Positions 1-64,000 of a stretch of DNA of 64,000 nt are shown here, one piece after another. Source of the DNA: Escherichia phage UPEC01. Below the pieces are notes generated by a model. It did no database searches. It was given only the letters and a program-made list of their open reading frames with translations, and was not told where the DNA came from. The stretch lies in the sequence record MW233709; one strand, written 5' to 3'. How positions within the stretch are numbered: position 1 is the first letter of the stretch; each line of letters begins with the position of its first letter. The translations under genes were made by a program, and so were the position numbers.

Positions 1-8
1 TATCACCG

Positions 9-38
9 GTTTACAAGCTGAACCAACCATGTAATAAT
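9..38 (+). promoter_or_regulatory. early sigma70-type promoter
   Basis: GTTTACA -35-like and TAATAAT -10-like; leader hairpin GTCCTCAT/ATGAGGAC follows. Confidence 0.5.
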
Positions 39-68
39 GTCCTCATACCAACAAATGAGGACATTATC

Positions 69-344
69 ATGGAACACGTTACTACTCATCACATCAAACA
101 AATTCTTATTCAAGCACTCAAAAACAACAACATCAATTTTCCAACCCATGAAATTTTTGATGTGTTATTCAACGAAGTCCAGGGTCAAGTTGCATATTAT
201 GACGTTATCGTTTATCTTTCAGAATTTGAAGTCTACCACCTGACTGAAATTGCTTTCTATCTCTATCGTGGGACTGCAGATTTTACTGGGGTCGTGAATG
301 CAGTTGGCGCATATAAAGAAGTTAAAGAACAAATGCACAATTAA
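69..344 (+). CDS. hypothetical early protein (91 aa)
   Basis: ATG ORF directly downstream of early promoter cassette at 9-38; no recognisable family. Confidence 0.45.
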   Translation: MEHVTTHHIKQILIQALKNNNINFPTHEIFDVLFNEVQGQVAYYDVIVYLSEFEVYHLTEIAFYLYRGTADFTGVVNAVGAYKEVKEQMHN

Positions 345-354
345 TTAAAAAGTA

Positions 355-384
355 GTGTACATCAGTATGGAGTCTATGTATAAT
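355..384 (+). promoter_or_regulatory. early promoter cassette
   Basis: A-run, GTGTACA, TATAAT; -10 lies in loop of 9-bp inverted repeat 363-371/388-396; conserved block GATTCCATACTGAGTTAC 385-402. Confidence 0.55.
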
Positions 385-418
385 GATTCCATACTGAGTT
401 ACCAAACTGGAGAATAAA

Positions 419-574
419 ATGAAACCTGCTCAATATGCAATGACTTTATACCTTGAAGTTAATGGCGATATTACTGAATTTTTTAAATTAATGCAACAGC
501 GCGGAAAAAGTTTTGCAGTTACTGAGCGTCAATTTTACGCTTGCCGTAAAAATACATACAATCGTTATGCGTGA
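419..574 (+). CDS. small hypothetical protein (51 aa)
   Basis: ATG preceded by GGAGAATAAAATG Shine-Dalgarno context shared with other early genes here; below ORF-track size cutoff. Confidence 0.4.
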   Translation: MKPAQYAMTLYLEVNGDITEFFKLMQQRGKSFAVTERQFYACRKNTYNRYA

Positions 575-584
575 GGAAAACAGA

Positions 585-851
585 ATGGATATTAAATTAT
601 ACTACGCCAAACACAAAGTTACAGGTATGGTTGTTGCTGCTATGTATGATGCGTCAGGTGATGGTGATGATATTACTACAGAATTGTCTCTTTCTGAATG
701 TAAATTTCTTCGCCCGCTAGTTGCCTCAAAGCGTGATTTAAAAAAGCTTATTGATGGAAAACTGGATAATGTTGATGGCATAGATATTCTTTATGACCTT
801 CGCACCGCATTGCACAGGGGTCTGATTGAAATAAAAGAGGTGATATTTTGA
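585..851 (+). CDS. hypothetical protein (88 aa)
   Basis: ATG at 585 with GAGGAAAACAGA RBS; track ORF 513 begins with non-ATG codon. Confidence 0.45.
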   Translation: MDIKLYYAKHKVTGMVVAAMYDASGDGDDITTELSLSECKFLRPLVASKRDLKKLIDGKLDNVDGIDILYDLRTALHRGLIEIKEVIF

Positions 852-941
852 GCAGCAAAACCTGGTGTCTTATCTGGATGTTGTGTATCCCAGTAATTTG
901 CGTTTGTTTTAGTTTATTATTAATGAAACTTGCATAAAAGA

Positions 942-970
942 GTGTACATCTCCGGTGGTTGTAGTATAAT
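942..970 (+). promoter_or_regulatory. early promoter cassette
   Basis: GTGTACA ... TATAAT; conserved leader CCTATCAACTACTG. Confidence 0.5.
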
Positions 971-995
971 GAACCTATCAACTACTGGAGATGAT

Positions 996-1112
996 TATGA
1001 AAAAGTTACTTAAAGCCATTTGGAACATGTTTGTACTGTTTGTTGTCCTGAGCATTTTCCCAATTGTTTTTATGATTGACCATGTACGCGTTTACTTTAA
1101 CTATTTCTTTTG
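996..1112 (+). CDS. small hydrophobic peptide (38 aa)
   Basis: ATG after GGAGATGATT RBS, hydrophobic core; very short. Confidence 0.25.
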
Positions 1113-1123
1113 AGGATAATATT

Positions 1124-1330
1124 ATGAATTACAATTCACAATTTCAGAAATCTAATCGTCGCTTTGACTTTATGTTCAAGTTTATTGTGGCAATGATTAT
1201 CCTGATTTTCATTGGTGCCATTGCAATGATTGGTTTCCAGCTCTGGATTGCTGCTGAAGTGTTCACACAAATCCAGGATAATGGTTTGAAGTCTGTTGTT
1301 GATGTAATTTGGAATGGTGCTAAGCAATGA
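1124..1330 (+). CDS. small membrane protein (68 aa)
   Basis: ATG after GAGGATAATATT RBS; central hydrophobic segment IVAMIILIFIGAIAMIGF. Confidence 0.4.
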   Translation: MNYNSQFQKSNRRFDFMFKFIVAMIILIFIGAIAMIGFQLWIAAEVFTQIQDNGLKSVVDVIWNGAKQ

Positions 1331-1572
1331 AACTTTTTAAAGACATTGCAGTTGGTGAAAAATTTGTCCTGGGTAATGGTCAACAACTGATTCGCATTTC
1401 GCCTTTAATGGATAACAGTGAGCGCCCTGTGCGTACTGAAAACTGTTTGGATTATCCTTTTTATCAGAAACGTTTTGCAATTGAAAATAATACTGAGTGC
1501 TTCACAGTTGATGAACTGATGGAATCATCAGAAGAAGTTGACTTGTGGGATGGCGCGGTAGATGTAGAATAG
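1327..1572 (+). CDS. hypothetical protein (81 aa)
   Basis: ATGA start/stop overlap with upstream ORF. Confidence 0.45.
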   Translation: MKLFKDIAVGEKFVLGNGQQLIRISPLMDNSERPVRTENCLDYPFYQKRFAIENNTECFTVDELMESSEEVDLWDGAVDVE

Positions 1573-1601
1573 TGTACAAACTCATGGGAGCAGAGTATAA
1601 T
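1572..1601 (+). promoter_or_regulatory. early promoter cassette
   Basis: GTGTACA ... TATAAT flanked by short inverted repeat. Confidence 0.5.
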
Positions 1602-1639
1602 GTTCCCGTGGATAATAAAATTTAATTGAGGAAAATATT

Positions 1640-1984
1640 ATGTCTAAAGTATTTTTTGGTAATCGCAACATTATGTTCTTTAAACAGATTAGCATATCAG
1701 AAGCATTTGATTTAAGTTATTCAGGTGGTACAAAAGCTGTTAACCTTAAAAATTTGATGTCTGCAGAATTTGCATTCTATCAGGACCCTGAAACTGGTTT
1801 CTATAAATTTATTAAGTTCCGCATGACTATGGACCGCGATTATCGCGATGTTTATTATACAAGTTATGAAAGTGTTGTGAATGCAATTCGTGAAGCTTAT
1901 GGGTTGGATTCGTTGTCTCTTGACCGTCTGTATAATGCAAGCCTTTACACCAGTGGATTTATTTTAGAACAACTACAAAAATAG
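1640..1984 (+). CDS. hypothetical protein (114 aa)
   Basis: ORF with GAGGAAAATATT RBS downstream of early promoter 1572-1601. Confidence 0.5.
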   Translation: MSKVFFGNRNIMFFKQISISEAFDLSYSGGTKAVNLKNLMSAEFAFYQDPETGFYKFIKFRMTMDRDYRDVYYTSYESVVNAIREAYGLDSLSLDRLYNASLYTSGFILEQLQK

Positions 1985-2013
1985 TGTACAAACTCTTGGG
2001 GTCAGAGTATAAT
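1984..2013 (+). promoter_or_regulatory. early promoter cassette
   Basis: GTGTACA ... TATAAT; -10 in loop of inverted repeat GGGGTC 1997-2002 / GACCCC 2014-2019. Confidence 0.55.
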
Positions 2014-2057
2014 GACCCCACTGGAGCACAAAACTTTAACTTACTGAGGAAATTAAT

Positions 2058-2507
2058 ATGACTACTTACATGACCCGTCGTGACGTACTGAATGCTGGTG
2101 CTACCACTGTTGCTTATATCCATAATGGTAATTATGTTGCCGGTCGCCCAACTAAAGAAGCTATCGCTCAACCAGGTTTTTATTTCGTGGTTAAAGGTGA
2201 AGGCGAATCACGTATTGTTGCTGCACGTTTTTATGTTGGTAACCAACGTTCACAACAAGGGTTTGACACTGTATTAAGTCACATCCGCAAACAACGTTCA
2301 CAATTGTCTCGCACAATGGCGAACAATGGTGTTATCTATGAAGTCCTGTTTGTTCCAGTTTCTAAAATGAAACCCCTGACAACTGGTTATGGTAAAGGTC
2401 AAATTGCGATGGCGTTCACTCGCTCACATAGTTCTGATTGCCAGACCCTTTCAGAAATGAATCGCATGCTTGCTGATAACTTTAAATTCATTCTGCAGAG
2501 CTATTAA
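2058..2507 (+). CDS. ndd: nucleoid disruption protein Ndd
   Basis: 149 aa; motifs [50 protein letters not shown] match remembered T4 Ndd (151 aa). Confidence 0.75.
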
Positions 2508-2508
2508 T

Positions 2509-2682
2509 ATGAGACATTTCTTTACAATGGGTTACCTATTTGTTTTAGCCCTATTTGTTATTACAGGAGCCTTTATAGCCTTTGGTGCTCCATTTAATGA
2601 TAAAGTTGCTGTTACTATGTGCTTTAGTGGTGGGTATATCTGTTTTGAACGCTTATGCAAAATGTGTGGTATATATGAGTAA
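2509..2682 (+). CDS. ac: small membrane protein, possible Ac homolog (58 aa)
   Basis: Hydrophobic small ORF between ndd and stp, the position of ac in T4; assignment by position only. Confidence 0.35.
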
Positions 2683-2755
2683 TTTCCATAACGAACATGT
2701 GATGCAATGGCATCGTCATAATCTGAAATTAACCGGCGTCTTCGGACGTCCTTGA
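2675..2755 (+). CDS. stp: Stp peptide (26 aa)
   Basis: Translation [26 protein letters not shown] closely matches remembered T4 Stp ([26 protein letters not shown]). Confidence 0.65.
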
Positions 2756-2762
2756 GGAAAAT

Positions 2763-2918
2763 ATGAATAAATTTGTTCATGGTGTAGCTTTTTTCTGCTG
2801 GTCATTTTTATTTGTTGGAACATTAATAACTGGTGAAACTTCAGTATTTCTGCAGTCAACAGCTCAAGGTGTATTAGCAGTTTTATCACTATTTAAATTA
2901 TTGGATAAAAATGATTAA
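2763..2918 (+). CDS. small membrane protein (51 aa)
   Basis: ATG ORF with hydrophobic N-terminus; below track cutoff. Confidence 0.3.
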   Translation: MNKFVHGVAFFCWSFLFVGTLITGETSVFLQSTAQGVLAVLSLFKLLDKND

Positions 2919-3051
2919 GAAAATCCTGGGCTACTCGTTAGCCCTTGCTGCCTTATTGGTGGCGCTGTATTACGGAGTTGTGTTTGCGTTAGTGCAGGTT
3001 GTGCTTTTTATTTCTGATGCTATAATGGCGGTACATTCGTTAATCTGGTAA
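2911..3051 (+). CDS. small membrane protein (46 aa)
   Basis: ATG overlapping upstream stop; almost entirely hydrophobic. Confidence 0.3.
   Translation: MIKKILGYSLALAALLVALYYGVVFALVQVVLFISDAIMAVHSLIW
3003..3026 (+). promoter_or_regulatory. middle (MotA-box) promoter candidate upstream of gene 52
   Basis: TGCTTT box about 14 bp upstream of TATAAT. Confidence 0.45.
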
Positions 3052-3059
3052 GGTGATAT

Positions 3060-4439
3060 ATGTCTGACGTTTTAAGTATGATGTCCAAACAGTTCAGTGA
3101 TTCCATGGGGACCCTTAACCCCCGCAGTCTAAAAGACATTATTGATGTGGAAGCATTGTCATATGCTATCTACACTGTGGAAGGTCGCGCCATCCCAAAC
3201 ATGATTGATGGTTTTAAACCAGTTCACAGATTTGTTATGGCGAGAGCATTAGACCTGGCGCGTGGTGATAAGAATAAATTCCATAAGGTTGCCTCCATTG
3301 CAGGTGGCGTAGCTGATTATGGTTATCACCATGGCGAAGCATCAGCGGAAGAAGCAACTTCTGGTCTGGTCGCAACATATAAAAATGAATACCCCATGTT
3401 TGATGGGCAAGGCAACTTTGGTTCCAGAATGGTGCCAGAAGCATCATCAGCTCGTTATGTATTCGCACGGGTTTCAAAGAACTTTTATAACTTGTTTAAG
3501 GATACAGAATATGCTCCGGTCCATCCTGATGAAGAACATAAGCCTCCTGCTTTTTATCTTCCTGTTATTCCTACTGTATTACTTAACGCCACTTCTGGGA
3601 TTGCTGTTGGCTTCGCTACTGATATTCTTCCTCATTCGTTCCAGGACGTCAAGGAAGCTGTTAAAGCTATCGTGGAAGGTCGTGAGCCGGTTGCTCCGAA
3701 AGTAAAATATCCAGAATTCCGCGGTAAAGTGGTTGAGCTGGAAGAGCCTGGTAAGTATGAACTTCATGGCACATACAAAATGACCTCCAGGACCCAAATG
3801 GAAATTACTGAAATCCCGGTCCAATGGAACCTGGAAAAGTATACAAGTAAAATCCTGGACCCGCTGGAAGAGAAAGGTTTTATCACCTGGAAAGATAACT
3901 GCGGCGAGCATGGTTTTGGGTTTAAGATTAAATTCCGCAAAGAATACAAGTTGGATGGTACCGAAGAAGAAAATCATGAAAAAATCATGAAAGACTTTGG
4001 TCTGATTGAGAAGCTCTCCCAGAACTTAACAGTGCTTAATCACAAAGGCAAGCTGGCTGAATACACCAACACGCTTGACCTGATTCGCGATTTCGTTGAT
4101 GTCCGTAAGACTTATGTTCAAGTGCGAATTGACAGTAAGATTAAAGAAACTGAAGCAGCATTTAAACTGGCCCGGGCAAAAGTCTTCTTTATTAAAGAAG
4201 TGATTGACGGTAAGGTTGTTATCCAGGGGAAACCTCGTAAGAAGTTGATTGAGGAACTCCAGGCGAGTGAAATATATGGCGATTATGCAGAGAAGTTAGT
4301 GGCGATGAACATCTACCATATGACCTCTGATGAAGCCAAGAAGCTTGCAGACGAAGCAAAGGCTAAGAAAGCTGAGCATGAGTACTGGAAGACAACTGAT
4401 GTTAAAACTGAATACCTTAATGATTTGGAGGCTCTATGA
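3060..4439 (+). CDS. 52: DNA topoisomerase II medium subunit gp52
   Basis: 459 aa; GyrA/ParC-like N-terminal region (AIPNMIDGFKPVHR, YHHGEAS, QGNFGS) as in T4 gp52. Confidence 0.9.
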   Translation: MSDVLSMMSKQFSDSMGTLNPRSLKDIIDVEALSYAIYTVEGRAIPNMIDGFKPVHRFVMARALDLARGDKNKFHKVASIAGGVADYGYHHGEASAEEATSGLVATYKNEYPMFDGQGNFGSRMVPEASSARYVFARVSKNFYNLFKDTEYAPVHPDEEHKPPAFYLPVIPTVLLNATSGIAVGFATDILPHSFQDVKEAVKAIVEGREPVAPKVKYPEFRGKVVELEEPGKYELHGTYKMTSRTQMEITEIPVQWNLEKYTSKILDPLEEKGFITWKDNCGEHGFGFKIKFRKEYKLDGTEEENHEKIMKDFGLIEKLSQNLTVLNHKGKLAEYTNTLDLIRDFVDVRKTYVQVRIDSKIKETEAAFKLARAKVFFIKEVIDGKVVIQGKPRKKLIEELQASEIYGDYAEKLVAMNIYHMTSDEAKKLADEAKAKKAEHEYWKTTDVKTEYLNDLEAL

Positions 4440-4534
4440 GTTTTGGAGTTGAGTTTGCATTGCTTTGTATTTTCGCGGCAATCGCAGGTGTGATTGTTGG
4501 TATGTTTATTGGTAATAAGATAGATAAAGACTAG
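4436..4534 (+). CDS. small hydrophobic peptide (32 aa)
   Basis: ATGA overlap with gene 52 stop; followed by terminator hairpin. Confidence 0.25.
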   Translation: MSFGVEFALLCIFAAIAGVIVGMFIGNKIDKD

Positions 4535-4557
4535 GACCCTTCGGGGTCCTTTTTTAT
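4533..4557 (+). terminator. intrinsic terminator
   Basis: GGACCC-TTCG-GGGTCC hairpin plus T-run. Confidence 0.7.
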
Positions 4558-4568
4558 TTTAAAAAAGT

Positions 4569-4598
4569 AGTGTACAAACCCCTTGTCTTAGGACATAA
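4569..4598 (+). promoter_or_regulatory. early promoter cassette
   Basis: AAAAAGTAGTGTACA ... CATAAT, preceded by terminator hairpin; conserved block 4599-4619. Confidence 0.6.
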
Positions 4599-4648
4599 TG
4601 ATTCCATACTGAGTTACACAATGAATCACAAAAACTTTGGAGAATAAA

Positions 4649-4864
4649 ATGTTTACTGCACAACAGAATGAAGGTCAAGAATACATCAACGCTAAATTCA
4701 AATCTAACAAAGAAGCTTGCTATTATTACTTTGACATGTTCAAACTGGCAAACTCTAAAGAAGAACGTAAACAAGCAATTGATGTGATTGTTTCTACTTC
4801 CCATATGAAACGTACTGTGGTACAATCATATGCATCAAATTATATGAAATCTATTAAGGGATAA
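4649..4864 (+). CDS. hypothetical protein (71 aa)
   Basis: ATG after GGAGAATAAAATG; track start 4637 is TTG. Confidence 0.45.
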   Translation: MFTAQQNEGQEYINAKFKSNKEACYYYFDMFKLANSKEERKQAIDVIVSTSHMKRTVVQSYASNYMKSIKG

Positions 4865-4866
4865 TT

Positions 4867-5475
4867 GTGAACAAGTTAAATTATATCGTTAAATGCTCCC
4901 AGAATGCGCTGCATGAGACTGATGTCAATGCTTTGGTGTTTGTATACAAAAACAACTTCGTGAGTCCAGAGGTTGTTTTAGACCAGCAGAACACATCAAT
5001 TGATAGCGTACAGACATTGTTGAATAACAACTATGTTGAAGCTTCTGGTGATGGTTTGATGATTACAGAAAAGGGTGTTGACCTTATTCTGGATGCAGCT
5101 GAACTTTGGGCGAATGAAAATAATCCTGACCTTCTGGAAGTGAAGAAGACAAGAACAAAACGCGGTGTGACTGATGAAATGGAAGCGACTGCAGAATATA
5201 TCAAAGAGCAATTGTTGTCTATTGGTATTGACTTTAAGAGCATTTCAGAAGACCGCAGCAATCTGATTGTGAAGTTCAAGCGTATCAAGACATTAAAACA
5301 GATTGATGTTCGTCGTGATGGTCAGATTCGCGTACATGCGTATAATACTGAACAAAAGATAGTAAAACAGTTTACAGACGTGGGATTTAGCGTTAAAGTA
5401 GGTGGATTGAATACCTACATTGACAACGTTATGTCAACTGAAAACATTCAACATGTTATTAACATCTTAAAGTGA
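4867..5475 (+). CDS. motA: middle transcription activator MotA-like
   Basis: 202 aa, GTG start; SGDGL.IT motif and position between gene 52 and asiA match T4 MotA (211 aa). Confidence 0.7.
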   Translation: MNKLNYIVKCSQNALHETDVNALVFVYKNNFVSPEVVLDQQNTSIDSVQTLLNNNYVEASGDGLMITEKGVDLILDAAELWANENNPDLLEVKKTRTKRGVTDEMEATAEYIKEQLLSIGIDFKSISEDRSNLIVKFKRIKTLKQIDVRRDGQIRVHAYNTEQKIVKQFTDVGFSVKVGGLNTYIDNVMSTENIQHVINILK

Positions 5476-5485
5476 GGAAATTGTT

Positions 5486-5662
5486 ATGAACATCTATCTG
5501 ATTAAGTACCTAAAAGATGGTAAAGAACGTGATTACCAAATCCCCGCAAAAAATGAATATGATGCGTGTGTTCGCCTTGGTCAGATTCATGGTGATGACC
5601 GTGAATATCGCAATGATGTTGAAATTGAAATCCAATCTGTAACTTTGAAAGTGAGAGGCTAA
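5486..5662 (+). CDS. hypothetical protein (58 aa)
   Basis: ATG with GAGGAAATTGTT RBS right after motA stop. Confidence 0.4.
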   Translation: MNIYLIKYLKDGKERDYQIPAKNEYDACVRLGQIHGDDREYRNDVEIEIQSVTLKVRG

Positions 5663-5664
5663 TC

Positions 5665-5997
5665 ATGAATAAGCTGAATATTGTTAATGAATTGCGCGCT
5701 TGTGTAGAACCTACTCAAGAGGGTTGGGATGTTTGGTATCATGGCGCTTACCTTGGAACTATTGTCAAGGTCAAAGCTGGTCAGTATCTTATCCATCGTC
5801 AGGATGATGCAGTAGCTCCGTTTGGTGCACGCAAGAACTTCATGGCAGCGATTGGTGCCTTTGTTCCAGCAGCATATGAAGTATATAAAGCTGACTATAA
5901 AGAATACCAGGAATCACAACCAGTTATTCGCTCAATTGGTGTTAATAAAGCTCAACAGAAAAGTCTGTGGCAACGTGTTAAAGGTTGGTTCAAATGA
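5665..5997 (+). CDS. hypothetical protein (110 aa)
   Basis: ORF with GAGAGG RBS. Confidence 0.5.
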   Translation: MNKLNIVNELRACVEPTQEGWDVWYHGAYLGTIVKVKAGQYLIHRQDDAVAPFGARKNFMAAIGAFVPAAYEVYKADYKEYQESQPVIRSIGVNKAQQKSLWQRVKGWFK

Positions 5998-6332
5998 TTC
6001 CTATGGAACTAAACTGGGATGGCGAAGGCCATTCCCTTAAATTGATTGAAGAGCAACGTAACGCTTGGGATGAGCGCTGTGCCTTGGTGAATGGTATTAA
6101 GGTAATTTATAACCTTCATCTCCAGATTGATAATGTTCCTCTTGAGTTTGGTATGCAGTTATCACGTTTTCTTGAGATTATTACTATAGAAAAAGTATCC
6201 ATAACTTCGTATGGTGTATGCCAAACAGTTGATATCAAATTGACTTCTTCTGACAAAGGCGAGTTGATTGGTATTGGTGATAAAATTCATGAATTCGTGA
6301 AATATAATGGTTATAAGGTGATTATCAAATGA
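5994..6332 (+). CDS. hypothetical protein (112 aa)
   Basis: ATGA overlap with upstream ORF; track start 5985 is TTG. Confidence 0.5.
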
Positions 6333-6817
6333 ATCCATTAAAAGGTAAAGCATTATCCTTTAAAGAACGGATGACCTTGTTAGATAAAGCTCTTTCTCGT
6401 GAGACTCCTGAAAGTCTCGCTGCTAAATTACAGGCATATGGTGATTACACTGAATATACCGAAGAAGACGTTCTGAAAGAAGTCCCAGAAATCTGTTGGC
6501 AGATTGCACATTGGAATAACAATGAAAAATATCAGCGACGGATTGTATGTGCAGCTAACCGCTTTAAGCTAAAAGATGGTGGGACTCTGGTTATTCCTGG
6601 AGCCAGACATTATTCAAAAGATATGGCAGAAGTGCTTGACCAGGTAAGTGATAAACTTGTGTCAGACCATGTTTGTGGTGATAATCAAGGATTTATTGAC
6701 CAATACAGCAATTACTGGACCCGCGAAGAAGCAATGATTATTGCGACTTATGCAAATCAGGTGCGCATTGAACGTGGCGGTAGTGAGAAAGAACTTTATT
6801 CAGAGGACCTTTACTAA
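6329..6817 (+). CDS. hypothetical protein (162 aa)
   Basis: ATGA-coupled ORF. Confidence 0.5.
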
Positions 6818-7095
6818 TGAATCTTAAGCAACTCCAGATTGATGCAATCGAAAACCATATTAATCATATCAAACGTCTGAACACCATGATGGAAGACAAT
6901 TGGGGAACTTATGTCAACCAACCCGGTTGGGATGCTTTAGACCATGAATATATAAAGGATATTAGTGATAACACATATAGAGTTAGAGAAGGCCTGAAAC
7001 CCTTCCTGCGTGATATGTATATTGCAACAAATAAAGCAATTATTAACTATCTTGAATACCAATTAAGGGAATTGCATGAACAATCTTGTAGCTAA
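6817..7095 (+). CDS. hypothetical protein (92 aa), possible Arn-position gene
   Basis: Size and location between motA and asiA match T4 arn (92 aa); no sequence-level confirmation. Confidence 0.45.
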   Translation: MNLKQLQIDAIENHINHIKRLNTMMEDNWGTYVNQPGWDALDHEYIKDISDNTYRVREGLKPFLRDMYIATNKAIINYLEYQLRELHEQSCS

Positions 7096-7184
7096 ACACG
7101 ATTTCAATAAGGCGTCTGTCCATAAGGACAAGAAGAAAACAGAAATGCAGTCCAAACGTAAGCAGAAGCACAAGGGGAATCACT

Positions 7185-7349
7185 ATGAGTCATAATTTAG
7201 AGAACGCCATCACTGGTCAGCGTATACGCGAGCAAGAGTGCTTTGATGAATTCCTTGGGGCTGATTTTAAGTTCCAGGAACCAATTGAAGATATGTATCA
7301 GACATATGCTGCACAGATGGAAAATCATGTGTACAACCCAGAGGAATAA
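7185..7349 (+). CDS. small hypothetical protein (54 aa)
   Basis: ATG with AAGGGGAAT RBS. Confidence 0.3.
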   Translation: MSHNLENAITGQRIREQECFDEFLGADFKFQEPIEDMYQTYAAQMENHVYNPEE

Positions 7350-7407
7350 TAGTACAATATCCTTACTGAATAATTGAATGTCTTATTGAATACTTGAGTA
7401 AATTAAA

Positions 7408-7683
7408 ATGACTAAATTTGAAATCGTTTCTGAAATTGTTACTGTAACTTCAATTTTGATTAAAACCGACCGGGAAGATATTACGATGAAGCGTGATGTG
7501 TTTATCGCGTTTTTGAATGAGTTGGGATTGAGGAATGAGAATGGGAATGAGTTAAACAACGTATCGTTTAACAAGTTGTTTAAAAGTTTATCTGAAGATG
7601 AAATTGAACAAATCATTGAACAATTTAACGAAGGATTCGAAGATATACATCGTTATCTTATGATGTATACCTCCGGATTCTAA
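7408..7683 (+). CDS. asiA: anti-sigma70 factor AsiA
   Basis: 91 aa; VTS.ILIK..REDI, FIAFLNE.G, FNEGFE..RYL.MYT match T4 AsiA (90 aa). Confidence 0.85.
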   Translation: MTKFEIVSEIVTVTSILIKTDREDITMKRDVFIAFLNELGLRNENGNELNNVSFNKLFKSLSEDEIEQIIEQFNEGFEDIHRYLMMYTSGF

Positions 7684-8333
7684 CGTGTACGTCCGAGCGT
7701 ACGACCTGCTTGTCCACACATAGCAGAAAGCCTATCAAAACCAAGGTTAGGTTTTTGCTTATACCAGTACAGTGAGACTGTACCTGCATAAACGTTCTCT
7801 AGATTAAAGAATGGGCAGCTGAACATATATTCGAAGCTGCTTTTTTTCTTTGTTGGTAAGAATACAGATTCCGTACCGGATTCAAAATAATTACCATTAA
7901 CCCCTGCCAAATATTCCGCTGAAGTCTTATCTATTGGAAACCCACCCAAATTTTTCTCGTCGACTGATTCAGGTAATATCCCCTCGTACCCCACCATATC
8001 CACGAAGTAGTTAAGGTTAGTTGGTCTAAAAGAATATATCGCTGTAAAGTCAGCTCCGCTTGATGAGTGAACTATCTGGATTTGCTCGATAGCTGCAATT
8101 TTAAATCTGTTATCCTGGTCTTGCCTTATCATTTCTGTGTACGAGGCATATGAAGCATCCCTATACGCATCTAAAATTGCATCACCTTTATACCAGATTA
8201 CCGCCATTAAAAATAATAGAACAATAACTAGTACCCGGGAAAAGACAACTTTCCCGGTCGCATTATCTTTAAAAATTCTATCAAGAAGTCCAAAAAGTAG
8301 GTCGGGGATTGAGATTCCTACTTTTGGTTCCAT
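7680..8333 (-). CDS. t: holin T
   Basis: 217 aa; LDR.FKDNATGKV, LEQLQIVH.SS.ADF.A.YSFRP.NLNYFVD match T4 holin (218 aa); downstream of gene 38. Confidence 0.9.
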   Translation of the reverse strand: MEPKVGISIPDLLFGLLDRIFKDNATGKVVFSRVLVIVLLFLMAVIWYKGDAILDAYRDASYASYTEMIRQDQDNRFKIAAIEQIQIVHSSSGADFTAIYSFRPTNLNYFVDMVGYEGILPESVDEKNLGGFPIDKTSAEYLAGVNGNYFESGTESVFLPTKKKSSFEYMFSCPFFNLENVYAGTVSLYWYKQKPNLGFDRLSAMCGQAGRTLGRTR

Positions 8334-8351
8334 ACTTTTCTCCTTTAAAGA

Positions 8352-8359
8352 TATTTATA
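8352..8359 (-). promoter_or_regulatory. late promoter (TATAAATA) for holin t
   Basis: TATAAATA on - strand about 19 nt upstream of t start. Confidence 0.6.
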
Positions 8360-8370
8360 GCGCAAAAGTA

Positions 8371-9144
8371 TTATAGCCAGGAGCCATAGATAGTGCCTGT
8401 AGCACCCCATGTCGGTGAACTTCCGAATACTGCTCTACCAGGAGCACCACCCCCCGACCTGGATAAGTGATTGCCCCATCCGTCGCCACCAGCGCCACCT
8501 GCATCACCTCCATTACCACCGCCAAATTGACTTGTATTACCACCACCACCTGGGCCGTCATAACTAGCATTACCGCCAGGCCAATTAACGCCACCGCCGC
8601 CGAGACCAAATGGTCGACCGCCTCCCCCACCTGCGGTAGAATTTGCAGGCCAACTATTCTGTAATGATACGGCACCGCCGCCGCCACCACCAGAGGCTAT
8701 CACACCATAATTCCAAATGCGAAGTCGTCCACCAATATCATTTTGGATTACGTCGCCACCATTAGTGCCTGGGCTTCCATTTACGCTACCATTACCACCA
8801 CGGCCCCACATATGAACGCCACCATGAATATTCAAAGTAACATATTCGTTAGGGGTATCACCGTACATAAAGAACAACGGAACATCTTTAGTATATGATA
8901 CTAAGTTGCCTGTGATATTAAACACTATAGGAGCACCGCCGGCTTCAAAACAACGGTCACGGAACCATTGACCATTAAAGTTATGGTCAGCTCCAAGAGT
9001 GTGAATTACTTCAACAGAACGGCCGTTCATATTGCTCATCCAAAACGGAATGCTCATTCTTAATCGTTGGGCCGCTCCACCCATCCAATTTTGTCCTGTA
9101 TTAGCTACTGCAGACCCTCCAACCCACGGTCCTACTACTGCCAT
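8371..9144 (-). CDS. 38: long tail fibre adhesin gp38 (T2-type, glycine-rich motifs)
   Basis: Start at [10 protein letters not shown] after GGAGG RBS; conserved N-terminal region ([40 protein letters not shown]) and C-terminal poly-Gly blocks as in T2/T6-type gp38. Confidence 0.85.
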
Positions 9145-9175
9145 ATAAACCTCCAAGGGGCCGAAGCCCCTCTTA

Positions 9176-12100
9176 TTATTTCAACAATGATTTAACTAAT
9201 TTTTTAAGCTCTTCAATCTCTGATTTAAGTTCTGCAATTTCTGCAGTATGCTCGTTGATTGCAGCTGTATTTAAACCAATTACACCGTTATAGTTCAAAC
9301 GAAGTAAAGCTTCACCATCCAGGTCGCCTTCAACTAATTCTGGTAAAATAGCTTGAACTTCTTGAGCTATCAAACCAGCGTTAGGTTCCCATTTCTGATT
9401 ACCTTCTTCATCTGTTCCACGTTTCTGCATATAAGTGTAACCGTTAATTTTAGAAAGCTTCTCAGAAGCATTTTCAAATTTAACGAGGTTCTTTTTAACA
9501 CGAATATCAGAGCGGACATAAACATCACGGACATACGTTGAATAGCTGTCATTCGCCTGAACTAAATGACCATGAGAAACGATAGCTCTTCCGGTTTCTG
9601 TCCAAAAAGCACCAGTTGAATCCCAAAGTCCAGGATGAGATTGATAGCCTGCGCCCCAGCTTGCAATATGTATACTATTGGCAACCATGTTAATTCGACC
9701 ATCACCACCGTGTGATAAGCCTGTATCGTTGTCACCGATGGCGATACTCGGAGTGCCAAGTCCGTTAACAGTACCAACACCGATTGCAGGAGTTTGAATC
9801 AAAGTAGGGCTATAGAATAGTCCAGACGAATGGAATTCAAAAATACCTACAGGCCCATCGCCGCGCTCGGCATTACCTACTCGAATTATAGCTTGTCCCC
9901 AGGCTTGTGGTGTACGTCTAATACCAAGGTCAACAGAAGTAGTATATCCTTGACCAGTAATTACAGAACGGCCTTTAATAATAGGATAATAACTATCTTC
10001 GCCAACGCTACCAAAATCAAGGAAATAAGGTGCTTCTAAGCCCCATTGGTCGCCCCACGCACCAGATTTACGCGCAACCCAGTGAGCACCGTTCATATGA
10101 ATTCGGTCACGGTTTATATTGAATATACTAGTGCCCTGTGGAGATAGAATAACTTCACCGTTAGGGTTGATATTAATACCGCCTTGAGATTGGAAACTCC
10201 AGAAGGCAAGTCCGTTATCAGCACCGCCATTACCGACATACCAGTTATCAGCACCACCTTTTTTACCCTTAACATAGCCCGCTTCATCTGCTGGATAATC
10301 AATAACAACAGCATCCGAGTTGGTTTTAAGAGTTAAACGTCCGGTCATCGTGTCGCCTTCTTTTGAAACACGAGTAGCTATTGCATCGCGAATATTTGTA
10401 GTGTCTCCTGCTGAAGTGAACGTTTTCCAGATATCAGAGAAGATGTTACCATTTTTAGCAATAGTAGCTTCACCACCACCAACCTGAACATTATCGGGGA
10501 AGTTAACTGTACCATCAGCATTAAATCTTGAGGTATGGGCTTGTGTTCCATCTTCTTTAAGATGATGAATAACGAATGTACCTGAATTAATTTCAGTACC
10601 TAAAGACCAAACAGCTTTACCGTTTAAAAACTTCTGTTTGACAATCGGATAATATTTACTTACAGCGTCATCATCAATTTCTTGGAAAATAGGAGCAGCC
10701 TGGCCGTATTGAATATCATATCCACCTGCGCCTGCGCCGTGTCCACCAAATTTAATAAAACCATTTTCAGCAAAAGTTGTATGGCTCAAATCTAGGTCCG
10801 GAATAACCACCTTACCAGTATCTAAAGCCAAACTAAACGGGCGAAGTGGACCGATGTCCCCGGTTTTACCCTCACCAAAGGCTGTTGGAATAATATGAAG
10901 ACTTCCTTCTGAACGACGGAAAATAGCGGCGTAATCGTCGTTCCAAATTCTAAGAGCATTGACCGCATTACCAGCAATAGTGCCGGAGACGTTAACTTCC
11001 TGACCGACATTTATACTTTCGTTTACGCCCAAAGTTCCATTTAAATGGCTTTGAATAGAACCTGAAGTCAGACGTTGATAATATTGAATCCAGCTAGTGT
11101 CATCAGATATTTCCATTACGTTTTTACGGTCGCCATCAACATTAGCAAAGGTATTACCCCAAACGCTGATAGTCATATTATCAACTGAACTATTTCCTGT
11201 AGTATTTCCTTTGAACAACAGAGTAGATGCATTGTTGCGGCCGTCGATATTAACCGAACCGCCGATAACATTAATATCACCTGGAGTAACTAACAATCCG
11301 CCAGCGGTGTTAACGTTTGTAGTGCCTTTACCACGGAAATAGTGGTGGTAATTACCGCCTTGGTAATAACCCAAAAGAGTTTGACCATCACCGTATGCGT
11401 TATTATCATGGTAAGTAACTACAGTTGCCAGAGCATAGTTTTCAGCCGGAGGAGTAGTCAAATCAGTACCATTTACAGAATAACCCATAACCATTTTTCT
11501 AAGACTAGTAGTTTCCGCCGGACCGGAAAGGAAAGTTTTTGTACCGTTGTTTACCGTAAAAAAATATCCATCTTGATGCCATTTAAATCCGGTGTCATTA
11601 TCACCGAGGGCAATTGAAGCTGTTCCTAATTCAGAATATCCTTTGGGGCCGCCTGGGGTGCCTATAGAAATGGAATGGCCCGCTTTCAATCCACCAGACC
11701 ATGTAAACGACCATAGATAGGCCTCTAACCCGTCGCCAGCGTACCAAGTTATTCCATCATTATCTTTAACTTCATGGAAAATACCAGCTCCTACCGCATT
11801 GCGCATCGAACGAAGATGGTTAATTGCTGTTTCGCTTTCGGTTAAAGGAGTGTTGTCAGCCATTGAATAGATATCATAATCACCATCTTTCTTAGCATTG
11901 GTAATAACTTTATCAGTCATAACTGTCGGCGATGAAATAGATTTCCAAGCATTAACTATAGGAGAGGTCAAAATACCATCACCGGAGAAAGAATAGCTGT
12001 GCTCACCGCCTGCTGCGTAATCTTGTACTCGAATATTAACTACCTGGGTTGTCAAACCGGCATTATTTGGAGAAAAGATAATCCCACGTTCACGGTCATT

Positions 12101-12478
12101 GCCATCAAAGAAACGAAGGTGCGAAGTAGAAGCGCTCTTAGAAATCAGTTCGCCACCTTCAGTCATTATCTGACCTGCTGCAATAATATCACGAGTTACA
12201 CGAGCAATTCCAGTTAAATTAAAATTACCTGTCTGGGTAAATGTGCCATTGATGGTATAATCACCGGTTTGATTATAATTGCCTTTATGAATAACGTTAC
12301 CATCGATATTGCCACCCTTAGCAAAACCAAGGTCAATAATAGCTCCGGTATCATCCTTTGTGAATAACAAGCGGTCTTTCAAGTTAATTGCGAGTTCACC
12401 TTCAGCCAATACAGTTGGGGTTGGGCGGACACCAGCAATTTTACTTCTTTTAAATTGTATTTGTTTTAAAGTAGCCAT
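9176..12478 (-). CDS. 37: long tail fibre distal subunit gp37 with C-terminal intramolecular-chaperone-like domain
   Basis: 1100 aa; N-terminus [17 protein letters not shown] identical to T4 gp37; C-terminal ~110 aa (DIRVKKN...[14 protein letters not shown]...[15 protein letters not shown]...[11 protein letters not shown]) resembles S74-type chaperone domains. Confidence 0.9.
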
Positions 12479-12486
12479 AATGCCTC

Positions 12487-13134
12487 TTAATAATATCCAA
12501 AGTCTTGTACGGAGTCTTTAAGAACGATTTGGTCAAAACGAGGCACGTGAGCCGGGTCTGATGCAGGGTTCCTAGAGAAAAAATTGGGCGCTGACAAGTT
12601 TCCTGTCATTGATTGTAATGTACTATTATTTAGTTCCACCTGTTGCTGGTTAGTTACGTTTCCTAAACCAACTTGAGCTTTCGACGGAGTGTTCCCTGGA
12701 GAAAATACACGACCCGAATCATCATAAACTTGACGAGCCAGCGTATCACCCATAACCGTGAATCTTTTGGCTCCGGTTGTAGTATCAGGGTCAAAAATAA
12801 TAAATGGCGTGCCTGTTTCGGTTTCGAAACCAAACGGACCTTTTATACGGAATGAAGCCGTAAATGGTGCACCACCAGTTCTTGCTCCCAACTTAATCCC
12901 ATAACCATTTGTATCGTTAAAGGTCAGACCTTGTTCGAAATATACGTTTGCTTTATAATTACCACCAAGAGCCTTTGAAACGAAATCGTTATCTACTGCC
13001 TGCGGCTTATTATATTCGGAATAAATTTTATAAGTTTTGTAATATACATCATTACTAACTGGTGTTAAAGGGAAATTACCCTGATGCCAAAGGACTGAAC
13101 CTCCAGCGGTTGAACCTAATTTTAAATCAGCCAT
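12487..13134 (-). CDS. 36: long tail fibre hinge protein gp36
   Basis: 215 aa, between genes 35 and 37 (T4 gp36 221 aa). Confidence 0.8.
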   Translation of the reverse strand: MADLKLGSTAGGSVLWHQGNFPLTPVSNDVYYKTYKIYSEYNKPQAVDNDFVSKALGGNYKANVYFEQGLTFNDTNGYGIKLGARTGGAPFTASFRIKGPFGFETETGTPFIIFDPDTTTGAKRFTVMGDTLARQVYDDSGRVFSPGNTPSKAQVGLGNVTNQQQVELNNSTLQSMTGNLSAPNFFSRNPASDPAHVPRFDQIVLKDSVQDFGYY

Positions 13135-13170
13135 TTCAAATCCTCTTCGGTCAGCTTATTCATTATTCAA

Positions 13171-13178
13171 TATTTATA
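13171..13178 (-). promoter_or_regulatory. late promoter for gene 36
   Basis: TATAAATA on - strand between gene 35 terminator and gene 36 start. Confidence 0.6.
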
Positions 13179-13180
13179 AC

Positions 13181-13203
13181 GAAAAAAGGACCCGAAGGTC
13201 CTT
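13181..13203 (-). terminator. intrinsic terminator after gene 35
   Basis: GGACC-TTCG-GGTCC hairpin followed by T-run on - strand. Confidence 0.65.
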
Positions 13204-14332
13204 ATTGTTTTTCTCGAAGTTCGGCTGCATAAATCTTGCCTGCACGTGGAGCTTGTGCATCCGGGAATGTTACAATTGTATTGCCTGTATTTGTTGCATC
13301 GTTTGCATATGACATCCTTATGCCGTTGACACCAAATTCAGCTGGTTTGAACGCTGAGTCACCTCTGGTTATCTCACCAATAACAATATTACGTATTGAC
13401 CCTGTTCCAGTAGCTACAGTTCTTGATGTTACTACCGTAAAGCCATCAGCTCCTGCTGGAATCTCGACATATCTTTCAAAACTCGCCCATGCACCAGCTG
13501 GAACGTTTGTTGCAATATCGATGTTTGTATTTGATATAGGAGAAGTGCTAGGGCTTTTAAAGAATCGAACCGAAGTCCTTACAGTCCCGGCGGCTTTCAG
13601 AGCAGCATCAAATGACATCTGAAACTTCAGATAAAGCATATCCAAAGGCAAAAGGTTATAGCCAGTCATAGGAGTCACCAGGTCCTCTGTGGGGAACCTT
13701 TTAATTGTGGTTGGTGTTCCATCACCTGTTGATGAATACGTGCTCTCGTCTTCCGTTATGCGCACAGGATAGCCTGTTGCTCCTATATCACTAAAGGTAT
13801 CATAAACAACTTCGAGCGGTGTTGAAACATCTTCAACCAACTTCCCGTCATTATACTTAACGTGCTCCGAAACAATTACGTTCCTGCCAGTTATGTAAAA
13901 AGCCGAGTATGATGTGTCAACTTTATCAATCAACCATTTCTCGGGGAATGCTTTTGACCCCTTTAATCGCATCCAGTCAATTAATGTCTGTGAAGCGTTT
14001 AGTTTCCCAGAAGAAATAAAAGCAATCAATCTTCCGGCTGGAACAGATTCCACAAAGGTAATTAATGCCTGACTGATTGCATCATGTGTGCTAGTTAATG
14101 AATAGTTTTTCGTGTTAACAATTTTATTCGTAGTTGTATCAATTTCCAATAGAGTCAGACCATTACCAAAAGTAGTTGGTCCAATTCGTTCATCCTGAAA
14201 TTTGATATACGATTTCACCGTGGAAAGAGTACAGCTCCCTGCTATACTCATTTTAAATTTAACGGCATTATTTTCTGATATAACTGGCGTTTGGACGTAT
14301 CCTTGTCCAAACTCTGCCATAAATTTTTCCAT
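13202..14332 (-). CDS. 35: long tail fibre hinge connector gp35
   Basis: 376 aa, between genes 34 and 36 (T4 gp35 372 aa). Confidence 0.8.
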   Translation of the reverse strand: MEKFMAEFGQGYVQTPVISENNAVKFKMSIAGSCTLSTVKSYIKFQDERIGPTTFGNGLTLLEIDTTTNKIVNTKNYSLTSTHDAISQALITFVESVPAGRLIAFISSGKLNASQTLIDWMRLKGSKAFPEKWLIDKVDTSYSAFYITGRNVIVSEHVKYNDGKLVEDVSTPLEVVYDTFSDIGATGYPVRITEDESTYSSTGDGTPTTIKRFPTEDLVTPMTGYNLLPLDMLYLKFQMSFDAALKAAGTVRTSVRFFKSPSTSPISNTNIDIATNVPAGAWASFERYVEIPAGADGFTVVTSRTVATGTGSIRNIVIGEITRGDSAFKPAEFGVNGIRMSYANDATNTGNTIVTFPDAQAPRAGKIYAAELREKQ

Positions 14333-14340
14333 ATTACCTC

Positions 14341-17300
14341 TTATTCAATCCATTCAAACTTAACGGATTTAGTGGTCGGGTCTGGGATGATACGCACGTT
14401 ACCGATACGCAACCAATCAAGAATGGTTAAGTTCCCCATCGTTGTGTTGTCAGCCGGTAATGCACCAACATCCTCTGCAGACGGAGGGTTATCCGCGGTA
14501 TAAACCATTGCGAAAGTCGTCCATGCTGATTTATTTTTCTGCCATGTACGAGTATAACGAATAGTACCACCGTTCAATCCAGTTGGATAACAAACCCAAT
14601 CTTGATAGCACGAATCCAGCGTATTACCAAACTGAGTTAATGTACCAGGATATTTAATTTGTTTATCACGAACAGAATAGTCAAACCATGTACCACGAAG
14701 TTTTTGCCCAGAACTACCCAAAACCTCATCGCCGAAAGAACCATCATCCAAACGATAACGAATAGCAGGAGAAGCAAAAGTTCCGTTTTCGGTTAACCAA
14801 CCAGAGGCATTCCAAACTTCATCAGTCACCCCAGCAGGTTTGGTTTGAACTGTATCAATGTTTACCTGACGTTTTAACTTCATTGTCCAATAGCCAGGGA
14901 ACTGACTATAAGTCGGTTCATCATTAATATCAACAGACCAGAAGCCGACAGTATCAGCAGTTGGGGCTTGTGCGATAAGACTTGGTTTCGTACCGAATAC
15001 ACGGACCGGAGCATTCACACGGAGCACACCAGACATTGTATCGCCCGCTTGGTTAACAAAGTTTCTATCAACAATCTCAACAGCGTTTTTCTCGGTCAGG
15101 ACTTTAAATGCACCGCCACCATTTGCTATGATATTACCAGCATCAAGAGTTTTGAGCACCAAATTCTGCGAGTTATCACCCAGGGCTAGAGTTGCGCCAG
15201 AAGCTTCACCCGTCGTGGTTGCAATAGTACGACCATTTAGAACGTAATTATTTTTGGCTTGAACATCGTTTCCGGCACTAAGGTTGTTCAGTACAGCAAC
15301 ATTACCCGAGGCGGTGTTTAATGTCAATACGTTAGTCGTATCACCAATAGTCATTGTCGTTCCGGTGGAAGGAGCAGTGATTTTCCACTTGTTAGTTCCA
15401 TTAACAACATTCACAGTTCCGAACGTCGAAGTACCAGCCGTTACATCAGTAAACACCGCAGTGCTCGTCGATACAACCGGAGCAGAGATATTTGTCTGCT
15501 TAGTAAGGGTTAATACACCTTCAACAGTCTGAGCAATATCACGACGAATAAACTGGGTCGAATCGAGGTTATCCAGTTTTTCAGCATTAACAGCCATCGC
15601 ATTTATCGGTAAGAAGTTTTGCAATACGCGGTTTAATTCGTAAGGCGAAACTGCATATCCAGATTTCGCATAGCTAACCAGTTTACTTGGGTCCGGGGTA
15701 TATACACCACCCTCATATGTAAATCCTGCACCGGTCGTTGTAGTTGCGGCCGAAGTAGCTGTGCCAGAAGATAAACGAACAAATCCGCGCAGTGTTTCAG
15801 ATGCTTCCCAAGTTGTTTCTGTTTGTGCAATATATTTCAGCGCAGACGGACTGATGGCCAAGACTTTTGATGTGCCTGCTGTTGCTTCTGCGTTTGTCGC
15901 GATGCGAACAATACCTTCGGCATTTTCAGTAGCTTTTTTCGACATCAATTTAAGCGGGGTAACGATTGTTTTATCGTCAGTGCCGGTATTGACTTCACCC
16001 TGAGTTGCTAATCTTGCTGTACCACGTTGAGTCTCATTTGCTTCAAGAATATTCAGGCTATAATGGTCCCAGAGCGTCCCTGTTTCTACTAAACCACTTA
16101 ATGCATTAACAGAAGTACGAGCAGTATTATTAAATCTAGTTTTAATTTTTAATGGAGTTGAGATACGAGTATCATCAGTTCCAGTATCAAATTCTGATTG
16201 CGTAGCAATCTCGGCTATGCCGGTTAACGTTTCTGATGCTTTACGGTCATTTAACGTTTTAGGAGTCACAGCTCTGGTATAATCGGTTCCTGCATTTGTT
16301 TCTGTCTGAGTGGCAATCTCGATTAAACCAATACGAGAATCAAGAGCTGTTTTACGATGCAACATCTCCGGAGTAACAACAGCGTTTGACCAGCCAGCTT
16401 GTGATGTACCTGCAATTACTTCACTTTCAACGGCCAGAATAACTGCGCCCTGTTGAGTGTAAGTAGCTTTGTATTGGTCAAGAGCTTTCGGAGAAATTAC
16501 CAGATTAGTGGTATTCTTATTATAAACGTTTGTACCATTTAATTCACGCGAAGCAGCTGGAGTTGCACCAGTGGTCGGGACGTAAGTCACGATACCGGAC
16601 AGCGATTCTGAGCCCTGACGCGCTTGCAGTTTCTTTGGAGTGATAATTGTGGTATCATCTACACCTGCATCAGTTTCTTGCTGTGTGGCGAGTTCTGCGA
16701 GCCCACGTCTCGTTTCTGTTGCCGTACGTTCATTGAGTTTTTTCGGAGAAATAATTACATCGTCAACAAATGCAAAATCACTGTTCTGATTTACCTGGGC
16801 AGTCGTTGCGATTCTGGCAATGCCTCGTTGGTTCTCTTTAGCAACACGGTTGGCCAAAGTCTGAGGAGTAATTGCTAGTTCTTTTTCTGGGTTATTTTCA
16901 TGGTCAACGTTTGCCTGAGTCTGGTTTGCCAGGGCAATAACACCAAGACGAGCACGCGTGGAATCATTTAATGAGTCAACTCGTTCAACAGTCGGAACGT
17001 TTTGAGCAACAACCCAATAACTTGTTCCAGACACTTTATCTTCTGCATAAGACAATTCAATAACCGGAGTATAACTGATGTCACCATTAAAGGTCAATGA
17101 ATCAACAAATACCCAAGTTGTATCTGGTGGATACTCGGAGCGTTTAGGGAATTGCAACAATTTAATGTCGGATGCAATCTTATCACCAGCAGCAGCTCTT
17201 ATATTAACAGTCTGTGATTTGCGGAGATAGTTCAGTGCAATTTTAACAATGTCACCTTGCAAAACATCCGTTGGCAAATCGATATTAATCGTCGCTGGAG

Positions 17301-18297
17301 TTGAGTTATCTTCACCAAATACAATGACACTTTCGTTCGGTAAAAGTTTAACGTTATCACGAATAACGCGAAGACGAGTTTTAAAATCACCGTCCCAAAC
17401 ATACCAAAGTTTTTCGGCGGCATTATAAACAAAGAAGCCATCACCTGTGGTGCGGAATTCCATTTGATGCTGTCCAGCTTTACCAAGACTGGAACTGGAG
17501 TCAAAGGTTTCAACCATCAGGTGGAATGTTGGTCCCAGGCCATCGATATCAACAGATTTGACAATATCACCCTGATTCGCATACTTAGGAAGAATGAAAG
17601 TAATCGGTGCACCAGTTGTATAACGACGCATAATAAAGTCGCCGGCTTGTGCATGGAAACGACCAGTTGATGGTTCTACTCTGATGCCACGTTCTTCGTT
17701 GCCAGCTTCCCAAAATTGCCATAAGCGGTTTGAAAAGATAAGCATGTTATAAGAGAATGGTTTGGTAATTAAAACTTCTGAATACTGATTACCAAAACGA
17801 ACAATCTTTTGGTTACCGCCGCCTGGTACGTTGCTTGACTGCACTTTAATTTCGTTGTAACCAACATTGCCGCCGATATCTTTAATAACGATGGTATCGC
17901 CATCGACCGGGTTTGTAGGTAATGTAAATGTGGTAAAGCTTGCAGCTGAGTCGACTGCGATAAATTCACCGGAGCTAAGCTGACGAGTTGGAGATGCAAC
18001 AGTTTCCCATTTAGGGTCAGTACGAGTTGCCAACCAATACTGAGGGGTAAATGCTCCTGCTGGAGCATCAATATCACGTTGAGCAACCCAAATACGGTTA
18101 TCATTAATAACTGCGAAGTTCTTTTTGTATCCACGCGTTGCATCATATTGTTGAACTGTGTTTTCTTCTATAAAGAAATCTACGTTAACGCCGTCTGACA
18201 AAACTGAGTAATCAGCTTTCGCGACATTAATGACTTTCTCACCAGCAGCATCGAGACCGGATGTTGCTCTGAATGCTGGTTTTAAAATATCGGCCAT
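14341..18297 (-). CDS. 34: long tail fibre proximal subunit gp34
   Basis: 1318 aa; long conserved blocks (QENTVQQYD.TRGY, IFSNRLWQ, PTVERVDSLNDSTRARLGVIALA, C-terminal RYTRTWQK.K.AWTTF...VKFEW.E) match T4 gp34. Confidence 0.9.
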   Translation of the reverse strand: MADILKPAFRATSGLDAAGEKVINVAKADYSVLSDGVNVDFFIEENTVQQYDATRGYKKNFAVINDNRIWVAQRDIDAPAGAFTPQYWLATRTDPKWETVASPTRQLSSGEFIAVDSAASFTTFTLPTNPVDGDTIVIKDIGGNVGYNEIKVQSSNVPGGGNQKIVRFGNQYSEVLITKPFSYNMLIFSNRLWQFWEAGNEERGIRVEPSTGRFHAQAGDFIMRRYTTGAPITFILPKYANQGDIVKSVDIDGLGPTFHLMVETFDSSSSLGKAGQHQMEFRTTGDGFFVYNAAEKLWYVWDGDFKTRLRVIRDNVKLLPNESVIVFGEDNSTPATINIDLPTDVLQGDIVKIALNYLRKSQTVNIRAAAGDKIASDIKLLQFPKRSEYPPDTTWVFVDSLTFNGDISYTPVIELSYAEDKVSGTSYWVVAQNVPTVERVDSLNDSTRARLGVIALANQTQANVDHENNPEKELAITPQTLANRVAKENQRGIARIATTAQVNQNSDFAFVDDVIISPKKLNERTATETRRGLAELATQQETDAGVDDTTIITPKKLQARQGSESLSGIVTYVPTTGATPAASRELNGTNVYNKNTTNLVISPKALDQYKATYTQQGAVILAVESEVIAGTSQAGWSNAVVTPEMLHRKTALDSRIGLIEIATQTETNAGTDYTRAVTPKTLNDRKASETLTGIAEIATQSEFDTGTDDTRISTPLKIKTRFNNTARTSVNALSGLVETGTLWDHYSLNILEANETQRGTARLATQGEVNTGTDDKTIVTPLKLMSKKATENAEGIVRIATNAEATAGTSKVLAISPSALKYIAQTETTWEASETLRGFVRLSSGTATSAATTTTGAGFTYEGGVYTPDPSKLVSYAKSGYAVSPYELNRVLQNFLPINAMAVNAEKLDNLDSTQFIRRDIAQTVEGVLTLTKQTNISAPVVSTSTAVFTDVTAGTSTFGTVNVVNGTNKWKITAPSTGTTMTIGDTTNVLTLNTASGNVAVLNNLSAGNDVQAKNNYVLNGRTIATTTGEASGATLALGDNSQNLVLKTLDAGNIIANGGGAFKVLTEKNAVEIVDRNFVNQAGDTMSGVLRVNAPVRVFGTKPSLIAQAPTADTVGFWSVDINDEPTYSQFPGYWTMKLKRQVNIDTVQTKPAGVTDEVWNASGWLTENGTFASPAIRYRLDDGSFGDEVLGSSGQKLRGTWFDYSVRDKQIKYPGTLTQFGNTLDSCYQDWVCYPTGLNGGTIRYTRTWQKNKSAWTTFAMVYTADNPPSAEDVGALPADNTTMGNLTILDWLRIGNVRIIPDPTTKSVKFEWIE

Positions 18298-18328
18298 GTG
18301 CTTTATCCTTATTGATTTGGTATATGTG

Positions 18329-18336
18329 TATTTATA
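18329..18336 (-). promoter_or_regulatory. late promoter for gene 34
   Basis: TATAAATA on - strand 32 nt upstream of gene 34 start. Confidence 0.6.
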
Positions 18337-18337
18337 T

Positions 18338-18365
18338 TGCTTTAAAATTTTTATGCTAATATAAT
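18338..18365 (+). promoter_or_regulatory. promoter upstream of rnh (sigma70-like or middle)
   Basis: TTGCTT, 17-bp spacer, TATAAT. Confidence 0.45.
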
Positions 18366-18393
18366 CGAGTCAACTAATTGAACAGAGGTTCAT

Positions 18394-19338
18394 ATGAATT
18401 TAGATTTTTTACTCCCTGAAGAAGACCGTCAAAAAGAAGGTTTTCAGTTACTCGATTTTAGTCAGCTCATCATGGCTGCAGCCTTCCAGGAATTCGGCAA
18501 AGACGCTGGTTATCCAAAGGTAACAACCGCAATGACCCGGCACCTGGTTCTGAACTCCATCAGAAAAAATATTGTGCAGTTCAAGAAGCTCGGTTATACG
18601 ATTCCAATTATTTGTGTTGATAACTCGAAGAATGGCTATTGGCGCCGGACGAAATCTTATTATTATAAGAAAAACCGTGCGAAAGCTCGTGAAGAGTCTC
18701 AATTCGATTGGGAAGGTCTACATGCTGCCATGCACATCATCATCGATGAAATGGAAAAACATATGCCTTACATCGTGATGAATATAGATAAAGTCGAGGC
18801 TGATGACCATATTGCGGTATTAACGAAGTTGCTCACCGGTCTAGGGCATCCGGTTATGATTGTTTCTTCGGATGGTGACTTTACCCAGTTGCATAAATTC
18901 CCTGGGGTAAAACAATGGTCCCCGATGCAGAAAAAATATGTAAAAACAAAATCTGGCGATGCCCTTATGGATTGCGTAACAAAAGTTGTTAAAGGCGACA
19001 AAAAAGATAACGTGTCAAGCATCAAAGTTCGTGGTGATTTTTATTACACTCACGAAGAAGGTGAACGTACTCCACCGACCCGTGCTGCTGAGCTTGAACA
19101 AATTGCGCTCAACTATTACGACCACGACGTCTTGAAAACGCTTTTAACAGAAGAGCAATATAATAGATTCTGTGAAAACCAATTGCTGATTGATATGGAC
19201 TTTATCCCAACGGAAATATCCGCTTCAATCTTAGAACGATATAATAACTACGTTATTCCAGCAAAAAGTAAAGTTTATCCTTACTTTGTTAAGTCTGGTC
19301 TGTCTAAACTAACTGCAAATATTGCTGAATTTTATTAA
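18394..19338 (+). CDS. rnh: RNase H (5-prime to 3-prime exonuclease)
   Basis: 314 aa; GYWRR..YYYKKNR.KAREES.WDWEG, SSDGDFTQLHK, KGDKKDNV.S.KVR match T4 RNase H. Confidence 0.9.
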   Translation: MNLDFLLPEEDRQKEGFQLLDFSQLIMAAAFQEFGKDAGYPKVTTAMTRHLVLNSIRKNIVQFKKLGYTIPIICVDNSKNGYWRRTKSYYYKKNRAKAREESQFDWEGLHAAMHIIIDEMEKHMPYIVMNIDKVEADDHIAVLTKLLTGLGHPVMIVSSDGDFTQLHKFPGVKQWSPMQKKYVKTKSGDALMDCVTKVVKGDKKDNVSSIKVRGDFYYTHEEGERTPPTRAAELEQIALNYYDHDVLKTLLTEEQYNRFCENQLLIDMDFIPTEISASILERYNNYVIPAKSKVYPYFVKSGLSKLTANIAEFY

Positions 19339-19346
19339 GGTATATT

Positions 19347-19616
19347 ATGAAAGAGAAAAAAGTGAAAGTTGAATTTTGTCCTGATACCCACGGCGCTGAA
19401 CTGGCCAAGCTGATTAAAGCTGCTTCCGATACTAAATTAAAAATGGAAGCATACGCGGACGAAATTAAAGACCTTAAAGATAAGGCAAAAACTGAATTAG
19501 GTGTTGACGGCAAGATGTTCAATACGCAGCTCGGCCTGTATCATAAAGGCACTCGTGAACGTTTTGAAGATGAAAAAACCGAAGCTGTGGAGCTCTATGA
19601 TGTCCTCTTTAGTTAA
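19347..19616 (+). CDS. dsbA: dsDNA-binding protein DsbA
   Basis: 89 aa basic protein between rnh and gene 33 (T4 DsbA 89 aa). Confidence 0.8.
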   Translation: MKEKKVKVEFCPDTHGAELAKLIKAASDTKLKMEAYADEIKDLKDKAKTELGVDGKMFNTQLGLYHKGTRERFEDEKTEAVELYDVLFS

Positions 19617-19890
19617 TTTCGATACACAGAAAACTGAATCGCCTTCCGGGGCGATTAGTAAACAGCAAAACGGGCTTGATATTGAAGCCATGGTTGAGTC
19701 AACTGAAATGTCTTATCTGGAAGCTACGACTGCCTGGTTGGAAGAACGTGGTGTTCCTGAGGGTAATTTTGCTCGATATATCCCGGCAGGAATCATTGAT
19801 AAGATTATGAACGAAGCATATGATGATAACTTGCTTCGTCCGAGTATGTCTCGTACACAGAAAACTAATACGCTGGACTTTTTGTTATGA
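19597..19890 (+). CDS. 33: late promoter transcription accessory protein gp33
   Basis: ATG at 19597 overlapping dsbA 3-prime end; KIMNEA....LLRPSM.R..KTN.LDFL matches T4 gp33 C-terminus. Confidence 0.75.
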   Translation: MMSSLVNFDTQKTESPSGAISKQQNGLDIEAMVESTEMSYLEATTAWLEERGVPEGNFARYIPAGIIDKIMNEAYDDNLLRPSMSRTQKTNTLDFLL

Positions 19891-20555
19891 TTACGATTCG
19901 CATGCCTCCAAATAACAACCGATATATAAATGGTAAATCAGTATACCAACTGTACTTATCCATCAAACAGCATTTTTCGGGTCGTTATGATATTATCAAA
20001 TATAACTGGACCATGCGAATCTCCGATAGTGCTTATCAAAAACGTCGCGATAAGTATTTTTTCGAAAAGCTTAGCGATAAGTACACTCTCAAAGAATTAA
20101 CGTTAATATTCATGTCAAACCTGGTTGCGAACCAGGATGCATGGATAGGCGATATAAGTGATGCCGATGCTCTGATATTTTATAGAGAATACATTGGTAG
20201 ACTTAAAAGAATTAGACAAGTATACGAAGATGATATAAAGAACATCTATTACTTCAGTAAGAAAGTCGAAGTCAAATCGCTCCAAGAGATTTTCGAGTAT
20301 AATACTAAAGTGAACACAAGTTATATTTTCAAACTTCTCCAATCGAATGTTATCTCATTTGAAACGTTTTGTTTGCTTGATTCATTTTTAGGTATTATAA
20401 ATAAACATGATGAACAGACTAACGACTTGGTTTGGGAAAAGTATTCAACCAAACTAAATGCCTATAAGAAAATCTTAAATATAGATTCTCTTGAAGCTCG
20501 TAAATTGTTCATCGAGACCGTTAAAAACTGTCAAATAACGCTTCAATCACTTTGA
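19887..20555 (+). CDS. 59: helicase loader gp59
   Basis: 222 aa; near-identity blocks to T4 gp59 (YI.GKSVY.LYL.IKQH, KRRDKYFF.KLS.KY.LKEL, NLVANQDAWIGDISDADAL.FYREYIGRLK, SYIFKLLQSN.ISFETF). Confidence 0.9.
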   Translation: MITIRMPPNNNRYINGKSVYQLYLSIKQHFSGRYDIIKYNWTMRISDSAYQKRRDKYFFEKLSDKYTLKELTLIFMSNLVANQDAWIGDISDADALIFYREYIGRLKRIRQVYEDDIKNIYYFSKKVEVKSLQEIFEYNTKVNTSYIFKLLQSNVISFETFCLLDSFLGIINKHDEQTNDLVWEKYSTKLNAYKKILNIDSLEARKLFIETVKNCQITLQSL

Positions 20556-20615
20556 AGTATAATTAATACGTAATCAAAACAACTGCTAAAAATCAAATAA
20601 TCTAAGGAAAATCAT

Positions 20616-21527
20616 ATGTCTATGTTTAAACGTAAAAACCCTGCTGACCTGGCTGCTTCCCTTAACGCTCTGAAAGGTGGTGCTGGTTTCTCTTCTGACG
20701 ATAAAAAAGAATGGAAACTGAAAGATACTGATGGTGTCGGCTCTGCGGTTATTCGTTTCCTGCCTTCTAAGAATGAAGAAAATCCATCTCCGTTCATCAA
20801 GCTCGTTAACCACGGCTTTAAAAACGCGGGTCAATGGTATATTGAAAACTGTACTTCTACTCACGGTGATTATGAAAACTGTCCTGTGTGTGCGTACATG
20901 AATAAGAATGACCTGTACAATACAAACGAATCCGAATATCGTAAACTGAAGCGTAATACTTCTTACTGGGCTAACATCCTGGTCATTAAAGACCCTGCTG
21001 TTCCGTCTAATGAAGGTCAAGTATTCAAATACCGCTTCGGCAAGAAAATCATGGACAAAATCAACCAGATGGTTGAAGTCGATGTTGACATGGGTGAAAC
21101 TGCTATCGATGTAACTTGTCCGTTTGAAGGTGCGAACTTCGTACTGAAATCTAAAATGGTTTCCGGTTATAAAAACTACGATGATTCCAAATTCATGAAC
21201 CAGTCTGAAATCGCTGGTATCAATGATGAAGCATTCCAGAAAAAACTTTGGGACGAAATGTCTGACCTGAATGAATTGCTGGTATTTAAATCTCTTGAAG
21301 AGAATCAGAAGAAATTCTCTAAAGTAATGGGTACGGCTGCTCTCGGTGGTGCTGCTTCTAAAGCTGCTGCGCAAGCCGATAAACTGGGCGCTGACCTGGA
21401 CGATTTTGATAAAGATATGGAAGACTTCACTTCCAGCAAACCTGCTAAGTCTGAACGCACTGCGACTGCTCCAAGCACTCCAGAGCCTTCTGATGATGGT
21501 CTTGACGACCTTCTGGCTGGCCTTTAA
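20616..21527 (+). CDS. 32: ssDNA-binding protein gp32
   Basis: 303 aa; [43 protein letters not shown], acidic C-terminus; matches T4 gp32. Confidence 0.95.
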
Positions 21528-21532
21528 TATAA

Positions 21533-21557
21533 GGGGACCTTCGGGTCCCTTTTTTAT
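21533..21557 (+). terminator. intrinsic terminator after gene 32
   Basis: GGGACC-TTCG-GGTCCC hairpin plus TTTTTTATTTT. Confidence 0.75.
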
Positions 21558-21569
21558 TTTCAAAAAGTA

Positions 21570-21599
21570 GTGTACAAGTCCCTTGAGCTAAGGCATAAT
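21570..21599 (+). promoter_or_regulatory. early promoter cassette
   Basis: AAAAAGTAGTGTACA ... CATAAT right after gene 32 terminator. Confidence 0.6.
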
Positions 21600-21637
21600 G
21601 ATTCCATCAACTACTGATAACAACTGAGGAAATAAAA

Positions 21638-22000
21638 ATGGAAATCGGCAAAAAATATGAGTTCAATCCACATCGTATTAAATCTTTCATTGATATTAGT
21701 TCATCGAATGCTAGTATGGTTGACATCATCCAAGAAAATGGCGGTTGGTTTGAAGTTAAATCAATATCAAGTGCAGACGGCTATGATTATGTAACCGAAA
21801 TCATTTGTGCTAATGGTGCAATCTATAATGATGATGGCATGGGTGATGATTATTTTGAACTTAGTGAAGAAGAGTTTTATTGCTTCCGTGAATACTCTAG
21901 TTATACAAAAACACCTTCAGGGGCGGTTTCTATTAATTGTGTTGTAGATGTTAATAACGTCGACCAAATCATTGAACTTCTACAAAAAGCTTTCAAATAG
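21638..22000 (+). CDS. hypothetical protein (120 aa), paralog of 22350-22718
   Basis: ORF after early promoter; shares GK.Y.F..., DYFEL.E.EF motifs with 22350 ORF. Confidence 0.5.
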   Translation: MEIGKKYEFNPHRIKSFIDISSSNASMVDIIQENGGWFEVKSISSADGYDYVTEIICANGAIYNDDGMGDDYFELSEEEFYCFREYSSYTKTPSGAVSINCVVDVNNVDQIIELLQKAFK

Positions 22001-22002
22001 CA

Positions 22003-22033
22003 GTTTACAACGGGTCTATGATTATGTTATTAT
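22003..22033 (+). promoter_or_regulatory. early promoter cassette
   Basis: GTTTACA ... TATTAT with inverted repeat GGTCTAT/ATAGACC. Confidence 0.5.
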
Positions 22034-22062
22034 AGACCTATCAACTACATGAGGAAAATAAA

Positions 22063-22290
22063 ATGGCTAAGGTTAATATTGATATCGTTGATTTTGAATA
22101 CACTTACGAAGTTATTCGTAATCGGTATCCTTCTTTGTGTATGACTTACATTAAAGATACTGAAGTCTTTGGTATTCAAATTGAAGTCCAAGGTCCTCTT
22201 GAAGATATTACCCGCTTTATGCAAAATGAATATTGTGACGGTATGTACCCAGAAGACGCTGAATTTTATATGGGTTTGATTCAAGCTTAG
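22063..22290 (+). CDS. hypothetical protein (75 aa)
   Basis: ORF after early promoter 22003-22033. Confidence 0.45.
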
Positions 22291-22319
22291 TATACAAACC
22301 AACTGGAACATGATAATAT
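22290..22319 (+). promoter_or_regulatory. early promoter cassette
   Basis: GTATACA ... GATAATAT inside inverted repeat GGAACAT/ATGTTCC. Confidence 0.5.
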
Positions 22320-22349
22320 GTTCCCTCAATTGAATATGAGGAAATTAAA

Positions 22350-22718
22350 ATGATGGAAACTGGTAAATTTTACGTATTAGACCCTGCTGCCAAAAAACAA
22401 TTCATCGCTGGTAGTCCTGATGACAATTCGCGTATGATTAAGTTGATGGAACAACATGGTAGTTCCTTCAAAGTCCTGGACATGTGCTTTATTGATGGCG
22501 ATTATTTTGTTGAAAAAGTTGAAATGAAAGATGGCACCATCCTGGATAGTATGGATGGTGCTGATGAGTACTTTGAACTCGCTGAATGGGAATTCCGTCA
22601 CTTCATAGAAGTAGATGGTGATGCTCCTGATGTTGATACCCAAACCATTCATGTGCAAGTCAATCACAAAAATGCAGCAGAAGTCATTGCACTGATTAAA
22701 GCAACTTTTGGGGTCTAA
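22350..22718 (+). CDS. hypothetical protein (122 aa), paralog of 21638-22000
   Basis: ORF after early promoter; N-terminal GKFY...KKQFIAG motif also present in 34673 ORF. Confidence 0.5.
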   Translation: MMETGKFYVLDPAAKKQFIAGSPDDNSRMIKLMEQHGSSFKVLDMCFIDGDYFVEKVEMKDGTILDSMDGADEYFELAEWEFRHFIEVDGDAPDVDTQTIHVQVNHKNAAEVIALIKATFGV

Positions 22719-22719
22719 C

Positions 22720-22974
22720 ATGACTAAAGATGATTTCCTGGATGCAGTAGAAAAAGCAAGCGAACAGTTTGAAGTAATGGGTGTACGAGTTCATAAAGAC
22801 AGAAATTATGGTCTGGATGTTCAAACATACTCATTATGGCTTGTTGGTGAGCACAGTCTTGCAACCAATCTGGTGATGGGTATGGATGTTCATCCTTTAT
22901 TAGTTAAGTTCAGAAGTATGGAAAAAGCCACCAAGGAAATGATTAAACTTGGCAAATGGCTTGATAAAATTTAA
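22720..22974 (+). CDS. hypothetical protein (84 aa)
   Basis: ATG at 22720; track start 22708 is TTG. Confidence 0.45.
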   Translation: MTKDDFLDAVEKASEQFEVMGVRVHKDRNYGLDVQTYSLWLVGEHSLATNLVMGMDVHPLLVKFRSMEKATKEMIKLGKWLDKI

Positions 22975-22980
22975 AAAGTA

Positions 22981-23010
22981 GTGTACAACCAAATGGGGCT
23001 ATGACATAAT
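22981..23010 (+). promoter_or_regulatory. early promoter cassette
   Basis: AAAAAGTAGTGTACA ... CATAAT; conserved block variant 23013-23030. Confidence 0.6.
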
Positions 23011-23051
23011 GGTCCCATACTGAGTTAACAACTAAAACCCTGGAGAATAAA

Positions 23052-23291
23052 ATGAAATTACAACGTGAGAGCATCAAAGATTCAGAAGTTAAAGGCAAAT
23101 GGTACTTCACAATCCAGGGTAACAATCCAGAAGCTCTGGAAAAAGCTGAAGAAACTTTATGCGCGATGGGTTGGAAAGATGAGTGCGATGGTTGCCCTCT
23201 TTATGAAGATGGTAGCTCATCTGGTTTCTGGATTCACCACTCTGACGTTGACCAATTTAAAGCTGACTGGAAAGTTGCTAAGAAAGCGTGA
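23052..23291 (+). CDS. hypothetical protein (79 aa)
   Basis: ORF with GGAGAATAAAATG RBS after early promoter 22981-23010. Confidence 0.5.
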   Translation: MKLQRESIKDSEVKGKWYFTIQGNNPEALEKAEETLCAMGWKDECDGCPLYEDGSSSGFWIHHSDVDQFKADWKVAKKA

Positions 23292-23301
23292 GGAAAATAT
23301 A

Positions 23302-25077
<1,776 letters not shown>

Positions 25078-25078
<1 letters not shown>

Positions 25079-25275
25079 TGAATATTCGTATAGTAAACAA
25101 TAGATACGGCACCAATGAGGTGCTGTTTGAAAAAATGAACATAAGTCTCGATGAACTGCCTAAAGAGAAAACAACGATTTTTGTCCAGGGTAAAGAACTT
25201 TATGTTATGCGTGTTATTAAATCGTATGAATATGATGATTTCAATCGGTCTATCTGGTTTATTGTCGAGGTATAA
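25078..25275 (+). CDS. hypothetical protein (65 aa)
   Basis: TAATG-coupled ORF after td. Confidence 0.4.
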
Positions 25276-25336
25276 TGAAAATTCAAATTGCCGGTATTTT
25301 ATTTCTGGCCGTAATGGTCGGGCTTAACTTCCTACT

Positions 25337-25636
25337 ATGAAAGCCTGTCGGGTTGTTAACAAATATCAATCCGACTTTGATGTGAATATTCAACGGGGTA
25401 CCATGTGGGGAAATCCATATAAAGATGGTACCCGAGAAGAAAACATAAAGAACTTTAAAGAATATTTCATAGCAAAGATTAAATCGGGTGAAATCAAAAG
25501 AGAACATCTTGAAACTCTCCGCGGAATGCGATTAGCCTGCACATGCAAACCGAAGTCATGTCATGGCGACGTTATCGCTCTGGTCGTTAACAAACTTTTC
25601 AAAGACACCTTTTCGCTCGAGGATTTGGGTACATAA
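25337..25636 (+). CDS. hypothetical Cys/His-motif protein (99 aa)
   Basis: WGNPY and CTCKPKSCHGD motifs; family assignment not certain. Confidence 0.45.
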   Translation: MKACRVVNKYQSDFDVNIQRGTMWGNPYKDGTREENIKNFKEYFIAKIKSGEIKREHLETLRGMRLACTCKPKSCHGDVIALVVNKLFKDTFSLEDLGT

Positions 25637-25645
25637 ATACGATTC

Positions 25646-25669
25646 CGCTTCAGGGCACTGTGATATAAT
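25646..25669 (+). promoter_or_regulatory. middle promoter candidate
   Basis: CGCTTCA box, 13 bp, TATAAT. Confidence 0.4.
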
Positions 25670-25695
25670 TATTTAAAATTTAATGAGAGGAAATT

Positions 25696-25941
25696 ATGAA
25701 TTTACGATTTAAACGCCAGTCAGGCGAAGTCATTTTTGAAATGCCACAATTTACCGAACAGGATTTACCTGCACCAAATTCTTATATCACTATTGACGGA
25801 ATCAAATTTCTGGCCAAACGACATGAACGTGTCTACTGTCATGATTCAGCCGGTGATGTCCAGTCATATTTTGACATCACTGTCCAGTCAGAAGAAGAAT
25901 ATAATGATGAAATGACTTCGGAACTACCAGAGACAATTTAA
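25696..25941 (+). CDS. hypothetical protein (81 aa)
   Basis: ORF with GAGAGGAAATT RBS downstream of promoter 25646-25669. Confidence 0.45.
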   Translation: MNLRFKRQSGEVIFEMPQFTEQDLPAPNSYITIDGIKFLAKRHERVYCHDSAGDVQSYFDITVQSEEEYNDEMTSELPETI

Positions 25942-25974
25942 GGTTCCCAACCCTTTTGAACTATAGAGGAAAAC

Positions 25975-28230
25975 ATGCAAGTACAAAAAAGTAGTGGTGT
26001 ATCCCAAGATTTTGATGGCCAGAAAATTATTAAAGTTCTTTCTTGGTCATGTGAAGGAACCAATATCGACCCATACGAATTATACGAAACAATCAAACCA
26101 CATCTGCGCGATGGCATGACTACTCGCGATATTCAGACGGTTATCATCAAAGTGTCTGCTGGGCTTATCTCGGTTGAAGAACCAGATTACCAATATGTTG
26201 CAGCCAAAGCTACGATGTTTGCTCTGCGTAAAGATGTTTACGGACAATTTGAGCCGCGTTCTTTTATTGACCAGATTTCTTATTGTGTTAATGAAGGCAA
26301 ATACGACCCGGAGCTGTTGTCAAGCTACTCCGCCGAAGAGATTACTTATCTGGAATCTCGTATCAAACACGAACGTGATTTTGACTTGACTTATGCAGGC
26401 GCGATGCAGCTTAAAGAAAAATACCTGGTTAAAGATAAAACCACTGGGAAAATCTACGAGACTCCGCAATTCGCTATCATGGCTATCGGCATGGCACTGC
26501 ACCAGGATGAACCAACGGACCGCCTGAAGCACGTTTGCCGTTTTTATGATGCAGTATCCACCCGACAGGTTTCGTTGCCCACACCTATCATGGCGGGCGC
26601 CAGAACACCTACCAGGCAGTTCAGTTCATGTGTGGTTATCGAAGCGGCTGACTCCCTGAAGTCAATTAATAAGACTGCTAATTCAATCATCGAATATATC
26701 AGTAAGCGTGCAGGTATCGGTATCAACGTTGGCATGATTCGTGCTGAAGGTTCGAAAATCGGTATGGGCGAAGTCAAGCATACTGGTGTTATTCCGTTCT
26801 GGAAACATTTCCAAACGGCTGTTAAATCATGTTCACAAGGTGGAATCCGTGGCGGCGCTGCTACTGCTTATTATCCTATTTGGCATTTGGAAGTTGAAAA
26901 TTTACTCGTTCTGAAGAACAACAAGGGCGTTGAAGAAAACCGCATCAGACATATGGACTATGGTGTCCAGCTGAATAACCTGATGATGGAACGACTGGCT
27001 AAGAATGATTACATCACTCTGTTTAGTCCACACGAAGCTGGCGGTGAATTGTATTATTCATATTTTGATAACCCGGATAAATTCCGCGAGTTATATGAAG
27101 CCTTAGAAAAAGACCCGACAGTTCGCAAGAAACGTATCAAAGCAAAAGATGTATTTGAATTATTCATGACCGAACGTTCCGGTACGGCCAGGGTTTATCC
27201 GCAGTTCGTCGATAACGTGAATGACTACACTCCGTTCATCCGTGACAAGGCTCCGATTCGTCAATCAAACCTTTGCTGCGAAATTGCAATCCCGACTACT
27301 GATGTGAACAGCGAAGACGCTGAAATCGGATTGTGCACATTGTCCGCATTTGTTCTGGATAGTTTTGACTGGCAGGACCAAGATAAGATTAATGAACTGG
27401 CCGAAGTTCAAGTTCGGGCTCTTGACAACCTGTTGGACTATCAGGGTTATCCGGTTAAAGAAGCTCTGAAAGCCAAAAAACGCCGCAACCTGGGTGTTGG
27501 GGTTACTAACTATGCTGCATGGTTGGCAAGCAATTTCGCTTCCTACGCTGATGCAAACGATTTAACGCATGAACTGTTTGAGAGATTACAATATGGCCTT
27601 ATCCGTGCATCAATCAAGCTCGCCAAAGAAAAAGGACCTTGCGAATATTATTCAGACACTCGTTGGGCTCGAGGCGAATTACCTATCGACTGGTACAATA
27701 AAAAGATTGACCAAATCGCAGCTCCAAACTACGTTTGTGACTGGGCGCAGTTGCGGGAAGACCTGGTTGAACATGGCATCCGTAATAGCACATTATCAGC
27801 ACTTATGCCTTGTGAGTCATCTTCCCAAGTTTCTAACAGTACAAACGGTATCGAACCTCCGCGTGGACCAGTCTCTATTAAAGAGTCAAAAGAGGGTTCC
27901 TTTAATCAAGTCGTGCCCAATATTGAGCACAATAAAGGATTGTACGATTACGCATGGGTGCTAGCTAAGCAAGGTAACAAACCTTATCTGACACAAGTCG
28001 CGATTATGCTGAAATGGGTATGTCAATCAGCTTCAGCGAATACATATTATGACCCGCAGAATTATCCGAAAGGAAAAGTTCCGATGTCTGTTATGCTTGA
28101 CGACCTGATGTACTTCTGGTATTTTGGTGGAAAAAACCTTTATTATCATAACACTCGAGATGGTTCCGGAACAGACGATTACGAAATCGAAGCTCCTAAA
28201 GCAGAAGACTGCTCCGCCTGTAAACTTTGA
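25975..28230 (+). CDS. nrdA: ribonucleotide reductase class Ia large subunit NrdA
   Basis: 751 aa; ATP-cone N-terminus, catalytic NLCCEI, C-terminal redox Cys pair; T4 NrdA 754 aa. Confidence 0.95.
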   Translation: MQVQKSSGVSQDFDGQKIIKVLSWSCEGTNIDPYELYETIKPHLRDGMTTRDIQTVIIKVSAGLISVEEPDYQYVAAKATMFALRKDVYGQFEPRSFIDQISYCVNEGKYDPELLSSYSAEEITYLESRIKHERDFDLTYAGAMQLKEKYLVKDKTTGKIYETPQFAIMAIGMALHQDEPTDRLKHVCRFYDAVSTRQVSLPTPIMAGARTPTRQFSSCVVIEAADSLKSINKTANSIIEYISKRAGIGINVGMIRAEGSKIGMGEVKHTGVIPFWKHFQTAVKSCSQGGIRGGAATAYYPIWHLEVENLLVLKNNKGVEENRIRHMDYGVQLNNLMMERLAKNDYITLFSPHEAGGELYYSYFDNPDKFRELYEALEKDPTVRKKRIKAKDVFELFMTERSGTARVYPQFVDNVNDYTPFIRDKAPIRQSNLCCEIAIPTTDVNSEDAEIGLCTLSAFVLDSFDWQDQDKINELAEVQVRALDNLLDYQGYPVKEALKAKKRRNLGVGVTNYAAWLASNFASYADANDLTHELFERLQYGLIRASIKLAKEKGPCEYYSDTRWARGELPIDWYNKKIDQIAAPNYVCDWAQLREDLVEHGIRNSTLSALMPCESSSQVSNSTNGIEPPRGPVSIKESKEGSFNQVVPNIEHNKGLYDYAWVLAKQGNKPYLTQVAIMLKWVCQSASANTYYDPQNYPKGKVPMSVMLDDLMYFWYFGGKNLYYHNTRDGSGTDDYEIEAPKAEDCSACKL

Positions 28231-28268
28231 TATAATTATGCTCATGGATGAGCTATTGAGGAAATAAA

Positions 28269-29447
28269 ATGAGTACAGTTTTTAATACCACTCCAGTGGA
28301 TGTTTTAGCCGAGCCGATGTTCTTCGGTTCTGGATTGGGGATTGCACGTTATGATATCCAGCGCCATAAAGTTTTCGAAGAATTAACAGAAAAGCAATTA
28401 TCATTCTTCTGGCGACCTGAGGAAGTCAACCTGATGATGGATGGAGCTCAATTTAATAAGCTTCCTGAACATCAACAAAATATTTTTACCAACAACCTGA
28501 AATACCAATCACTTCTGGATAGTATCCAGGGTCGTGCTCCAGCTGCAGCATTAGCCGCATTAGTTTCTGACCCGAGTCTTGATACATGGATTCAGACCTG
28601 GACATTCAGCGAGACAATTCACTCTCGTTCTTATACGCACATCATGCGAAATCTCTATACGGACCCGGCGAAGGTATTCGACGAAATCCTGTTAGATGAT
28701 GCAATCATGAAGCGCGCAGAATCCATTGGTCATTACTATGATGATGTTCTGAATAAAACTCGTCAATGGCAAAACCAGATTGCTTTTGTTGAACTGGCCA
28801 AAGAAACTCCCGAAGCGGACGAACGTTTGGAACGAGCTATCAAACAAGAAGCTATCGCCAAACGAGCATTGATGAAGTCTCTTTATCTCTGCCTGCATGT
28901 TATTAACGCCCTGGAAGCTATTCGTTTTTATGTATCTTTTGCATGTACTTTCAACTTCCATAAGAACATGGAAATCATGGAAGGTAATGCGAAGATAATG
29001 AAGTTCATCGCCCGTGATGAACAGCTCCACCTTAAGGGGACCCAATATATTCTTCGTCAGCTGCAAACTGGTGTTGACGGTGACGAATGGGTTAAAATCG
29101 CACACGAATGTGAAGCAGAAGCCGCAGCCATTTTCATGGAAGTTAATCGCCAGGAAAAAGAATGGGCCGTGCATCTGTTTAAAGATGGTGGGCTCCCTGG
29201 GTTGAGCGTCGAGATTCTTAACCGGTTCATCGATTACCTGACGGTTTCTCGTATGAAGCAATGTGGTCTCCCTTGTGAAATCGTGTTAGAATCTACTAAG
29301 CACCCGATTCCATGGATTCGCGAATATCTTAACTCTGATAATGTGCAATCTGCACCACAAGAAGTTGAGTTGTCTGCTTACCTGGTAGCCCAGATTGACA
29401 ATGACGTCGATGAGAATGTTCTTGCTGGTTTCCGTAAATATCTATAA
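28269..29447 (+). CDS. nrdB: ribonucleotide reductase small subunit NrdB (uninterrupted)
   Basis: 392 aa continuous ORF with di-iron/tyrosyl radical motifs (ETIHSRSY, ARDEQLH); no intron unlike T4. Confidence 0.95.
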   Translation: MSTVFNTTPVDVLAEPMFFGSGLGIARYDIQRHKVFEELTEKQLSFFWRPEEVNLMMDGAQFNKLPEHQQNIFTNNLKYQSLLDSIQGRAPAAALAALVSDPSLDTWIQTWTFSETIHSRSYTHIMRNLYTDPAKVFDEILLDDAIMKRAESIGHYYDDVLNKTRQWQNQIAFVELAKETPEADERLERAIKQEAIAKRALMKSLYLCLHVINALEAIRFYVSFACTFNFHKNMEIMEGNAKIMKFIARDEQLHLKGTQYILRQLQTGVDGDEWVKIAHECEAEAAAIFMEVNRQEKEWAVHLFKDGGLPGLSVEILNRFIDYLTVSRMKQCGLPCEIVLESTKHPIPWIREYLNSDNVQSAPQEVELSAYLVAQIDNDVDENVLAGFRKYL

Positions 29448-29449
29448 GG

Positions 29450-29470
29450 AAAGGGCTTCGGCCCTTTTTG
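29450..29470 (+). terminator. intrinsic terminator after nrdB
   Basis: AAGGGC-TTCG-GCCCTT plus T-run. Confidence 0.65.
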
Positions 29471-29473
29471 CCC

Positions 29474-29884
29474 ATGAAACAAATCGCTGATGAATACAGT
29501 TTTATAAAATACGCGGAGTTAGAGTTAGTCGATGGTAAAATCCCTATTCTTACTCTCGCGAACAAGAAAAATGTTATCTATGCTATTTCAGTTGATGATG
29601 AACTAGTGTATATTGGTAAGACGAACAACCTTAAGAAGCGTATCAACTATTACCGGACTGCGATTAACCGAATCGACCAGACGAGCGATTCAAACAAATC
29701 CCGGATGATACATGAAGCTTTACAAGAAGGTAAAAAGGTGGTATTCTATGCACGACAATGTTTCAATCTGTCAATGACCAATGAACTTGGCACAATGTCA
29801 GTCGAAACGATGTCTCTGGAAGAGCCGATGTTCATCAAGCTTTTTAATCCCCCGTGGAATTACCAACATAAGGTGAAGAAATGA
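29474..29884 (+). CDS. denA: endonuclease II (GIY-YIG family) DenA
   Basis: 136 aa from ATG 29474; VYIGKT.NL.KRINYYRTAINR and C-terminal KLFNPPWN match T4 DenA. Confidence 0.8.
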   Translation: MKQIADEYSFIKYAELELVDGKIPILTLANKKNVIYAISVDDELVYIGKTNNLKKRINYYRTAINRIDQTSDSNKSRMIHEALQEGKKVVFYARQCFNLSMTNELGTMSVETMSLEEPMFIKLFNPPWNYQHKVKK

Positions 29885-31017
29885 TTGAATTATATGATAA
29901 CTTAATGAAGCTTTGCGCCGAATCCGATAAAGGTAAGTTTTTCTATACGGATTTTGTTTCTCCATTTGAAACTAAGTTCCGCATCTTTAGCTATAACTAT
30001 GCTTCCTATAGTGATTGGCTTCTTGATGATGCGCTGGAGTGTCGTGGCATTATGTTTGAAATGGATGACAATGGTCCAGTTCGCATTGCCGCCCGTCCTA
30101 TGGAAAAATTCTTTAATCTGGGTGAGAATCCAATGACCATGGACCTTAACCTTGATGAGGTTGTCCTGGTTACTGCAAAAGCTGATGGTAGCTTGGTTTC
30201 TACTTATATGGACCAGACTAATATCGCCTTTAAATCCAAAGGGTCAATCAAAAGCTCCCAAGCTGCTGAATCCTTGCAGGTGTTTAAACAAGAGCATCGC
30301 AGTGCATTCAGGGCTCGCGTAACTGAAATCACTGAAGCTGGTTATACATGCAATATGGAATATGTTGCACCAACCAACCGCATTGTTTTGCCTTACCAGG
30401 AACGTGACCTGATTTTACTGAACGTTCGCCATAATGAAACTGGTGAATATATTCCTTATCAGGAACTGTTCAAAGATGCTGCGCTCCGTCCTTTCCTGGT
30501 TGAAGCATATGACCCGGCGAGCATTGAGAATGTTCGTGGTATGAAAGAGATTGAAGGCTTCGTCTATGAGCTGGCAAGTGGTCAGAAGTTCAAGATGAAA
30601 ACAGAATGGTATTGTGCTCTGCATCATACTAAAGACTCCATTAATAATAATGAGCGACTGTTTGAAGTTGTTGTTGCTGGCGGGGCAGATGATGTTATTG
30701 CCATGTTTACTGGCGATACTTATGCTCGCGAAAAAGTTAATGCCTTTACTGTAACGCATCTGGATTATCTGTCCAATACATTGGGATTGTTGCTTGATGC
30801 TCAGAAACAACTGGCAGGAAAAGACCGACGCGAGTTTGCGATTAAAGGTCAAGAGTTGTGCAAACCATACCCGGGATTGTTCTCCGTATTAATGAACACC
30901 TATCAACGCCCACAGGAAACTGAACAAACGATTGCTCAAATCAATAAAGTTTTCCTTAAAAATCATAAACTTTACATTCCGTCGGACTACCAAGCGGAAG
31001 TAATCCTTCCTGAATAA
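29881..31017 (+). CDS. rnlA: RNA ligase 1 (RnlA, gp63)
   Basis: 378 aa; RIFSYNYASYSDWLL.DALECRGIMFEMD, KADGSLVSTY (KxDG), IVL.YQE match T4 RnlA. Confidence 0.9.
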   Translation: MIELYDNLMKLCAESDKGKFFYTDFVSPFETKFRIFSYNYASYSDWLLDDALECRGIMFEMDDNGPVRIAARPMEKFFNLGENPMTMDLNLDEVVLVTAKADGSLVSTYMDQTNIAFKSKGSIKSSQAAESLQVFKQEHRSAFRARVTEITEAGYTCNMEYVAPTNRIVLPYQERDLILLNVRHNETGEYIPYQELFKDAALRPFLVEAYDPASIENVRGMKEIEGFVYELASGQKFKMKTEWYCALHHTKDSINNNERLFEVVVAGGADDVIAMFTGDTYAREKVNAFTVTHLDYLSNTLGLLLDAQKQLAGKDRREFAIKGQELCKPYPGLFSVLMNTYQRPQETEQTIAQINKVFLKNHKLYIPSDYQAEVILPE

Positions 31018-31027
31018 TAAAAAAGGG

Positions 31028-31057
31028 GTGTACAAGCCCCTCCTTTCTATACATAAT
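31028..31057 (+). promoter_or_regulatory. early promoter cassette
   Basis: GGTGTACA ... CATAAT; leader TCCATCAACTACTGA. Confidence 0.55.
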
Positions 31058-31088
31058 GGTTCCATCAACTACTGATGAGGACTAAAAC

Positions 31089-31322
31089 ATGTTAAACTTA
31101 ATTACAAATGAAAGAGTTACACAGGCATATGGTGACAGTAATGACGGAATCTATGTCTACAAGGGAGACCGCCGGATTGGTTTCATTACTGACCTGAAGG
31201 CCAAATTGTTAAAAGAACTGAAAGCTCAAACAGGTGATTCTGGGTTTAGAGCAAGAGCCAAAAAGAAAGATGAACGCCTGGGTGCCAACTCTTTTGGTCC
31301 CCGGGGTTACAACCGCTACTAA
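31089..31322 (+). CDS. hypothetical protein (77 aa), N-terminal paralog of following alc-like ORF
   Basis: Shares YGD..DGIYVYKG...IG..TDL.AKL with 31336 ORF. Confidence 0.45.
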   Translation: MLNLITNERVTQAYGDSNDGIYVYKGDRRIGFITDLKAKLLKELKAQTGDSGFRARAKKKDERLGANSFGPRGYNRY

Positions 31323-31335
31323 TGAGGAAAATATT

Positions 31336-31839
31336 ATGGATATGCAACTGATTTCAAATGAAATGATTGTCAATGAATATGGTGACCGTCATGACGGAAT
31401 TTATGTCTATAAAGGGACCAAGAAAATTGGTCTCATGACTGACTTGCGGAAAAAACTCGCCTCCGATAAAAAGTTGAAGGCGAAACAAAAAGAATATCGT
31501 GATAAAAAATCAGAAGAGCGGAAAGAAGCACTGCATGAATCTGTTCCTGAAATGGTTGACTTCTTAAAGAACCATTTGGTTAAATATGATGCAGAAGTGT
31601 TCATCAATCAGACCCAACCTAATGTGCATATCAATGGATGTGTTTGTTATGTTGTGGTTGAACCCCTGACACTTCAACACCGTCTGGGAATTAAACACCC
31701 AGTGTTGACCCAGGATGATATGGCGGATGAAGTTGGTAATCAGTTCCGCATTTCAGCATCTGACAGTACAAATCACATCCTCCTGAATGGTTTATCCCAG
31801 GATGATATTGTTGAGGTAATCATCAAGTTATGCAAATAA
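31336..31839 (+). CDS. alc: Alc-like protein (167 aa)
   Basis: Exactly 167 aa and between rnlA and pseT.3 as T4 alc; no sequence-level recall. Confidence 0.45.
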   Translation: MDMQLISNEMIVNEYGDRHDGIYVYKGTKKIGLMTDLRKKLASDKKLKAKQKEYRDKKSEERKEALHESVPEMVDFLKNHLVKYDAEVFINQTQPNVHINGCVCYVVVEPLTLQHRLGIKHPVLTQDDMADEVGNQFRISASDSTNHILLNGLSQDDIVEVIIKLCK

Positions 31840-32183
31840 GTAATCTCACTGCAGGGCTTATGCTCGCCCTGGTAGTAACTGCTGGTAGTGGTTTCTATCT
31901 AAAAGCAAAAGTGGATAATCTCAAGACAGCGGTGGCGGAAGTCACCAAAGTCGCAGAAGATAATGCGAAAAATCTACAATCAGTAAAAGACCAGGTTAAT
32001 CAAATTAATCTCCTTGACCAACAGCGCCAGGAATATGTTGAACACCTGCAGAAGGAAAATGATAAACTTCGCGCAGATGCAAAACGTACTAAGGTTGTGG
32101 CAGCGAAGCCTAAATTAGTTGAAAAACAGATTAATCAGTCTTTTGATAAGTTCGCCCAGGACTTCCAGGAGCTCACCAAATGA
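31830..32183 (+). CDS. i-spanin (PseT.3-like)
   Basis: N-terminal TM helix then long coiled-coil; ATGA-coupled to downstream lipoprotein; T4 pseT.3 position. Confidence 0.6.
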   Translation: MQISNLTAGLMLALVVTAGSGFYLKAKVDNLKTAVAEVTKVAEDNAKNLQSVKDQVNQINLLDQQRQEYVEHLQKENDKLRADAKRTKVVAAKPKLVEKQINQSFDKFAQDFQELTK

Positions 32184-32470
32184 TGAAATCTATCATGGCA
32201 GTATGTTTGGCTATTGGACTCGTTTCATGTGCCCAGAAGCCCGTTGTGGAGCCCACAATCCAAGTTCATCCTAATTGGCCTGTTGCATTGGCTGATTACA
32301 AACAGCAATGGGAAGTTAAGGTAATTGAGGGTCAAGCCTGGGTTGGCATGCCTTTTGAAGCATCGCAAGAATTCAGGATTTGGATGAATGATGTAAAAAG
32401 GTATGTACATGACCAAAAAGGTATGTTATGTTATTATCGTTCTGAACTAAAAGAGGAACGTTGCAAATGA
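32180..32470 (+). CDS. o-spanin lipoprotein (PseT.2-like)
   Basis: Signal peptide with lipobox LVSC, short periplasmic protein with conserved Cys; T4 pseT.2 position. Confidence 0.6.
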   Translation: MMKSIMAVCLAIGLVSCAQKPVVEPTIQVHPNWPVALADYKQQWEVKVIEGQAWVGMPFEASQEFRIWMNDVKRYVHDQKGMLCYYRSELKEERCK

Positions 32471-32570
32471 TAGAGTGTAGCCTTGGTTGGGATATTGTTA
32501 GATTTGGTGCATTCTGTTTTTGTTTTGGAATTGCGGCCACTTTATGTGTTCAAGGTCTTTTTGGAAAGTA

Positions 32571-32598
32571 GTGTACAAACTCTTGGGAGCATTATACT
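32571..32598 (+). promoter_or_regulatory. early promoter cassette
   Basis: GTGTACA ... TATACT in loop of inverted repeat GGGAGC/GCTCCC. Confidence 0.5.
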
Positions 32599-32634
32599 CT
32601 GCTCCCACGGATTATAAAATTTGAGGAAATTATT

Positions 32635-33856
<1,222 letters not shown>

Positions 33857-33857
<1 letters not shown>

Positions 33858-34054
33858 TGAATAATATCGAAAAGATTTTTCGTACAATCGAAGAAATTGA
33901 AAAACGTAAATGCTTTTTCTTCGGCGTATGGCCTTTAACCGATGGACGTATTGGCCTGGATGTAATGGACTATAAAGATGAAGACAAGGTCGATGGCGGT
34001 ATCTTTAAATCCGCTCCAGAACTCTTGACCTTCTTGGAAGAACATTATGTATAA
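33857..34054 (+). CDS. hypothetical protein (65 aa)
   Basis: ATGA-coupled ORF. Confidence 0.4.
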
Positions 34055-34262
34055 CAAACACCATGAAGTTGAAGAAGAAGCTTATAAAGAGCTTCAGAAA
34101 CTGGTAGGGCAGAATATGTCTCCTGCTCTTATCAACAACCTGGCTGCACTGCGTAATGACCTCAATGAACGGTACAAGGGCGAATATTATGTTGAATTCG
34201 TTCCGCTGACTGAAGTCATTGACCGATTTATTGTTAATGTCAAGGTGCATACCGTCCATTAA
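34047..34262 (+). CDS. hypothetical protein (71 aa)
   Basis: Overlapping-coupled ORF. Confidence 0.4.
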   Translation: MYNKHHEVEEEAYKELQKLVGQNMSPALINNLAALRNDLNERYKGEYYVEFVPLTEVIDRFIVNVKVHTVH

Positions 34263-34287
34263 CGCTTTAAAAATTTTATGTTATAAT
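34263..34287 (+). promoter_or_regulatory. middle promoter candidate with conserved leader
   Basis: CGCTTTA box, 14 bp, TATAAT followed by GGGGTCTAGGTCC...GGATAC. Confidence 0.5.
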
Positions 34288-34333
34288 GGGGTCTAGGTCC
34301 TTTGGATACCCCAATAACTAAGCGAGAAAAGAA

Positions 34334-34612
34334 ATGTTTCCTACATATTCTGAAATTGTTAAAGTAGTTTTTAGTCAGATTGTATCTGATTATCTATACG
34401 AAAGCGTCGACGTGTCGACTGAACTAAAGGTGCATGGTCGTTTGTCTGCTATTCTGGAAATCATGTTCCCAGATGCAGTTGATGCAATCACTGTTCAACT
34501 CACACCTGGTGCAGCATTTGCAATTGTTCCGTTTAAAATTGATAACCACATTTTGGCTATTTCATGCAAAATGGACTTCCAGAAACAAACGGTAGTTGTC
34601 GAAGCAATTTAA
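34334..34612 (+). CDS. hypothetical protein (92 aa)
   Basis: ORF downstream of MotA-box-type promoter 34263-34287. Confidence 0.45.
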   Translation: MFPTYSEIVKVVFSQIVSDYLYESVDVSTELKVHGRLSAILEIMFPDAVDAITVQLTPGAAFAIVPFKIDNHILAISCKMDFQKQTVVVEAI

Positions 34613-34614
34613 GT

Positions 34615-34643
34615 GTTTACTTTCACCACGGATGGTGTATAAT
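34615..34643 (+). promoter_or_regulatory. early promoter
   Basis: GTTTAC, 17-bp spacer, TATAAT; hairpin CACCA/TGGTG in spacer. Confidence 0.55.
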
Positions 34644-34672
34644 GAATTTCATCAACACATGAGGAAAACAAA

Positions 34673-35215
34673 ATGAGTAATTTCTTTGAAGAAGGCAAGT
34701 TTTACAAGTTCGCATCTGAAAATGCCAAAAAACAGTTTATTGCCGGAGGCTGGGCAGCTAATTACCAAATTGCCAAATACATCGGTATGACTCCGTTTGA
34801 AGTTAAGATTGTCCCTGATACTGCTAGCGGTGGAAGAAAAGTTTGTGAGATTCGTTTGATTGATGAAAAGAATTTTGTGGATTTGGCAAAAATATCTGGT
34901 GCAGAAAACAGGCATCATGGGGCAATGTTTGTTTCTGCTGGTCCATTGTCTGATGAATTTGATTATTTCATCCAAGCGGAAGTTGGCGTTAAGCCAGAAG
35001 TTGAACCTGTGCCAGTAAAACTTGCATCAGTTTGGAAATTGCTTGTGGTTAAAAATGGCAAGATTGAGATTAACTCTCGTCATGTGTCAAAAGAATATGC
35101 GGAAGGCGAAGCAGAGCGTCTGTTAAACCATGGTACTGCAGAAGATTGCTATATTATCAAAGGCGATATCACAAAAGCTTCTATCATTAAACAAGTAAAA
35201 CAGGAGACAATCTGA
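34673..35215 (+). CDS. hypothetical protein (180 aa)
   Basis: ORF after early promoter 34615-34643; N-terminal GKFYKF...KKQFIAG motif shared with 22350 ORF. Confidence 0.5.
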   Translation: MSNFFEEGKFYKFASENAKKQFIAGGWAANYQIAKYIGMTPFEVKIVPDTASGGRKVCEIRLIDEKNFVDLAKISGAENRHHGAMFVSAGPLSDEFDYFIQAEVGVKPEVEPVPVKLASVWKLLVVKNGKIEINSRHVSKEYAEGEAERLLNHGTAEDCYIIKGDITKASIIKQVKQETI

Positions 35216-35460
35216 TGCTTAGCGAAACCCCAATTACTGTTGAAGAGTTCCACGAAAAAGTGAAAGCATTCGCTCAAGCGATGATTAACCGTGTATCAGA
35301 GCGATTCCCTAATGCGACTTTGCAAGTTATTCAGGAATCTGCACGCAGTTTTATGATTGTCATTAATCCGAAAATTACTCTAAAAGGTGGTGACCAATTG
35401 ACCCAACTGAAATTGGGTTCTGATGGTCTGGTTGAAGCGCAGCGAGTGTATATTCAATGA
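35215..35460 (+). CDS. hypothetical protein (81 aa)
   Basis: Coupled ORF. Confidence 0.45.
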   Translation: MLSETPITVEEFHEKVKAFAQAMINRVSERFPNATLQVIQESARSFMIVINPKITLKGGDQLTQLKLGSDGLVEAQRVYIQ

Positions 35461-35792
35461 TGAATTTAATGGATATTTTCCAGGAAGCACTTAAAAATGA
35501 TTTGGGTGACCATCGTAAGTTGGACCCGGAGACAGCCGCATTTATCAAAGTAACGCTTGCGAATGATGCTCTGTTTAAAAGTATTCACCCAAGTAATTAT
35601 GATGCGGTTGTTATTACAGAAGCTCCTGTAGAAATTGGTGAGCGAATGTTTGGGGTGATTTTTGGCGATAAGAAAAAACGCTTCAGCGACGGTGATAGTA
35701 TAATTACAACACATGTTAAGAGCATTACTAAATTGCGACATGAATTATATCGTGTTGAAACTATTAAAACCAATTATCTCGTGGTGATGTAA
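35457..35792 (+). CDS. hypothetical protein (111 aa)
   Basis: ATGA-coupled ORF. Confidence 0.45.
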   Translation: MMNLMDIFQEALKNDLGDHRKLDPETAAFIKVTLANDALFKSIHPSNYDAVVITEAPVEIGERMFGVIFGDKKKRFSDGDSIITTHVKSITKLRHELYRVETIKTNYLVVM

Positions 35793-36374
35793 ATGAAACC
35801 AACTACTGTTCTGCAAATCGCATACCTTGTATCTCAAGAATCCAAATGTTGCTCCTGGAAAGTGGGAGCTGTTATTGAAAAGAATGGCCGCATTATTTCT
35901 ACAGGGTATAATGGTTCCCCTGCGGGTGGGGTTAACTGTTGCGAGCATGCGGAAGAGCAAGGTTGGTTACTGAATAAACCTAAACCTGTTCTCGTCCCTG
36001 GTCATAAGCCAGAATGTGTGAGATTCAGTAAGGTTGACCGTTTTGTATTGGCGAAAGCCCATCGCGAAGAACATTCTGCATGGTCAAAGAACAACGAAAT
36101 TCATGCCGAGCTTAATGCGATTCTGTTCGCAGCCAGAATGGGTTCATCAATTGAAGGCGCTACTATGTATGTGACGCTTTCTCCTTGCCCTGATTGTGCA
36201 AAGGCAATTTCTCAATCAGGAATCAAGAAATTGGTTTACTGTGAAACGTATGATAAGAATATTCCTGGTTGGGATGATATCCTGAAGAACGCGGGAATTG
36301 AGGTGTTCAATGTGCCTAAGCGTAGTTTAGACAAATTGAACTGGGAAAACATTAACGAATTTTGTGGTGAATAA
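35793..36374 (+). CDS. cd: dCMP deaminase
   Basis: 193 aa; zinc-binding HAE and PCxxC motifs (CEHAEEQ, SPCPDCAKAI); size identical to T4 Cd. Confidence 0.9.
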   Translation: MKPTTVLQIAYLVSQESKCCSWKVGAVIEKNGRIISTGYNGSPAGGVNCCEHAEEQGWLLNKPKPVLVPGHKPECVRFSKVDRFVLAKAHREEHSAWSKNNEIHAELNAILFAARMGSSIEGATMYVTLSPCPDCAKAISQSGIKKLVYCETYDKNIPGWDDILKNAGIEVFNVPKRSLDKLNWENINEFCGE

Positions 36375-36607
36375 TGAAATTTCGTCTAGTTAAGTTTTCA
36401 GGTCTGAACTCAAAAGGTGAAAACCTGGTAGCCTTTTCAGTAGAATATAAAAAGTACTTTTTCTCTCGTTGGAAATCGTACTATAAATCTGAGTGGGTTC
36501 GCGCCGAAATGAAATATAAAACGGTGCCTATTCTTGATAATTGTCATAGCCTATTAAGAGCTCTAAAAGAGCGTAATGCAACAACCATTAAAACTGTTTT
36601 GGAATAA
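36374..36607 (+). CDS. hypothetical protein (77 aa)
   Basis: TAATG-coupled ORF. Confidence 0.4.
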   Translation: MKFRLVKFSGLNSKGENLVAFSVEYKKYFFSRWKSYYKSEWVRAEMKYKTVPILDNCHSLLRALKERNATTIKTVLE

Positions 36608-36609
36608 TT

Positions 36610-36909
36610 ATGATTTTAACTGAACAAGAAACAATTCGTCTCCGTGAAAAAGTCAAGACTATTTTGTCTGTTGGTTTTCACGAAGTTCTGTTTGAAAAAG
36701 CAGATGGTAGCATCCGTCGTATGACTTGTACTCGCGACCTGGACCTGCTGCCGTATAAAGAAATCCAGACCCCTGGACCAGAAGCTCATAAAGAACCAGT
36801 TAGCTATATCCGGGTATTTGATACCAAGCTTAATGAATGGCGTTCATTCTGTTTCAATAAATTGATTTCCGTGAATGGACTACAGACCGAGACACTGCTT
36901 GTCCTTTAA
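36610..36909 (+). CDS. hypothetical protein (99 aa)
   Basis: ORF. Confidence 0.45.
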   Translation: MILTEQETIRLREKVKTILSVGFHEVLFEKADGSIRRMTCTRDLDLLPYKEIQTPGPEAHKEPVSYIRVFDTKLNEWRSFCFNKLISVNGLQTETLLVL

Positions 36910-36940
36910 TGCTTCAAACGGTGCGTGTTATTATTAATAC

Positions 36941-37288
36941 ATGACCAAACAACATGGATTAAATATGGAATTACCAATTAAAGCAGTAGGTGAATATATT
37001 ATTTTGGTTTCTGAGCCAAAGCAAGCTGGTGATGAAGAAACTACGGCATCAGGTATCGTTATCGGAAAACTCCATCAGGGTGAAATCCCAGAGATGTGTG
37101 AAGTATTTTCGATTGGTCCGGATGTTCCTGAAGGTTTCTGTGAAGTGGGTGATTTGACTCCTCTTCCGGTTGGCAAGATTGCAAACGTTCCACATCCTCT
37201 GGTTGCTCTGGGACTTAAGCAGGCTAAAGAAGTTAAGCAGAAATTTGTGACCTGTCATTATAAAGCTGTTCCTTGTCTTTATAAGTAA
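36941..37288 (+). CDS. 31: co-chaperonin gp31 (GroES-like)
   Basis: [63 protein letters not shown] match T4 gp31; start could be 36965. Confidence 0.9.
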
Positions 37289-37297
37289 AATTAGCGT

Positions 37298-37305
37298 TAT
37301 AAATA
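37298..37305 (+). promoter_or_regulatory. late promoter candidate upstream of rIII-like gene
   Basis: TATAAATA on + strand. Confidence 0.4.
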
Positions 37306-37445
37306 ATAATATGGATTGGCTGCCGGACCCGTTAGTTAACCGGAGAATCCTAAACGGTGGACTACAACTGAGAGACTTGCCGAAAGGAAGTGAAATTCAG
37401 AAGAACGTGTCCACCAAATATTCACCTCGTATTGAGGCTTCTAAA

Positions 37446-37700
37446 ATGTCTTTAAATAAACAATTACAACACGCTCTTGAACTGCAACGCACTGCATGGA
37501 ATAACGGTCACGAAAACTACGGCGCATCTATTGATGTTGAAGCCGAAGCACTGGAAATTCTGCAGTATTTCAAACATCTTAACCCGATTCAAACCGACCT
37601 TCGCGCAGTGCTCGAAGCAAAAGATGAACTGAAATTTGCTAAGCCGCTGGCATCTGCTGCGCGTAAAGCTGTTCGTCATTTTGTCGTAACCCTGAAGTAA
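37446..37700 (+). CDS. rIII: rIII-like lysis inhibition accessory protein (84 aa)
   Basis: ATG with GAGG RBS; 84 aa right after gene 31, as T4 rIII (82 aa); assignment positional. Confidence 0.4.
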   Translation: MSLNKQLQHALELQRTAWNNGHENYGASIDVEAEALEILQYFKHLNPIQTDLRAVLEAKDELKFAKPLASAARKAVRHFVVTLK

Positions 37701-38097
37701 GCTGTAGGTGATTCGCTACCTTAGTGCGGCTAGAAAATCGAGGAGCCGCCGAATTATCTGATTAATGATTTGCGAATCATTATAGTTTTAGACCCCGATA
37801 ATTTTGTGGTGTACCTCTTGAATGTTATTCTTATAGCGGCAAGTGCATGCTACCCCGAGGTGATGGCCAATCGGGAGTACGCCTCAAGGCCTATATATCC
37901 ATCAGTATATATCTTATCCTCGAGAAATCGAACCCGGAACCTTTAAGCTAACGGTGTGCAACAGATAAGAGCTATAAGGTATGATGACGAGGTTTATGGT
38001 TATCCTGTCGTTAAATATCCGAAACCTAATGTTCCCTTCGAGGGCTTGCGCAGGCAATGCCAATAAGTCCTGCATTCTATTTTAAAGAGAATTTAAT

Positions 38098-38259
38098 ATG
38101 GCTAAGAAAGAAGTTAAAGTTGTTGATGGCTCCTCCAAACGCGATGGTTACAAGCGTGCGTCCAACAAGCGAATCAATCAGGTAACTGATAAACTTCAGG
38201 CTCGTGCTCGTGCGGTATTGCGTGCCGATGCAGCTTGCTTTGGTAAGCCGAAAGCATAA
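38098..38259 (+). CDS. small highly basic protein (53 aa)
   Basis: ATG ORF MAKKEVKVVDGSSKRDGYKRASNKR...; followed by strong terminator 38265-38290. Confidence 0.4.
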   Translation: MAKKEVKVVDGSSKRDGYKRASNKRINQVTDKLQARARAVLRADAACFGKPKA

Positions 38260-38264
38260 GTTCA

Positions 38265-38290
38265 GGGACTCTTCGGAGTCCCTTTTTTAT
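38265..38290 (+). terminator. intrinsic terminator
   Basis: GGGACTC-TTCG-GAGTCCC plus TTTTTTATTTT. Confidence 0.75.
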
Positions 38291-38304
38291 TTTCCATAAA
38301 GGGG

Positions 38305-38333
38305 TTTACAACAGGGTTGGTCCAGTGCATAAT
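38305..38333 (+). promoter_or_regulatory. early promoter cassette
   Basis: GTTTACA ... CATAAT after terminator; conserved block 38334-38354. Confidence 0.6.
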
Positions 38334-38374
38334 GATTCCATACTGAGTTACACAATAAAACACTGGAGAATAAA

Positions 38375-38743
38375 ATGAAAATCAATCTTAACTCATACAT
38401 CAAAGGTAAAGACCACGACGGTTACAAAGCCATTGAAACTAAAGAAATGCAATGGCACTTGTATAAAGAACAATTTGAATTCGTTTCTTGCATGACTCCA
38501 GAAGGTCCTTCTGATGACTTCTCCTGGAAAATTATGGTAACAAACTTTTTTACTGGTGATACCTACGAACTGAAAACTTTGATTCTTGGTAAGATTCGTT
38601 GTAAGACCTATGAAGATGAAGAAACTGGTTATTCTGAAGATGTTACATGGTATCAAAATGGTCGCACCACTGCTGATGATTTGATTGAAAAAATGAAAGC
38701 TAAGGGTGAATTAAATTTAGATAATTGGATTAAAGTCGCATAA
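38375..38743 (+). CDS. hypothetical protein (122 aa)
   Basis: GGAGAATAAAATG RBS after early promoter 38305-38333. Confidence 0.5.
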   Translation: MKINLNSYIKGKDHDGYKAIETKEMQWHLYKEQFEFVSCMTPEGPSDDFSWKIMVTNFFTGDTYELKTLILGKIRCKTYEDEETGYSEDVTWYQNGRTTADDLIEKMKAKGELNLDNWIKVA

Positions 38744-38747
38744 AACA

Positions 38748-38776
38748 GTTTACTTTGGTACAGGTTATGATATTAT
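38748..38776 (+). promoter_or_regulatory. early promoter cassette
   Basis: GTTTAC, 17-bp spacer, TATTAT; 9-bp inverted repeat 38757-38765/38779-38787 brackets -10. Confidence 0.55.
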
Positions 38777-38814
38777 AGACCTGTACCAACAAATGAAAAC
38801 AACTGGAGAATAAA

Positions 38815-39180
38815 ATGAACTACATCAACTTTGAACGCAAATATGTTTCTAACTGCATCCCAGGTTCTTCTGAAGTTATTTGCTTGTGGAAACATAAAAA
38901 TGGTTCAGTGTGCGAAATTGAGCAGTATATGACTCCTAACTACGTTTATATGCGATTTGAAAATGGTATCACTCTTTCAATCACTATGACTGGTTCAACT
39001 TTTAAAATTGCTTTAGATGATGATTTCCGTGAACGTGATTTAGGGACTCATCCTTGCTGGAATGGTGTTAATCGCAAGCTGTTGGTTAAAACTTGGATTC
39101 GTCATATCCTGGGTAACAAAGCAAAACCTGAACACCTGGAAGCAATCTTTGATGTAGTTCTTAATGAATTTGATATCTAA
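38815..39180 (+). CDS. hypothetical protein (121 aa)
   Basis: GGAGAATAAAATG RBS after early promoter 38748-38776. Confidence 0.5.
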   Translation: MNYINFERKYVSNCIPGSSEVICLWKHKNGSVCEIEQYMTPNYVYMRFENGITLSITMTGSTFKIALDDDFRERDLGTHPCWNGVNRKLLVKTWIRHILGNKAKPEHLEAIFDVVLNEFDI

Positions 39181-39217
39181 TCTTAAATGGGGGCGAAAGC
39201 CCCTTGAGGAAAATACT

Positions 39218-39505
39218 ATGTTTATGACTACTTACTTTGATACACGTAAAAATTTCTGTGAAGTTGTTTTCTCTAAAAAAGGCCCTAATGTTCCTGCTGG
39301 GTGTGAACCAACACGCGATTCCATTAAGAACTATGTTGATGTAGTTTGCCCAGTTGAATTCAGGACTGTTAATGGACGTGATACTCTGGCAATCACCAAG
39401 CTTAGACGCGACATTGATATTGACCCAATTGCGGCGCGGGAAATTAATTCATCTGATATTAATGGCGGTAATGTTAAATCGCGCGGTTTCCTGACGAGGT
39501 TCTAA
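39218..39505 (+). CDS. hypothetical protein (95 aa)
   Basis: ATG at 39218 after GAGGAAAATACT RBS and GNRA hairpin. Confidence 0.45.
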   Translation: MFMTTYFDTRKNFCEVVFSKKGPNVPAGCEPTRDSIKNYVDVVCPVEFRTVNGRDTLAITKLRRDIDIDPIAAREINSSDINGGNVKSRGFLTRF

Positions 39506-39699
39506 TGCAACTATTCTTATCACAAACAGTTCAGTTAAAAGGTGTGGGTATTCCTGGAATGATTTCTAAGGTCTTACCTGCTTTTAAATTGGGTAATAAC
39601 CAAATTAAAGAAGCCTATGTAGTCCTGTGGGTTGATGGAACTGAAGATGTTCGCATGGACGGTGAACTGTCTGTAATCAAATGTTTAAGGCGAGGATAA
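39505..39699 (+). CDS. hypothetical protein (64 aa)
   Basis: TAATG-coupled ORF. Confidence 0.4.
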   Translation: MQLFLSQTVQLKGVGIPGMISKVLPAFKLGNNQIKEAYVVLWVDGTEDVRMDGELSVIKCLRRG

Positions 39700-39700
39700 T

Positions 39701-39913
39701 ATGTTTAAGAAACTGATTCAGAAAATTTTGGGCACAGAAATGGTTGAAGTTACTTATCGCGTAACTGACGTGAGTCCATGGGCCCGAAATATTGAACCAT
39801 ATACTAAAACAATTAAAATGCTGAAATCTGACGGTGGATTATCTATTAAAGACCGTCTACCTGGTTATGGTCATTGGGCTGATGTAGATATTATCAGTGT
39901 CAAAGATGTCTGA
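39701..39913 (+). CDS. hypothetical protein (70 aa)
   Basis: ORF with GAGG RBS. Confidence 0.4.
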   Translation: MFKKLIQKILGTEMVEVTYRVTDVSPWARNIEPYTKTIKMLKSDGGLSIKDRLPGYGHWADVDIISVKDV

Positions 39914-40364
39914 GTTAGAAATCAGAAGCAATTTCCCATGGCCATCATGTGCATTAAGTAACTTTGCTAAATGGCCTTTTGTTATGGATGGCATCCAGTT
40001 TGGAGGTCTTGAAGGCTTCCTCCAAGGGTGTAAGGTGAGAAATCATGAACAACAAAAACGTATATTTGGGATGTCCGGTCTGGCCGCACAACAAACTGGA
40101 AGAGCTTATGCTAGAGCTGCGGACCGTGGGACGCTTTTCTGGCTTGGAATTCCCTTTTCAAGATACTCTGCATCATGGAAAGAGTTGTATACAAATGCTT
40201 ATTTTGAAGCAGCGCTTCAAAACAAAGGATTCCGCGACGCATTACAAGCTACAAAGGGCAAAGTTTTAAAGCATTCGATGGCGAGCCACCTTACTGTTCA
40301 TGATACAATATTGACTGAACAAGAATTTATTGACATACTTAACCAATTGAGAGATGCATTATGA
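39897..40364 (+). CDS. NADAR-like (YbiA/DUF1768-like) protein, candidate N-glycosidase / ADP-ribose processing enzyme
   Basis: 155 aa; SNFAKWPF..DG..F...E...Q..K pattern and overall length resemble NADAR/YbiA-family domains; from memory of family motifs, not verified. Confidence 0.45.
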   Translation: MSKMSELEIRSNFPWPSCALSNFAKWPFVMDGIQFGGLEGFLQGCKVRNHEQQKRIFGMSGLAAQQTGRAYARAADRGTLFWLGIPFSRYSASWKELYTNAYFEAALQNKGFRDALQATKGKVLKHSMASHLTVHDTILTEQEFIDILNQLRDAL

Positions 40365-41185
40365 AACCCGTTATTTTAACAGATATTGATGGCGTATGTT
40401 TGTCATGGCAGTCTGGCTTGCCTTATTTCGCCCAAAAATATAATTTACCCCTGGAACATATCCTTAAGATGATTCAGGATGAAAAATTTGTGACCCCTGG
40501 TAAACTGTTCAATTGTGATGAAGAGTTGGGAGCACAGTTGATTGAGAAATATAACTGTTCAGATTTTATTCGCTATTTGTCTCCTTACGCAGATGCATTA
40601 GGGGTTATTAATAACCTCAAAGAGCAATATGATTTTGTGGCTGTTACGGCTCTGGGTGATTCCATTGATGCCCGTCTGAATCGTCAATTCAACCTGAATG
40701 CTTTGTTCCCTGGCGCATTTAAAGAAGTGATGATGTGCGGCCATACAGCCTCTAAAGAAGAGTTATTTCAGAAAGCGAAGACCAAATATAATGTCGTTTG
40801 TTATATTGATGACCTTGCACACCATTGCGACCATGCGAGTGAAATCCTTGAAGTCCCGGTTTATTGGATGGCTCGTGGCGAACGTGATGCTATTCCTAAA
40901 ACAGCTTCCAAAGTTTTTAATTGGGACGATGTTGCTGGACAGCTTAAGTTGAAACACAAAGATGAACCGGTCAAACCCGAATTCACCCCAGATGAACTCC
41001 GTAAACTGGAAGAGTTGTTTCGTGAAAGTCGACGTCTTCAACAACAAATGCAGCAAGGATGGCAACCAGGTCAACCATGGACCCCTGGATATAATCCAGC
41101 ATATCCATATCAATATGGCCAGCGCGTAGGTACTGGTATTGAATACTGGTACAATCAACCGACCGGTGGCCAAGGGGGTAATTGA
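40361..41185 (+). CDS. HAD-superfamily hydrolase-like protein with Q/P/Y/G-rich C-terminal tail
   Basis: 274 aa; N-terminal ILTDIDGV (DxDG HAD motif I), later CYIDD; C-terminal 50 aa low-complexity. Confidence 0.5.
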   Translation: MKPVILTDIDGVCLSWQSGLPYFAQKYNLPLEHILKMIQDEKFVTPGKLFNCDEELGAQLIEKYNCSDFIRYLSPYADALGVINNLKEQYDFVAVTALGDSIDARLNRQFNLNALFPGAFKEVMMCGHTASKEELFQKAKTKYNVVCYIDDLAHHCDHASEILEVPVYWMARGERDAIPKTASKVFNWDDVAGQLKLKHKDEPVKPEFTPDELRKLEELFRESRRLQQQMQQGWQPGQPWTPGYNPAYPYQYGQRVGTGIEYWYNQPTGGQGGN

Positions 41186-41463
41186 TGTTTGTCGTTCATA
41201 CTATTTCTGACCGTGGCCCAACTACCACGATGGATTACGGTCATGTTAACCAGTTTATTCGTCATGTGAATCATAATTACTCGTTTGATATTAATCCGGC
41301 TAAAGATAATCCTGTTTGGCGGGAATGTGTTGAACAAGGATTTATCTATGTTCACTTCATGACTAAAATGAAACCAGATGGTGCAACTAAATTTGTGCTC
41401 ACTTATCATAAGCGTCTGGATTTGCTTTTGGAAGACGTGGCATATAATAGAGTCAACGACTAA
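41182..41463 (+). CDS. hypothetical protein (93 aa)
   Basis: ATGA-coupled ORF. Confidence 0.45.
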   Translation: MMFVVHTISDRGPTTTMDYGHVNQFIRHVNHNYSFDINPAKDNPVWRECVEQGFIYVHFMTKMKPDGATKFVLTYHKRLDLLLEDVAYNRVND

Positions 41464-41472
41464 GAGGTGATT

Positions 41473-43014
41473 ATGATTTTAGATATTTTAAATGAAATTG
41501 CTGCAACCGATTCTACTAAAGAGAAACAAGCTATTCTGGAATCGTATTCTGATAATGAAACCCTTAAACGCGTGTATCGTTTGACATATTCCAAAGGCAT
41601 CCAGTTCTATATCAAGAAATGGCCAAAACCTGGGGCAACGTCTCAAAGCTTTGGCATGTTGAATATCGATGATATGCTTGACTTTATCGAATTCACATTA
41701 GCCGCGCGTAAATTAACAGGTAATGCTGCAATCGAGGAATTATCTGGCTATATTGCTGATGGTAAAAAAGCAGATGTTGAAGTCCTGCGCCGTGTGATGA
41801 TGCGTGACCTGGAATGTGGTGCATCCGTATCGATTGCGAATAAAGTTTGGAAAGGTTTAATTCCTGAGCAGCCACAGATGCTCGCTTCTTCTTATGATGA
41901 AGCAGGTATTGCCAAGAACATTAAGTTCCCGGCCTTTGCACAATTGAAAGCCGATGGCGCCAGGTGTTTTGCAGAAGTTCGTGGCGATGAGTTGGATGAT
42001 GTTCGATTGCTATCCCGAGCTGGTAACGAATACCTTAAGCTTGACCTCCTTAAAAAGGAATTGATTGAAGCTACCCGTGAAGCGCGTGAGAGACATCCTG
42101 AGGGCGTTTTAATTGATGGCGAGTTAGTATACCATGAACAGAAAGTAGCTCCCCAGAATGACGGTTTGGGCTTCCTTTTTGACGATATGCCTGAGCTTAG
42201 CAAAGCAAAAGAATTTGCAGAATTTGCAGAATCAAGAACCTTTTCAAATGGGCTGGCAAACAAATCATTGAAAGGAACTATTTCTGCAACAGAAGCTTCT
42301 TGCATGAAATTTCAGGTTTGGGATTATGTTCCACTGATTGAAGTCTATTCTGATGTTAAGATTCTCAATCCATTGAAATATGATGTGCGTTTTTCTGTTC
42401 TGGAAAAAATGATTGCAGATAACGTGGTGCTGCATGGTTTCGACCGCATGATTCTGATTGAAAACCATGTTGTTAACAATCTCGATGAAGCGAAGGTTAT
42501 CTATAAGAAATATGTGGATGAAGGCCTTGAAGGTATTATCCTTAAGAACATGGCATCGATTTGGGAAAACAAGCGCTCAAAGAACTTGTACAAGTTCAAA
42601 GAAGTAATTGACATTGCAATGGAAATCATTGGATATTACGAGCACGATAAAGACCCGAATAAGATTGGCGGTGTTGTGCTTCGTTCTTCTTGTGGTAAGA
42701 TTACAAATAACTGTGGTTCTGGCTTTAAAGACACAACTCAAGTTAAAGATAAGAAAACCAAAAAATGGGTTACTATTCCGATTGAGGAGCGTCATGAAAT
42801 GGACCGTGAAGCCTTGATGGTTAAAGCTCGTAAAGGTGAATTGGTTGGAATGATTGCCGACTGTGAATGTAATGGTTGGTTGACTTCCGAGACTCGTAAA
42901 GATAATACGGTTGCATTGTTCCTGCCGATTATCAAAGGGTTCCGTTTCGATAAAGACCATGCAGACACATTCGAAGATGTATTTGGCGACTGGGCAAAGA
43001 CCGGGTTAAAATAA
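41473..43014 (+). CDS. 30: ATP-dependent DNA ligase gp30
   Basis: ATG at 41473 after AAGAGG RBS; KADGAR adenylation motif and long stretches identical to T4 ligase. Confidence 0.95.
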   Translation: MILDILNEIAATDSTKEKQAILESYSDNETLKRVYRLTYSKGIQFYIKKWPKPGATSQSFGMLNIDDMLDFIEFTLAARKLTGNAAIEELSGYIADGKKADVEVLRRVMMRDLECGASVSIANKVWKGLIPEQPQMLASSYDEAGIAKNIKFPAFAQLKADGARCFAEVRGDELDDVRLLSRAGNEYLKLDLLKKELIEATREARERHPEGVLIDGELVYHEQKVAPQNDGLGFLFDDMPELSKAKEFAEFAESRTFSNGLANKSLKGTISATEASCMKFQVWDYVPLIEVYSDVKILNPLKYDVRFSVLEKMIADNVVLHGFDRMILIENHVVNNLDEAKVIYKKYVDEGLEGIILKNMASIWENKRSKNLYKFKEVIDIAMEIIGYYEHDKDPNKIGGVVLRSSCGKITNNCGSGFKDTTQVKDKKTKKWVTIPIEERHEMDREALMVKARKGELVGMIADCECNGWLTSETRKDNTVALFLPIIKGFRFDKDHADTFEDVFGDWAKTGLK

Positions 43015-43017
43015 CAA

Positions 43018-43038
43018 AAGGGCTTCGGCCCTTTTTTA
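43018..43038 (+). terminator. intrinsic terminator after gene 30
   Basis: AAGGGC-TTCG-GCCCTT plus T-run. Confidence 0.7.
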
Positions 43039-43039
43039 G

Positions 43040-43047
43040 TATAAATA
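43040..43047 (+). promoter_or_regulatory. late promoter for alt
   Basis: TATAAATA 26 nt upstream of alt start; consistent with Alt being a virion protein. Confidence 0.6.
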
Positions 43048-43072
43048 CATCATATTTTATAAGGAACCTATT

Positions 43073-45133
43073 ATGTCTGAACAATTAAATGAACTCTTTG
43101 ACAAATATATCGAAGCCTTCGGTTATCCTGTCATTAATATGAACCCAAAATACAAGGTCCCACAGGTTTGGCAATTCGGTGTTCCTGGGACAAATTCTCT
43201 TATGGCTCGTTTGATGCAATTCACGGGCAAAGAAACGGTTAAACAATATAAACGCGGTGATGCGATTGCCGAGGTATTTCTGTTATCCGGGACTTCACAT
43301 GGCCATGCTATTCCTCTGAAGGGTGGTCTAGGTGAAAAACCTCTTGACGCGATTAACCTGATTTTTGTTACAGTCTGGGAAAGCATTAAACTAGGTAAAC
43401 CTGATGTAGTCTTGTTCCGTTTCCCATCCAAAAAGATGAAAGGACAAGACCAAGCTGTTATTCGTATTATGAATCGACTGATTCAAATGAAAACCAGCGG
43501 ACGTTATCATGTTCTTCCGAATGCTTCTGGCCTCGGTAAAAAGAACGCTTATGTAATTATGTACAAAAAGGGTGTTGACCTGCTTTCGGTTGATGGTATG
43601 CCACCAGTCCCTGAGAAATATCAAAAAGTTGAAACTAAAGTTGGCGATGTATTCACCAATAAAGATACAGGCGCGCAAGTCTCCAAACAAGAAATCGCAG
43701 CCGAAGTTCTGATTAACGCAGCAAACAAAAAGACCGACGCAGCTGTTGCCCAGAAAACTAAAATCAGTCGCCGAGCTATTGCACAAGCCCAGTACGCACC
43801 AAGTGATTCCGTGCCAGAAGGTTGGGACGAAATTGATGCAGAAGCTGCTAAGTTTAGTCGACCGGCTACGGCAGAACTTATCGATGATTATGAAGAACTG
43901 GAAATTTTTGTTCGACCTTCCGAAACGAATACTATGGCTCGTATGCGCGCCGCGGATACGGCTATGCGAGCAAATGGTGTTTGGAAAGAAGAAATTCGTG
44001 TTGAAGACTCTGACCCAATTTTTAACCGTATGCATCGTGAACTTAAACGTGCCCCAGTTGGTAGCATGAAGCAGATGCAGATTTTTGCCGAATCATGCGC
44101 AGAGATTCTTAACCTTCGCAAAGCCGCATTTATCGAAAGAAAAATGAATGATGCTCCTCCTAACCTGGATGCAGCCACTTATGCAGCCTCGCTCTGGGAA
44201 AAAGAATACACAAGCGCCATTCGTGTTGCAGTTAAAGACTTTGCCGAAGAAGCATCAGAAAATACTCTTAATTTCACAGCAGGGTATACTGACAACCGTT
44301 TCCATTATGGCCAGCGAGAAGCAATTGCAGATTATTGTGGAGCAAACTATGCCGATATTAATAATTATTTGATGGGCAAATATTATGAAGAAGAAGCTGA
44401 ATTCCTAAATCTAGACAGAGTTGTCGAAACAATTAAGGAATTGGATTCGGCCTTTGAAATTGGACATAAGTTGCCGCCTAATACAACTCTTTGGCGTGGT
44501 CAATATTTAAATGTTCCTACATTTGATAAAATTAAGCAATCGAAATTATTTTATTTCAGGAACTATGTATCAACGTCGTTTAAACCGATTATCTTTGGTG
44601 GTTGGGTGGCGAACGTTGCTATGGCTGCAGTTCATCAGGACTATCGTGATGGGACATCTTTCCAGGCTGATGACGAAATTGTTTTACCAGATATGCCGGA
44701 TGCACGCCGCGACCACGTAATGATGCATGTTGGTTGGAAAATTTCTGGGGCGGACTTAATTAACGTAATTGTTCCTGGGGAATTGTCAAGCAACCCGTCC
44801 GAGCAGGAAGTTATTCTTCCTCGTGGGACTGTAGTTAAGATTACCAAAATTACTGATGCTTCGTATCAAGGAAACGCGAACGTCAAAATGCTGGAAGCTG
44901 ATATCCAGACTACGGACCAACTGGATGAAAATGCAGTTATCTATGATGGCGATGTGTTGATGGAAACTGGTGAGCTTGTCGTTTATCAGGGCGAGGAAAC
45001 AGAAGAGCCAGTAGAATCTGTTGACTTTGCATCGTTTGCATCCTCTGGTGTAACGAAGAAAGTCAATCAAGGTCTTGGTATTCTTGCTAGTTGTATTAAT
45101 TTGGAAGCTATTCCTCCTAAATTCCTTTCGTAG
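43073..45133 (+). CDS. alt: ADP-ribosyltransferase Alt (virion-injected)
   Basis: 686 aa; ART catalytic triad elements LWRGQ (Arg), YVSTSF (STS), EQEVILP (Glu); N-terminal L-x-E prohead-protease-type site; late promoter upstream; position between 30 and 54. Confidence 0.75.
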   Translation: MSEQLNELFDKYIEAFGYPVINMNPKYKVPQVWQFGVPGTNSLMARLMQFTGKETVKQYKRGDAIAEVFLLSGTSHGHAIPLKGGLGEKPLDAINLIFVTVWESIKLGKPDVVLFRFPSKKMKGQDQAVIRIMNRLIQMKTSGRYHVLPNASGLGKKNAYVIMYKKGVDLLSVDGMPPVPEKYQKVETKVGDVFTNKDTGAQVSKQEIAAEVLINAANKKTDAAVAQKTKISRRAIAQAQYAPSDSVPEGWDEIDAEAAKFSRPATAELIDDYEELEIFVRPSETNTMARMRAADTAMRANGVWKEEIRVEDSDPIFNRMHRELKRAPVGSMKQMQIFAESCAEILNLRKAAFIERKMNDAPPNLDAATYAASLWEKEYTSAIRVAVKDFAEEASENTLNFTAGYTDNRFHYGQREAIADYCGANYADINNYLMGKYYEEEAEFLNLDRVVETIKELDSAFEIGHKLPPNTTLWRGQYLNVPTFDKIKQSKLFYFRNYVSTSFKPIIFGGWVANVAMAAVHQDYRDGTSFQADDEIVLPDMPDARRDHVMMHVGWKISGADLINVIVPGELSSNPSEQEVILPRGTVVKITKITDASYQGNANVKMLEADIQTTDQLDENAVIYDGDVLMETGELVVYQGEETEEPVESVDFASFASSGVTKKVNQGLGILASCINLEAIPPKFLS

Positions 45134-45135
45134 GG

Positions 45136-45165
45136 GTTTACAAGCACAAGGAAGTGCGATACAAT
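45136..45165 (+). promoter_or_regulatory. early promoter
   Basis: GTTTACA, 17-bp spacer, TACAAT. Confidence 0.55.
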
Positions 45166-45196
45166 GTTCATATCAATTGCACATGAGGAAAACAAA

Positions 45197-45487
45197 ATGA
45201 AATCATCTTTTCGCTTTAATGGTCAGGAACTGGTAGTTGAGAATGTTATCCCGGCTTCAGAAGAGTTTGACAGCGCGGTGGGTAATGAACTGCGGCGTGT
45301 GTTTGGCGAAGATAAGAAGTTTGACCTTCGCCCTGTTGAAAACTTTGTAAATTCTGAACAAACAGAAAATATTTTTAATGGTGTAGTAACTGGGCAACTT
45401 GAATCTGAAGCACCAATTGCAATTACAGTCTTTGCTAAGAAAGAAGTTGTAATGACTGCAGCAGGTTTCATTTCATTCCGCAAATAA
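45197..45487 (+). CDS. hypothetical protein (96 aa)
   Basis: ATG after GAGGAAAACAAA RBS and early promoter 45136-45165. Confidence 0.45.
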   Translation: MKSSFRFNGQELVVENVIPASEEFDSAVGNELRRVFGEDKKFDLRPVENFVNSEQTENIFNGVVTGQLESEAPIAITVFAKKEVVMTAAGFISFRK

Positions 45488-45516
45488 AAAAGGGACCTTC
45501 GGGTCCCTTTCTTTTT
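45485..45516. terminator. bidirectional intrinsic terminator
   Basis: AGGGACC-TTCG-GGTCCCT flanked by A-run and T-run, between convergent 45197 ORF and gene 54. Confidence 0.7.
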
Positions 45517-46474
45517 ATAATATACGTTGACTTCCACCAGAGACTGTTCTCCCAGAACCAGTGAACGTATTGTACAGACTTGTTAATCCAGATTGAGCAC
45601 CAGACAAGCGGCTCAATCTGGCAACTTCTGAGTTCAAGTTGTTATCTGAACTAATACCAGATACACCTTTAATAACCTTATCTTCCAACCATTCCAATGC
45701 CGCAGCTCTTCCCACCGCACCAGTTGACATAACGCGATAAGCAAAAGTCACATCAAATGTAGCTATCTGATTATCCCCTTCATAACTCAATTCAGGTGCA
45801 GATACACTTACAGGAACACAACCAGTTAACATAACAACCGTATGCGGTAACCCATTACGCGAATGAAGGTTAACCTGAATATCAGCTTCAACGTCTTCAG
45901 GCAAGGCCCTTAGCTGGGTAACTGGGTCCTGTACAGAGTTGACCCAATCGTTAAATGCTCTAAAGTTCCCTGCCTCTGAATCCATTCTAAAGCTCAATAC
46001 CAACGGAGAATATTCTCTCCCGGTTATCTTGATATTTGGTGCATTATGGTTAAGGTCCATTTCGTAGTTCAATGTGTTATCCGGAAGCTTAACAGAGTGA
46101 ACTAATAGACCAGCCGTTGGATAAGCCATATTAAAGAAATCAAGCAGGTAAGTACCAACCTCAAATTCCCCTAGTAACGATTGCACAACACGGTTACTCA
46201 TTGCCCCGATAAGATATTTGCTTATCCCTGATTTGCGAATAAGCTTTTGTGTCCCGGCAGTAACAAGAGTTGTTATCCCCTGAGTTAAGTCACCTTGTGT
46301 TAATCCGAACCAATCTGAGTTAACAGGAAGGTTACTGAATAATGCGCCACCGAACTGGTCCAGAAGATTCTGAGATTTGGAGGAAGGCGTGGTCGCGAAG
46401 ACCACACTAAAAAGGTTATTCCTCTGCAAGTCGATATTAATCGCTTGTGTTTGAAATTCTTGTAAAGTAAACAT
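45515..46474 (-). CDS. 54: baseplate tail tube initiator gp54
   Basis: 319 aa; order 51-27-28-29-48-54 and sizes match T4. Confidence 0.8.
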   Translation of the reverse strand: MFTLQEFQTQAINIDLQRNNLFSVVFATTPSSKSQNLLDQFGGALFSNLPVNSDWFGLTQGDLTQGITTLVTAGTQKLIRKSGISKYLIGAMSNRVVQSLLGEFEVGTYLLDFFNMAYPTAGLLVHSVKLPDNTLNYEMDLNHNAPNIKITGREYSPLVLSFRMDSEAGNFRAFNDWVNSVQDPVTQLRALPEDVEADIQVNLHSRNGLPHTVVMLTGCVPVSVSAPELSYEGDNQIATFDVTFAYRVMSTGAVGRAAALEWLEDKVIKGVSGISSDNNLNSEVARLSRLSGAQSGLTSLYNTFTGSGRTVSGGSQRIL

Positions 46475-47568
46475 TAGAAACCTTCCGCATATAGTGAGCC
46501 ACGGTTAAGCGTAATGATTTCACGGAAAGTGATTTCAAGTACAAAAGTCGATGGCAGGTTAGGAGCAATAGCTAATCCACCGAAATGACCATCCGGAGAT
46601 TTATCGAATCTTATGCTCTGAATCTGACATGGCCCAAATAGCTCCCCACGGCCATCGTACGAGCTTGTATCACCGAAGTTGCGGATATACCAGATAGTAG
46701 GGTTAGAGACCACCAGAACGTTCGTTAGGAAGCTTGTTATCTCTTCACCGAGCAACTTGCCGTCAAAGTTATCGATTGCTTCCTTTTTGAAGGTGGATTT
46801 ATACCATGTATCGATTTTATCTTTCAGCTCGGAAGCAAACGAACTTTTACCGGTTTCCCCATAGGAGTAATAGTTAAAAATCTCGTATATCTTCACTATC
46901 TGGATTAAGTCCTGGGCCGAACGTGGAGTCATTTCCCAGGTGTAAACTTTTGTCCTGTTATCAGGACCAGCATACATGCTTCGCGCGGTTGTGTAAATCT
47001 GTTCGCCGTGGTCGGCCATTACACCATTTGTAACTGATTCGAGGGCGCCGAAAACTGCAGTCGATGCGATGTTACTAAGAATACCTGTAGCTGAGCCGCC
47101 ACCTTTCGTAATAAGAGATTCACCAACATCGTTGAATCGGTGCGATACGGATTCTACATCAGACTTCGAACGAGGCAACAGGATATTTGCAACAGCGTTT
47201 GAATCAAAACTTTTACCTGTTGAGCCAGCGCCGGTTAATTTCGATTTAGCAAAAGATGTTAAACTTTTAACCGGGTTAAATGAAGCACCATTGGAAACTT
47301 TCTTTAATGAAGTCAATTGGCTTGACCTGTCTGAGCGTAATTCCGGAGATGTTCTTGAACTGAAATTGTATGCCGTGAATAACAGACCATTTTTATAAAG
47401 GTCATTAACTCGCATATCATCTGAAGAATCATTACCGGAAGCTCGTTCTGCTGGATATTGCGCCACAATAGTAGCTTGAGTCTGGGCAGCTTTTGACTGC
47501 CCAGCGGAGGTCTTAGAACCTCCGTTAAATAAACCCGCAATATCAATATCGAGTTCTTTTACTTTCAT
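46474..47568 (-). CDS. 48: baseplate tail tube cap gp48
   Basis: 364 aa, identical size to T4 gp48; synteny. Confidence 0.8.
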   Translation of the reverse strand: MKVKELDIDIAGLFNGGSKTSAGQSKAAQTQATIVAQYPAERASGNDSSDDMRVNDLYKNGLLFTAYNFSSRTSPELRSDRSSQLTSLKKVSNGASFNPVKSLTSFAKSKLTGAGSTGKSFDSNAVANILLPRSKSDVESVSHRFNDVGESLITKGGGSATGILSNIASTAVFGALESVTNGVMADHGEQIYTTARSMYAGPDNRTKVYTWEMTPRSAQDLIQIVKIYEIFNYYSYGETGKSSFASELKDKIDTWYKSTFKKEAIDNFDGKLLGEEITSFLTNVLVVSNPTIWYIRNFGDTSSYDGRGELFGPCQIQSIRFDKSPDGHFGGLAIAPNLPSTFVLEITFREIITLNRGSLYAEGF

Positions 47569-47576
47569 GTTATTCC

Positions 47577-49322
47577 TTAGTTAATTCTCGTGGCCTGTCT
47601 CATGCCAGGGGCAGGGGTTGAACTTTGAGGAGGCATATTGTATTGCGTCCTGGAAGTCTTCTGAATATTATTGACCGTGTTAATTTGTGCCTGAGCTGGT
47701 ACATCCTTGTATTTATTTTCTTTGGCCTTCATGCCTTCGTCAACCTTCGCAGCTTGTTGTGCATCCGGAGAAGTCTTAACATCCGGCGGTTTAACTTTCG
47801 GTTCGTCTTTGAACTTCTCGAGAGACTTATCAAGTTTTTCCAACAGGGCGCGCATATTCAGGTCTTTCGGAGCCCCACCTTTTGCCATAGCTGGGTCAGC
47901 TAATTGTTTTTCAATTTTAGCTCTCATTTCCATCGCATTCTTTTTATCGGTTGCGTCTGGCTTCATTAGGTTGTCAGCAGTTTGGGTCAAACGAATAATA
48001 TCAGCCTGTGCTTTGTCACGCTTCTTGAAATAGTCCAGACGTTCTTCTTCTGGAAGGTCTCTGAAGCTTGTGTCAATACCACCCGCGCGAAGCTGGTCAG
48101 CTTGTTCCTTGGTAAGGTTACCATATTTTTCGGCTTGATTAATTAGTTCAGGTTTATCCTTATACTTCTTATTCATCTTCTCTGCAGCTTCCATTGCTTC
48201 GGCCGAACGTTTGTCATGATATTTTGCTATCTTGGTTTGGTCTTCATCATCCAGAGTTGCCCCTGTATTTTGCTGATAAGACATCAAAGCTGAGGCTTCC
48301 ACATTATCTGCTAAATCGCCCATCCCAGGGATTTTGCTTAAGATAGCTGAAATCAGTTTCGAAATACCAAGCATAAGAAGTTGAGCCATGTTCTTCGTTA
48401 AGTTGACCATTCCGCGAATAATCGCTTCGGCTAATCCTAACCAGTTCCTTTCACTAAACATCGCTTCGGCGTTCTTAGCCCAAGTCATTAGTCCTTCAAG
48501 CAACGGTCCCCATTCTTTGAACTTATCATTAAATTCGGCCCAGCCTTTTTCGAATTGCTTCATGAAATATTGGAAGTAAACTCGTATTGCATCGATACCG
48601 AATACCAACAACAATAATCCACCAATAAGCTTGGCTGCTTCGGCTGCTGCCGTAATTGTATATTTGAATAGCATCCCGGAGATTCGGTCAGCTACAGAAA
48701 TCGATGCCTTAAATCCTTTTTCGGTTATCTTCGAAAGGGTATCAAGCTTATCACCAAGTGACCAGGTATTAGTCTCTTTACCTTCTGCATCGTTTTTTGG
48801 CTGTTCTGGTTCCGGAATGAAGTCTGCATCGGGCTTTTTTTCTTCTGGCGGTATGAGCGCTGGAACGCTCGCTGTGGGCTTATTCTCTTCAGGCTCTGGT
48901 AGTGCATCCTCCACAGGTTTAAGGCTTTCAGAACCAGCCACAGGAGACGTGACGCCTATTTTACCGCTTATCATTGCACTGAGTTTGTCGAGCTTATCCG
49001 AGAGAATATCCGTGAGGTTTTTAATCCCTTGTTGAGTCTTCTCGGTGGCTTCGGCCGTTAGTTCGACCCCAGCACTGATATCCTGGAGGACCCCATTGTT
49101 GGTCTGGATATTCTCAATAATCTGATTACCCTTATCCTCAATAGCTTCCGATACAAGTTCGGTTGCAGCTTGAGTATTTGTAAGAGTTGTATTCAGATTC
49201 GATAATTCATCATTCTGTTCAGCAGAGAGGGCTTCCGCCCTCCTTTGTGGTGCTAATTCTTCGATAAGCTTTTTATTAGGTCCACCGCGTCTGAAGCTCG
49301 TTTGTTCGGAGTTTTTATTCAT
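47577..49322 (-). CDS. 29: tail length tape-measure protein gp29
   Basis: 581 aa, extended helical, Ala/Lys/Glu-rich; T4 gp29 590 aa; synteny. Confidence 0.75.
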   Translation of the reverse strand: MNKNSEQTSFRRGGPNKKLIEELAPQRRAEALSAEQNDELSNLNTTLTNTQAATELVSEAIEDKGNQIIENIQTNNGVLQDISAGVELTAEATEKTQQGIKNLTDILSDKLDKLSAMISGKIGVTSPVAGSESLKPVEDALPEPEENKPTASVPALIPPEEKKPDADFIPEPEQPKNDAEGKETNTWSLGDKLDTLSKITEKGFKASISVADRISGMLFKYTITAAAEAAKLIGGLLLLVFGIDAIRVYFQYFMKQFEKGWAEFNDKFKEWGPLLEGLMTWAKNAEAMFSERNWLGLAEAIIRGMVNLTKNMAQLLMLGISKLISAILSKIPGMGDLADNVEASALMSYQQNTGATLDDEDQTKIAKYHDKRSAEAMEAAEKMNKKYKDKPELINQAEKYGNLTKEQADQLRAGGIDTSFRDLPEEERLDYFKKRDKAQADIIRLTQTADNLMKPDATDKKNAMEMRAKIEKQLADPAMAKGGAPKDLNMRALLEKLDKSLEKFKDEPKVKPPDVKTSPDAQQAAKVDEGMKAKENKYKDVPAQAQINTVNNIQKTSRTQYNMPPQSSTPAPGMRQATRIN

Positions 49323-49833
49323 TTAGGAGTTCCATTATTTTCAGTAACCCCTTAACAGGACCATTCGGGCCCGGGATTGCTAATGTGCTTGTTATATCGT
49401 CTGCCCACTTAGCAACAAAAGCAGGCATATCCAGAAAGTCTGGAACATCTTCCCCGAGATAAAGGGTCTCCAGGAGATTGTCAACTGGTCCGAATTCTTC
49501 ATACGGTTTATTGGAGCGGAATTTAAATGTCTTTCCTTGATAAGAGAATTCAAGGCGCTGACAGATATAAACATCATCCAGCTTATATGTAAACCCATCA
49601 ATCTCACGTTTGTCTTTTAGCTTACCATTAAATTCCAGAAGATGTAAAGATACAAAGTCGGATTCGGCTGCTGTAAGATTAGGGAATATCGATTGCATAA
49701 TCTTTCTTAATGCAACATAAGGATTAGGTTCGTTTTTAATCAGATTGTGATGCTTGAGTCCAAGCTTGGGAACGTGAATCTCTTTATCACCCAGCTGTAT
49801 TTTCTTCGTCGGCAGAATCAGTTTTAAGTTCAT
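49315..49833 (-). CDS. 28: baseplate hub distal subunit gp28
   Basis: Start at ATG 49833 with GAAGG RBS (172 aa; T4 gp28 177 aa); overlaps 3-prime end of gene 27. Confidence 0.6.
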
Positions 49834-50956
49834 TTTTAACCTTCGGTGGTTCTTCAACTTCGATAGGCTTACCATTGGTAAACATATAGAGGTTTGTAAT
49901 TGATGTATTGTTACTCACTTCATGAATAACTTCGTCTACGTAAAAATCATATTTGAATTGGTTCTTAGGGTCAAAGAAATTTATCTTATCACCCGGGGTC
50001 AGTTCAAAGTTCCCGTATGTTTTGCAATGTGCGTAACCGTCATATTGTGACATGGTTATTAATCGCTGAGCTTCCTCGAAACCATTTCGGTATGTGTAAT
50101 CTGCATAGCCCCCGGAACGAGATACCAGAATACTGTTTTGTCCTTCCCCAAAAGTTATTCTGGTTGCGTTCTTATCAAGGAATGAATGCGCATACACGGT
50201 TGCGTTTTCATATGGTTTTCTTGTATGTTGGTTCGCCTTTGTTAACCATTCAAAATCGAAGGCTAAAGGAGTAGTCAGGTTTTGTACAAATTGCCCAACC
50301 AATCGAGGTTCCCCCACCACAAAATTAATTGGCTCTTGTGATGTTAGCCATTCATAATCCTGGATACTTATTCCATCAATATCTTCCCATACAAAAACAA
50401 ATTTATCAGTTTCTACCGACAGGCCAACTTCCCTTATGAATTCCATATATTGGTTCATCGAATCACACCATGGAACGTTAGGAGCATAAACGTTTATGCC
50501 GTTTATTGGTGGGGAAAGTAATGGTCTATCTTGATAAATTACCCCGGTCATTTCGACTAATGTTTCCTGTACGCTCGGGTAAAACATACGACTAAATTTC
50601 AAGTCTTCAATTTCGTGAATAGGAGCCAGCTGAATTGTAATTATGTTATCACCCTTTGAATCCACGGAAACAGCAAAGTGTTTACTTCCATATATTCTGG
50701 ATTGGGTTCGGTCGGAGTTAGCATTCTTAACAGAAATCTGAATAACCTGTTCACCATTCATTTTTGTATGCAGGTTTTTCGTATCATAGAATTGCAAGAG
50801 CCCCTCGTTTCTTCCATAAAGGGAATCACGCATGGTTAACGTTGTAAAGGTGGCAGCTAGTTCCACAAAACGGTGTTCAAGCCATGCATCATAATCTTCG
50901 TAAAGGCGGATGCTGATATTAGGAAAGCCTTCACGCTGCATAGATTTAACTGTCAT
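49787..50956 (-). CDS. 27: baseplate hub subunit gp27
   Basis: 389 aa; [44 protein letters not shown] matches T4 gp27. Confidence 0.8.
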
Positions 50957-51705
50957 TTTTTCAAGTCCTTCTCAACTAGTGATAAAGCAATACCTCGTTC
51001 AATAGGAATCATATGCATGATGCTATCTAGCGAATATTGATTCTTTACCAGCAAGTGGTTAATTTGATAAAATATAAAGACTTCATCCGGGTTAAGGATA
51101 AGCTTAAAGACGTCAAGCAGGTCAGTATATTCGGTTTTGTGCTTTTCACAACAGCCATATGTAAATGGAAGATAAACCGAATGCATTTTCTTAAGGAGTG
51201 CTTCGAGGCTCTCTATATCAATTGCATCGATAACCTGCATCTTTGTTTCTTCAGGGAGGTCTTCCCAATTGTATTTTTGTTCCGAGTCTTCGACGGTCTG
51301 GATGGTATTCAATACAAGCTCTGACTTATCTTTATATTCCACTTCAGGGAACTTAAACTGTATTTTTATCCCGGCGGTTTCCATCGTTGGATTTACTAAT
51401 GGACCCTGATTCATGTTAAACAAAGTCTGCTTTGTCTTTTTACATTTTTGACATTCAAACGCTACCGGGACTTTTGTCTTACCGATAGAGGAAGTGAATA
51501 CCTTCAGGAATATGTAAGGCCTCCATGCTTTTGGATATTCTCCAAAATAATCTTCCAACAGTTCGTCTAATAATTGTTTTTGTTCTTCGACGGGTTTGTT
51601 GTTCATGTCGTTTCGCACAAGCAGTAAATCACGGTAATCAGCGACTGTAAACGGTTTGAAACGATGAACTCCGTCTGGCATTTCACATCTTACGATATTG
51701 GCCAT
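50953..51705 (-). CDS. 51: baseplate hub assembly catalyst gp51
   Basis: 250 aa (T4 gp51 249 aa); synteny; late promoter upstream. Confidence 0.7.
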
Positions 51706-51729
51706 AGAATCCCCTTTTATCTTTATTGA

Positions 51730-51741
51730 TATTTATAAATA
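51730..51741. promoter_or_regulatory. overlapping divergent late promoters (genes 51 and 26)
   Basis: Palindrome TATTTATAAATA gives TATAAATA on both strands between divergent genes 51 and 26. Confidence 0.6.
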
Positions 51742-51758
51742 CAGTAAAGGAGCAAATT

Positions 51759-52382
51759 ATGACTTATGAATTTATTGTCCAAATTAAAAATAAAACTATA
51801 AATTGTAGGGCTTTTACCTTGCGCGAATACAAAGATTTGCTTCAGGCAAAATTAGAAAAGCGTATGGAACCTGCAATAATTGAACTGCTTAATAAATGCA
51901 CTGATGCTAAAGGGCTAAACAAACAGGAAGCCGAGCTGCTTCTTATTAATCTCTGGGCAAATAGTCTCGGAGCTGTTAACGTCGAGCATACATGGGTATG
52001 TGAGTGCGGAAAGGAACAAGATATTCCTGTGACTATAAGTCGCGCAAACATCGTGGATGAGTCTGAAGTTATTCGTGATTTCGGGGCGTTTAAAATTAAA
52101 TTCCGTTATCCTGGGCTATTTGAAGACGGTGATAAAGGAAAAATGATTGCTTGCTGTATCGAATATATTATCACGGAAGGCGGTGAGCGCATCGTTGTTG
52201 ATGACTTAAATGAAGCCGAAATCGAGGACCTGTACAATGCAATTACCCTCGATGATATAAATGCACTAACAGAAGAACTTCTCAAGCCACAGGTCCAAAT
52301 GGCTATTCCTATCTCTTGCGAGTGTGGAGCACATTCTGTCCATGTAATTAAGGGGCTTAAAGAATTCTTTAAGTTTATGTAA
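51759..52382 (+). CDS. 26: baseplate hub subunit gp26
   Basis: ATG at 51759 after AAAGGAG RBS (207 aa; T4 gp26 208 aa); divergent from gene 51. Confidence 0.7.
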   Translation: MTYEFIVQIKNKTINCRAFTLREYKDLLQAKLEKRMEPAIIELLNKCTDAKGLNKQEAELLLINLWANSLGAVNVEHTWVCECGKEQDIPVTISRANIVDESEVIRDFGAFKIKFRYPGLFEDGDKGKMIACCIEYIITEGGERIVVDDLNEAEIEDLYNAITLDDINALTEELLKPQVQMAIPISCECGAHSVHVIKGLKEFFKFM

Positions 52383-52772
52383 ATGAATATAAACAAAATG
52401 TATAGCGATGTGTCTCCCGACTTATCTACAAGTTGGGATAAAGACGTTGCTAAAGTAACCGGTGCAAGGTCTGTTAAGAACAGTCTTCTGGGAATAATCA
52501 CCACAAGAAAAGGGTCAAGGCCTTTTATGCCTGAATTTGGATGTGATATAAGTAATCAGCTTTTTGAGAATATCACTCCATTAATCACAGATACCATTAA
52601 ACGCAACATCGTCTCCGCTGTGCGGAACTTTGAACCAAGGATAAGCAATCTACAGGTTGCAGTTGTCCCTATGTATGATGATAACTCCATTATCGTAACG
52701 GTTCAGTTCAGCATTGTTGATGACCCTGATACCCTCGAACAAATCAGGATTCAGCTAAGTCAAAACGGTTAA
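52383..52772 (+). CDS. 25: baseplate wedge subunit gp25
   Basis: 129 aa (T4 gp25 132 aa); synteny. Confidence 0.75.
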   Translation: MNINKMYSDVSPDLSTSWDKDVAKVTGARSVKNSLLGIITTRKGSRPFMPEFGCDISNQLFENITPLITDTIKRNIVSAVRNFEPRISNLQVAVVPMYDDNSIIVTVQFSIVDDPDTLEQIRIQLSQNG

Positions 52773-52797
52773 TGCTTTAATTTTATGGCTGTATAAT
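52773..52797 (+). promoter_or_regulatory. middle promoter candidate upstream of uvsY
   Basis: TGCTTTA box, 14 bp, TATAAT followed by GGTTCTAGACCC...GGATAC. Confidence 0.55.
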
Positions 52798-52825
52798 GGT
52801 TCTAGACCCTTACATTGGATACATT

Positions 52826-53260
52826 ATGAAAACAGAGATTGAATATAAGTTGGAAGTCTTTCAGGACGAGTTAGATGCAGATTTAAAAATTGATGGTACA
52901 CAACTTCAATATGAAACACAAAACAACGTTTTGTTGCATAGCAAATGGTTGAGATTGTATACCAACTGCAAGAAAGAAATAATGCGTCTTGAGATTCAGA
53001 AGAAAACTGCACTGAAAAAACGACTAGACCATTATACGGGAAGGGGTGACCCAGGGGAAGAAGTATGCATGGATGTGTACGAGAAGTCAGAATTGAAAAC
53101 AGTCATGGCCGCAGATTCAAGCGTGTTGAAGATTGATACTTCAATTCAATATTGGGCACTGCTCCAGGACTTCTGTAGCGCTGCATTAGATGGTGTTAAG
53201 TCACGAAGTTTCGCACTTAAACATATGTTAGAAATAAGACAATTTGAGGCGGGCAAGTAA
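52826..53260 (+). CDS. uvsY: recombination mediator UvsY
   Basis: ATG 52826; LQYE..NNV.L.SKWL, RLE.QKK.ALK.RLD.Y.GRGD, SLQYW..L.DFCS.ALD..KSR.FA.KH....R.FEAGK match T4 UvsY. Confidence 0.9.
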   Translation: MKTEIEYKLEVFQDELDADLKIDGTQLQYETQNNVLLHSKWLRLYTNCKKEIMRLEIQKKTALKKRLDHYTGRGDPGEEVCMDVYEKSELKTVMAADSSVLKIDTSIQYWALLQDFCSAALDGVKSRSFALKHMLEIRQFEAGK

Positions 53261-53493
53261 TGCGATATTCTATCGACGATGCGTTTAACCAAGACGAAGA
53301 GTTCGAAGAAGAAATTAAGTATATGATGAAGGAATGGAAATTGAATCGTGCAGATATTCGTATCTGCGCTGACCACCCTTGTGGTGAAGATGTTATCTAT
53401 GTTAAAGGTAAATTTGCGGGATACATCGATGATGCGTTCTATTCTCACAATATGGGAATAGATACTGGTATGAGATACTTTAAGGAAAATTAA
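53260..53493 (+). CDS. hypothetical protein (77 aa)
   Basis: ATGA-coupled to uvsY. Confidence 0.45.
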   Translation: MRYSIDDAFNQDEEFEEEIKYMMKEWKLNRADIRICADHPCGEDVIYVKGKFAGYIDDAFYSHNMGIDTGMRYFKEN

Positions 53494-53604
53494 ATGAAAA
53501 ATATTAGTAAGATTCTCGACGAGATGGTTATCTCTGCAAACCGAATAACCGAAATTGTTAATGAGATGAAAGCTCGTGCTGCTATTATGAAGAGCACTAA
53601 ATAG
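53494..53604 (+). CDS. small hypothetical protein (36 aa)
   Basis: TAAATG adjacency to upstream stop; very short. Confidence 0.25.
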   Translation: MKNISKILDEMVISANRITEIVNEMKARAAIMKSTK

Positions 53605-53632
53605 ATATGTAAGTTTAACTGAGGAGACAATC

Positions 53633-53800
53633 ATGTCAGATAAGATTTGTGTTGTCTGTAAAACTCCAATCGATTCTGCATTGGTTGTGGATACAGACCA
53701 AGGTCCGGTGCATCCGGGCGCCTGTTATAATTATGTTCAGAGTTTGCCAGTTACGGAAAATACAGAAGAGCAACTGAACGAGACCCAACTTTTAATTTAG
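53633..53800 (+). CDS. small Cys-containing protein (55 aa)
   Basis: ATG after GAGGAGACAATC RBS; CVVC...C motif; followed by terminator. Confidence 0.35.
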   Translation: MSDKICVVCKTPIDSALVVDTDQGPVHPGACYNYVQSLPVTENTEEQLNETQLLI

Positions 53801-53825
53801 CTAGTGTTGTTAACCATTTTTGGTT

Positions 53826-53855
53826 TTGCCCCTTCCTTTTGGTTGGGGCCTTTTT
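53826..53855 (+). terminator. intrinsic terminator candidate
   Basis: GCCCC...GGGGC stem followed by CTTTTTATTTA. Confidence 0.45.
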
Positions 53856-53857
53856 AT

Positions 53858-54085
53858 TTAGAAATCTTCGTCTTCGTCTTCGTCCATATCCTCAAGCTCG
53901 GCACGTTTACCGGCAAGAGCGTCACGAACACTGATATCATCGGAATCTTTCAGTTCAGCTTCTTTGCTGCGTTTCTTATAATAGCCTTCCAACTCCTTCA
54001 GACCGTCCATGGTCTGACAGGAACCAATCTTAGCCATAAAGCCTTCAATTGATGCTTCGTACATAATTTCTTCGAAGGATTTCAT
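53858..54085 (-). CDS. UvsW.1-like small acidic protein
   Basis: 75 aa with acidic tail DMDEDEDEDF; T4 UvsW.1 is 76 aa and follows uvsW. Confidence 0.5.
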   Translation of the reverse strand: MKSFEEIMYEASIEGFMAKIGSCQTMDGLKELEGYYKKRSKEAELKDSDDISVRDALAGKRAELEDMDEDEDEDF

Positions 54086-54780
54086 TATATTTCCACCTGT
54101 TTAATTAAATTTCTGATTTTATATAAAGAAAGCCCCGTTGCTACAGAAGCTTGCTTCATCGAACCATATTCAATCCCGTTTAAAACCACTTTCTTAGCGG
54201 CAGGATTTTTGGATGGGTCTTTATAACGTTCTTTTGCTTTATCTGAAATTTTCTTTGATGCTTCTGGTGTATGTGATTTACCATACATCCAATTACCTTC
54301 ACCTTTATTTCTTTCGGATATAGCTTGACATTGTGCTTGAGAGTATTTATACGGATTCGCTTTCTTTGTCGCAGATATTTTATCGGCCCAAGTTATTTTG
54401 CGACCCTTTAATAATTGGCTCATATATTCTTTATGTTCTTCAGTATGGTGCTTACCATAAAAAGGATTGCCTTCACCAGTCTGAAGAACTGACATTTGTC
54501 TACGCTCCCATCCATACGATTTATTGAATTGTCGTTGATGTGTTCGAGAGCTCATACCCATAGCAATGACGGCCTTTATAAGACCGTAATGATTGGGATG
54601 AATTTTGGCCAATAATTTATGTGCAATAAAATGTTCTTCCGGAGTAAGGTTGACTCTGTTTTCTTGTGTATCAGGTCCACCCATACATTCTGGAATGATA
54701 TGGTGAGATTCCGTGTATCCAATCGGTTTGGAAGCCTTTCGGCTCCCAATTAAATCATCATATATTTTTTGATAATTCAA
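54085..54780 (-). CDS. HNH homing endonuclease with NUMOD-like repeats
   Basis: 231 aa; HNH core (GYTESHHIIPECMGGPDTQENRVNLTPEEHFIAHKLL) and repeated G-x-GNPFYGK-HT-E motifs; inserted between uvsW and uvsW.1. Confidence 0.85.
   Translation of the reverse strand: MNYQKIYDDLIGSRKASKPIGYTESHHIIPECMGGPDTQENRVNLTPEEHFIAHKLLAKIHPNHYGLIKAVIAMGMSSRTHQRQFNKSYGWERRQMSVLQTGEGNPFYGKHHTEEHKEYMSQLLKGRKITWADKISATKKANPYKYSQAQCQAISERNKGEGNWMYGKSHTPEASKKISDKAKERYKDPSKNPAAKKVVLNGIEYGSMKQASVATGLSLYKIRNLIKQVEI
54089..54107. repeat. 19-bp direct repeat, copy 1
   Basis: Exact match to 54781-54799. Confidence 0.9.
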
Positions 54781-56276
54781 ATTTCCACCTGTTTAATTAC
54801 ATAGTTAAAACGTTCATCAGCATATCGTTGTATACGTTCAAGGCCATGTTTTAGGGCAAAGTTCAAATGAACATATTTCTTTTTAGCATTTGCCGATTTA
54901 GGTTTAACACCCATATCATCAACGATATCAAAAACGTTTGCTTGTGATTTGGATTCATGTTTTCTAAGCACACGACCAATTGTCTGGAGTACAATTACCT
55001 TTGACTTGACCGGGTGAGCGAAAATAATATGATGGAGGTTTTTAACGGAAATCCCCGTTGAGAATACACCATATGAAGCTACAACAATAATTCCCTTTCC
55101 ATTCTCTGCCATGACCTTCAGAGCATTACGAGTTTCGGTATCGACTTCCCCAGAAACATAATACACTTTTTCATGACCAGCTTCCTTAAGCATTTCAAAC
55201 ATCGATTTACCATGCTCGATATTCTTAAACATCAAAAAGACGTTTTCATCTTTTTTAGAAAGCTTGAGTGCAAGGTTTGTTACCCATTTATTTCGGCGTG
55301 CAGCTTTTGTAATTACCTTGATTTCATCCTGATAAGTTTTACCTTTCATTTTAACGGTGAATTCATCAGGGTAACGAAGGAAAATACTATTTATTTTAAG
55401 GTCAGTAACCTGACCATCTTCCATTAATTTAGATGTTGATACTGGTTTAAAGATATCACCAAACAGACCCATATATTGCATAAGGTTGGCTTTGCCATCA
55501 CGGAGTGAACCTGACAGACCAAATTTAAACATGCAATTCGTAAGGCCTTCGATAACCGTCGAAATCGATTTACCTGTAGCCATATGACATTCGTCATTCA
55601 TAAACTGACCGAACTGTTCAAACCATTCTTTAGGTTGTTTTACAGCCGTCTGATAAGTCGATACATAAATCATCGCATCAGAATCGCGTTTAGTCCCGGA
55701 ACGAATACCCAGACAAGCTGCACGAGGGAAAAGCCGATAATCAACAAAGTCATTAATCATCTGGTCAACAAGGGCCGTTGTAGGAACAAGGATAAGTACC
55801 TTGCCTTCATAGTTCTCGAGATAATATCGCGCCAGAAGCGCCTGGATGAGGCTTTTACCTGCAGACGTAGGTAAGTTCAGAATCTTTCTTCTGTTGACCA
55901 GACCATCATATACGGCGTCAGATTGATACCAATGGGGCGTTATCTTGGTATTGCCTGAATAGATTTCTTTTGACTCGACCCATTTGTCGAATTCTTCGCG
56001 AGAGATTTCTTCTTTCTCGGTGATTTGCGGGTCAATCCAGAATGAATAACCAAACTGGTCAGCGAACTTTTTAATTTGATTAACCAAACCGTATGGTAAT
56101 TTACGATTGTAATCCAGGAGGCGGATTCGTCCGTCCCAAACTCCCTGCTTGAACTTTGGATTGAAGCGATAGTTTTCAGCTTCGAAGCTGAAGTAATCAC
56201 GGAGTTCGTAGAAGATTCCATCTTCACATTCAACATGCACGTGACTAAAATTTAGAAAGTTGATTTTAATATCCAT
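54777..56276 (-). CDS. uvsW: DNA helicase UvsW
   Basis: Start at MDIKINF (ATG 56276) matching T4 UvsW N-terminus; helicase motifs LNLPTSAGKS, DECH; late promoter at 56305-56312. Confidence 0.9.
   Translation of the reverse strand: MDIKINFLNFSHVHVECEDGIFYELRDYFSFEAENYRFNPKFKQGVWDGRIRLLDYNRKLPYGLVNQIKKFADQFGYSFWIDPQITEKEEISREEFDKWVESKEIYSGNTKITPHWYQSDAVYDGLVNRRKILNLPTSAGKSLIQALLARYYLENYEGKVLILVPTTALVDQMINDFVDYRLFPRAACLGIRSGTKRDSDAMIYVSTYQTAVKQPKEWFEQFGQFMNDECHMATGKSISTVIEGLTNCMFKFGLSGSLRDGKANLMQYMGLFGDIFKPVSTSKLMEDGQVTDLKINSIFLRYPDEFTVKMKGKTYQDEIKVITKAARRNKWVTNLALKLSKKDENVFLMFKNIEHGKSMFEMLKEAGHEKVYYVSGEVDTETRNALKVMAENGKGIIVVASYGVFSTGISVKNLHHIIFAHPVKSKVIVLQTIGRVLRKHESKSQANVFDIVDDMGVKPKSANAKKKYVHLNFALKHGLERIQRYADERFNYVIKQVEI
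54781..54799. repeat. 19-bp direct repeat, copy 2
   Basis: Exact match to 54089-54107. Confidence 0.9.
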
Positions 56277-56304
56277 GATGATTCCAAGGTAATAAATATA
56301 TCTA

Positions 56305-56312
56305 TATTTATA
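56305..56312 (-). promoter_or_regulatory. late promoter for uvsW
   Basis: TATAAATA on - strand 29 nt upstream of ATG 56276. Confidence 0.55.
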
Positions 56313-56330
56313 CACTAACCGAGGTTCATC

Positions 56331-56996
56331 ATGATTGACAAGAACTACATTGAGGAAATTCGTGTCCTCGAGAAAAAAGAAGCCAAAGAAAAATTAGCCG
56401 AATACGCAGCATCACTTGGTGTTGATGTTAAGAAAACAAAAACCTTTGATAATATGTTGGCCGACCTGGAAGCAGGACTTAAAGCATTTGCTGACATGCC
56501 TATGCCTGATGATAATGAAGGCCTGAGCATCACTGACCTTATCGACGCCGATGATGAATTGTCAGGTGCTAAATTTGATGGCGACGAGTCAGCTAAAGAA
56601 GAAGCTAAACTCTTATTTGATGCTCCAACCGAAGCAAAGGTTGAAGTTGTTGAAATCGAAGAACCAGTTGTTGTGGTTGAAGAAGATGTTCCTTTTGTCG
56701 AAGAAAAGTTCGAAGCGGCTGTTGCTAAGGTTATCGAATCTGAAAAACCTGTATTTGCTCTGCCAAAAAACTTTAGCCCGAATTTAATGCTTATTGGTAA
56801 GAACCCTGGATTCTGTACTGTTCCATGGTGGATTTATCAGTGGATTGCCGAGACTCCAGATTGGAAAGAACGTCCAACTGCTTTCCCACATCCCACCGCG
56901 CACCAAACTCTATTCAGTTTGATTTATTACATCAATCGTAATGGGTCTGTTCTAGTACGAGAAACTCGTAACTCATCTTTTGTCACTTTAAAATAA
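56331..56996 (+). CDS. inh: prohead protease inhibitor Inh-like
   Basis: 221 aa acidic protein between uvsW and hoc (T4 Inh 226 aa); positional. Confidence 0.55.
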   Translation: MIDKNYIEEIRVLEKKEAKEKLAEYAASLGVDVKKTKTFDNMLADLEAGLKAFADMPMPDDNEGLSITDLIDADDELSGAKFDGDESAKEEAKLLFDAPTEAKVEVVEIEEPVVVVEEDVPFVEEKFEAAVAKVIESEKPVFALPKNFSPNLMLIGKNPGFCTVPWWIYQWIAETPDWKERPTAFPHPTAHQTLFSLIYYINRNGSVLVRETRNSSFVTLK

Positions 56997-57005
56997 GGGT
57001 TTATT

Positions 57006-58139
57006 ATGGCTTATACCGTAACTATTGCTCCTTTGGCGGCTACGGCCGTTATTGGAGCAACAACCAATTTCACTGCGACCGGTTCCGGTGCTGCAGCTGA
57101 AGGTACCGAATCATTTGTCTGGACCGTTGATGGCGTTCCTCAATCTTCTGTGACTGCTGCAATGGATTATGTTGCTGTTGGTCCAGCAGGCAGTAAGACT
57201 ATTAAAGTTGTTGCAACAACTACACCAGCGGACGGCGAACCAGAAACAGCTGAAGCCGAAACAACTTTAACTATCCAGAATAAAACAATGCCTGCTATTA
57301 CATTGACTTTAGACCCGGCCTCTGTTACTAAAGAAGTGGGGCAATCTCAAGTTGTTACTGCTAACGTGACAGGCGCTCCTTCTGGTGCAACAATCGCTTA
57401 TGTTTGGAAACGAAATGCCGACGTAATCGCAGGTCAAACTGGTAAAACTATTACCGTCACCGAATCAGCAGAAGCAAATTATACATTGAACTGTGAAGTT
57501 ACTGTTTCTGCACCCGATTATAATAATGGCACCGCATCTAAAGGAGCTGCGGTAACTTTTGTTAAGAAAACTATGTCGGGTGTTTCTGTTACTTTAGCAC
57601 CAACCTCTATTAATGTTCCTGAAGGAACTCCGGCTTCATTTAAAGCAGATGTAGTTGGCGCACCGAGTGGAGCTACTTTTGCCTATTCTTGGAAGAAAGA
57701 CGGTTCTCCTGTAGTTGGCACCACGGATACTTTAGCAATCGATACAAGCGCCGAAGGTTCCCAGTTAATTGAAGTTTCTGTTGTTGTATCTGCTACAGAT
57801 TATAATCCTGTTACAGTTACCAAAACCGGTAATGTAACAGTCACGGCTAAAGTCGCACCAGTTCCAGAGGGTGAACTACCTTACGTTCATCCGCTGCCAG
57901 TTCGTAATTCAGCTTATATCTGGTGTGGTTGGTGGGTTATGGATGAAATTCAGAAAATGACTCTTGCTGGACAAGACTGGAAAACCGATGACCCAGATAG
58001 CCCGTATTATTTGCACCGATATACACTTCAAAAAATGATTACCGACTATCCAGAGGTTGATGTACAGGAATCTCGTAATGGTCGAATTATTCATCGCACC
58101 GCTTTAGAAACTGGTATTATATACGATTACGTTTATTAA
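57006..58139 (+). CDS. hoc: highly immunogenic outer capsid protein Hoc
   Basis: 377 aa; Ig-like repeats and C-terminal capsid-binding block (YNPVTVTKTGNVTVTAKVAP.PEGELPYVHPLP...AYIWCGWWVMDEIQKMT) near-identical to T4 Hoc. Confidence 0.9.
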   Translation: MAYTVTIAPLAATAVIGATTNFTATGSGAAAEGTESFVWTVDGVPQSSVTAAMDYVAVGPAGSKTIKVVATTTPADGEPETAEAETTLTIQNKTMPAITLTLDPASVTKEVGQSQVVTANVTGAPSGATIAYVWKRNADVIAGQTGKTITVTESAEANYTLNCEVTVSAPDYNNGTASKGAAVTFVKKTMSGVSVTLAPTSINVPEGTPASFKADVVGAPSGATFAYSWKKDGSPVVGTTDTLAIDTSAEGSQLIEVSVVVSATDYNPVTVTKTGNVTVTAKVAPVPEGELPYVHPLPVRNSAYIWCGWWVMDEIQKMTLAGQDWKTDDPDSPYYLHRYTLQKMITDYPEVDVQESRNGRIIHRTALETGIIYDYVY

Positions 58140-58142
58140 TTA

Positions 58143-58172
58143 AAAAGGGACCTTCGGGTCCCTTTATTTTTA
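58143..58172 (+). terminator. intrinsic terminator after hoc
   Basis: GGGACC-TTCG-GGTCCC plus T-run. Confidence 0.75.
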
Positions 58173-58307
58173 TGGTACTGAGCAAACGTTGTCTGGACCC
58201 TTTCTCCAGTGAGTCTTTGTGGTCATACCATAACAATTGTTCATCTGACATAAAACTCCTGTTTACAAGTTAAAAATTCCATGTTAAGATAGCTTCACTA
58301 ACTCAAC

Positions 58308-58511
58308 ATGAGAATCATTATGGATAAGGTTAAAGTACATTTTCTGCATGAATCTGGCATGACATTTATTGAAATCGCCAAGGTATTAGGCGGGACTGCT
58401 AAAGAGATGGCAAAAGCCTGGGTTGATGTAGAACAAGCCAAAGCTAAATTTAAAGCGAAAGAAAAGATTGTTTATCGTAAACGTTTGAATAACAAAAAGG
58501 TGAAGAAATGA
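58308..58511 (+). CDS. hypothetical protein (67 aa)
   Basis: ORF between hoc and rnlB (T4 24.3 position); alternative start 58320. Confidence 0.45.
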   Translation: MRIIMDKVKVHFLHESGMTFIEIAKVLGGTAKEMAKAWVDVEQAKAKFKAKEKIVYRKRLNNKKVKK

Positions 58512-58771
58512 CATTCGCAGAAGAACTACGCCAAATGGCAAAAGAGTCACAAGATAAAGTTGCAAATGACTTTATTGCTATATTCCGCAAAGTGGCTATT
58601 GCCGCCGCTGAAAATGGCAAAGATTTTGTTAATATGGCAGTTTCTGAAAAAGAATATGAAGAAGGCAATCGTGGAAAAATATCTGATTTTCTGCGGGCAG
58701 AAAAATTTACATCATTTACCTGGAATTTTGATTGGCAAGAAAACAAGCCAACATTGTATGTAAAATTCTGA
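58508..58771 (+). CDS. hypothetical protein (87 aa)
   Basis: ATGA-coupled ORF (T4 24.2 position). Confidence 0.45.
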   Translation: MTFAEELRQMAKESQDKVANDFIAIFRKVAIAAAENGKDFVNMAVSEKEYEEGNRGKISDFLRAEKFTSFTWNFDWQENKPTLYVKF

Positions 58772-58777
58772 CCTTTT

Positions 58778-58803
58778 TGCTTCAAATAAAATTGTGGTAT
58801 AAT
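58778..58803 (+). promoter_or_regulatory. middle promoter candidate upstream of rnlB
   Basis: TGCTTCA box, 15 bp, TATAAT followed by GGTTCTAGACC...CGATAC. Confidence 0.5.
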
Positions 58804-58901
58804 GGTTCTAGACCTTCCGATACGATTAATTTCTTTTCAGAGAAAGAAAGTATAGAGAGTCTAATTTATAATGATATTTATAACATCAAAAGTGAGAGAT
58901 T

Positions 58902-59909
58902 ATGTTTAAGAAATACAACAGCCTTGAAAATCACTATAACAACAAGTTCATTGAAAAGATTCGCCTGCAAGGCTTCACCAACGGTGAATGGGTAGCTCGT
59001 GAAAAGATTCATGGTACCAACTTTTCATTAATCATTGAACAAGACAATGTGACATGTGCGAAACGCACTGGACCTATCCTACCTGCAGAAGATTTTTATG
59101 GTTATGAAATTGTATTAAAGAACTATGCAGATTCTATTAAATCTGTACAGAAACTTTTGCAGGATATTAATTACCAGGCATATCAGATTTATGGCGAGTT
59201 TGCTGGTACAGGTATTCAGAAGAATGTGAATTACGGCGATAAAGATTTCTATGTGTTTGATATCCGCGTTACTAAAGAAGATGGTTTTGAATCCGTCCTG
59301 ACTGACACACTTATGGAAGCCTTTTGTATTATTCATAAGTTTAAAGTTGCTCCGCGCCTGGCTACTGGTAGCTTTGAAGACCTTATTAAGCTACCTAATG
59401 ACCTGGATTCTGTGGTCCCTGATTACAATTTTACAGTGGATAATGCAGGATTGACTACAGCAAATACCACTGATTTTGATGCAAAGGTGGAAGGTAAAGT
59501 ATTCACTGCTGAAGGATTTGTATTAAAACCTGATGTTCCTGCCTGGTTACCTAACGGCGAGCGTGTGGCGATTAAATGCAAGAACTCTAAATTCAGCGAA
59601 AAGAAAAAGTCTGATAAGCCTATTAAGGCCGCTGTTGTGTTGTCCCAGGAAGACCTGGATATTTTATGGCAGTTCACTGATTACGTGACTGTTAACCGTA
59701 TTAATAATGTTATCAGTAAAATTGGGGAAGTATCGCCGAAGGATTTTGGGAAGGTAATGGGTTTGACTGTCCAGGATATCCTGGAAGAAGCTGGTCGTGA
59801 AGGCCTTGAATTGACCCAGTCAGAAAATCCTGTTGAAGTTAAAAAGCAACTTATCACAAATGTAAGAGAAACATTAAGACATGTTTGGATTGCATTAATT
59901 AGTGAATAA
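58902..59909 (+). CDS. rnlB: RNA ligase 2 (RnlB)
   Basis: 335 aa; [29 protein letters not shown] (KxHG), [22 protein letters not shown] near-identical to T4 Rnl2. Confidence 0.9.
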
Positions 59910-59910
59910 A

Positions 59911-59940
59911 AAAAAGGGCCGCAAGGCCCTTATTCTTTTT
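59911..59940. terminator. bidirectional intrinsic terminator
   Basis: AGGGCC-GCAA-GGCCCT flanked by A-run and T-run, between convergent rnlB and gp24 paralog. Confidence 0.7.
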
Positions 59941-61213
59941 CCAGTGGCGGAAGTTTAACGCCAAGATAAGAACTCAATTGGCTTTGGTTAGCCATCTTAT
60001 CCATATCAGCCCCATCAATAAGGCGGGCTTCTTTATCGTCTTTAGCAACGGTATAGGGGTTCGCTGTCAATGCATAACGAGCTAACAGTGCAACCGTAGG
60101 CTGTAAGCTTTCAGGGTCAACAATAACCTTGAATTCTCCGACCGATGTATCCCCCTCATCATCAACTTCGCTAAGTCCTTCCGTATAAGGCGCATAATAC
60201 AAAGATGCGACCGTCTGACCTTCACCCATATCAGCATTTACACCGACAATAACATAATCACATGGACTATTCATATCTGCGTAAAGAGGCAAACCGTTCT
60301 TCAGAACACCATAGGCTAATTCATCCTGGTCTTCCTTTTTCTCAACCCAGCCAGAAGCGGCTAAAATAGCTGCACAACGGGAAGAAGCAACCGCATATGT
60401 ACCAGCAAACGAAGTCTGACGTTGAACTGCAGAATTCATTTCACACATATAATAATACAGGGTTCGTGCGCGGTCCTGTGCGTTATCATATTTCGGGTCA
60501 GTGAGATTCAACACACCTTTTTCAGAAACACCTTGTACCTTGAAGCGAGAACTAACAGTAATAAGGGATTGCAATACATCCTTATTAATTTCCTCTGCCA
60601 TTTGAATGCCGAGAATATTATCGATGAAGTCTGTTGCATCGAAACCGTTTGCTTCCAGGTCCTGAGCAAGCTCGACAGTTAAAGAAGTTTTCAACTTTCT
60701 GGATTTAACTTCAGTCTGCCATTTATCGATACGGAAACCAGCTTCAGCAATTTCAGGATGCCCCTTTTCAAATTTATCAGTGAAAGCAGCATCTGACATC
60801 ATTCTTATATGTCCAGCAGCAATGGCTTCAGAAATAACTTCACCTAAATCAGTTTCGAGTGTCCCGGCAAAGGGGGAAGCTTCCAGAACTTTGAATACAA
60901 CGCTTTCAAACTGAAACATATCGCCGACTGCATAAGCTTCATCTTTGTTCGTAAATTCTGGAATATTCTTACGCTCGAACATACCAATCTGACCTGCAAA
61001 TGTTGCTCCACCGAGATATGTCATTTTATCATCTGGGTTCAGAACACGAACACCATACAACGCTGCAACAGGCTGTGTAGTTTTCTGTTCGGCAACGAGT
61101 GCTTTAAAAATTCGTTTATTCGTGGCCTGGGTATAAGAAAGCAAATTAGGACGGGCGACCTGGTTGGCCGCCGTTAATGTTGATTCGTGAATTAGTGCGT
61201 TAATCTTTTGCAT
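59930..61213 (-). CDS. gp24-like capsid vertex protein, diverged tandem paralog
   Basis: 427 aa; alignable end-to-end with adjacent gp24 (KSRKLKT.LTVELAQD.EANGF, INKDVLQSLITVS, ANPYTVAKDDKEAR.ID) at roughly half identity. Confidence 0.8.
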   Translation of the reverse strand: MQKINALIHESTLTAANQVARPNLLSYTQATNKRIFKALVAEQKTTQPVAALYGVRVLNPDDKMTYLGGATFAGQIGMFERKNIPEFTNKDEAYAVGDMFQFESVVFKVLEASPFAGTLETDLGEVISEAIAAGHIRMMSDAAFTDKFEKGHPEIAEAGFRIDKWQTEVKSRKLKTSLTVELAQDLEANGFDATDFIDNILGIQMAEEINKDVLQSLITVSSRFKVQGVSEKGVLNLTDPKYDNAQDRARTLYYYMCEMNSAVQRQTSFAGTYAVASSRCAAILAASGWVEKKEDQDELAYGVLKNGLPLYADMNSPCDYVIVGVNADMGEGQTVASLYYAPYTEGLSEVDDEGDTSVGEFKVIVDPESLQPTVALLARYALTANPYTVAKDDKEARLIDGADMDKMANQSQLSSYLGVKLPPLEKE

Positions 61214-62494
61214 TTACGCCTCATAAATGATTGGCGGAAGTTTAACACCGAGCAGATAAGACATATTGCTCTGACCGGCCATTAAATCCATATTGGTTGC
61301 ATCGATAATACGAGCTTCTTTATCGTCTTTAGCAACGGTGTAAGGGTTAGCTGAAAGTGCATAACGAACCATCAAAGAGATAGCTGGTTGCAAACTGTCA
61401 GGGTCCACAATGACTTTAAACGCGCCTACATGCTCTTCATCATCTAAGTCCAGGCCTTCGGTATAAGGAGCATAGAAGATTGAGCCTACGACTTCGTTTC
61501 CGCCGTAATTTTCTTTAACGCCAACGGTTACATAATCCAATGGACTGTTAACATCACAGAATACAGGAAGACCATTAATCAAATAACCGTACGCTGTTTC
61601 AGGAAGCCACTGTTCGTCTTCAGGTTTATGCTTCAGCCAGCCAGAACCGGCCAACATAGCAGCAACACGGCTGGAGGCAACAACAAAGGTACCGGAATAA
61701 GATGTAGTTTTCTGAATTTCGGAGTTCATTTCGCAAACCAGTTCGTACAGTTTACGTGCGCCTTCTGGAGCTGCATCATATGTTAAATCGATGGTGCCAT
61801 TGTCAGAAACACCAGTTACTTTATAACGCTTGGAAACGGTAATAAGAGACTGAAGAACATCTTTGTTAATTTCATCTGCCATAATAGTAGCAAGCAGGTC
61901 TTCCAGGAAAGCAGGAGCATTAAAGCCATTTGCTTCCATATCCTGAGCAAGCTCAACAGTTAATGCAGTTTTCAATTTACGGGATTTAACAGGAGCATTC
62001 CATTTATTAACCTGGAATACAGCGTTACTAATTTCAACATCACCGGCTTCAAATTTCTCGGTGTGCGCTGCATCAGGAACCAAACGAATGGTTAATGCAA
62101 TAAGACCTTCTTGCAGAACATCTGATAATACAGTTTCGGTAGTCGATGCAAATGGATTATCAACCAGAGCTTTGTAAACGATATTTTGGTATTTTACATA
62201 TTCGCCTTTAGCAACAGGCTGAGTGGCTGTAGTTAATTCTGGAATAGTTGTACGGTCTTTAGAACCGACTTCGCCTCCATAAGTAGCGCCCGTCTGGAAA
62301 CTGAATTCATTATCAGGAGTAAGATATTTAACACCATACAGTGCAGCAACAGGCTGGTTAGTACGTTGTTCAGCGATGATATCGCGGTAAATCAATTTAG
62401 TCGTAGCGCGGGTCAAAGCAACAAGATTCGGGCGGCCCAATGAGTTGCTGGTAGTAATAGTTGACTCGCGCAGTAATTTGTTAATCTTTGCCAT
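61214..62494 (-). CDS. 24: capsid vertex protein gp24
   Basis: 426 aa; near-identical blocks to T4 gp24 (MAKIN.LLREST.T.SNS.GRPNLVALTRATTKLIY, QPVAA.YG.KYL.PDNEF). Confidence 0.9.
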   Translation of the reverse strand: MAKINKLLRESTITTSNSLGRPNLVALTRATTKLIYRDIIAEQRTNQPVAALYGVKYLTPDNEFSFQTGATYGGEVGSKDRTTIPELTTATQPVAKGEYVKYQNIVYKALVDNPFASTTETVLSDVLQEGLIALTIRLVPDAAHTEKFEAGDVEISNAVFQVNKWNAPVKSRKLKTALTVELAQDMEANGFNAPAFLEDLLATIMADEINKDVLQSLITVSKRYKVTGVSDNGTIDLTYDAAPEGARKLYELVCEMNSEIQKTTSYSGTFVVASSRVAAMLAGSGWLKHKPEDEQWLPETAYGYLINGLPVFCDVNSPLDYVTVGVKENYGGNEVVGSIFYAPYTEGLDLDDEEHVGAFKVIVDPDSLQPAISLMVRYALSANPYTVAKDDKEARIIDATNMDLMAGQSNMSYLLGVKLPPIIYEA

Positions 62495-62520
62495 TTGCGC
62501 TTTCCTTTTGTGATATACTT

Positions 62521-62528
62521 TATTTATA
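62521..62528 (-). promoter_or_regulatory. late promoter for gene 24
   Basis: TATAAATA on - strand upstream of gene 24 start at 62494. Confidence 0.6.
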
Positions 62529-62534
62529 AAAGTT

Positions 62535-62564
62535 GTTTACAACCAGATTAAGATAAGACATAAT
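62535..62564 (+). promoter_or_regulatory. early promoter cassette
   Basis: GTTTACA ... CATAAT; conserved block 62565-62582. Confidence 0.6.
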
Positions 62565-62605
62565 GATTCCATACTGAGTTAACAAACAAAACCTGGAGTT
62601 TAAAA

Positions 62606-62887
62606 ATGAACAAAGCAACTTTCCTTCTGAACACCTTTAAAAAATTGGAAATTGAAGTTATTGCATTGGTCAACAAATACCCAAATGGCGTTAATGGTAA
62701 TGCTCTGAACAAACTAGTTAAAAAATATGAAAACTTAGCATATGACACTGATTTCTGGTGGAATGGTAATTATTCTACTCACACTAAAGATAAAAATGGT
62801 AACTGGTTGAAACTTCAAGAAAACAATGTTAACTTCAGAGACCTCATCAAGCGCCGGGTAGAAGTTCATTTAAATGGTATGGTATGA
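62606..62887 (+). CDS. hypothetical protein (93 aa)
   Basis: ORF after early promoter 62535-62564, flanked by bidirectional terminator; occupies T4 segD position between genes 23 and 24. Confidence 0.5.
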   Translation: MNKATFLLNTFKKLEIEVIALVNKYPNGVNGNALNKLVKKYENLAYDTDFWWNGNYSTHTKDKNGNWLKLQENNVNFRDLIKRRVEVHLNGMV

Positions 62888-62892
62888 AAACA

Positions 62893-62920
62893 AGAAAGGG
62901 ACCTCAAGGGTCCCTTTTTA
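62893..62920. terminator. bidirectional intrinsic terminator
   Basis: GGGACC-TCAA-GGGTCCC flanked by A/T runs, between convergent 62606 ORF and gene 23. Confidence 0.7.
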
Positions 62921-62937
62921 TTTAACTTAATCTAAGA

Positions 62938-64000
62938 TTAAATTCCTTTAACATATACGCGGCGGAAGTAACCGTTCAAGCCGAGGCTGTTAACGATGTC
63001 CGGCATGCCGTTTTGAATACGCTTGGTCGGAGCCTGAGCTGTCGGGTCAGCGAACGGGTTAATACCGATACCGTAACGGGTTTTGAAGCCCATAACCGGC
63101 TGGAAGTTTTTCGGGTCAGAGCCACGCAGCGGAGTCAGTGCAACATATGGTGCATAGTAGATACCAGCATCCATTTCGTTAGCGCCTTTGTAACCGATGG
63201 TGAAGTAGTCTGCACGAGCATACTGGTCGATATAGACACGGTATTTGCCACCCAGAACACCAGCGAACACAGCTTTAGTGGTGTCAACGTTGAAACCTTT
63301 ACCCAGACCCTGAGCAGCATAAGATACGGAGGTATCAACTGCAGCCAGTACGTTAACTACGTTACGGGAAGCGATGATGAAGTTACCTGCACCACGGCCA
63401 GTCTGACGAGCGATTTCAGCAGCTTCTTTGTCAATCTGGAACAGTAAAGCTTTGAAGCTTTCACCAGCCCAACGAGCACCACGGATATCAATCGGGTCCT
63501 GGAAGTCAAACACACCAGCTTTAGCGCCAACGGTGTTGGTCATACCAGATTTACCAACCTGAGCGGAGTAGTTAATCCAATCGATAACTTCGCGGTTGAT
63601 TTCCAGCATAATTTCGGTAGCCAGAATACCACTCAATTCAGCATCAGCATCCATACCGTGGACAGCGCGGAGGTCCTGCGCCAGTTCGATAGAGTAGCTT
63701 GCTTTAAGCTGACGGGATTTAGCTTCGATAACTTGTTTGTCGATGCGGAAGCCCATTTCGTTCCACGGGTTATCAGTAGAACCGTTAAAGCCTTCCTGCA
63801 ATTCGGCGATAGAGGTAGCCATACCTTCAGCGATTTCTGCCAGCTTACCAGCTTCGAGCAGTTTGGTAACTTCAGCGTCAAGTTTAGCAGCATCAGTAGC
63901 GGCGGCATCGACGGTTACAGCTTCAACAGCCTGGTAGTGCGCAGAACCGGTTGCTTCGAAGAAGTGTGAATAAATTTTACCAACGGTAAGAACTTTGCTT
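62938..64000 (-). CDS. 23: major capsid protein gp23 (C-terminal part; 5-prime end beyond window)
   Basis: Reading frame open to window edge; translated region matches T4 gp23 (...HYQAVEAVTVDAAATDAAKLDAEVTKLLEAGKLAEIAEGMATSIAELQEGFNGSTDNPWNEMGFRIDKQVIEAKSRQLKA...RRVYVKGI). Confidence 0.95.
   Translation of the reverse strand, partial: SKVLTVGKIYSHFFEATGSAHYQAVEAVTVDAAATDAAKLDAEVTKLLEAGKLAEIAEGMATSIAELQEGFNGSTDNPWNEMGFRIDKQVIEAKSRQLKASYSIELAQDLRAVHGMDADAELSGILATEIMLEINREVIDWINYSAQVGKSGMTNTVGAKAGVFDFQDPIDIRGARWAGESFKALLFQIDKEAAEIARQTGRGAGNFIIASRNVVNVLAAVDTSVSYAAQGLGKGFNVDTTKAVFAGVLGGKYRVYIDQYARADYFTIGYKGANEMDAGIYYAPYVALTPLRGSDPKNFQPVMGFKTRYGIGINPFADPTAQAPTKRIQNGMPDIVNSLGLNGYFRRVYVKGI

Follow-up and report, generated by a model that had tools for sequence, protein, structure and literature searches.

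Repeated promoter and hairpin cassettes, probably of the PeSL class, in the T4-like Escherichia phage UPEC01

Promoter-early stem-loop (PeSL) elements are already known from other T4-type phages. In RB49 and phi1, each combines an AT-rich tract, a sigma-70-type promoter, a stem-loop lying mostly between the boxes or over the -10, a Shine-Dalgarno (SD) sequence and an ATG; dozens of copies are found, chiefly in variable regions ahead of small genes without known function, and indels that distinguish close relatives have these elements at their borders (Arbiol et al., 2010, PMC2839356). In T4/PST and KVP40/nt-1, composite terminator-promoter units lie near insertions, deletions and replacements, with the T4/PST elements following the consensus TTTACW-N17-TAYWAT (Comeau et al., 2014, PMC4122927). 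The window considered here, namely, 64,000 nucleotides of the T4-like coliphage UPEC01 (MW233709; Gaprivervirus, ~96% identical to VR20, TH41, and ECML-359), shares these traits, contains sites that fit this consensus and adds 18 copies of the element.

These cassettes are taken, with a probability of roughly 80%, to be early-gene expression units of the PeSL class with a role in recombination. In support of the PeSL assignment, already made in the initial annotation, all of the sequence-level features of the published elements (PMC2839356; PMC4122927) were found, i.e., an early promoter of the sigma-70 type preceded by an A-rich tract, a 3' end formed by an SD sequence and start codon, a stem mostly over the -10 but sometimes over the -35 or present as an upstream terminator, and dispersal in many copies, most of them in variable regions ahead of small genes without known function.

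The genome-wide motif search proposed earlier was realized in the window by scanning both strands for GTKTACA-N(15-18)-YATAAT. The strict motif, GT(G/T)TACA-N16-17-(C/T)ATAAT, was encountered 10 times on the plus strand, as compared to ~0.05 expected (Markov-1 resampling: mean 0.054, maximum 2), with no match to the search pattern on the minus strand of the window. When up to two mismatches were allowed, 18 intergenic plus-strand sites, each followed by an SD sequence and ATG, were counted, where at least 17 had been claimed. The -35 elements of cassettes 1-18 begin at positions 355, 942, 1572, 1984, 4570, 7329, 21570, 22003, 22290, 22981, 31028, 32571, 34615, 38304, 38748, 45136, 58261, and 62535, respectively. 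The -35 reads GTGTACA in nine of these and the -10 begins with C instead of T in seven.

An independent repeat search recovered both leader families described in the initial annotation, several of whose coordinates proved to be 1 to 5 nt off, together with a UUCG-loop terminator family and a third leader/stem family that had been overlooked. Leader block A begins at 385, 4600, 38334, and 62565 (0.00 expected), with a variant at 23011. Accordingly, cassette 1 (343-421) comprises an A-tract, a -35 (355-361), a -10 (379-384), leader A (385-405), the RegB-type SD sequence GGAGAATAAAA (409-419) and an ATG (419). In cassette 5 (4533-4651), a composite unit preceding a small ORF and motA, a terminator (4533-4550) and T-run are followed by the -10 (4594-4599), leader A (4600-4620), GGAGAATAAAA (4639-4649) and an ATG (4649). 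Cassette 10 (22970-23054) presents a -10 (23005-23010) within a hairpin (z -2.89), the leader A variant (23011-23031), GGAGAATAAAA (23042-23052) and the ATG (23052) of a frd.1-like gene. In cassette 14 (38264-38377), likewise composite, a terminator (38264-38283) and T-run precede the -10 (38328-38333), leader A (38334-38354), GGAGAATAAAA (38365-38375) and the ATG (38375) of a 30.8-like gene, while cassette 18 (62526-62608) contains a -10 (62559-62564), leader A (62565-62585) and an ATG (62606).

Leader block B begins at 975 (one mismatch), 21604, and 31062 (0.10 expected), with a two-mismatch variant at ~22037. It is found in cassette 2 (933-999; -35 942-948; -10 965-970; leader B variant 975-987), upstream of a ndd.4-like ORF, in composite cassette 7 after gene 32 (21531-21640; terminator 21531-21552; -10 21594-21599; leader B 21600-21616; ATG 21638) and in cassette 11 (31017-31091), where the -35 lies between GGGG/CCCC arms and the -10 (31052-31057) is followed by leader B (31058-31074), with a leader hairpin (z -2.18), and an ATG (31089). 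The variant belongs to cassette 8 (21994-22065), in which a TATTAT -10 (22028-22033) lies within a hairpin (z -3.10) upstream of a frd.3-like ORF. The third family (D6) unites cassette 3 (1563-1642; -10 1596-1601 in a hairpin loop, z -4.00; ATG 1640), cassette 4 (1975-2060; -10 2008-2013), which precedes ndd (ATG 2058), and cassette 12 (32562-32637; stem 32585-32590/32601-32606, z -3.08; ATG 32635). Comparison by eye with five relatives shows the 10-nt loop of cassette 12 (32591-32600) in inverted orientation, placing TATAAT on the minus strand in the window.

Cassette 6 (7320-7410; -10 TACAAT, 7353-7358) precedes asiA (ATG 7408), whereas the weak cassette 9 (22281-22352) precedes a FRD2-family ORF (ATG 22350) and relies on a GTATACA -35 and a GATAAT -10 (22312-22317) that a 7-bp stem (z -2.13) encloses in its loop. 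Cassettes 13 (34606-34675; -10 34638-34643; ATG 34673) and 15 (38739-38817) carry a GTTTACT -35, the latter also containing a TATTAT -10 (38771-38776), GGAGAATAAAA (38805-38815) and the ATG (38815) of a 30.7-like gene. Cassette 16 (45127-45199; -10 TACAAT, 45160-45165) adjoins late baseplate genes and leads into an alt.-3-like, DUF5498 ORF (ATG 45197). Cassette 17 (58252-58310), with a weak -10 (TAAGAT, 58285-58290) and a leader hairpin (z -2.56), precedes a DUF2774 ORF (ATG 58308).

Copies of these cassettes had been described as exact over longer stretches that include the terminator; they are, rather, near-exact. Over 70 nt, positions 4538-4607 match 21538-21607 with 86% identity, and the longest exact common run, between cassettes 5 and 14, is ~30 nt. 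Cassette 14 is represented by 9-13 copies per genome, with matches in Gaprivervirus records only, and VR20 contains copies of the same families at other loci, including upstream of regB.

Hairpins were, if anything, under-reported earlier. A significant stem (z <= -2.1) was detected at 11/18 sites, with the -10 in the loop in nine, and a canonical upstream terminator at three further sites, the composite cassettes; among the 18 cassettes checked, those at 7329, 34615, 45136, and 62535 presented no significant stem. A stem of ~17 bp (947-964/975-992; z -5.79) is that of cassette 2. Cassette 1 contains a 13-bp stem (362-374/385-397; z -4.67) and cassette 15 an 11-bp stem (38755-38765/38779-38789; z -4.62), each with the -10 in the loop. 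Inverted repeats noted previously at 363-371/388-396 and 38757-38765/38779-38787 are exact, while the third, in cassette 4, was off by one and corresponds to 1998-2003/2014-2019, or, as 7 bp with the -10 in the loop (z -3.15), to 1997-2003/2014-2020. The -10-spanning stems mostly lack a U-run and as such are not canonical terminators. Pairing of each spacer with its own leader (mean longest stem 4.71, exceeded in 0/2000 permutations) surpassed pairing with the leaders of other cassettes (4.04 +/- 0.14). Moreover, paralogous stems differ in sequence yet retain pairing (GGGAGC/GCTCCC, GGGGTC/GACCCC).

As previously reported, small cassette-driven ORFs (45197-45487 and 62606-62887) lie amid late genes, with a bidirectional terminator ending each. 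The first of these, a UUCG-loop terminator of the GGGACCTTCGGGTCCC family (45489-45510; z -3.70), closes the alt.-3 unit against gp54, and the second (62893-62919; z -4.39) closes the unit encoding a 93-aa ORF, placed between late genes gp24 and gp23, against gp23. A further GGGACCTTCGGGTCCC-family terminator (58144-58165; z -3.87) follows hoc, upstream of cassette 17. Overall, terminator z values range from -3.0 to -4.4.

The statement that most downstream genes use GGAG did not hold, as GGAG was found upstream of only ~13/82 plus-strand genes and 7/18 cassette genes; GAGG(AAA), upstream of 30/82 plus-strand genes, is more common. A link to RegB applies to a subset of cassettes. The exact 11-mer GGAGAATAAAA occurs five times in the window (0.39 expected), always at a cassette 3' end, and corresponds to the RegB/S1 11-mer that is the optimal site in T4 (Durand et al., 2006, PMC1702504). 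By analogy with T4, RegB probably cleaves the mRNAs of these five cassettes within the ribosome-binding site in the course of infection. The regB gene itself is not located in the window; its annotation was encountered in the relative VR20 only.

Comparison with nine sister phages, which are phylogenetically non-independent, placed specific exchange junctions inside cassettes. In the frd region, the order A-B-C-D in the window is replaced by C-D-A-B in TH15, with cassettes 9 and 10 serving as breakpoints of this two-module swap and the sequences diverging directly after CATAATGATTCCAT and after AAATTTAAAAAGT; cassette 10 is also the breakpoint of an ORF deletion in TH54. In TH15, TH57, and ECML-359, the promoter of cassette 7 is instead joined to leader A and another gene, and the crossover again follows CATAATGATTCCAT. 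Likewise, the 4570-cassette spacer of relatives resembles the 21570-cassette spacer. At cassette 14, TH57 and TH54 contain an additional ORF, flanked on both sides by a duplicated terminator, while at cassette 17, a 2.1-2.2 kb insertion in TH15 and TH44 ends exactly at the -35. A 474-bp ORF of seven relatives is missing from the window directly after cassette 12, and cassette 3 is absent or replaced in VR20, TH15, TH57, TH40, and TH22. Finally, the gp24/gp23 locus exists in three states that share common sequence up to the -35.

The expectation that gene-content breakpoints fall within cassettes was thus borne out in clear individual cases, while overall the enrichment is only about two-fold (p ~0.01 to 0.18). 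Cassette spans contain 10/81 identity change points, as compared to 4.3 expected (p = 0.011), and breakpoint events number 1.0 per cassette junction, as compared to 0.58 elsewhere (p = 0.04). When junctions hit are counted, the difference (9-10/18 cassette vs. 22/64 other junctions) is not significant (Fisher p 0.09-0.18). Moreover, some 60% of the structural differences, and ~88% of the identity change points, map outside cassettes; exact ATG-to-ATG indels sharing only 4-22 bp of microhomology and insertions of homing endonucleases make up many of them. Because the enrichment is only two-fold and borderline, hotspot status is suggestive rather than proven.

These numbers also bear on the possibility that the cassettes are ordinary strong early promoters with no special recombination role, their similarity reflecting RNA polymerase constraint on the UP element, -35, -10, and start context, and their co-location with indels being no more than a consequence of the restriction of both to intergenic positions of dispensable regions. 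The weak junction-level enrichment, the occurrence of most indels at cassette-free junctions with short microhomologies and the combination of variable spacers with conserved functional boxes, as promoter selection predicts, agree with this explanation. It is nonetheless unlikely, given that crossovers can be located within the conserved cassette core, that a terminator is duplicated on both sides of an inserted ORF, that change points and event counts are enriched, that leaders and ribosome-binding sites are conserved well past the needs of polymerase contact, and that mini-circles between PeSLs were demonstrated by experiment in RB49/phi1 (PMC2839356).

Less likely still is that the hairpin promoters mainly serve as a translational or RNA-processing gate, with the stem hiding the leader or ribosome-binding site in read-through RNA such that only transcripts begun inside the hairpin are translated. 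The late-promoter hairpins of T4 lysozyme and I-TevI reportedly provide precedent for such gating. Indeed, the 3' arm of the cassette 2 stem holds the GGAG ribosome-binding site and first ATG, and the predicted start of nine cassettes falls downstream of the 5' arm, which would hence be absent from self-initiated RNA. Clear sequestration is, however, limited to cassette 2, with the SD sequence elsewhere lying 10-40 nt past the stem, and seven cassettes lack such a stem. A dedicated, integron-like site-specific system moving gene cassettes as mini-circles is very improbable, for although cassettes bound the module swap and the three-state locus and Arbiol et al. (PMC2839356) left both homologous and site-specific exchange open, the crossover point varies (after the -10, A-tract, -35, or terminator T-run), no recombinase is associated with the cassettes and the variable microhomologies are in keeping with recombination of the general homologous or short-homology kind.

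For the preferred reading of the cassettes as PeSL-class units, the anatomy, the copy families, the hairpin excess and the location of specific exchange junctions within cassettes are established by the sequence comparison, while promoter, terminator, and RegB activities and the recombination mechanism are proposed by analogy with T4, RB49, and phi1. Each self-contained unit of 70-115 bp opens with an A-rich UP-like tract, after which come the -35 (GTGTACA/GTTTACA), a ~17 bp spacer, the -10 ((C/T)ATAAT) and a start-site context of CCAT; a short conserved 5' leader, belonging to one of the three families, then leads to a ribosome-binding site and an ATG. Early transcription by host sigma-70 RNA polymerase is predicted to begin ~7 nt past the -10. 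The hairpin, whether a genuine terminator immediately upstream or a stem holding the -10 or -35 in its loop, would form only in read-through RNA from upstream, attenuating or marking that transcript, so that each downstream gene would depend on its own promoter. At the same time, the repeated cassettes (30-70 bp of near-identity) could offer portable homology at gene boundaries to the very active homologous recombination system of the phage, allowing genes to be exchanged, deleted or inserted along with their own controls.

Several differences from the described systems can be listed. Relative to RB49/phi1 PeSLs (PMC2839356), the -35 in the window is GT(G/T)TACA, of the T4 type, rather than TTGACA, the stems are not poly-G/poly-C, three discrete leader families exist and five cassettes carry a RegB-type ribosome-binding site. 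In T4/PST (PMC4122927), the ndd and frd regions are affected as they are in the window, although PST/T4 stems are depicted immediately ahead of the promoter whereas those of the window mostly span the -10, and the sequence families of the window are specific to Gaprivervirus. The layout of the window cassettes recurs at the frd locus of T4. With T4-type early promoters (Nolan et al., 2006, PMC1524935; Hinton, 2010, PMC2988021), the cassettes share GTTTAC (-36 to -31), A-richness between -40 and -44, a strong -10, cytosines immediately preceding the start and a position before early genes and novel ORFs, but differ in preferring G at the third position (GTGTACA) and in the T-to-C change at the -10. 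In the case of T4 RegB/S1 sites (PMC1702504), the exact 11-mer GGAGAAUAAAA is found in five cassettes as a ribosome-binding site abutting the AUG and as a predicted RegB site, although the RegB-type 11-mer is carried by only 5-7/18 cassettes. The conserved transcribed leader families of the window are not part of the published T4-type promoter consensus.

Morons of lambdoid phages are promoter-ORF-terminator units. The region spanning 62526-62919, i.e., a cassette, the 93-aa ORF and a terminator between two opposite-strand late genes, is moron-like in organization and is present, absent, or replaced among relatives. Unlike lambdoid morons, it resides in a lytic T4-like genome, is predicted to be active in early infection instead of being expressed from a prophage, and employs control sequences common to many resident genes.

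The window derives from a Gaprivervirus, a T4-like coliphage, and is 94-98% identical over its full length to TH41, ECML-359, VR20, SP18 and others. Gene annotation was transferred from VR20, revealing a gene order that runs in the opposite direction to the conventional T4 map. A first + strand block (ndd region, gp52, motA and asiA) is followed by t and tail-fibre genes 38-34 on the - strand, a second + strand block (rnh, 33, 59, 32, the frd region, td, nrdAB, denA, rnlA, alc, pseT, cd, 31, rIII, the 30.x genes, ligase, alt and alt.-3), baseplate genes 54-51 (- strand), 26, 25 and uvsY (+ strand), uvsW (- strand), inh, hoc and rnlB (+ strand) and, lastly, two gp24 paralogs (- strand), a small ORF (+ strand) and gp23 (- strand). 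The gp24 (capsid vertex) paralogs form a tandem pair (59930-62494, - strand) of about 65-71% DNA identity, an arrangement also seen in the relatives. Tail-fibre genes 38-34 (about 8360-15870, - strand) are mosaic: identity to the relatives falls to 66-87% or disappears, and different segments are matched by different relatives. Such a pattern resembles ordinary shuffling of adhesins, unrelated to the promoter cassettes considered here. Between uvsW and uvsW.1, a 231-residue ORF containing NUMOD3 motifs (54085-54780, - strand) is missing from all nine relatives examined and looks, from its sequence, like a homing endonuclease; its 3' part (54596-54779) shares 73% identity with an insertion at the pseT/cd.4 junction of TH40 and TH57.

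The genome-wide motif search called for in the initial annotation, which had described repeated early-promoter cassettes, was run on the window. The strict motif, GT(G/T)TACA separated by 15-18 nt from (C/T)ATAAT, yielded ten + strand matches and none on the opposite strand, as compared to a mean of 0.054 (both strands pooled; maximum 2) in resampled sequence. With up to two mismatches, 29 matches were obtained on the + strand and 15 on the - strand. Of the + strand matches, 18 lie between genes, each with an A-tract in front and an SD sequence and ATG behind it. The cassettes are thus real. The set comprises ten strict and eight relaxed sites, all on the + strand and ahead of + strand genes, named here by the start of the -35 element (355, 942, 1572, 1984, 4570, 7329, 21570, 22003, 22290, 22981, 31028, 32571, 34615, 38304, 38748, 45136, 58261 and 62535). 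By sequence, these sites qualify as predicted sigma-70-type early promoters (-35, about 17 bp, -10). Directly upstream of the -35 element lies the consensus AAAAAGTA, and 17 of the 18 sites present 4-8 A residues within the 12 nt upstream of this element, corresponding to the AT-rich upstream tract of promoter-early stem-loop (PeSL) elements. An SD-like sequence and an ATG, the latter about 17 to 50 nt past the -10, follow every site, with the SD-like sequence being weak at 7329 (GAGTAA) and 58261 (GAGAAT). A generic sigma-70 scan was also tried as detector and rejected, as it offered no discrimination (31 sites vs 25.7 expected in 1-8000); only the extended T4-type motif is informative. Downstream of 14 cassettes lies a small ORF that is unknown, of DUF type or of the FRD2 family (ndd.x, frd.x, 30.x, alt.-3 and 24.3 regions), while the remaining four stand before ndd, asiA and the ORFs that precede motA and alc. 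This matches the preferred location of PeSLs, which are typically found in variable regions and upstream of genes with no known function.

Directly after the -10, the cassettes present G(A/G)TTCCAT, with the CAT, about 7 nt downstream, providing the usual start context; C residues at -3 to -1 appear in early promoter logos of T4-like phages (Hinton 2010, PMC2988021; Nolan 2006, PMC1524935). The sites thus combine the GTTTAC-like -35, A-rich -40 to -44, strong -10 and C at -3 to -1 of T4-type early promoters, and transcripts would be predicted to start about 7 nt past the -10, beginning AUACUGAG... or AUCAACUAC... The two conserved leader blocks listed in the initial annotation proved to be positioned correctly to within a few bases and to occur far above chance. 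Indeed, a blind repeat search recovered these blocks as families D1-D3, D8 and D11, and revealed a third cassette family, D6. Families D1-D3, D6 and D8 are 60-83 nt long, in line with the many dispersed copies, conserved over up to about 100 bp, typical of PeSLs. Family A, with the predicted transcript start AUACUGAGUUA(C/A)ACA, includes 355, 4570, 22981, 38304 and 62535, and is paired with the ribosome-binding site CTGGAGAATAAAATG. Family B, with the predicted start AUCAACUACUGA, includes 942, 21570, 22003 and 31028, together with the looser relatives 34615 and 45136, while in family D6 (1572, 1984 and 32571) the predicted transcript start is the 3' arm of the stem. Families B and D6 are paired with TGAGGAAA...ATG, apart from 942 (family B), where GGAG is used. 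No Rfam family was matched anywhere in the window, such that the leaders do not represent a known RNA family. MotA-box middle promoters were also noted in the window, of which those before uvsY (52771-52825) and rnlB (58776-58831) share a -10 and the leader GTATAATGGTTCTAGACC, and appear from their sequence to be a small MotA-type counterpart of the early cassettes; further MotA-box sites lie at 18336, 20372, 24155, 33548 and 36908.

The RegB/S1 target is an 11-nt sequence, GGAGRAYARAA, in single-stranded RNA of early transcripts, with GGAGAATAAAA being the optimal site in T4 (Durand 2006, PMC1702504). The exact 11-mer GGAGAATAAAA is found five times in the window, at 409, 4639, 23042, 38365 and 38805, vs 0.39 expected. 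All five copies correspond to the target-site sequence and form the 3' end of a cassette, with the final A being the A of the start codon, and none of the five lies inside a stem predicted by folding. The regB gene itself is found beyond the window and is annotated in VR20 (about 96% identical). By analogy with T4, these five cassettes would carry a built-in RegB shut-off site. The broader statement that most downstream genes use GGAG was wrong, with GGAG preceding about 13 of the 82 + strand genes, seven of them cassette-driven, and GAGG preceding 30.

The homologous 64 kb from nine relatives were assembled and aligned to the window, providing base-level examples of unrelated genes being swapped along with their controls via cassettes. 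With cassettes denoted [P], the window, TH41, VR20 and TH40 present the module order gp32-[P]-A-[P]-B-[P]-C-D-[P]-E, whereas TH15 presents gp32-[P]-C-D-[P]-A-[P]-B-[P]-E; the TH57 and ECML-359 sequences point to a similar rearrangement. The cassette following gp32 is identical up to CATAATGATTCCAT, after which come either leader B and gene A or leader A and gene C, while the sequences at the junction that follows D agree as far as AAATTTAAAAAGT and diverge from there. The gp24/gp23 locus of the window (62526-62935) contains a cassette, a 93-residue ORF and a terminator. The same locus is empty in TH57, while in TH15 the upstream sequence is the same through the -35, followed by a different -10 and a 219-residue GIY-YIG seg-like gene (65466-66220 of the TH15 composite) unrelated to the 93-residue ORF and comparable in position to T4 segD. 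At 38304, TH57 contains an extra ORF between two terminator copies, and TH54 a same-size insertion with the same breakpoints. In TH15 and TH44, a 2.1-2.2 kb insertion ends at the -35 of 58261. Cassette 1572 is absent from VR20, where the gene gap is only 17 bp, and replaced in TH40 and TH22; alignments indicate its absence from TH15 and TH57 as well. Finally, the 4570 spacer in the relatives resembles that of 21570, 17 kb distant, a likeness showing signs of exchange between dispersed copies.

It had been proposed that gene-content breakpoints between related phages fall in the cassettes. This was borne out at individual junctions, with overall enrichment being only modest, about two-fold. The statistics exclude breakpoints at record ends, because terminal redundancy in the TH records creates false ones, together with cross-hits between cassettes and the mosaic of tail-fibre adhesin genes (about 8.3-15.9 kb). 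In the early regions, 18 of 46 distinct structural differences touch a cassette junction. Breakpoints were found at 9-10 of the 18 cassette junctions vs 22 of the 64 other + strand gene junctions (Fisher p 0.09-0.18), with 1.0 vs 0.58 events per junction (p = 0.04). When identity change points in the early regions were called with a three-state HMM, 10 of 81 fell in cassettes (5.3% of the sequence), vs 4.3 expected (p = 0.011), or, by junction, at 10 of 18 cassettes vs 17 of 64 others (p = 0.023). As the relatives are not independent samples, these p-values are rough. Such values are suggestive of cassettes being enriched about two-fold as exchange points, in association with indels. An explanation of the cassettes as promoters only, without any special part in recombination, is rather unlikely. 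What speaks for that simpler explanation is that the majority of exchanges occur away from cassettes. Many of these are indels running exactly from ATG to ATG, with microhomology of 4-22 bp in conserved ribosome-binding regions, while other insertions look like homing-endonuclease genes. Likewise, small ORFs at 5486-5662, 419-574 and 6002-6324, missing from eight, three and two of the nine relatives, respectively, were lost precisely, each deletion extending from one start codon to the following one with microhomology of 4-12 bp, independently of cassettes. On balance, the cassette map marks sites of likely gene-content difference between near-identical phages.

Each site was next considered by folding the 56-58 nt from the -35 onward, with z scores calculated against dinucleotide shuffles. 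A significant hairpin (z <= -2.1) was obtained at 11 of the 18 sites. In nine of these (355, 942, 1572, 1984, 22003, 22290, 22981, 32571 and 38748), the -10 lies within the hairpin loop, confirming what had been noted for many copies, while at 31028 and 58261 the stem is located in the leader, with GGGG/CCCC arms also flanking the -35 at 31028. Most of these stems lack a U-run and are hence not canonical terminators. Textbook intrinsic terminators (z -3.0 to -4.3) were, however, found 20-35 nt upstream of 4570, 21570 and 38304, such that 14 of the 18 sites present the stable stem-loop of a PeSL, which may occupy any of five positions relative to the promoter; no significant stem was found on folding at 7329, 34615, 45136 or 62535. 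The blind repeat search also returned a terminator family, GGGACC-TTCG-GGTCCC (4525, 21525, 45483, 58138 and 62889), and a second pair, AAAGGGCTTCGGCCCTTTTT, after nrdB (29444-29469) and DNA ligase (43011-43036), with the same UUCG tetraloop. Across 55 distinct cassettes from seven genomes, the longest Watson-Crick run between a spacer and its own leader averaged 4.71, vs 4.04 +/- 0.14 with the leaders of other cassettes; the own-leader mean was reached in none of 2000 permutations. This permutation replaced a column-wise covariation count, which was dropped because stem registers differ between cassettes. That paralog stems differ in sequence yet keep their pairing (e.g., GGGAGC/GCTCCC, GGGGTC/GACCCC and GGGAGC/GTTCCC) argues for selection on structure. 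Gating of translation by the stems fits site 942, the only site at which the ribosome-binding site is hidden; as a general role it was ruled out on this basis, and it is improbable as an explanation of the cassettes.

At 32571, the 10-nt loop of the hairpin (32585-32606) reads ATTATACTCT in the window and TH41, the exact reverse complement of the AGAGTATAAT seen in five relatives checked by eye and in both paralogs (1572 and 1984). The inverted loop places the -10 TATAAT on the - strand. In a BLAST search of phage records, only TH41 among the 93 records containing this cassette was at least 99% identical to the window; the other 92 (at most about 91%) would fit the standard orientation. Scanning IMG/VR with a pattern for each orientation gave 0 and 1 match, and was uninformative. 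A 474-bp ORF lies directly downstream of 32571 in seven relatives and is absent from the window and TH41. Inversion of a loop between short inverted repeats is the expected product of hairpin-templated strand switching, and the inverted loop thus hints that the 32571 stem forms in DNA. That the inverted repeats holding the -10 are active DNA structures, with loop inversion acting as a heritable switch that turns individual early promoters on or off, is a speculative and distinctly improbable idea, and a single inverted case proves nothing about a regulated switch. Were it true, and were flips to recur, T4-like phages would have a quasi-palindrome-based route to varying early gene expression, and such structures could also underlie the proneness of the cassettes to recombination.

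The best-supported reading, drawing on sequence and on work on other phages for all functional steps, is that each cassette forms a PeSL-class unit of early transcription. As in T4, the strong UP/-35/-10 promoters would be used by unmodified host polymerase. The upstream terminators and promoter-embedded stems would act on read-through RNA, terminator-like activity having been shown for one PeSL stem (Arbiol 2010, PMC2839356). In five cassettes, RegB would then shut off the transcript at the built-in site, while cassette repetition would offer portable homology to the phage recombination system. A dedicated site-specific recombination system is highly improbable because the crossover points differ from case to case. 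On the preferred reading, the cassette map is of practical use in predicting which units are transcribed early and which genes are likely to be controlled by RegB. The current picture of T4-type genome evolution is left unchanged.

In Gaprivervirus records, the 113-bp cassette 38262-38374 is found at 9-13 places per genome, with VR20 containing more family A and B copies in a second region, one of them in front of regB. Outside the genus, only the terminator part of this cassette is matched, with the exception of Morganella phage MP1 (74%). No description of PeSLs in Gaprivervirus was found in the literature searched, JS98 being mentioned only in passing (Arbiol 2010, PMC2839356). The class itself is already known (Arbiol 2010, PMC2839356; Comeau 2014, PMC4122927), and the Gaprivervirus cassettes, judged on sequence, would be an additional member, extending PeSL-type regulatory cassettes to a group of T4-like coliphages that includes many therapy and biocontrol candidates. 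The T4 frd locus shows the same architecture as the window cassettes: a terminator and promoter likewise come after gene 32, and a further promoter has its -10 enclosed by a GGGTA/TACCC stem, as the loop, with ATCAAAAC coming next. The T4 module order at this locus, B-A-E, differs from that of both the window and TH15. Every sequence-level feature that defines the PeSL class, to which the initial annotation had assigned the cassettes, was found in the window. At the same time, the window cassettes differ from published PeSL sets in having a T4-type -35 whose third base is G in half of the sites, a -10 that begins with C in seven sites, three discrete leader families and an embedded RegB 11-mer.

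Follow-up and report, generated by a model that had tools for sequence, protein, structure and literature searches.

Positions 2509-3051 on the + strand of the DNA analyzed here, a stretch of 64,000 nucleotides from Escherichia phage UPEC01 (MW233709; hereafter the window), are filled by four short ORFs that abut or overlap one another in the interval between ndd and gene 52. The question raised by this locus is whether such ORFs are genuine genes and, if they are, to which families they belong and what their products might do in the infected cell. The window derives from a Gaprivervirus-like T-even phage, with 98% nucleotide identity to TH41 and ECML-359, and we consider it likely that the four ORFs constitute the T-even 'ndd-to-52' accessory cluster of very short genes, apparently an early unit together with ndd and gene 52. 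The cluster is largely ordinary, in that it consists of the already familiar T4-type early region (Stp, Ac and gp52.1) and one extra small membrane protein. As a discovery it carries little weight, being the textbook T4 ndd-stp-ac-52.1-52 region with identical copies already in GenBank; the sole uncharacterized piece among the four genes is the extra one, which we term ORF57.

Gene content and packing of the ndd-to-52 interval

The order along the + strand is ndd, ORF57, stp, ac, 52.1, 52 and ORF32. The first of these, ndd (2058..2507), encodes the nucleoid disruption protein (149 aa; phrog_1102, E 1.7e-59; 61% identity with T4 Ndd). Inspection of the sequence places a single nucleotide between its stop and the ATG of ORF57 (2509..2682; phrog_5941, E 1e-22), which had been given as 58 aa; the ORF exists as described, but its product has 57 residues, the 58th codon being the stop. 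ORF57 overlaps by 8 nt with stp (2675..2755; 26 aa), whose product scored 55.3 bits with PF08133 (gathering score 25) over residues 1-25 of 26 and matched phrog_6763 with E 2e-19, bearing out the earlier identification of Stp. A gap of 7 nt separates stp from the ac ortholog (2763..2918; 51 aa, a small membrane protein; phrog_2501, E 2.9e-23), which in turn overlaps by 8 nt, as in T4, with the 52.1 ortholog (2911..3051; 46 aa; phrog_3595), recovered at full length by PF24129 (DUF7396) with 71.8 bits against a cut-off of 27. Another 8 nt further lies gene 52 (3060..4439), recognized from the annotation of its relatives as the DNA topoisomerase II medium subunit (459 aa; 69% identity to T4 gp52), with an AAGGTGA Shine-Dalgarno sequence upstream of its start and an ATGA overlap at its junction with ORF32. 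On the + strand of 2509-3051, ORFs beginning with ATG account for 98.7% of the sequence, as against a mean coverage of 0.34 and a maximum of 0.89 in dinucleotide-type shuffles, none of 2000 of which reached 0.95. This packing far exceeds chance, and the ORF list, the junctions and the shuffles all uphold the initial annotation in its claim of four tiny, tightly packed genes between ndd and 52.

ORF57, Ac, 52.1 and ORF32 all contain at least one 17-residue segment with a predicted insertion energy of 0 or less, as do the two upstream ORFs that begin at 997 and 1124, and the GRAVY values of these products range from 0.5 to 1.8. Transmembrane-grade hydrophobic segments are thus present in ORF57, Ac, 52.1 and ORF32, but the label of membrane peptide does not extend to Stp, which is hydrophilic (GRAVY -0.87) and soluble.

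Comparison with the T4 region ndd-stp-ac-52.1-52-motA.1 (NC_000866, 163.7-166.0 kb) revealed a shared order and orientation of ndd, stp, ac, 52.1 and 52, the families PF08133, phrog_2501 and DUF7396 in common, and similarly tight or overlapping junctions, with a conserved TGAGGAAAATATG junction ahead of ac. The T4 genes of this region are early transcripts and dispensable (PMC9697503, PMC9712115): Table S2 of PMC9697503 assigns stp, ac, 52.1 and motA.1 to the early class, and the 52.1-rIIB block can be deleted as a whole on laboratory hosts (PMC9712115). The window differs from T4 in the additional 57-aa gene between ndd and stp, in an Ac that is 36% identical to its T4 counterpart, in an Stp with the substitutions F12W, Y13H and N15H, and in the ORF following gene 52, which belongs to phrog_16377 as against phrog_3487. 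The T4 genes ac, stp and 52.1, with which a comparison had been proposed, all have orthologs here, but ac is the 51-aa ORF and 52.1 the 46-aa ORF.

ECML-359 (OL631482), TH41 (MT446412) and TH22 have what is in essence this locus, at 98% nucleotide identity; the ORF57, Stp and Ac of ECML-359 are 100% identical to those of the window, with no biological difference between the two. The initial annotation had remarked that most such genes fall below the usual annotation cutoffs, and this is indeed the case: among the four small genes the ECML-359 record annotates 52.1 alone and leaves gene 52 out as well, the TH records carry no annotation at all, and the VR7 and YenM_P8 records omit stp. In about half of a sample of 60 records, only the ndd CDS or nothing is annotated under the Stp match. 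The locus hence exposes the poor annotation of tiny genes, with stp missing from many records, and false names were noted on neighbors ('naphthalene 1,2-dioxygenase', 'sliding clamp' and 'recombination endonuclease subunit'). An absence of stp from VR7 and P8, read off their annotation, was rejected, as tblastn recovered an unannotated stp with 96-100% identity in the supposed gap.

By tblastn and ORF maps of 15 phages, the cluster is modular, with ORF57, stp, ac and a family that we call type B each coming and going independently in related phages. Type B, which corresponds to phrog_9347, is a fifth family and is absent from the window; the exchange of ac for type B adjoins the conserved ribosome-binding-site junction. 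The result is a clean map of a modular slot with five independent small-gene families, two of which, ORF57 and type B, are widespread, under selection and wholly uncharacterized.

ORF57 and its relationship to ndd and stp

The phrog_5941 match spans residues 1-57 of the 57 residues of ORF57. T4 lacks this family and other T4-like phages possess it; it was missed by sixty years of T4 genetics because T4 does not carry it. Full-length tblastn matches were obtained in 218 phage records, directly after ndd and with length and frame kept, of which 161 are from Klebsiella phages, mostly T4-likes without stp. Members of the family are 57-61 aa long and start 1-2 nt past the ndd stop; the gene occupies the same position in all 9 genomes examined, from 7 genera, and is hence kept beside ndd across at least seven genera of T4-like phages. 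An exhaustive HMMER search of 1.84 billion representative proteins grouped the homologs into 9 clusters, all of 57-61 aa, and recovered no larger or cellular relatives, so that the family is narrow. A word-indexed protein search with ORF57 returned four near-identical proteins, one of them misnamed 'sliding clamp'. Matches of ORF57, Ac, ORF32 and ndd.4 to SecF, PIG-F and glycine zipper models, obtained from NCBIfam and Pfam at permissive E-values, were sub-threshold and were rejected as artefacts of transmembrane composition.

The AF2 model of ORF57 (pLDDT 84.7) is a helix-loop-helix with helices at residues 2-24 and 31-52, and the protein is accordingly predicted to form a two-helix hairpin in the inner membrane. 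The invariant or near-invariant residues are M1, Y9, F11, G26, P28, F46, E47 and R48, the last three of which make up a conserved F-E-R motif that closes helix 2. At the DNA level ORF57 is an exact indel of 166 bp, flanked by two ATATGAG repeats of 7 bp situated at start codons. It is the sole indel among the Gaprivervirus genomes compared; VR7, VR25 and P8 lack ORF57 and have ndd joined straight to stp.

The 8-nt overlap of ORF57 with stp invites the proposal that the two are a single functional module with obligate co-expression, in which ORF57 would be either a membrane partner by which Stp is localized or regulated, or another factor of the anti-restriction or PrrC-related kind. The overlap is present in the window, ECML-359, Shfl2 and dhaeg, and the final codon of ORF57 co-varies with the next gene, being ...YE* ahead of stp and ...YK* ahead of other genes; this pattern arises because the start codon of the next gene overlaps it. 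We nevertheless regard such a module as improbable. ORF57 is commonest in T4-like phages of Klebsiella, Serratia and Erwinia, in which tblastn detected no stp, and Klebsiella phages do not figure among the organism groups listed for 604 Stp matches. Conversely, stp occurs without ORF57 in T4, T6, VR7, VR25, P8 and small siphoviruses, and it is ndd, not stp, that is the constant neighbor of ORF57. The distribution is more consistent with ORF57 being an independent member of the phage toolkit, which would be bound by translational coupling to ndd rather than to stp. More tentatively, and with no great expectation of being right, we suggest that it could be a distinct host-takeover or anti-defense effector, or a membrane partner of Ndd, or alternatively that the specificity of the Gaprivervirus Stp is altered.

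Expression of the small ORFs

An element resembling an early promoter (TGTACA-N17-TATAAT) was found by a consensus scan at 1985..2013 on the + strand, upstream of ndd. The element exists in five conserved copies, at 356, 943, 1573, 1985 and 4571, an alignment of which revealed invariant AGTGTACA and ATAATG blocks; the total of promoter-like matches in positions 1-5000 is nonetheless not above expectation (21 versus 17.6 +/- 4.5 in shuffles). At the other end, a terminator scan detected an intrinsic-terminator-like hairpin on the + strand (4533..4558; AGGACCC-UUCG-GGGUCCU at 4533-4550, then a T run). With both ends being consensus matches, the seven genes from ndd to ORF32 would seem to be transcribed early as a single unit, from the promoter-like site at 1985-2013 to the terminator at 4533-4550. 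Beyond the T run lies a further promoter-like copy, TGTACA-N17-CATAAT at 4571-4599, followed by GGAGAATAAAATG.

Promoter-early stem-loops, or PeSL elements, of T4-like hyperplastic regions were reportedly described by Arbiol in 2010 and taken up by Comeau in 2014 (PMC4122927). The segment 4533-4599 conforms to their pattern, in which a stem-loop comes immediately before a conserved sigma-70-like early promoter, and this before a Shine-Dalgarno sequence and a start codon. Such elements mark the hyperplastic regions of T4-like phages, of which this is one (PMC4122927), and the likeness lies in the stem-loop terminator and the conserved early promoter that follows it, in the repetition of the promoter element at 356, 943, 1573 and 1985, and in relatives that differ by cassette indels. 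The difference is that indels inside the ndd-52 unit lie elsewhere than at PeSLs, that of ORF57 being at the ATATGAG repeats.

Within the unit, ac is preceded by a GAGGA and ORF32 by a GGAGG Shine-Dalgarno sequence, and those of ORF57, stp and 52.1 are weak or missing. Most of the genes begin on or right next to the stop codon of the gene before, and translation is therefore probably coupled for the most part rather than driven by Shine-Dalgarno sequences. It might still be argued that, in AT-rich DNA between genes, the hydrophobic frames are open by accident and are not translated, leaving stp alone, or nothing, as a gene. They are indeed very short, three of the ORFs lack a clear Shine-Dalgarno sequence, several public annotations leave them out, and their T4 orthologs have gone undetected in proteomics. 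This is very unlikely in view of the evidence from conservation. Each hydrophobic ORF is matched by a family profile at E-values of about 1e-22 to 1e-23, length and frame are kept in the 218 records with ORF57 and in 250 with Ac, not one of the 2000 shuffles attained the observed ORF coverage, and mutant phenotypes exist for T4 ac and stp. Median dN/dS is lowest for stp (0.16) and 52.1 (0.18) and higher for ORF57 (0.39) and ac (0.44), the estimates overall lying between 0.06 and 0.5 with synonymous change nearly saturated. With dN/dS below 1, all four families tested (ORF57, Stp, Ac and gp52.1) are by this measure under purifying selection, and the hydrophobic ORFs can be retained as real genes, as had been supposed.

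In T4 shotgun proteomics Stp, Ac, gp52.1, MotA.1, Ndd.2 and Ndd.2a were not detected (Class_P = NA; PMC9697503 Table S2), a result that neither supports nor refutes translation of the small orthologs. A literature search of limited scope found nothing relevant on T4 ribosome profiling or small-protein mapping. The basis for translation is genetics for T4 stp and ac, and conservation only for 52.1, ORF57 and ORF32. The lack of a translation signal, which had been put forward as grounds for refutation, would be indecisive by itself, because ORF57, stp and 52.1 are coupled to the preceding stop and are under purifying selection. As for what the hydrophobic peptides might do, we infer that within minutes of infection they would enter the inner membrane of the host and there, small as they are, modulate host membrane proteins or membrane permeability, a role that for ORF57, gp52.1 and ORF32 remains inferential.

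Stp, Ac and the neighboring small genes

The stp gene sits upstream of ac as expected, with ORF57 intervening between it and ndd. The N-terminal 18 residues of Stp are nearly absolutely conserved, and functional or loss-of-function residues cluster at positions 4-14 (PMC3014915). The Stp of the window agrees with that of T4 at all of residues 1-11 and at 15 of the first 18, the exceptions being F12W, Y13H and N15H, the first two of which lie inside the 4-14 stretch; at least 99% identity to this Stp was observed in 39 phage records. Activity on EcoprrI and PrrC therefore cannot be assumed, and the W12/H13/H15 form may have an altered specificity, for example with type Ic action retained and sensing by PrrC-type guards changed.

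In T4, Stp binds and inhibits the type Ic restriction enzymes EcoprrI and EcoR124I, on prr+ hosts this inhibition unmasks the PrrC tRNA-Lys anticodon nuclease, and the cut tRNA is then repaired by Pnk and Rnl1 (PMC3014915, PMC12707154). Pfam matches confirmed the three tRNA-repair genes previously reported in the window, all on the + strand: rnlA (gene 63; RNA ligase 1; 29881..31017; PF09511 and PF20819), pseT (polynucleotide kinase / 3'-phosphatase; 32952..33857; PF25109 and PF13671 (AAA_33)) and rnlB (RNA ligase 2; 58902..59909; PF09414 and PF18043). Both the kinase/phosphatase Pnk and an Rnl1-type ligase with the C-terminal tRNA-specificity domain are thus present. All three had been described as countering PrrC, which holds for Pnk and Rnl1, the only countermeasure named in the review (PMC3014915); no anti-PrrC role for rnlB/Rnl2 was found in that review literature. 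In terms of the circuit delineated by Kaufmann, Snyder and colleagues, the phage side (an Stp family member, Pnk and Rnl1) is complete here, the host side (prrC in a type Ic hsd locus) is absent from the window, and Rnl2 lies outside the documented circuit. A natural Stp variant changed in the 4-14 stretch, accompanied by an intact Pnk/Rnl1 pair, makes a ready test case for Stp/type Ic/PrrC specificity.

The stp frame is open back to an in-frame ATG at 2597 (or a TTG at 2582), and the extension is strongly hydrophobic, which would allow a membrane-anchored Stp of 52 aa. We rejected this form as highly improbable: the extension lies entirely within ORF57 in another frame, it is confined to the window and to ECML-359, which are nearly identical, and is not conserved in Shfl2 or dhaeg, which begin at the canonical ATG, no Shine-Dalgarno sequence precedes 2597, and a T-rich alternative frame within the gene for a membrane protein would be expected to read as hydrophobic. 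A C(UUCG)G hairpin on the + strand (2735..2750), inside the 3' end of stp and just upstream of the ac Shine-Dalgarno sequence, is found in 6 of 7 phages, T6 being the exception; as a regulatory element it was discarded, its MFE of -8.4 kcal/mol having a z of -0.6 against shuffles.

The 51-aa ORF at 2763-2918 is, to judge from family membership, the Ac ortholog. T4 Ac matches the same phrog_2501 (E 2.2e-25), homologs of the ORF carry the annotation ac in PST, RB69 and wV7, and the SVFxQxxAQG motif is kept (SVFLQSTAQG versus SVFSQALAQG in T4), including the glycine equivalent to G38. The initial annotation had placed ORF57 in the ac position, and that ORF57 is the Ac equivalent and the 51-aa ORF something else can be dismissed, for although ORF57 is small, hydrophobic and beside stp, and T4 Ac is likewise predicted to be a two-helix protein (bioRxiv 10.1101/2025.06.30.662393), ORF57 matches phrog_5941 only, T4 ac lies downstream and not upstream of stp, EcS1 and Shfl2 have both ORF57 and an Ac homolog, and it is the 51-aa ORF that contains the AQG motif and, in it, the G38 that determines resistance.

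T4 Ac sensitizes infected cells to acridines (bioRxiv 10.1101/2025.06.30.662393, PMC13250531), and its G38R substitution confers resistance to acriflavine; that Ac blocks AcrAB-TolC efflux is a proposal of the preprint, which makes no mention of AcrZ or AcrB (bioRxiv 10.1101/2025.06.30.662393). Ac and AcrZ are alike in size class, in having a hydrophobic helix and in the proposed AcrAB-TolC target, which makes the analogy a functional one. E. coli AcrZ (49 aa), which binds AcrB, is what we take as the working analogy for Ac and, by extension, presumably for the other peptides. The adjoining gp52.1, a very hydrophobic membrane protein, is the most conserved of the small-gene set, with 87% identity to its T4 counterpart (pN = 0.06, pS = 0.55).

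Other short hydrophobic ORFs had been noted at 996, 1124 and 4436, and all three exist on the + strand, the first actually beginning at 997. ORF32 (4436..4534; phrog_16377, E 1.7e-9) encodes a putative single-pass membrane peptide of 32 aa and occupies the position of T4 motA.1, the family being different from that of MotA.1 (phrog_3487); VR25, P8, dhaeg and VR5 have orthologs in that position too. The ORF at 997..1113 is an ndd.4 ortholog (38 aa, with a single transmembrane segment; phrog_3098, E 2.3e-23; 61% identity to T4 Ndd.4) with a GGAG Shine-Dalgarno sequence 7 nt upstream, and that at 1124..1330 encodes a membrane-anchored protein of the T4 ndd.2a type (68 aa; DUF7248, PF23906, 87.7 bits; phrog_2401). 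A further hydrophobic ORF of 29 aa, missing from the earlier list, lies on the same strand at 848..937; it is ndd.6-like (phrog_8851, E 2.4e-15), its start codon is TTG and its Shine-Dalgarno sequence GAGGTGA.

Compact array of short genes around ndd and gene 52

The gene content of this part of the window is that of the T4 'rIIB-denB-ndd ... 52-motA' early region, and the window reads along the direction of early transcription. Searches with 1900-4600 recovered T-even Escherichia phages from the Gaprivervirus genus and close relatives, with TH41 (98.4%) and ECML-359 (98.2%) as the top matches, each aligning as one piece, and the remaining relatives mostly aligning in two to four pieces. The four short + strand ORFs reported in the initial annotation between ndd (2058-2507, +) and gene 52 (3060-4439, +) are evident in both the ORF list and the sequence: ORF57 (2509-2682, +), which has 57 aa rather than 58, the latter figure counting the stop; stp (2675-2755, +; 26 aa); and ORFs of 51 aa (2763-2918, +) and 46 aa (2911-3051, +). 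Overlapping starts and stops were also correctly described, in that ORF57/stp and the 51-aa/46-aa ORFs each overlap by 8 nt; the other junctions are 1-8 nt apart, with 1 nt between the ndd stop and the ORF57 ATG, 7 nt between stp and the 51-aa ORF, and 8 nt between the 46-aa ORF and gene 52. Gene 52 in turn overlaps a 32-aa ORF (ORF32; 4436-4534, +) through an ATGA. On the + strand, 98.7% of 2509-3051 lies within ATG-initiated ORFs, as against a mean of 0.34 and a maximum of 0.89 in shuffles (n=2000).

A 17-residue segment with transmembrane-grade hydrophobicity was found in ORF57, the 51-aa, 46-aa and 32-aa ORFs, and two upstream ORFs at 997-1113 (+) and 1124-1330 (+), in agreement with the further short hydrophobic ORFs earlier placed at 996, 1124 and 4436. 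The same analysis showed Stp to be hydrophilic. Thus, the tight packing, the coverage beyond shuffles and the hydrophobic segments confirm the cluster, with the caveat that the label of membrane peptides fits the other three ORFs before gene 52 but not Stp.

Identity and modular distribution of the small genes

Stp was confirmed by its match to Pfam PF08133 (55.3 bits; cut-off 25) and to phrog_6763. The 46-aa ORF, with 71.8 bits against Pfam DUF7396 and 87% identity to T4 gp52.1, is by sequence gp52.1. Likewise, the 51-aa ORF is by homology the Ac orthologue: both it (E 2.9e-23) and T4 Ac (E 2.2e-25) match phrog_2501, its homologues are annotated as 'ac' in PST, RB69 and wV7, and it keeps the central SVFxQxxAQG motif, whose glycine corresponds to T4 G38, the site of the G38R change that confers acriflavine resistance (bioRxiv 10.1101/2025.06.30.662393). 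The T4 order is ndd-stp-ac-52.1-52-motA.1, with ac after stp, and the earlier placement of the first ORF at the ac position therefore does not hold. ORF57 as Ac is ruled out by this order and by its membership of a separate family, phrog_5941 (E 1e-22; 'unknown function'), a gene that T4 lacks. ORF32 (phrog_16377) occupies the position of T4 motA.1, whose product belongs to another family, phrog_3487. The ORFs at 997-1113 and 1124-1330 are homologues of T4 ndd.4 (phrog_3098) and of the T4 ndd.2a type (DUF7248). We also observed a TTG-start 29-aa hydrophobic ORF at 848-937 (+), missing from the initial annotation, with a strong GAGGTGA Shine-Dalgarno and homology to T4 ndd.6 (phrog_8851, E 2.4e-15).

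Full-length tblastn matches to ORF57 were found in 218 phage records, 161 of them Klebsiella T4-likes, with Escherichia, Shigella, Serratia, Raoultella and Erwinia among the other hosts. These matches adjoin ndd, and in the 9 fetched genomes carrying ORF57 (Gaprivervirus, Tequatrovirus, Dhakavirus, Jiaodavirus, Marfavirus, Winklervirus and Kagamiyamavirus) its start lies at most 1-2 nt from the ndd stop. The family is narrow, in that 1.84 billion proteins yielded 9 representative clusters, each of 57-61 aa, and it conserves M1, Y9, F11, G26, P28, F46, E47 and R48. An AlphaFold2 model with the family alignment as input (mean pLDDT 84.7) has helices at 2-24 and 31-52 with a G-x-P loop between them, which together with the hydrophobicity profile suggests a membrane hairpin with a short polar C-terminal tail after the invariant-like F-E-R motif. 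Relative to VR7, VR25 and YenM_P8 (P8), ORF57 is an exact 166-bp indel flanked by a 7-bp direct repeat, ATATGAG (2507-2513 and 2673-2679); the indel being clean between the repeats, ndd in those phages leads directly into stp, as in T4.

Across 15 mapped phages, the interval from ndd to 52 holds small genes of five independent families, namely ORF57, stp, ac, 52.1 and type B, a 46-55-aa membrane protein (phrog_9347) with the motif F-[AV]-A-G-[VA]-[FW]-[VI]-P. The window, ECML-359 and Shfl2 carry ORF57, stp, ac and 52.1; T4, T6 and P8 stp, ac and 52.1; VR7 and VR25 stp, type B and 52.1; dhaeg ORF57, stp, type B and 52.1; VR5, Marfa, F48 and CHI14 ORF57, type B and 52.1; JD18 ORF57 and 52.1; and EcS1 ORF57, ac, type B and 52.1. 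This pattern of presence and absence indicates that ORF57 travels with ndd and not with stp; no Klebsiella phages appear among the organism groups listed for 604 Stp matches. Type B (VR7, L001:3198-3365; dhaeg, L007:2755-2919; EcS1, L013:2811-2969) fills the ac slot in many relatives, is accompanied by ac in EcS1 and is absent from the window. The junction TGAGGAAAATATG 5' of this slot is invariant in an alignment of the window with six other phages, and is the same whichever cassette, ac or type B, comes next.

The tiny genes are, as earlier claimed, under-annotated: an absence of stp from VR7 and P8, as their annotation has it, was rejected since tblastn finds an unannotated copy, 96-100% identical. 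Clearly wrong product names were seen on small ORFs of this region in PP693301 (YenM_P8), OM386655 (ESCO10), OL964745, OK272473 and OL960581, with 'naphthalene 1,2-dioxygenase' for ndd.4, ndd.1 and stp, 'recombination endonuclease subunit' for 52.1, 'clamp loader small subunit', and 'sliding clamp', which in ESCO10 lies beneath the ORF57 match as well as the Stp match. Gene 52 itself is unannotated in ECML-359. GenBank already holds identical loci; stp, ac, 52.1, ndd and 52 are textbook T4 biology, and ORF57 and ORF32 belong to families already catalogued as hypothetical proteins. What interest remains attaches to ORF57 and type B, predicted small membrane proteins that are widespread, selected and unstudied, and to the naturally occurring Stp variant of the window.

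Stp, tRNA repair and the predicted membrane peptides

Activation of the latent PrrC anticodon nuclease by T4 requires Stp, and Stp alone suffices for it. The peptide acts through EcoprrI, a type Ic enzyme that it targets and whose restriction it inhibits; EcoR124I is inhibited as well, but type Ia enzymes are not. The cleaved tRNA-Lys is then healed and sealed by Pnk and Rnl1 (PMC3014915, PMC12707154). Loss-of-function mutations in Stp are concentrated in residues 4-14; T4 relatives show almost no variation in the 18 N-terminal residues, and the last 8 are for the most part not required (PMC3014915). The window Stp is the same as that of T4 over residues 1-11 but differs by F12W, Y13H and N15H; 39 records match it at >=99% identity. 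The repair genes rnlA (29881-31017), pseT (32952-33857) and rnlB (58902-59909) are all present. Their joint assignment to countering PrrC stands for pseT (Pnk) and rnlA (Rnl1), the documented countermeasure, but over-attributes Rnl2, the rnlB product, for which no statement of a role against PrrC was found in PMC3014915.

Homologues of Stp with 30 aa also occur in gaps left by annotation within the early-gene arrays of non-T4-like phages of roughly 42-56 kb, as in Escherichia phage ZCEC5 (Kagunavirus; L010:822-914) and Shigella phage Sf12 (Drexlerviridae; L009:1666-1758). Such carriers include Rtp, BEK2/3/6, K1ind2/3, Ro145clw, RP180, Veterinaerplatzvirus and Bas95, and only RefSeq Rtp names Stp. 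Should these phages lack tRNA repair, PrrC triggered by Stp would be predicted to abort their infections.

T4 Ac renders infection acridine-sensitive, its expression makes E. coli more susceptible to acriflavine and ampicillin, and a block of AcrAB-TolC has been proposed in a preprint (bioRxiv 10.1101/2025.06.30.662393). By analogy, gp52.1, ORF57 and ORF32 could be peptides of the inner membrane that target host membrane proteins or permeability at an early stage. T4 tolerates deletion of the whole 52.1-rIIB block (PMC9712115), pointing to accessory, host-range-type functions.

Selection, transcription and translation starts

Median dN/dS values from pairwise Nei-Gojobori estimates, in which synonymous differences are often near saturation, were 0.39 for ORF57, 0.16 for stp, 0.44 for ac, 0.18 for 52.1 and 0.38 for type B; 52.1 against T4 gave pN 0.06 and pS 0.55. 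At the sequence level this is the signature of protein-level constraint, and supports the four tiny ORFs (0.16-0.44) as real genes.

A conserved early-promoter-like element, AAAA-AGTGTACA-N16/17-TATAAT-G, has five + strand copies (356-384, 943-970, 1573-1601, 1985-2013 and 4571-4599). The copies are no more than matches to a consensus, and promoter-like sites are in total not more numerous than in shuffles. The 1985-2013 copy lies 45 nt upstream of ndd. After ORF32 comes a strong terminator-like hairpin, AGGACCC-UUCG-GGGUCCU, with a T run (4533-4558; stem-loop 4533-4550), directly followed by the 4571-4599 copy, an arrangement of terminator and early promoter (4533-4599) matching the PeSL elements described in hyperplastic regions of T4-like genomes (PMC4122927). 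We infer that the seven genes ndd, ORF57, stp, ac, 52.1, 52 and ORF32 probably constitute one early unit. In T4, stp, ac, 52.1 and motA.1 belong to the early transcript class, and none of their proteins was detected in shotgun proteomics (PMC9697503 Table S2), as would be anticipated for products so small and hydrophobic. The 3' end of stp, immediately ahead of the ribosome-binding site of ac, encodes in its GVFGR codons a C(UUCG)G tetraloop hairpin (2735-2750, +; 6 bp, -8.4 kcal/mol); the hairpin occurs in 6/7 phages and is not significant against shuffles (z = -0.6).

Good Shine-Dalgarno sequences precede ac (GAGGA), gene 52 (AAGGTGA), ORF32 (GGAGG), ndd.4 (GGAG) and the DUF7248 gene (GAGGA). 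None was found in the start contexts of ORF57, stp and 52.1, which begin at or within the stop codon of the gene before, just as T4 stp begins at that of ndd; these features suggest that the three would be translated by termination-reinitiation coupling. Alignments of the 459-aa gp52 with T4, Shfl2 and JD18 gp52 start only at residue 19, and the VR7 annotation takes a later ATG as the start. The N-terminal ~18 residues (3060-3113, +) may accordingly represent a lineage-specific extension or a start-site ambiguity, with the strong AAGGTGA favouring the start at 3060.

Follow-up and report, generated by a model that had tools for sequence, protein, structure and literature searches.

Which protein sets the host range of Escherichia phage UPEC01, and which receptor does that protein recognize? 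Here, we address these questions for a stretch of 64,000 nt from sequence record MW233709 (hereafter, “the window”), with a focus on gene 38 (8371..9144, minus strand). The genetics of the gp38 adhesin family has been studied since the 1980s. The original prediction for this locus, made from the sequence alone, was that the gene 38 product (gp38) is an adhesin with glycine-rich motifs, and that it is the likely determinant of host range. We conclude with high confidence that gp38 is a receptor-recognizing adhesin of the T2/T6/S16 type, and we extend that confidence to the explanation as a whole, in which OmpF is the probable receptor.

Gene 38 was delimited by its ORF and start context and by matches to Pfam and the PDB. 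It encodes 257 amino acids plus a stop codon, with the ATG at 9144 and the TAA at 8373-8371. A Shine-Dalgarno sequence, GGAGG (9150..9154, minus strand), can be read 5 nt upstream of the ATG, and it is left unpaired in the MFE fold. There is a longer, TTG-initiated ORF (8371-9156). We dismissed the TTG start at 9156 as an artifact, because homologues all begin with MAV... at the ATG, and because GGAGG lies 5 nt upstream of that ATG. Overlapping, out-of-frame ORFs within the region of Gly codons (e.g., 8355-8690) were discarded as mechanical ORF calls. An exact-sequence look-up of the 257-residue protein in a gene-position index of public assemblies returned no record. Judged by sequence, the binding domain of the protein has already been deposited, in phage UGJNEcP4.

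The identity of gp38 is the same whether it is approached through Pfam, solved structures, or fold prediction. The Pfam family GP38 (PF05268, “phage tail fibre adhesin Gp38”) matches residues 45-257 with an E-value of 6.9e-82, and Gp38_N (PF21721) matches residues 1-39 with an E-value of 3.8e-20; both models pass the curated cut-off (274.9 bits versus 25, and 72 bits versus 25, respectively). Using phmmer, gp38 matched two PDB entries: 9V85, the receptor-binding domain of PP01 gp38 (E 2e-75), and 6F45_D, full-length gp38 of Salmonella phage S16 in complex with gp37 (E 2e-51). An AlphaFold2 (AF2) model, built from an alignment of 82 sequences, has a mean pLDDT of 88.6. When this model was compared to the PDB with Foldseek, it superimposed on 9V85 with a TM-score of 0.91 (rmsd 1.5 Å) and on 6F45_D with a TM-score of 0.85–0.88 (rmsd 2.9 Å); every other match in that search had an E-value above 2. 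The fold, as seen in the model rather than in an experimental structure, is a β-helix plus a polyglycine-II sandwich, as in 9V85 and 6F45_D. The polyglycine-II sandwich has been described by its authors as a near-unique fold (PMC6851490), and the Foldseek match to these two entries alone agrees with that description.

Many GenBank records of T2-type gp38 bear a different name, i.e., “distal long tail fiber assembly catalyst” or “long tail fiber assembly chaperone.” If such names were taken at face value, gp38 would be a T4-type tail fiber assembly chaperone that is absent from the virion, and the product names of the homologues in vB_EcoM_005, JS10, RB69, IME281, and T6 are of this T4 type. 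We give this reading virtually no credence. A direct comparison with T4 gp38 ruled it out, with the best BLASTP match covering 14 residues with an E-value of 0.92; moreover, gp38 matches adhesin Pfam families and two adhesin crystal structures, and the RB69 and T4 records themselves state that T2-type “gp38” is an unrelated adhesin. Since similarity between the UPEC01 protein and T4 gp38 is undetectable, the assembly-catalyst name on T2-type gp38 is, on sequence grounds, a carried-over misannotation that reflects the function of the unrelated T4 protein. The adhesin assignment means that the host-range determinant of this phage is correctly annotated, against many records that say “assembly catalyst.”

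How would such an adhesin be mounted on the phage? Gene 38 lies between gene 37, which encodes the distal long-tail-fiber subunit (1,100 aa; 9176..12478, minus strand), and the holin gene t (7680..8333, minus strand; Phage_holin_T, E 5e-66), and this 37-38-t order is the same as that in annotated relatives. Gene 37 was assigned by this gene order and by homology to S16 gp37 (6F45_A), which is matched by the last 195 residues of gp37 (906-1100; E 1.5e-46). A Peptidase_S74 match (residues 990-1049; E 7.5e-13) begins exactly at S990 (SDIRVKK), and marks residues 990-1100 (9179..9511, minus strand) as a C-terminal intramolecular-chaperone region. From what is known of the family, gp37 is expected to be cleaved before S990; loss of the final 111 residues by autoproteolysis, as predicted, would expose the tip on which gp38 docks. 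We propose that gp38 is a monomeric adhesin that would cap the tip of the trimeric gp37 long tail fiber, with docking probably following cleavage of the intramolecular chaperone.

The attachment domain of gp38 would be a small helical domain formed by residues 1-45 (9010..9144, minus strand), which includes the Gp38_N match and three tryptophans, W7, W20, and W35. In the structure of the S16 proteins, three conserved tryptophans are accommodated by three pockets of the gp37 trimer (PMC6851490), and W7, W20, and W35 may plug into the UPEC01 gp37 tip in the same manner. The original prediction had described this N-terminal docking region as conserved. That description is accurate for the three tryptophans, which are invariant across the homologue alignment; it does not extend to the region as a whole, which is modular, with at least two types that are ~57% identical to one another. 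The docking types co-vary with the gp37 tip.

The remainder of gp38 is organized around glycine. The middle and C-terminal parts of the protein are expected to form a short β-helix from which glycine-rich motifs extend. Glycine accounts for 26% of all positions in the protein, a share that rises to 36% within residues 109-257 and to 43% within residues 150-235. The entropy profile and the AF2 model together delimit a glycine-rich-motif/hypervariable region at residues 114-236 (8437..8805, minus strand), which is predicted from the model to be a polyglycine-II sandwich with receptor loops. Three glycine blocks separated by variable segments had been proposed, and all three are present: GGGGGGA at residues 152-158, a second at 172-185, and a third from residue 198. 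Among 82 homologues, the glycine motifs have a mean column entropy of 0.3–0.6 bits, rising to 1.2 bits in the last two; the lowest values (0.3–0.4 bits) are those of GRGGNG at 114-119, the poly-G run at 151-158, and the motif at 172-183. The five loops between the motifs are hypervariable, with entropies of 1.8–2.6 bits in the same alignment. Because motif entropy is low relative to the loops, the glycine blocks are not an accident of composition.

The five loops, which we refer to as A to E, were placed by alignment to the published loops of PP01 (PMC12892980) rather than measured on the model. Loop A (SVNGSP) spans residues 120-125 (8770..8787), loop B residues 161-170 (8635..8664), loop C (GGVNW) residues 184-188 (8581..8595), loop D (NTSQF) residues 203-207 (8524..8538), and loop E (DGWGNHLSR) residues 221-229 (8458..8484), all on the minus strand. 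We suggest that the glycine motifs pack into a lattice of polyglycine-II helices that would serve as a rigid, conserved scaffold, and that the five short loops are displayed on this scaffold where the protein ends distally. The loops could then bind the extracellular loops of an outer membrane porin, making that porin the primary receptor and setting the host range. The proposed role in host range is supported by the Pfam matches, the homology to two solved structures, the predicted fold, the conservation pattern, and published genetics on adhesins that are 92% identical in the binding domain. Swaps of gp38 from HVS2 onward have been published, and they switch the receptor (preprint 10.64898/2026.04.02.716166).

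Two members of the family with solved structures share this architecture. PP01 gp38 (9V85), which binds OmpC of O157, has the same attachment domain, β-helix, and polyglycine-II sandwich; S16 gp38 (6F45), which binds Salmonella OmpC, has the same three-domain architecture; and both have the same five-loop layout as the UPEC01 protein. The loop sequences differ, however, with each PP01 loop segment being only 11–50% identical to its UPEC01 counterpart. Given that its loops are unrelated to those of PP01 and S16 gp38, the UPEC01 protein is predicted to recognize a different receptor.

Alignment with adhesins of known specificity points to a particular receptor. Over residues 115-235, UPEC01 gp38 is 92–93% identical to the adhesins of RB51, RB69, FL31, Bas38, Bas46, and Bas47, all six of which have been typed as OmpF-dependent. 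By contrast, identity to adhesins that recognize other receptors is at most 56%: 56% for T2 (FadL), 52% for PP01 (OmpC), 46–50% for four adhesins of the OmpA type (FL08, AV119, FL18, and M1), and 49% for T6 (Tsx). Identity to S16 over the same residues is 45%. The evidence for OmpF dependence varies between the six phages. Trojet et al. typed RB69 and RB51 as OmpF-dependent, with both phages depending also on FhuA and the LPS core (PMC3157838); Bas47 was typed as OmpF-dependent with complementation (PMC8594841); RB51, Bas38, and Bas46 were typed as OmpF-dependent by RB-TnSeq (preprint 10.64898/2026.04.02.716166); and FL31 was typed weakly, from an ~1-log loss of plating on an ompF deletion strain (PMC12032242). 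The six binding domains are nearly identical to one another, varying only at positions 181 and 218. The proteins resemble UPEC01 gp38 in other ways: they are 257–259 aa in length, they have the same glycine motifs, and their genes occupy the same position between genes 37 and t, preceded by the same intergenic hairpin. We predict that the receptor of UPEC01 gp38 is probably OmpF, because of the 92–93% identity of its binding domain to the OmpF-typed group, because loops C and E match those of the group exactly, and because Q206 (codon 8527-8529), which sits in loop D, is retained. This provides a receptor prediction that can be tested.

Nonetheless, UPEC01 gp38 differs from all six OmpF-typed adhesins at nine positions: S120, S124, P166, A167, S169, G197, G201, N203, and A218. 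Apart from the one at position 218, these substitutions all lie within or next to loops A, B, and D, so that this part of the loop set departs from that of every typed member of the OmpF subgroup. Specifically, loop A is TVNGNP in the OmpF-typed adhesins, loop B is LQNSWAPNAT, and loop D is YTSQF; P166-A167 in UPEC01 is a swapped AP relative to the same group. Other than in UPEC01, the nine substitutions occur only in untyped adhesins of Dhakavirus phages. Over residues 115-235, UPEC01 gp38 is 100% identical to that of UGJNEcP4, 98% identical to that of vB_EcoM_005 (96% overall), and 97% identical to that of JS10. The UPEC01 allele is a sub-allele common to these three Dhakavirus phages. A literature search for receptor data on Dhakavirus phages, including these three, returned nothing relevant, and a receptor screen of 255 phages has no Dhakavirus or Gaprivervirus entries.

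The restriction of the nine substitutions to this sub-allele is an argument for a rival reading in which its carriers bind something other than K-12-type OmpF, i.e., OmpW, OmpC, a divergent OmpF of pathogenic E. coli, or two receptors. A single substitution in loop D, Q206L, was reported to switch RB51 from OmpF to OmpW (preprint 10.64898/2026.04.02.716166). Similarly, SV76 and T2 differ by two residues, and the receptor is changed (PMC3157838). One of the nine substitutions, N203, is near the switch residue Q206, and vB_EcoM_005, which shares the sub-allele, was isolated on O157:H7. It is because single-residue changes are known to retarget gp38 adhesins that we assign the remaining probability to a shifted specificity. 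We nevertheless consider a receptor other than K-12-type OmpF to be rather unlikely, given that the binding domain is so much closer to the OmpF group than to any other typed group, and that loops C and E and Q206 are those of OmpF binders. In addition, JS10, which differs from UPEC01 at four binding-domain positions, is recorded as having been grown on E. coli K-12. The stronger proposal, that the loop set of the sub-allele defines a specificity distinct from that of RB51 and RB69 (for OmpW, OmpC, or other OmpF alleles), is unlikely on our reading of the sequences. Were it true, the sub-allele would be a second natural case of fine-scale receptor retargeting on a fixed polyglycine scaffold.

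RB68 was considered as an OmpW-type comparator. The OmpW specificity of RB68 has been ascribed to Q206L (preprint 10.64898/2026.04.02.716166). The GenBank entries for RB51 (FJ839693) and RB68 (KM607004), however, contain identical gp38 sequences (positions 401-1171), and both have Q206. Given that the deposited RB68 sequence has Q206 and the preprint describes Q206L, the laboratory stock and the record must differ. RB68 was therefore dropped from the comparison.

UPEC01 gp38 is an ordinary feature that is already well understood: there are two crystal structures, and large receptor screens cover near-identical alleles. Its practical value is modest, and no new question of biology arises from it. 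The nine residues that set the sub-allele apart from typed OmpF binders are useful for host-range engineering and the design of phage cocktails.

How did a Dhakavirus-type binding domain come to be in UPEC01? The backbone of the phage is closest (~96% nucleotide identity) to TH44, P479, vB_EcoM_RZ, and PSD2001, and the TH44 record is classed as Gaprivervirus. The nearest relatives of the gp38 binding domain, by contrast, are in the Dhakavirus phages UGJNEcP4/UGJNEcP3, vB_EcoM_005, and JS10. Relative to TH44, the flanks of gene 38 are 91–96% identical, and identity falls to ~65% at 8425-8724. At a resolution of 30 nt, each of the five loops is 50–57% identical to TH44 at the nucleotide level, with most glycine-motif blocks at ~80% and the block encoding residues 149-159 at 67%. 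The loop-coding half of the gene differs (8425-8805 compared), and the loop set of TH44 gp38 is entirely different. The central part of gene 37 (about 10375-10825) is also only 57–69% identical to that of TH44. The comparison with UGJNEcP4 has the opposite pattern: nucleotides 8460-8999 (residues ~49-228) are 92–100% identical, whereas identity is just 30–58% over the first 45 codons of gene 38 and across the end of gene 37 (9000-9600 compared). UGJNEcP4 gp38 is of the other docking type: residues 1-45 are 57% identical to those of UPEC01, with an insertion of 2 residues, and the tip of UGJNEcP4 gp37 differs as well.

These comparisons indicate that gene 38 is a two-way recombinational mosaic. 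Since TH44 and UGJNEcP4 exhibit opposite patterns, the docking module travels with the gp37 tip, and the loop module is exchanged separately. UPEC01 illustrates cleanly how the two modules can be exchanged independently. The mosaicism is in keeping with the modular model proposed by Trojet et al. and with published gp38 swap experiments, and the separate exchange of the loops provides independent support for the role of gp38 in host range.

The locus raises a second question, namely, what is the function of the RNA hairpin that separates genes 37 and 38? The original prediction placed a hairpin with a UUCG loop (9157-9170) immediately 5′ of the Shine-Dalgarno sequence. The hairpin (GGGGC-UUCG-GCCCC, 9170-9157) is present as described, within a 31-nt intergenic spacer, and two further pairs, A-U and G-U, lengthen the stem to 7 bp, i.e., a C(UUCG)G hairpin, GAGGGGC-UUCG-GCCCCUU (9155..9172, minus strand). 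It is positioned between the stop codon of gene 37 (9178-9176) and the GGAGG (9154-9150). The predicted folding energy of the hairpin is −12.5 kcal/mol (z −3.1), with 0 of 200 shuffled sequences being as stable; the 71-nt context of the hairpin folds no better than shuffled sequences (z −1.0).

The spacer is nearly identical in UPEC01, vB_EcoM_005, RB51, RB69, FL31, PP01, and TH44. A GC-rich hairpin is found at this position in all 15 phages examined, with variation in both the stem and the loop. For example, the stem is GGGCC/GGCCC in Bas47, Bas38, and UGJNEcP4, and GAGGGC/GCCCUC in T2; the loop is UUAG in JS10, and 3 nt long in T6; and Bas46 has GGGGG-AAAUG-CCCCC. In an alignment of 10 phages, 98.4% of cells are paired, with compensatory changes in three of the seven pairs, and shifting the partner by one column reduces pairing to ~70%. 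The retention of pairing through compensatory changes indicates that the structure of the hairpin is under selection. An Rfam scan of 7500-13500, with E-values up to 1, returned no described RNA family over the hairpin.

A hairpin with near-identical sequence, GAGGGGCUUCGGCCC, is found at the homologous position in T4, directly after the gene 37 stop codon. In the T4 record (NC_000866), this CUUCGG hairpin, GAGGGGCUUCGGCCCUUC (3124-3149), follows gene 37 as it does in UPEC01, yet the T4 gene 38 is unrelated to that of UPEC01; the hairpin has thus been kept while the gene downstream of it was replaced. In T4, the hairpin bridges a split Shine-Dalgarno/AUG, shortening the spacer from 22 to 5 nt, and enhances translation of gene 38 (PMC3014915). 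The arrangement differs in UPEC01 and in T2-type phages. The T4 Shine-Dalgarno sequence (GGAG) is 5′ of the stem, whereas that of UPEC01 and T2-type phages is 3′ of the stem. In UPEC01, GGAGG is 3′ of the stem and 5 nt from the ATG, and no GGAG precedes the stem. With its Shine-Dalgarno sequence downstream of the hairpin at normal spacing, the T4-type split mechanism is inapplicable here.

The hairpin is part of the translation-initiation region of gp38, and the suggestion that it tunes expression of gp38 relative to gp37 is plausible. One way in which it could do so, which we put forward with low confidence, is as a structural insulator that keeps the Shine-Dalgarno sequence and AUG single-stranded. 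Such an insulator would uncouple initiation at gp38 from ribosomes terminating on gp37. Alternatively, the hairpin could contribute to RNA stability or processing rather than translation. There are several forms that such a function might take: (i) a barrier to 3′ exonucleases for the gene 36-37 message; (ii) a 5′ structure that protects a 38-t message after processing; (iii) a weak terminator or attenuator. A function of this sort is possible, although we think it somewhat improbable. CUUCGG-closed hairpins occur genome-wide in this phage, mostly with T-runs like terminators, and the persistence of the hairpin in T4 next to an unrelated gene suggests that its association may be with the end of gene 37. 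Moreover, a terminator scan flagged the site as terminator-like, albeit only on the plus (antisense) strand. On the sense strand, the hairpin is followed by GGAGGUUUAU, with no U-run, and the scan made no call there; we therefore rejected an intrinsic terminator in the direction of gene 38. Two further observations count against a function in stability or processing: the homologous T4 hairpin is a precedent for a translational role, and a second hairpin abuts a Shine-Dalgarno sequence ahead of another ORF, at 2735-2750.

Genes 37 and 38 probably share a transcript. There is no T4-type late-promoter motif between the two genes; the nearest upstream copy of the motif, TATAAATA, is located before gene 36 (13171..13178, minus strand). 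We therefore consider it probable that genes 36, 37, and 38 are co-transcribed, and the motif at 13171-13178 is the probable start of the 36-37-38 late transcript. Another copy is found just upstream of the holin gene t (8352-8359, minus strand). In total, there are 12 copies of TATAAATA in the window, versus 4.6 expected. A terminator-like CUUCGG hairpin (13186-13203) immediately precedes the gene 36 copy.

The sequence CTTCGG itself is over-represented in the window, with 42 occurrences versus 19.8 expected; none of 100 shuffled sequences reached 42. In 12 cases, the motif closes a stem of 4 bp or more. Nine of these are on the plus strand (2735-2750, 4533-4550, 21531-21552, 29448-29469, 38264-38283, 43016-43035, 45489-45510, 49044-49059, and 58144-58165), and three are on the minus strand (9155-9172, 13186-13203, and 13567-13578). 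Most are followed by T-runs, such that they resemble intrinsic terminators and the classic C(UUCG)G hairpins of T4. Unlike most of the stem-closing copies, the hairpin upstream of gene 38 has no T-run. The second CUUCGG hairpin that abuts a Shine-Dalgarno sequence (2735-2765, plus strand) consists of GGCGUC-UUCG-GACGUC followed by CUUGAGGAAAAUAUG, which is the start of a 51-aa ORF (2763-2918). UPEC01 may make repeated use of this layout, in which a hairpin directly precedes a Shine-Dalgarno sequence.

Follow-up and report, generated by a model that had tools for sequence, protein, structure and literature searches.

Results

Organisation of the distal tail-fibre locus

The window, by which we mean the whole stretch of DNA analysed here (64,000 nucleotides of Escherichia phage UPEC01, record MW233709), carries its long-tail-fibre genes in the order 34-35-36-37-38-t, a canonical block that lies entirely on the minus strand. 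Gene 37 (9176..12478, minus strand) encodes the precursor of the distal long-tail-fibre subunit, which has 1100 amino acids plus stop. Gene 38 (8371..9144, minus strand) encodes the gp38 adhesin of 257 amino acids, counted from the ATG at 9144, and the holin gene t (7680..8333, minus strand; Pfam Phage_holin_T, 5.2e-66) closes the conserved 37-38-t block. No tRNA genes were found in the 64-kb window with ARAGORN, and no Rfam family reached its gathering score across the same 64 kb. The gp35-like hinge protein (13205-14332, minus strand) gave a sub-threshold Pfam match to ILEI (interleukin-like EMT inducer; 26.2 bits compared to a cut-off of 27, residues 57-127).

Over its whole length, gp37 shares 88.7% identity with its counterpart from Escherichia phage WG01. 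When T4 gp37 was compared by BLASTP, it aligned over residues 1-639 of the window protein (E=1e-91), and the homology ends near residue 640. The last 114 residues of gp37 are the translation of 9520..9179 (minus strand), with the stop codon at 9178..9176. The C-terminal peptide quoted in an earlier sequence-only reading of this DNA was found where that reading had placed it, at the end of the 1100-residue minus-strand reading frame 12478..9176. Two other reading frames overlap this end of the gene, one of 62 amino acids on the plus strand (9353..9541) and one of 60 amino acids in an alternative frame of the minus strand (9552..9370). Both lie entirely inside the strongly conserved gp37 coding frame and were rejected for lack of support.

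The gap between genes 37 and 38 measures 31 nt. In the mechanical list of open reading frames, gp38 starts at TTG 9156 (MEVYMAVV...). The codon actually used is almost certainly ATG 9144 (MAVVGPW...), because it is preceded by GGAGG-N6 and the N-termini of the gp38 proteins of RB27, T2 and S16 match it. The stop of gene 37 and the ribosome-binding site of gene 38 are separated by a GC hairpin with a UUCG loop (GGGGCUUCGGCCCC; 9156..9171, minus strand), and the folding stability of its 71-nt context is unremarkable (z=-1.0). We considered this hairpin as a terminator and rejected it: the coding strand continues with the ribosome-binding site and the ATG, and there is no U-run. A second GC-rich hairpin with a CUUCGG/UUCG tetraloop (AAGGACCUUCGGGUCCUU, then a U-run) is located between genes 35 and 36 at 13186-13203 (minus strand). 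Extra-stable tetraloop hairpins are known from T4 intercistronic regions.

gp37 ends in a Peptidase S74 domain

The sequence-only reading had proposed that the last ~110 residues of gp37 resemble the intramolecular chaperones of the Peptidase S74 type, and had suggested a profile search with the C-terminal residues. When the last 114 residues were searched in this way, PF13884 (Peptidase_S74, 'Chaperone of endosialidase') was detected with E=1.3e-14 and 54.7 bits, compared to a curated gathering cut-off of 22 bits, so that the outcome of no detectable similarity did not occur. With the whole gp37 as query, the same profile scored 49 bits. The matched core comprises residues 990-1049 (9332..9511, minus strand) and corresponds to profile positions 1-57 of 58. 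Since the domain proper begins at Ser990, it extends over 111 residues to the end of the protein, in good agreement with the length given in the sequence-only reading. Thus, the S74 domain (9179..9511, minus strand) occupies the extreme C-terminus of gp37, residues 990-1100 of 1100, and its release after trimer folding is predicted.

Among PDB sequences, the best match was 6F45_A, the distal fragment of gp37 from Salmonella phage S16 (E=1.3e-34). The alignment runs to the very last residue and places SDIRVKK of the window protein opposite SDRRIKK. Weaker matches were obtained to the ICA domain of MyRF (7DC3) and to the tail fibre in 8JOV. A profile built from homologues recovered the same structures (6F45, 1.8e-38; 8JOV, 2.8e-15; MyRF 7DC3, 1.2e-11) and the neck-appendage chaperone of GA-1 (3GUD, 8e-4). 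From 221 candidates in a large protein database, 22 matches were retained, a set that is sufficient for a test of conservation and is no census of the family; all but one of these 22 carry the PF13884 annotation. In the phage collection, tblastn detected the domain in 1163 records, and 141 of these, including RB27, AR1 and the LF82 series, encode it with at least 95% protein identity.

We considered whether the resemblance could be due to chance or composition, for example to a coiled-coil tail, so that the segment would simply be the structural end of the fibre. Indeed, the last ~35 residues are helical, heptad-like and of low complexity; they were masked by BLAST, and the tblastn alignments end at query residue 92. 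However, the Pfam and PDB matches sit in the non-helical core (990-1049), which includes the catalytic motif, and the Pfam score exceeds the curated cut-off by 32 bits. The predicted fold, described below, also agrees with solved chaperone domains. Taken together, the Pfam, PDB, conservation, profile and fold evidence rules out a coiled-coil artefact, and a chance resemblance has next to no probability. The resemblance to S74 chaperone domains is much stronger than chance would produce.

The Ser-Lys dyad and the predicted cleavage site

The domain opens with the motif S990-D-I-R-V-K995. In an alignment of 19 diverse homologues, with identities down to 24%, Ser990, Asp991 and Lys995 are invariant; the other invariant columns are the Gly in INGYTY, the G-x-IAQE motif and a few more. 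Ser990 (codon 9509..9511, minus strand) is the predicted catalytic and scissile serine, and Lys995 (codon 9494..9496, minus strand), at Ser+5, is the predicted general base of a Ser-Lys dyad. The counterparts of the motif are SDRRIK in S16, SDERLK in 8JOV and ADLRAK in the MyRF crystal construct. Thus, the sequence-only assignment of an S74-type domain held at the level of Pfam, PDB-sequence and fold matches as well as in the conserved dyad.

Autocatalytic release of such a domain is known for S16, T5 and K1F (PMC7917993, PMC4690869). According to PMC7917993, which cites Dunne et al. 2018, S16 gp37 autocleaves its last 113 residues between the serines of DLNVS^SDRRIKK and thereby exposes the docking surface for gp38. 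For the fPS phages, the equivalent site is predicted at DVYIR^SDGRLK (PMC7917993). In T5 pb1, the Thr1263-Ser1264 bond is cut, Lys1269 activates the serine, and cleavage is blocked by the S1264A exchange (PMC4690869). An Arg from the neighbouring chain makes correct folding of the trimer a precondition for cleavage of pb1 (PMC4690869).

Ser990 of the window protein aligns with the S16 site and with T5 Ser1264, and Lys995 corresponds to T5 Lys1269. By homology, cleavage should occur at DVYVR989^S990, so that mature gp37 would have 989 residues and the released fragment 111. Ser990 would leave with the chaperone, because the scissile bond is expected on the N-terminal side of the catalytic serine. 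The residues in front of the predicted cut, DVYVR (985-989; 9512..9526, minus strand), are matched in position by DVYIR in the fPS phages, NVYIR in T2 and DLNVS in S16; by homology, they would form the final strand of mature gp37 and contribute to the surface on which gp38 docks. For the upstream 'folding-sensor' Arg/Asp pair of K1F and T5, no counterpart could be assigned in the window gp37.

One could argue that a separate protease of phage or host origin, and not the domain's own dyad, removes the C-terminal segment. Processing of T2 gp37 was established by Drexler et al. 1986, as cited in PMC3157838, and this work is not known to have identified the protease. On the other hand, a single Ser-to-Ala exchange abolishes cleavage of T5 pb1 in E. 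coli, where no phage factor is needed (PMC4690869), and the residues conserved in the autocleaving S16 protein (PMC7917993) are conserved in the window gp37 as well. We therefore regard a separate protease as extremely unlikely, and self-cleavage through Ser990 and Lys995 as the reading to be followed.

The predicted fold is that of an intramolecular chaperone

The last 204 residues of gp37 were modelled as a monomer with AlphaFold. The chaperone part was predicted with pLDDT values of 84-97 and consists of two beta-hairpins, short helices and a terminal helix of 37 residues, that is, a mixed alpha/beta part followed by a long helix. This helix comprises residues ~1063-1099 (9182..9292, minus strand; helix 167-203 of the model) and has a pLDDT >90. 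It is expected to form a trimeric coiled coil like the central one of the T5 and K1F chaperones (PMC4690869). gp37 itself is trimeric (PMC6851490, PMC3157838). The fibre part of the model is unreliable (pLDDT <50), as expected for a single chain taken from an interdigitated trimer.

When the model was compared with the PDB using Foldseek, MyRF 7DC3 was found with E=8.8e-6, a probability of 1.00 and a TM score on the target of 0.59-0.62, and the K1F endosialidase chaperone 3GW6 with a probability of 0.95-0.98. These intramolecular chaperones were the only meaningful matches, and all others had E >1. The closest solved relative, 6F45, was absent from the Foldseek results against the PDB, perhaps because its deposited coordinates lack the cleaved chaperone, and its chaperone domain was thus not available for a comparison of structures.

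T4 gp37 lacks the domain and T2 gp37 has it

The gp37 proteins of T4 (NC_000866) and T2 (AP018813) served as controls. In T4 gp37, no match to Peptidase_S74 was found even at E<=1, and no SDxRxK motif; the protein has Collar and Phage_fiber repeats, and T4 gp38 gave a weak match to Caudo_TAP only. Conversely, no Collar or Phage_fiber domains were found in the window gp37 by the Pfam scan. T2 gp37 contains PF13884 at residues 1243-1300 of 1341 (E=3.3e-15), with the site NVYIR^SDIRLK located 99 residues from its end.

The sequence-only reading had claimed that T4 gp37 lacks this domain and depends on gp38 and gp57. The first part is borne out by the control search and by the end of the T4 homology at about residue 640; the second agrees with PMC3157838, according to which T4 uses gp38 and gp57 as chaperones. 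As reported in PMC3157838, citing Drexler et al. 1986, the gp37 proteins of T2 and T6 are cleaved at the C-terminus and then capped by gp38. The contrast drawn between T4 and T2 is therefore correct, as both controls and the literature agree.

gp38 and the tip of the fibre

The complete gp38 gene follows directly downstream. Its product matches Pfam GP38 (7.3e-82) and Gp38_N (3.9e-20). It aligned end to end with S16 gp38 (6F45_D; E=1.6e-51 over residues 1-257) and also matched gp38 of PP01 (9V85; E=2.2e-75). The N-terminal attachment domain contains Trp7, Trp20 and Trp35, and the protein has long glycine-rich runs. The authors of the S16 structure described how pockets in the base of the gp37 trimer receive three such tryptophans (PMC6851490). 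We rejected a T4-type tip, in which gp37 is the adhesin and gp38 a chaperone related to lambda Tfa, since the window gp37 has the S74 domain and gp38 is the adhesin. The assignment to a T2-type tip capped by the gp38 adhesin, made in the sequence-only reading, is thus well founded: the full gp38 gene lies downstream, its product matches the S16 and PP01 adhesins, and T2 gp37 shares the Pfam domain.

It could also be that the S74-like domain assists trimer folding but stays on the mature fibre, and that gp38 binds elsewhere or to the chaperone itself. Processing of the window gp37 is predicted from its relatives, and mutation of the serine can leave an uncleaved S74 domain that is stable, as seen for T5 S1264A (PMC4690869). 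However, the window gp37 retains the Ser-Lys dyad and the Asp next to it, all of them invariant among the homologues. Furthermore, PMC7917993 describes the docking surface of S16 as uncovered only after cleavage, T2/T6 gp37 is known to be cleaved (PMC3157838), and the window tip and the gp38 N-terminus are close homologues of their S16 and T2/T6 counterparts. Hence, we consider retention of the domain highly unlikely. Very probably, residues 990-1100 are a self-cleaving Peptidase S74 chaperone, the release of which exposes the end of gp37 for gp38.

Subtype and mosaicism of the tip

To classify the tip, we compared its parts with those of T2 and of RB27, whose adhesin is T6-like (PMC3157838). 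In the chaperone domain, identity is 96.4% to RB27 and 31.9% to T2. For the 100 residues before the predicted cut, the identities are 60% and 23%, respectively. gp38 shares 82% identity with RB27 gp38 over the first 142 amino acids (the N-terminal half) and 48% with T2 gp38. From the chaperone and gp38 identities, we conclude that the architecture is of the T2 type, but the sequence subtype that of T6/RB27 rather than of T2 proper. The difference between 96.4% and 60% identity to RB27 indicates strong constraint on the very part that is predicted to be released. The jump in identity falls at R989/S990 (window position 9512), which suggests a boundary of recombination or selection that coincides with the predicted cleavage site.

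At the DNA level, the backbone of the genome is 95-97% identical to the Gaprivervirus phages (Tevenvirinae) vB_EcoM_RZ, VR20 and TH44, and no record of the phage collection exceeds 82-86% identity to the gene 37-38 region. The closest protein relatives of this region come from different phages, namely WG01, the LF82 series and RB27. Judged by these sequence comparisons, the fibre locus (8300-12500) is mosaic relative to the backbone (20000-40000), as is usual for T-even fibre genes.

Within the backbone, positions 20000-40000 of the window aligned to a 22.2-kb stretch of vB_EcoM_RZ, the closest relative, in six pieces, and vB_EcoM_RZ has annotated homing endonuclease genes beside gene 32 and between nrdA and nrdB. 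Therefore, homing-endonuclease insertions may differ between the two phages.

Two further ideas about the tip were considered. The released chaperone might have a second role, for example in timing or licensing the loading of gp38, or as a soluble factor within infected cells. Alternatively, the scissile bond might be a recombination joint through which a cassette of 'chaperone + gp38 attachment domain' moved from Tequatrovirus to Gaprivervirus. Taken together, these ideas are a long shot.

Discussion

Our results place a Peptidase S74 domain with an intact Ser-Lys dyad at the end of gp37, directly upstream of a complete adhesin gene. From the homologous systems, we infer the following course of tip assembly. 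Three nascent gp37 chains would associate via the chaperone domain, with the terminal helices forming a trimeric coiled coil. The chaperone trimer would then set the register and act as a nucleus for the folding of the trimeric, beta-structured tip that precedes it in the fibre. After this tip has folded correctly, Lys995 would activate Ser990 for attack on the Arg989-Ser990 bond in each chain, and the trimer of 111-residue chaperones would be released. This release would expose the blunt end of gp37, which in its mature form comprises residues 1-989 and stops at ...DVYVR. A single gp38 could then plug this end with its N-terminal three-helix attachment domain via Trp7, Trp20 and Trp35, and the docked gp38 would provide receptor recognition.

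The closest structurally characterized counterpart is the tip of S16 (PDB 6F45; Dunne et al. 2018). In both phages, gp37 ends in an SDxRxK-containing S74 domain of ~111-113 amino acids, and the gene that follows codes for a gp38 adhesin that has polyglycine motifs and, in its N-terminal part, three tryptophans. The sequences have clearly diverged, however: the residues before the cut are DVYVR here and DLNVS in S16, and the upstream shaft is different and longer (the window gp37 has 1100 amino acids in total). Like the Tequatrovirus tips of the T6/RB27/AR1 type, the tip described here has the identical SDIRVK motif and the same domain length (111 amino acids in RB27), but the genome backbone is Gaprivervirus-like and not that of a Tequatrovirus, and the 100 residues before the cut are only 60% identical to RB27. 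With T2 it shares the C-terminal Peptidase_S74 domain, the type of site (NVYIR^SDIRLK in T2) and the downstream gp38 adhesin gene. It differs from T2 in the distance from the serine to the end, which is 111 amino acids here and 99 in T2, and in a chaperone identity of just 32%. T4, with its gp38/gp57A chaperones, is homologous over the 640 N-terminal residues of gp37 and has its fibre genes in the same order, 34-35-36-37-38-t, but T4 gp38 is an unrelated assembly factor.

Beyond the T-even-type phages, the K1F endosialidase (3GW6), T5 pb1 (PMC4690869), the appendages of GA-1/phi29 (3GUD) and the ICA domain of the eukaryotic MyRF (7DC3) belong to the same Pfam family. With the window domain they share the Ser-Lys(+5) dyad, the predicted fold and the terminal coiled-coil helix. 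In K1F, T5 and GA-1/phi29, receptor binding or enzymatic activity resides in the mature end itself, and in MyRF the mature end is a fragment of a transcription factor. In contrast, the uncovered end of gp37 would here serve as a socket for a separate adhesin.

This feature is already known: it is a standard Peptidase S74 chaperone within a gp37-gp38 tip of the T2/T6/S16 type. This combination of domain, motif and gene order has been documented in T2, T6 and S16 as well as in hundreds of sequenced T-even-type phages, and the present case adds no new biology. Its value lies in annotation. The mature end of gp37 is predicted at Arg989, and gp38, not gp37, is identified as the receptor-binding protein. 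The prediction and engineering of host range depend on these assignments, because any swap has to leave the end of gp37 matched to the N-terminal domain of gp38.
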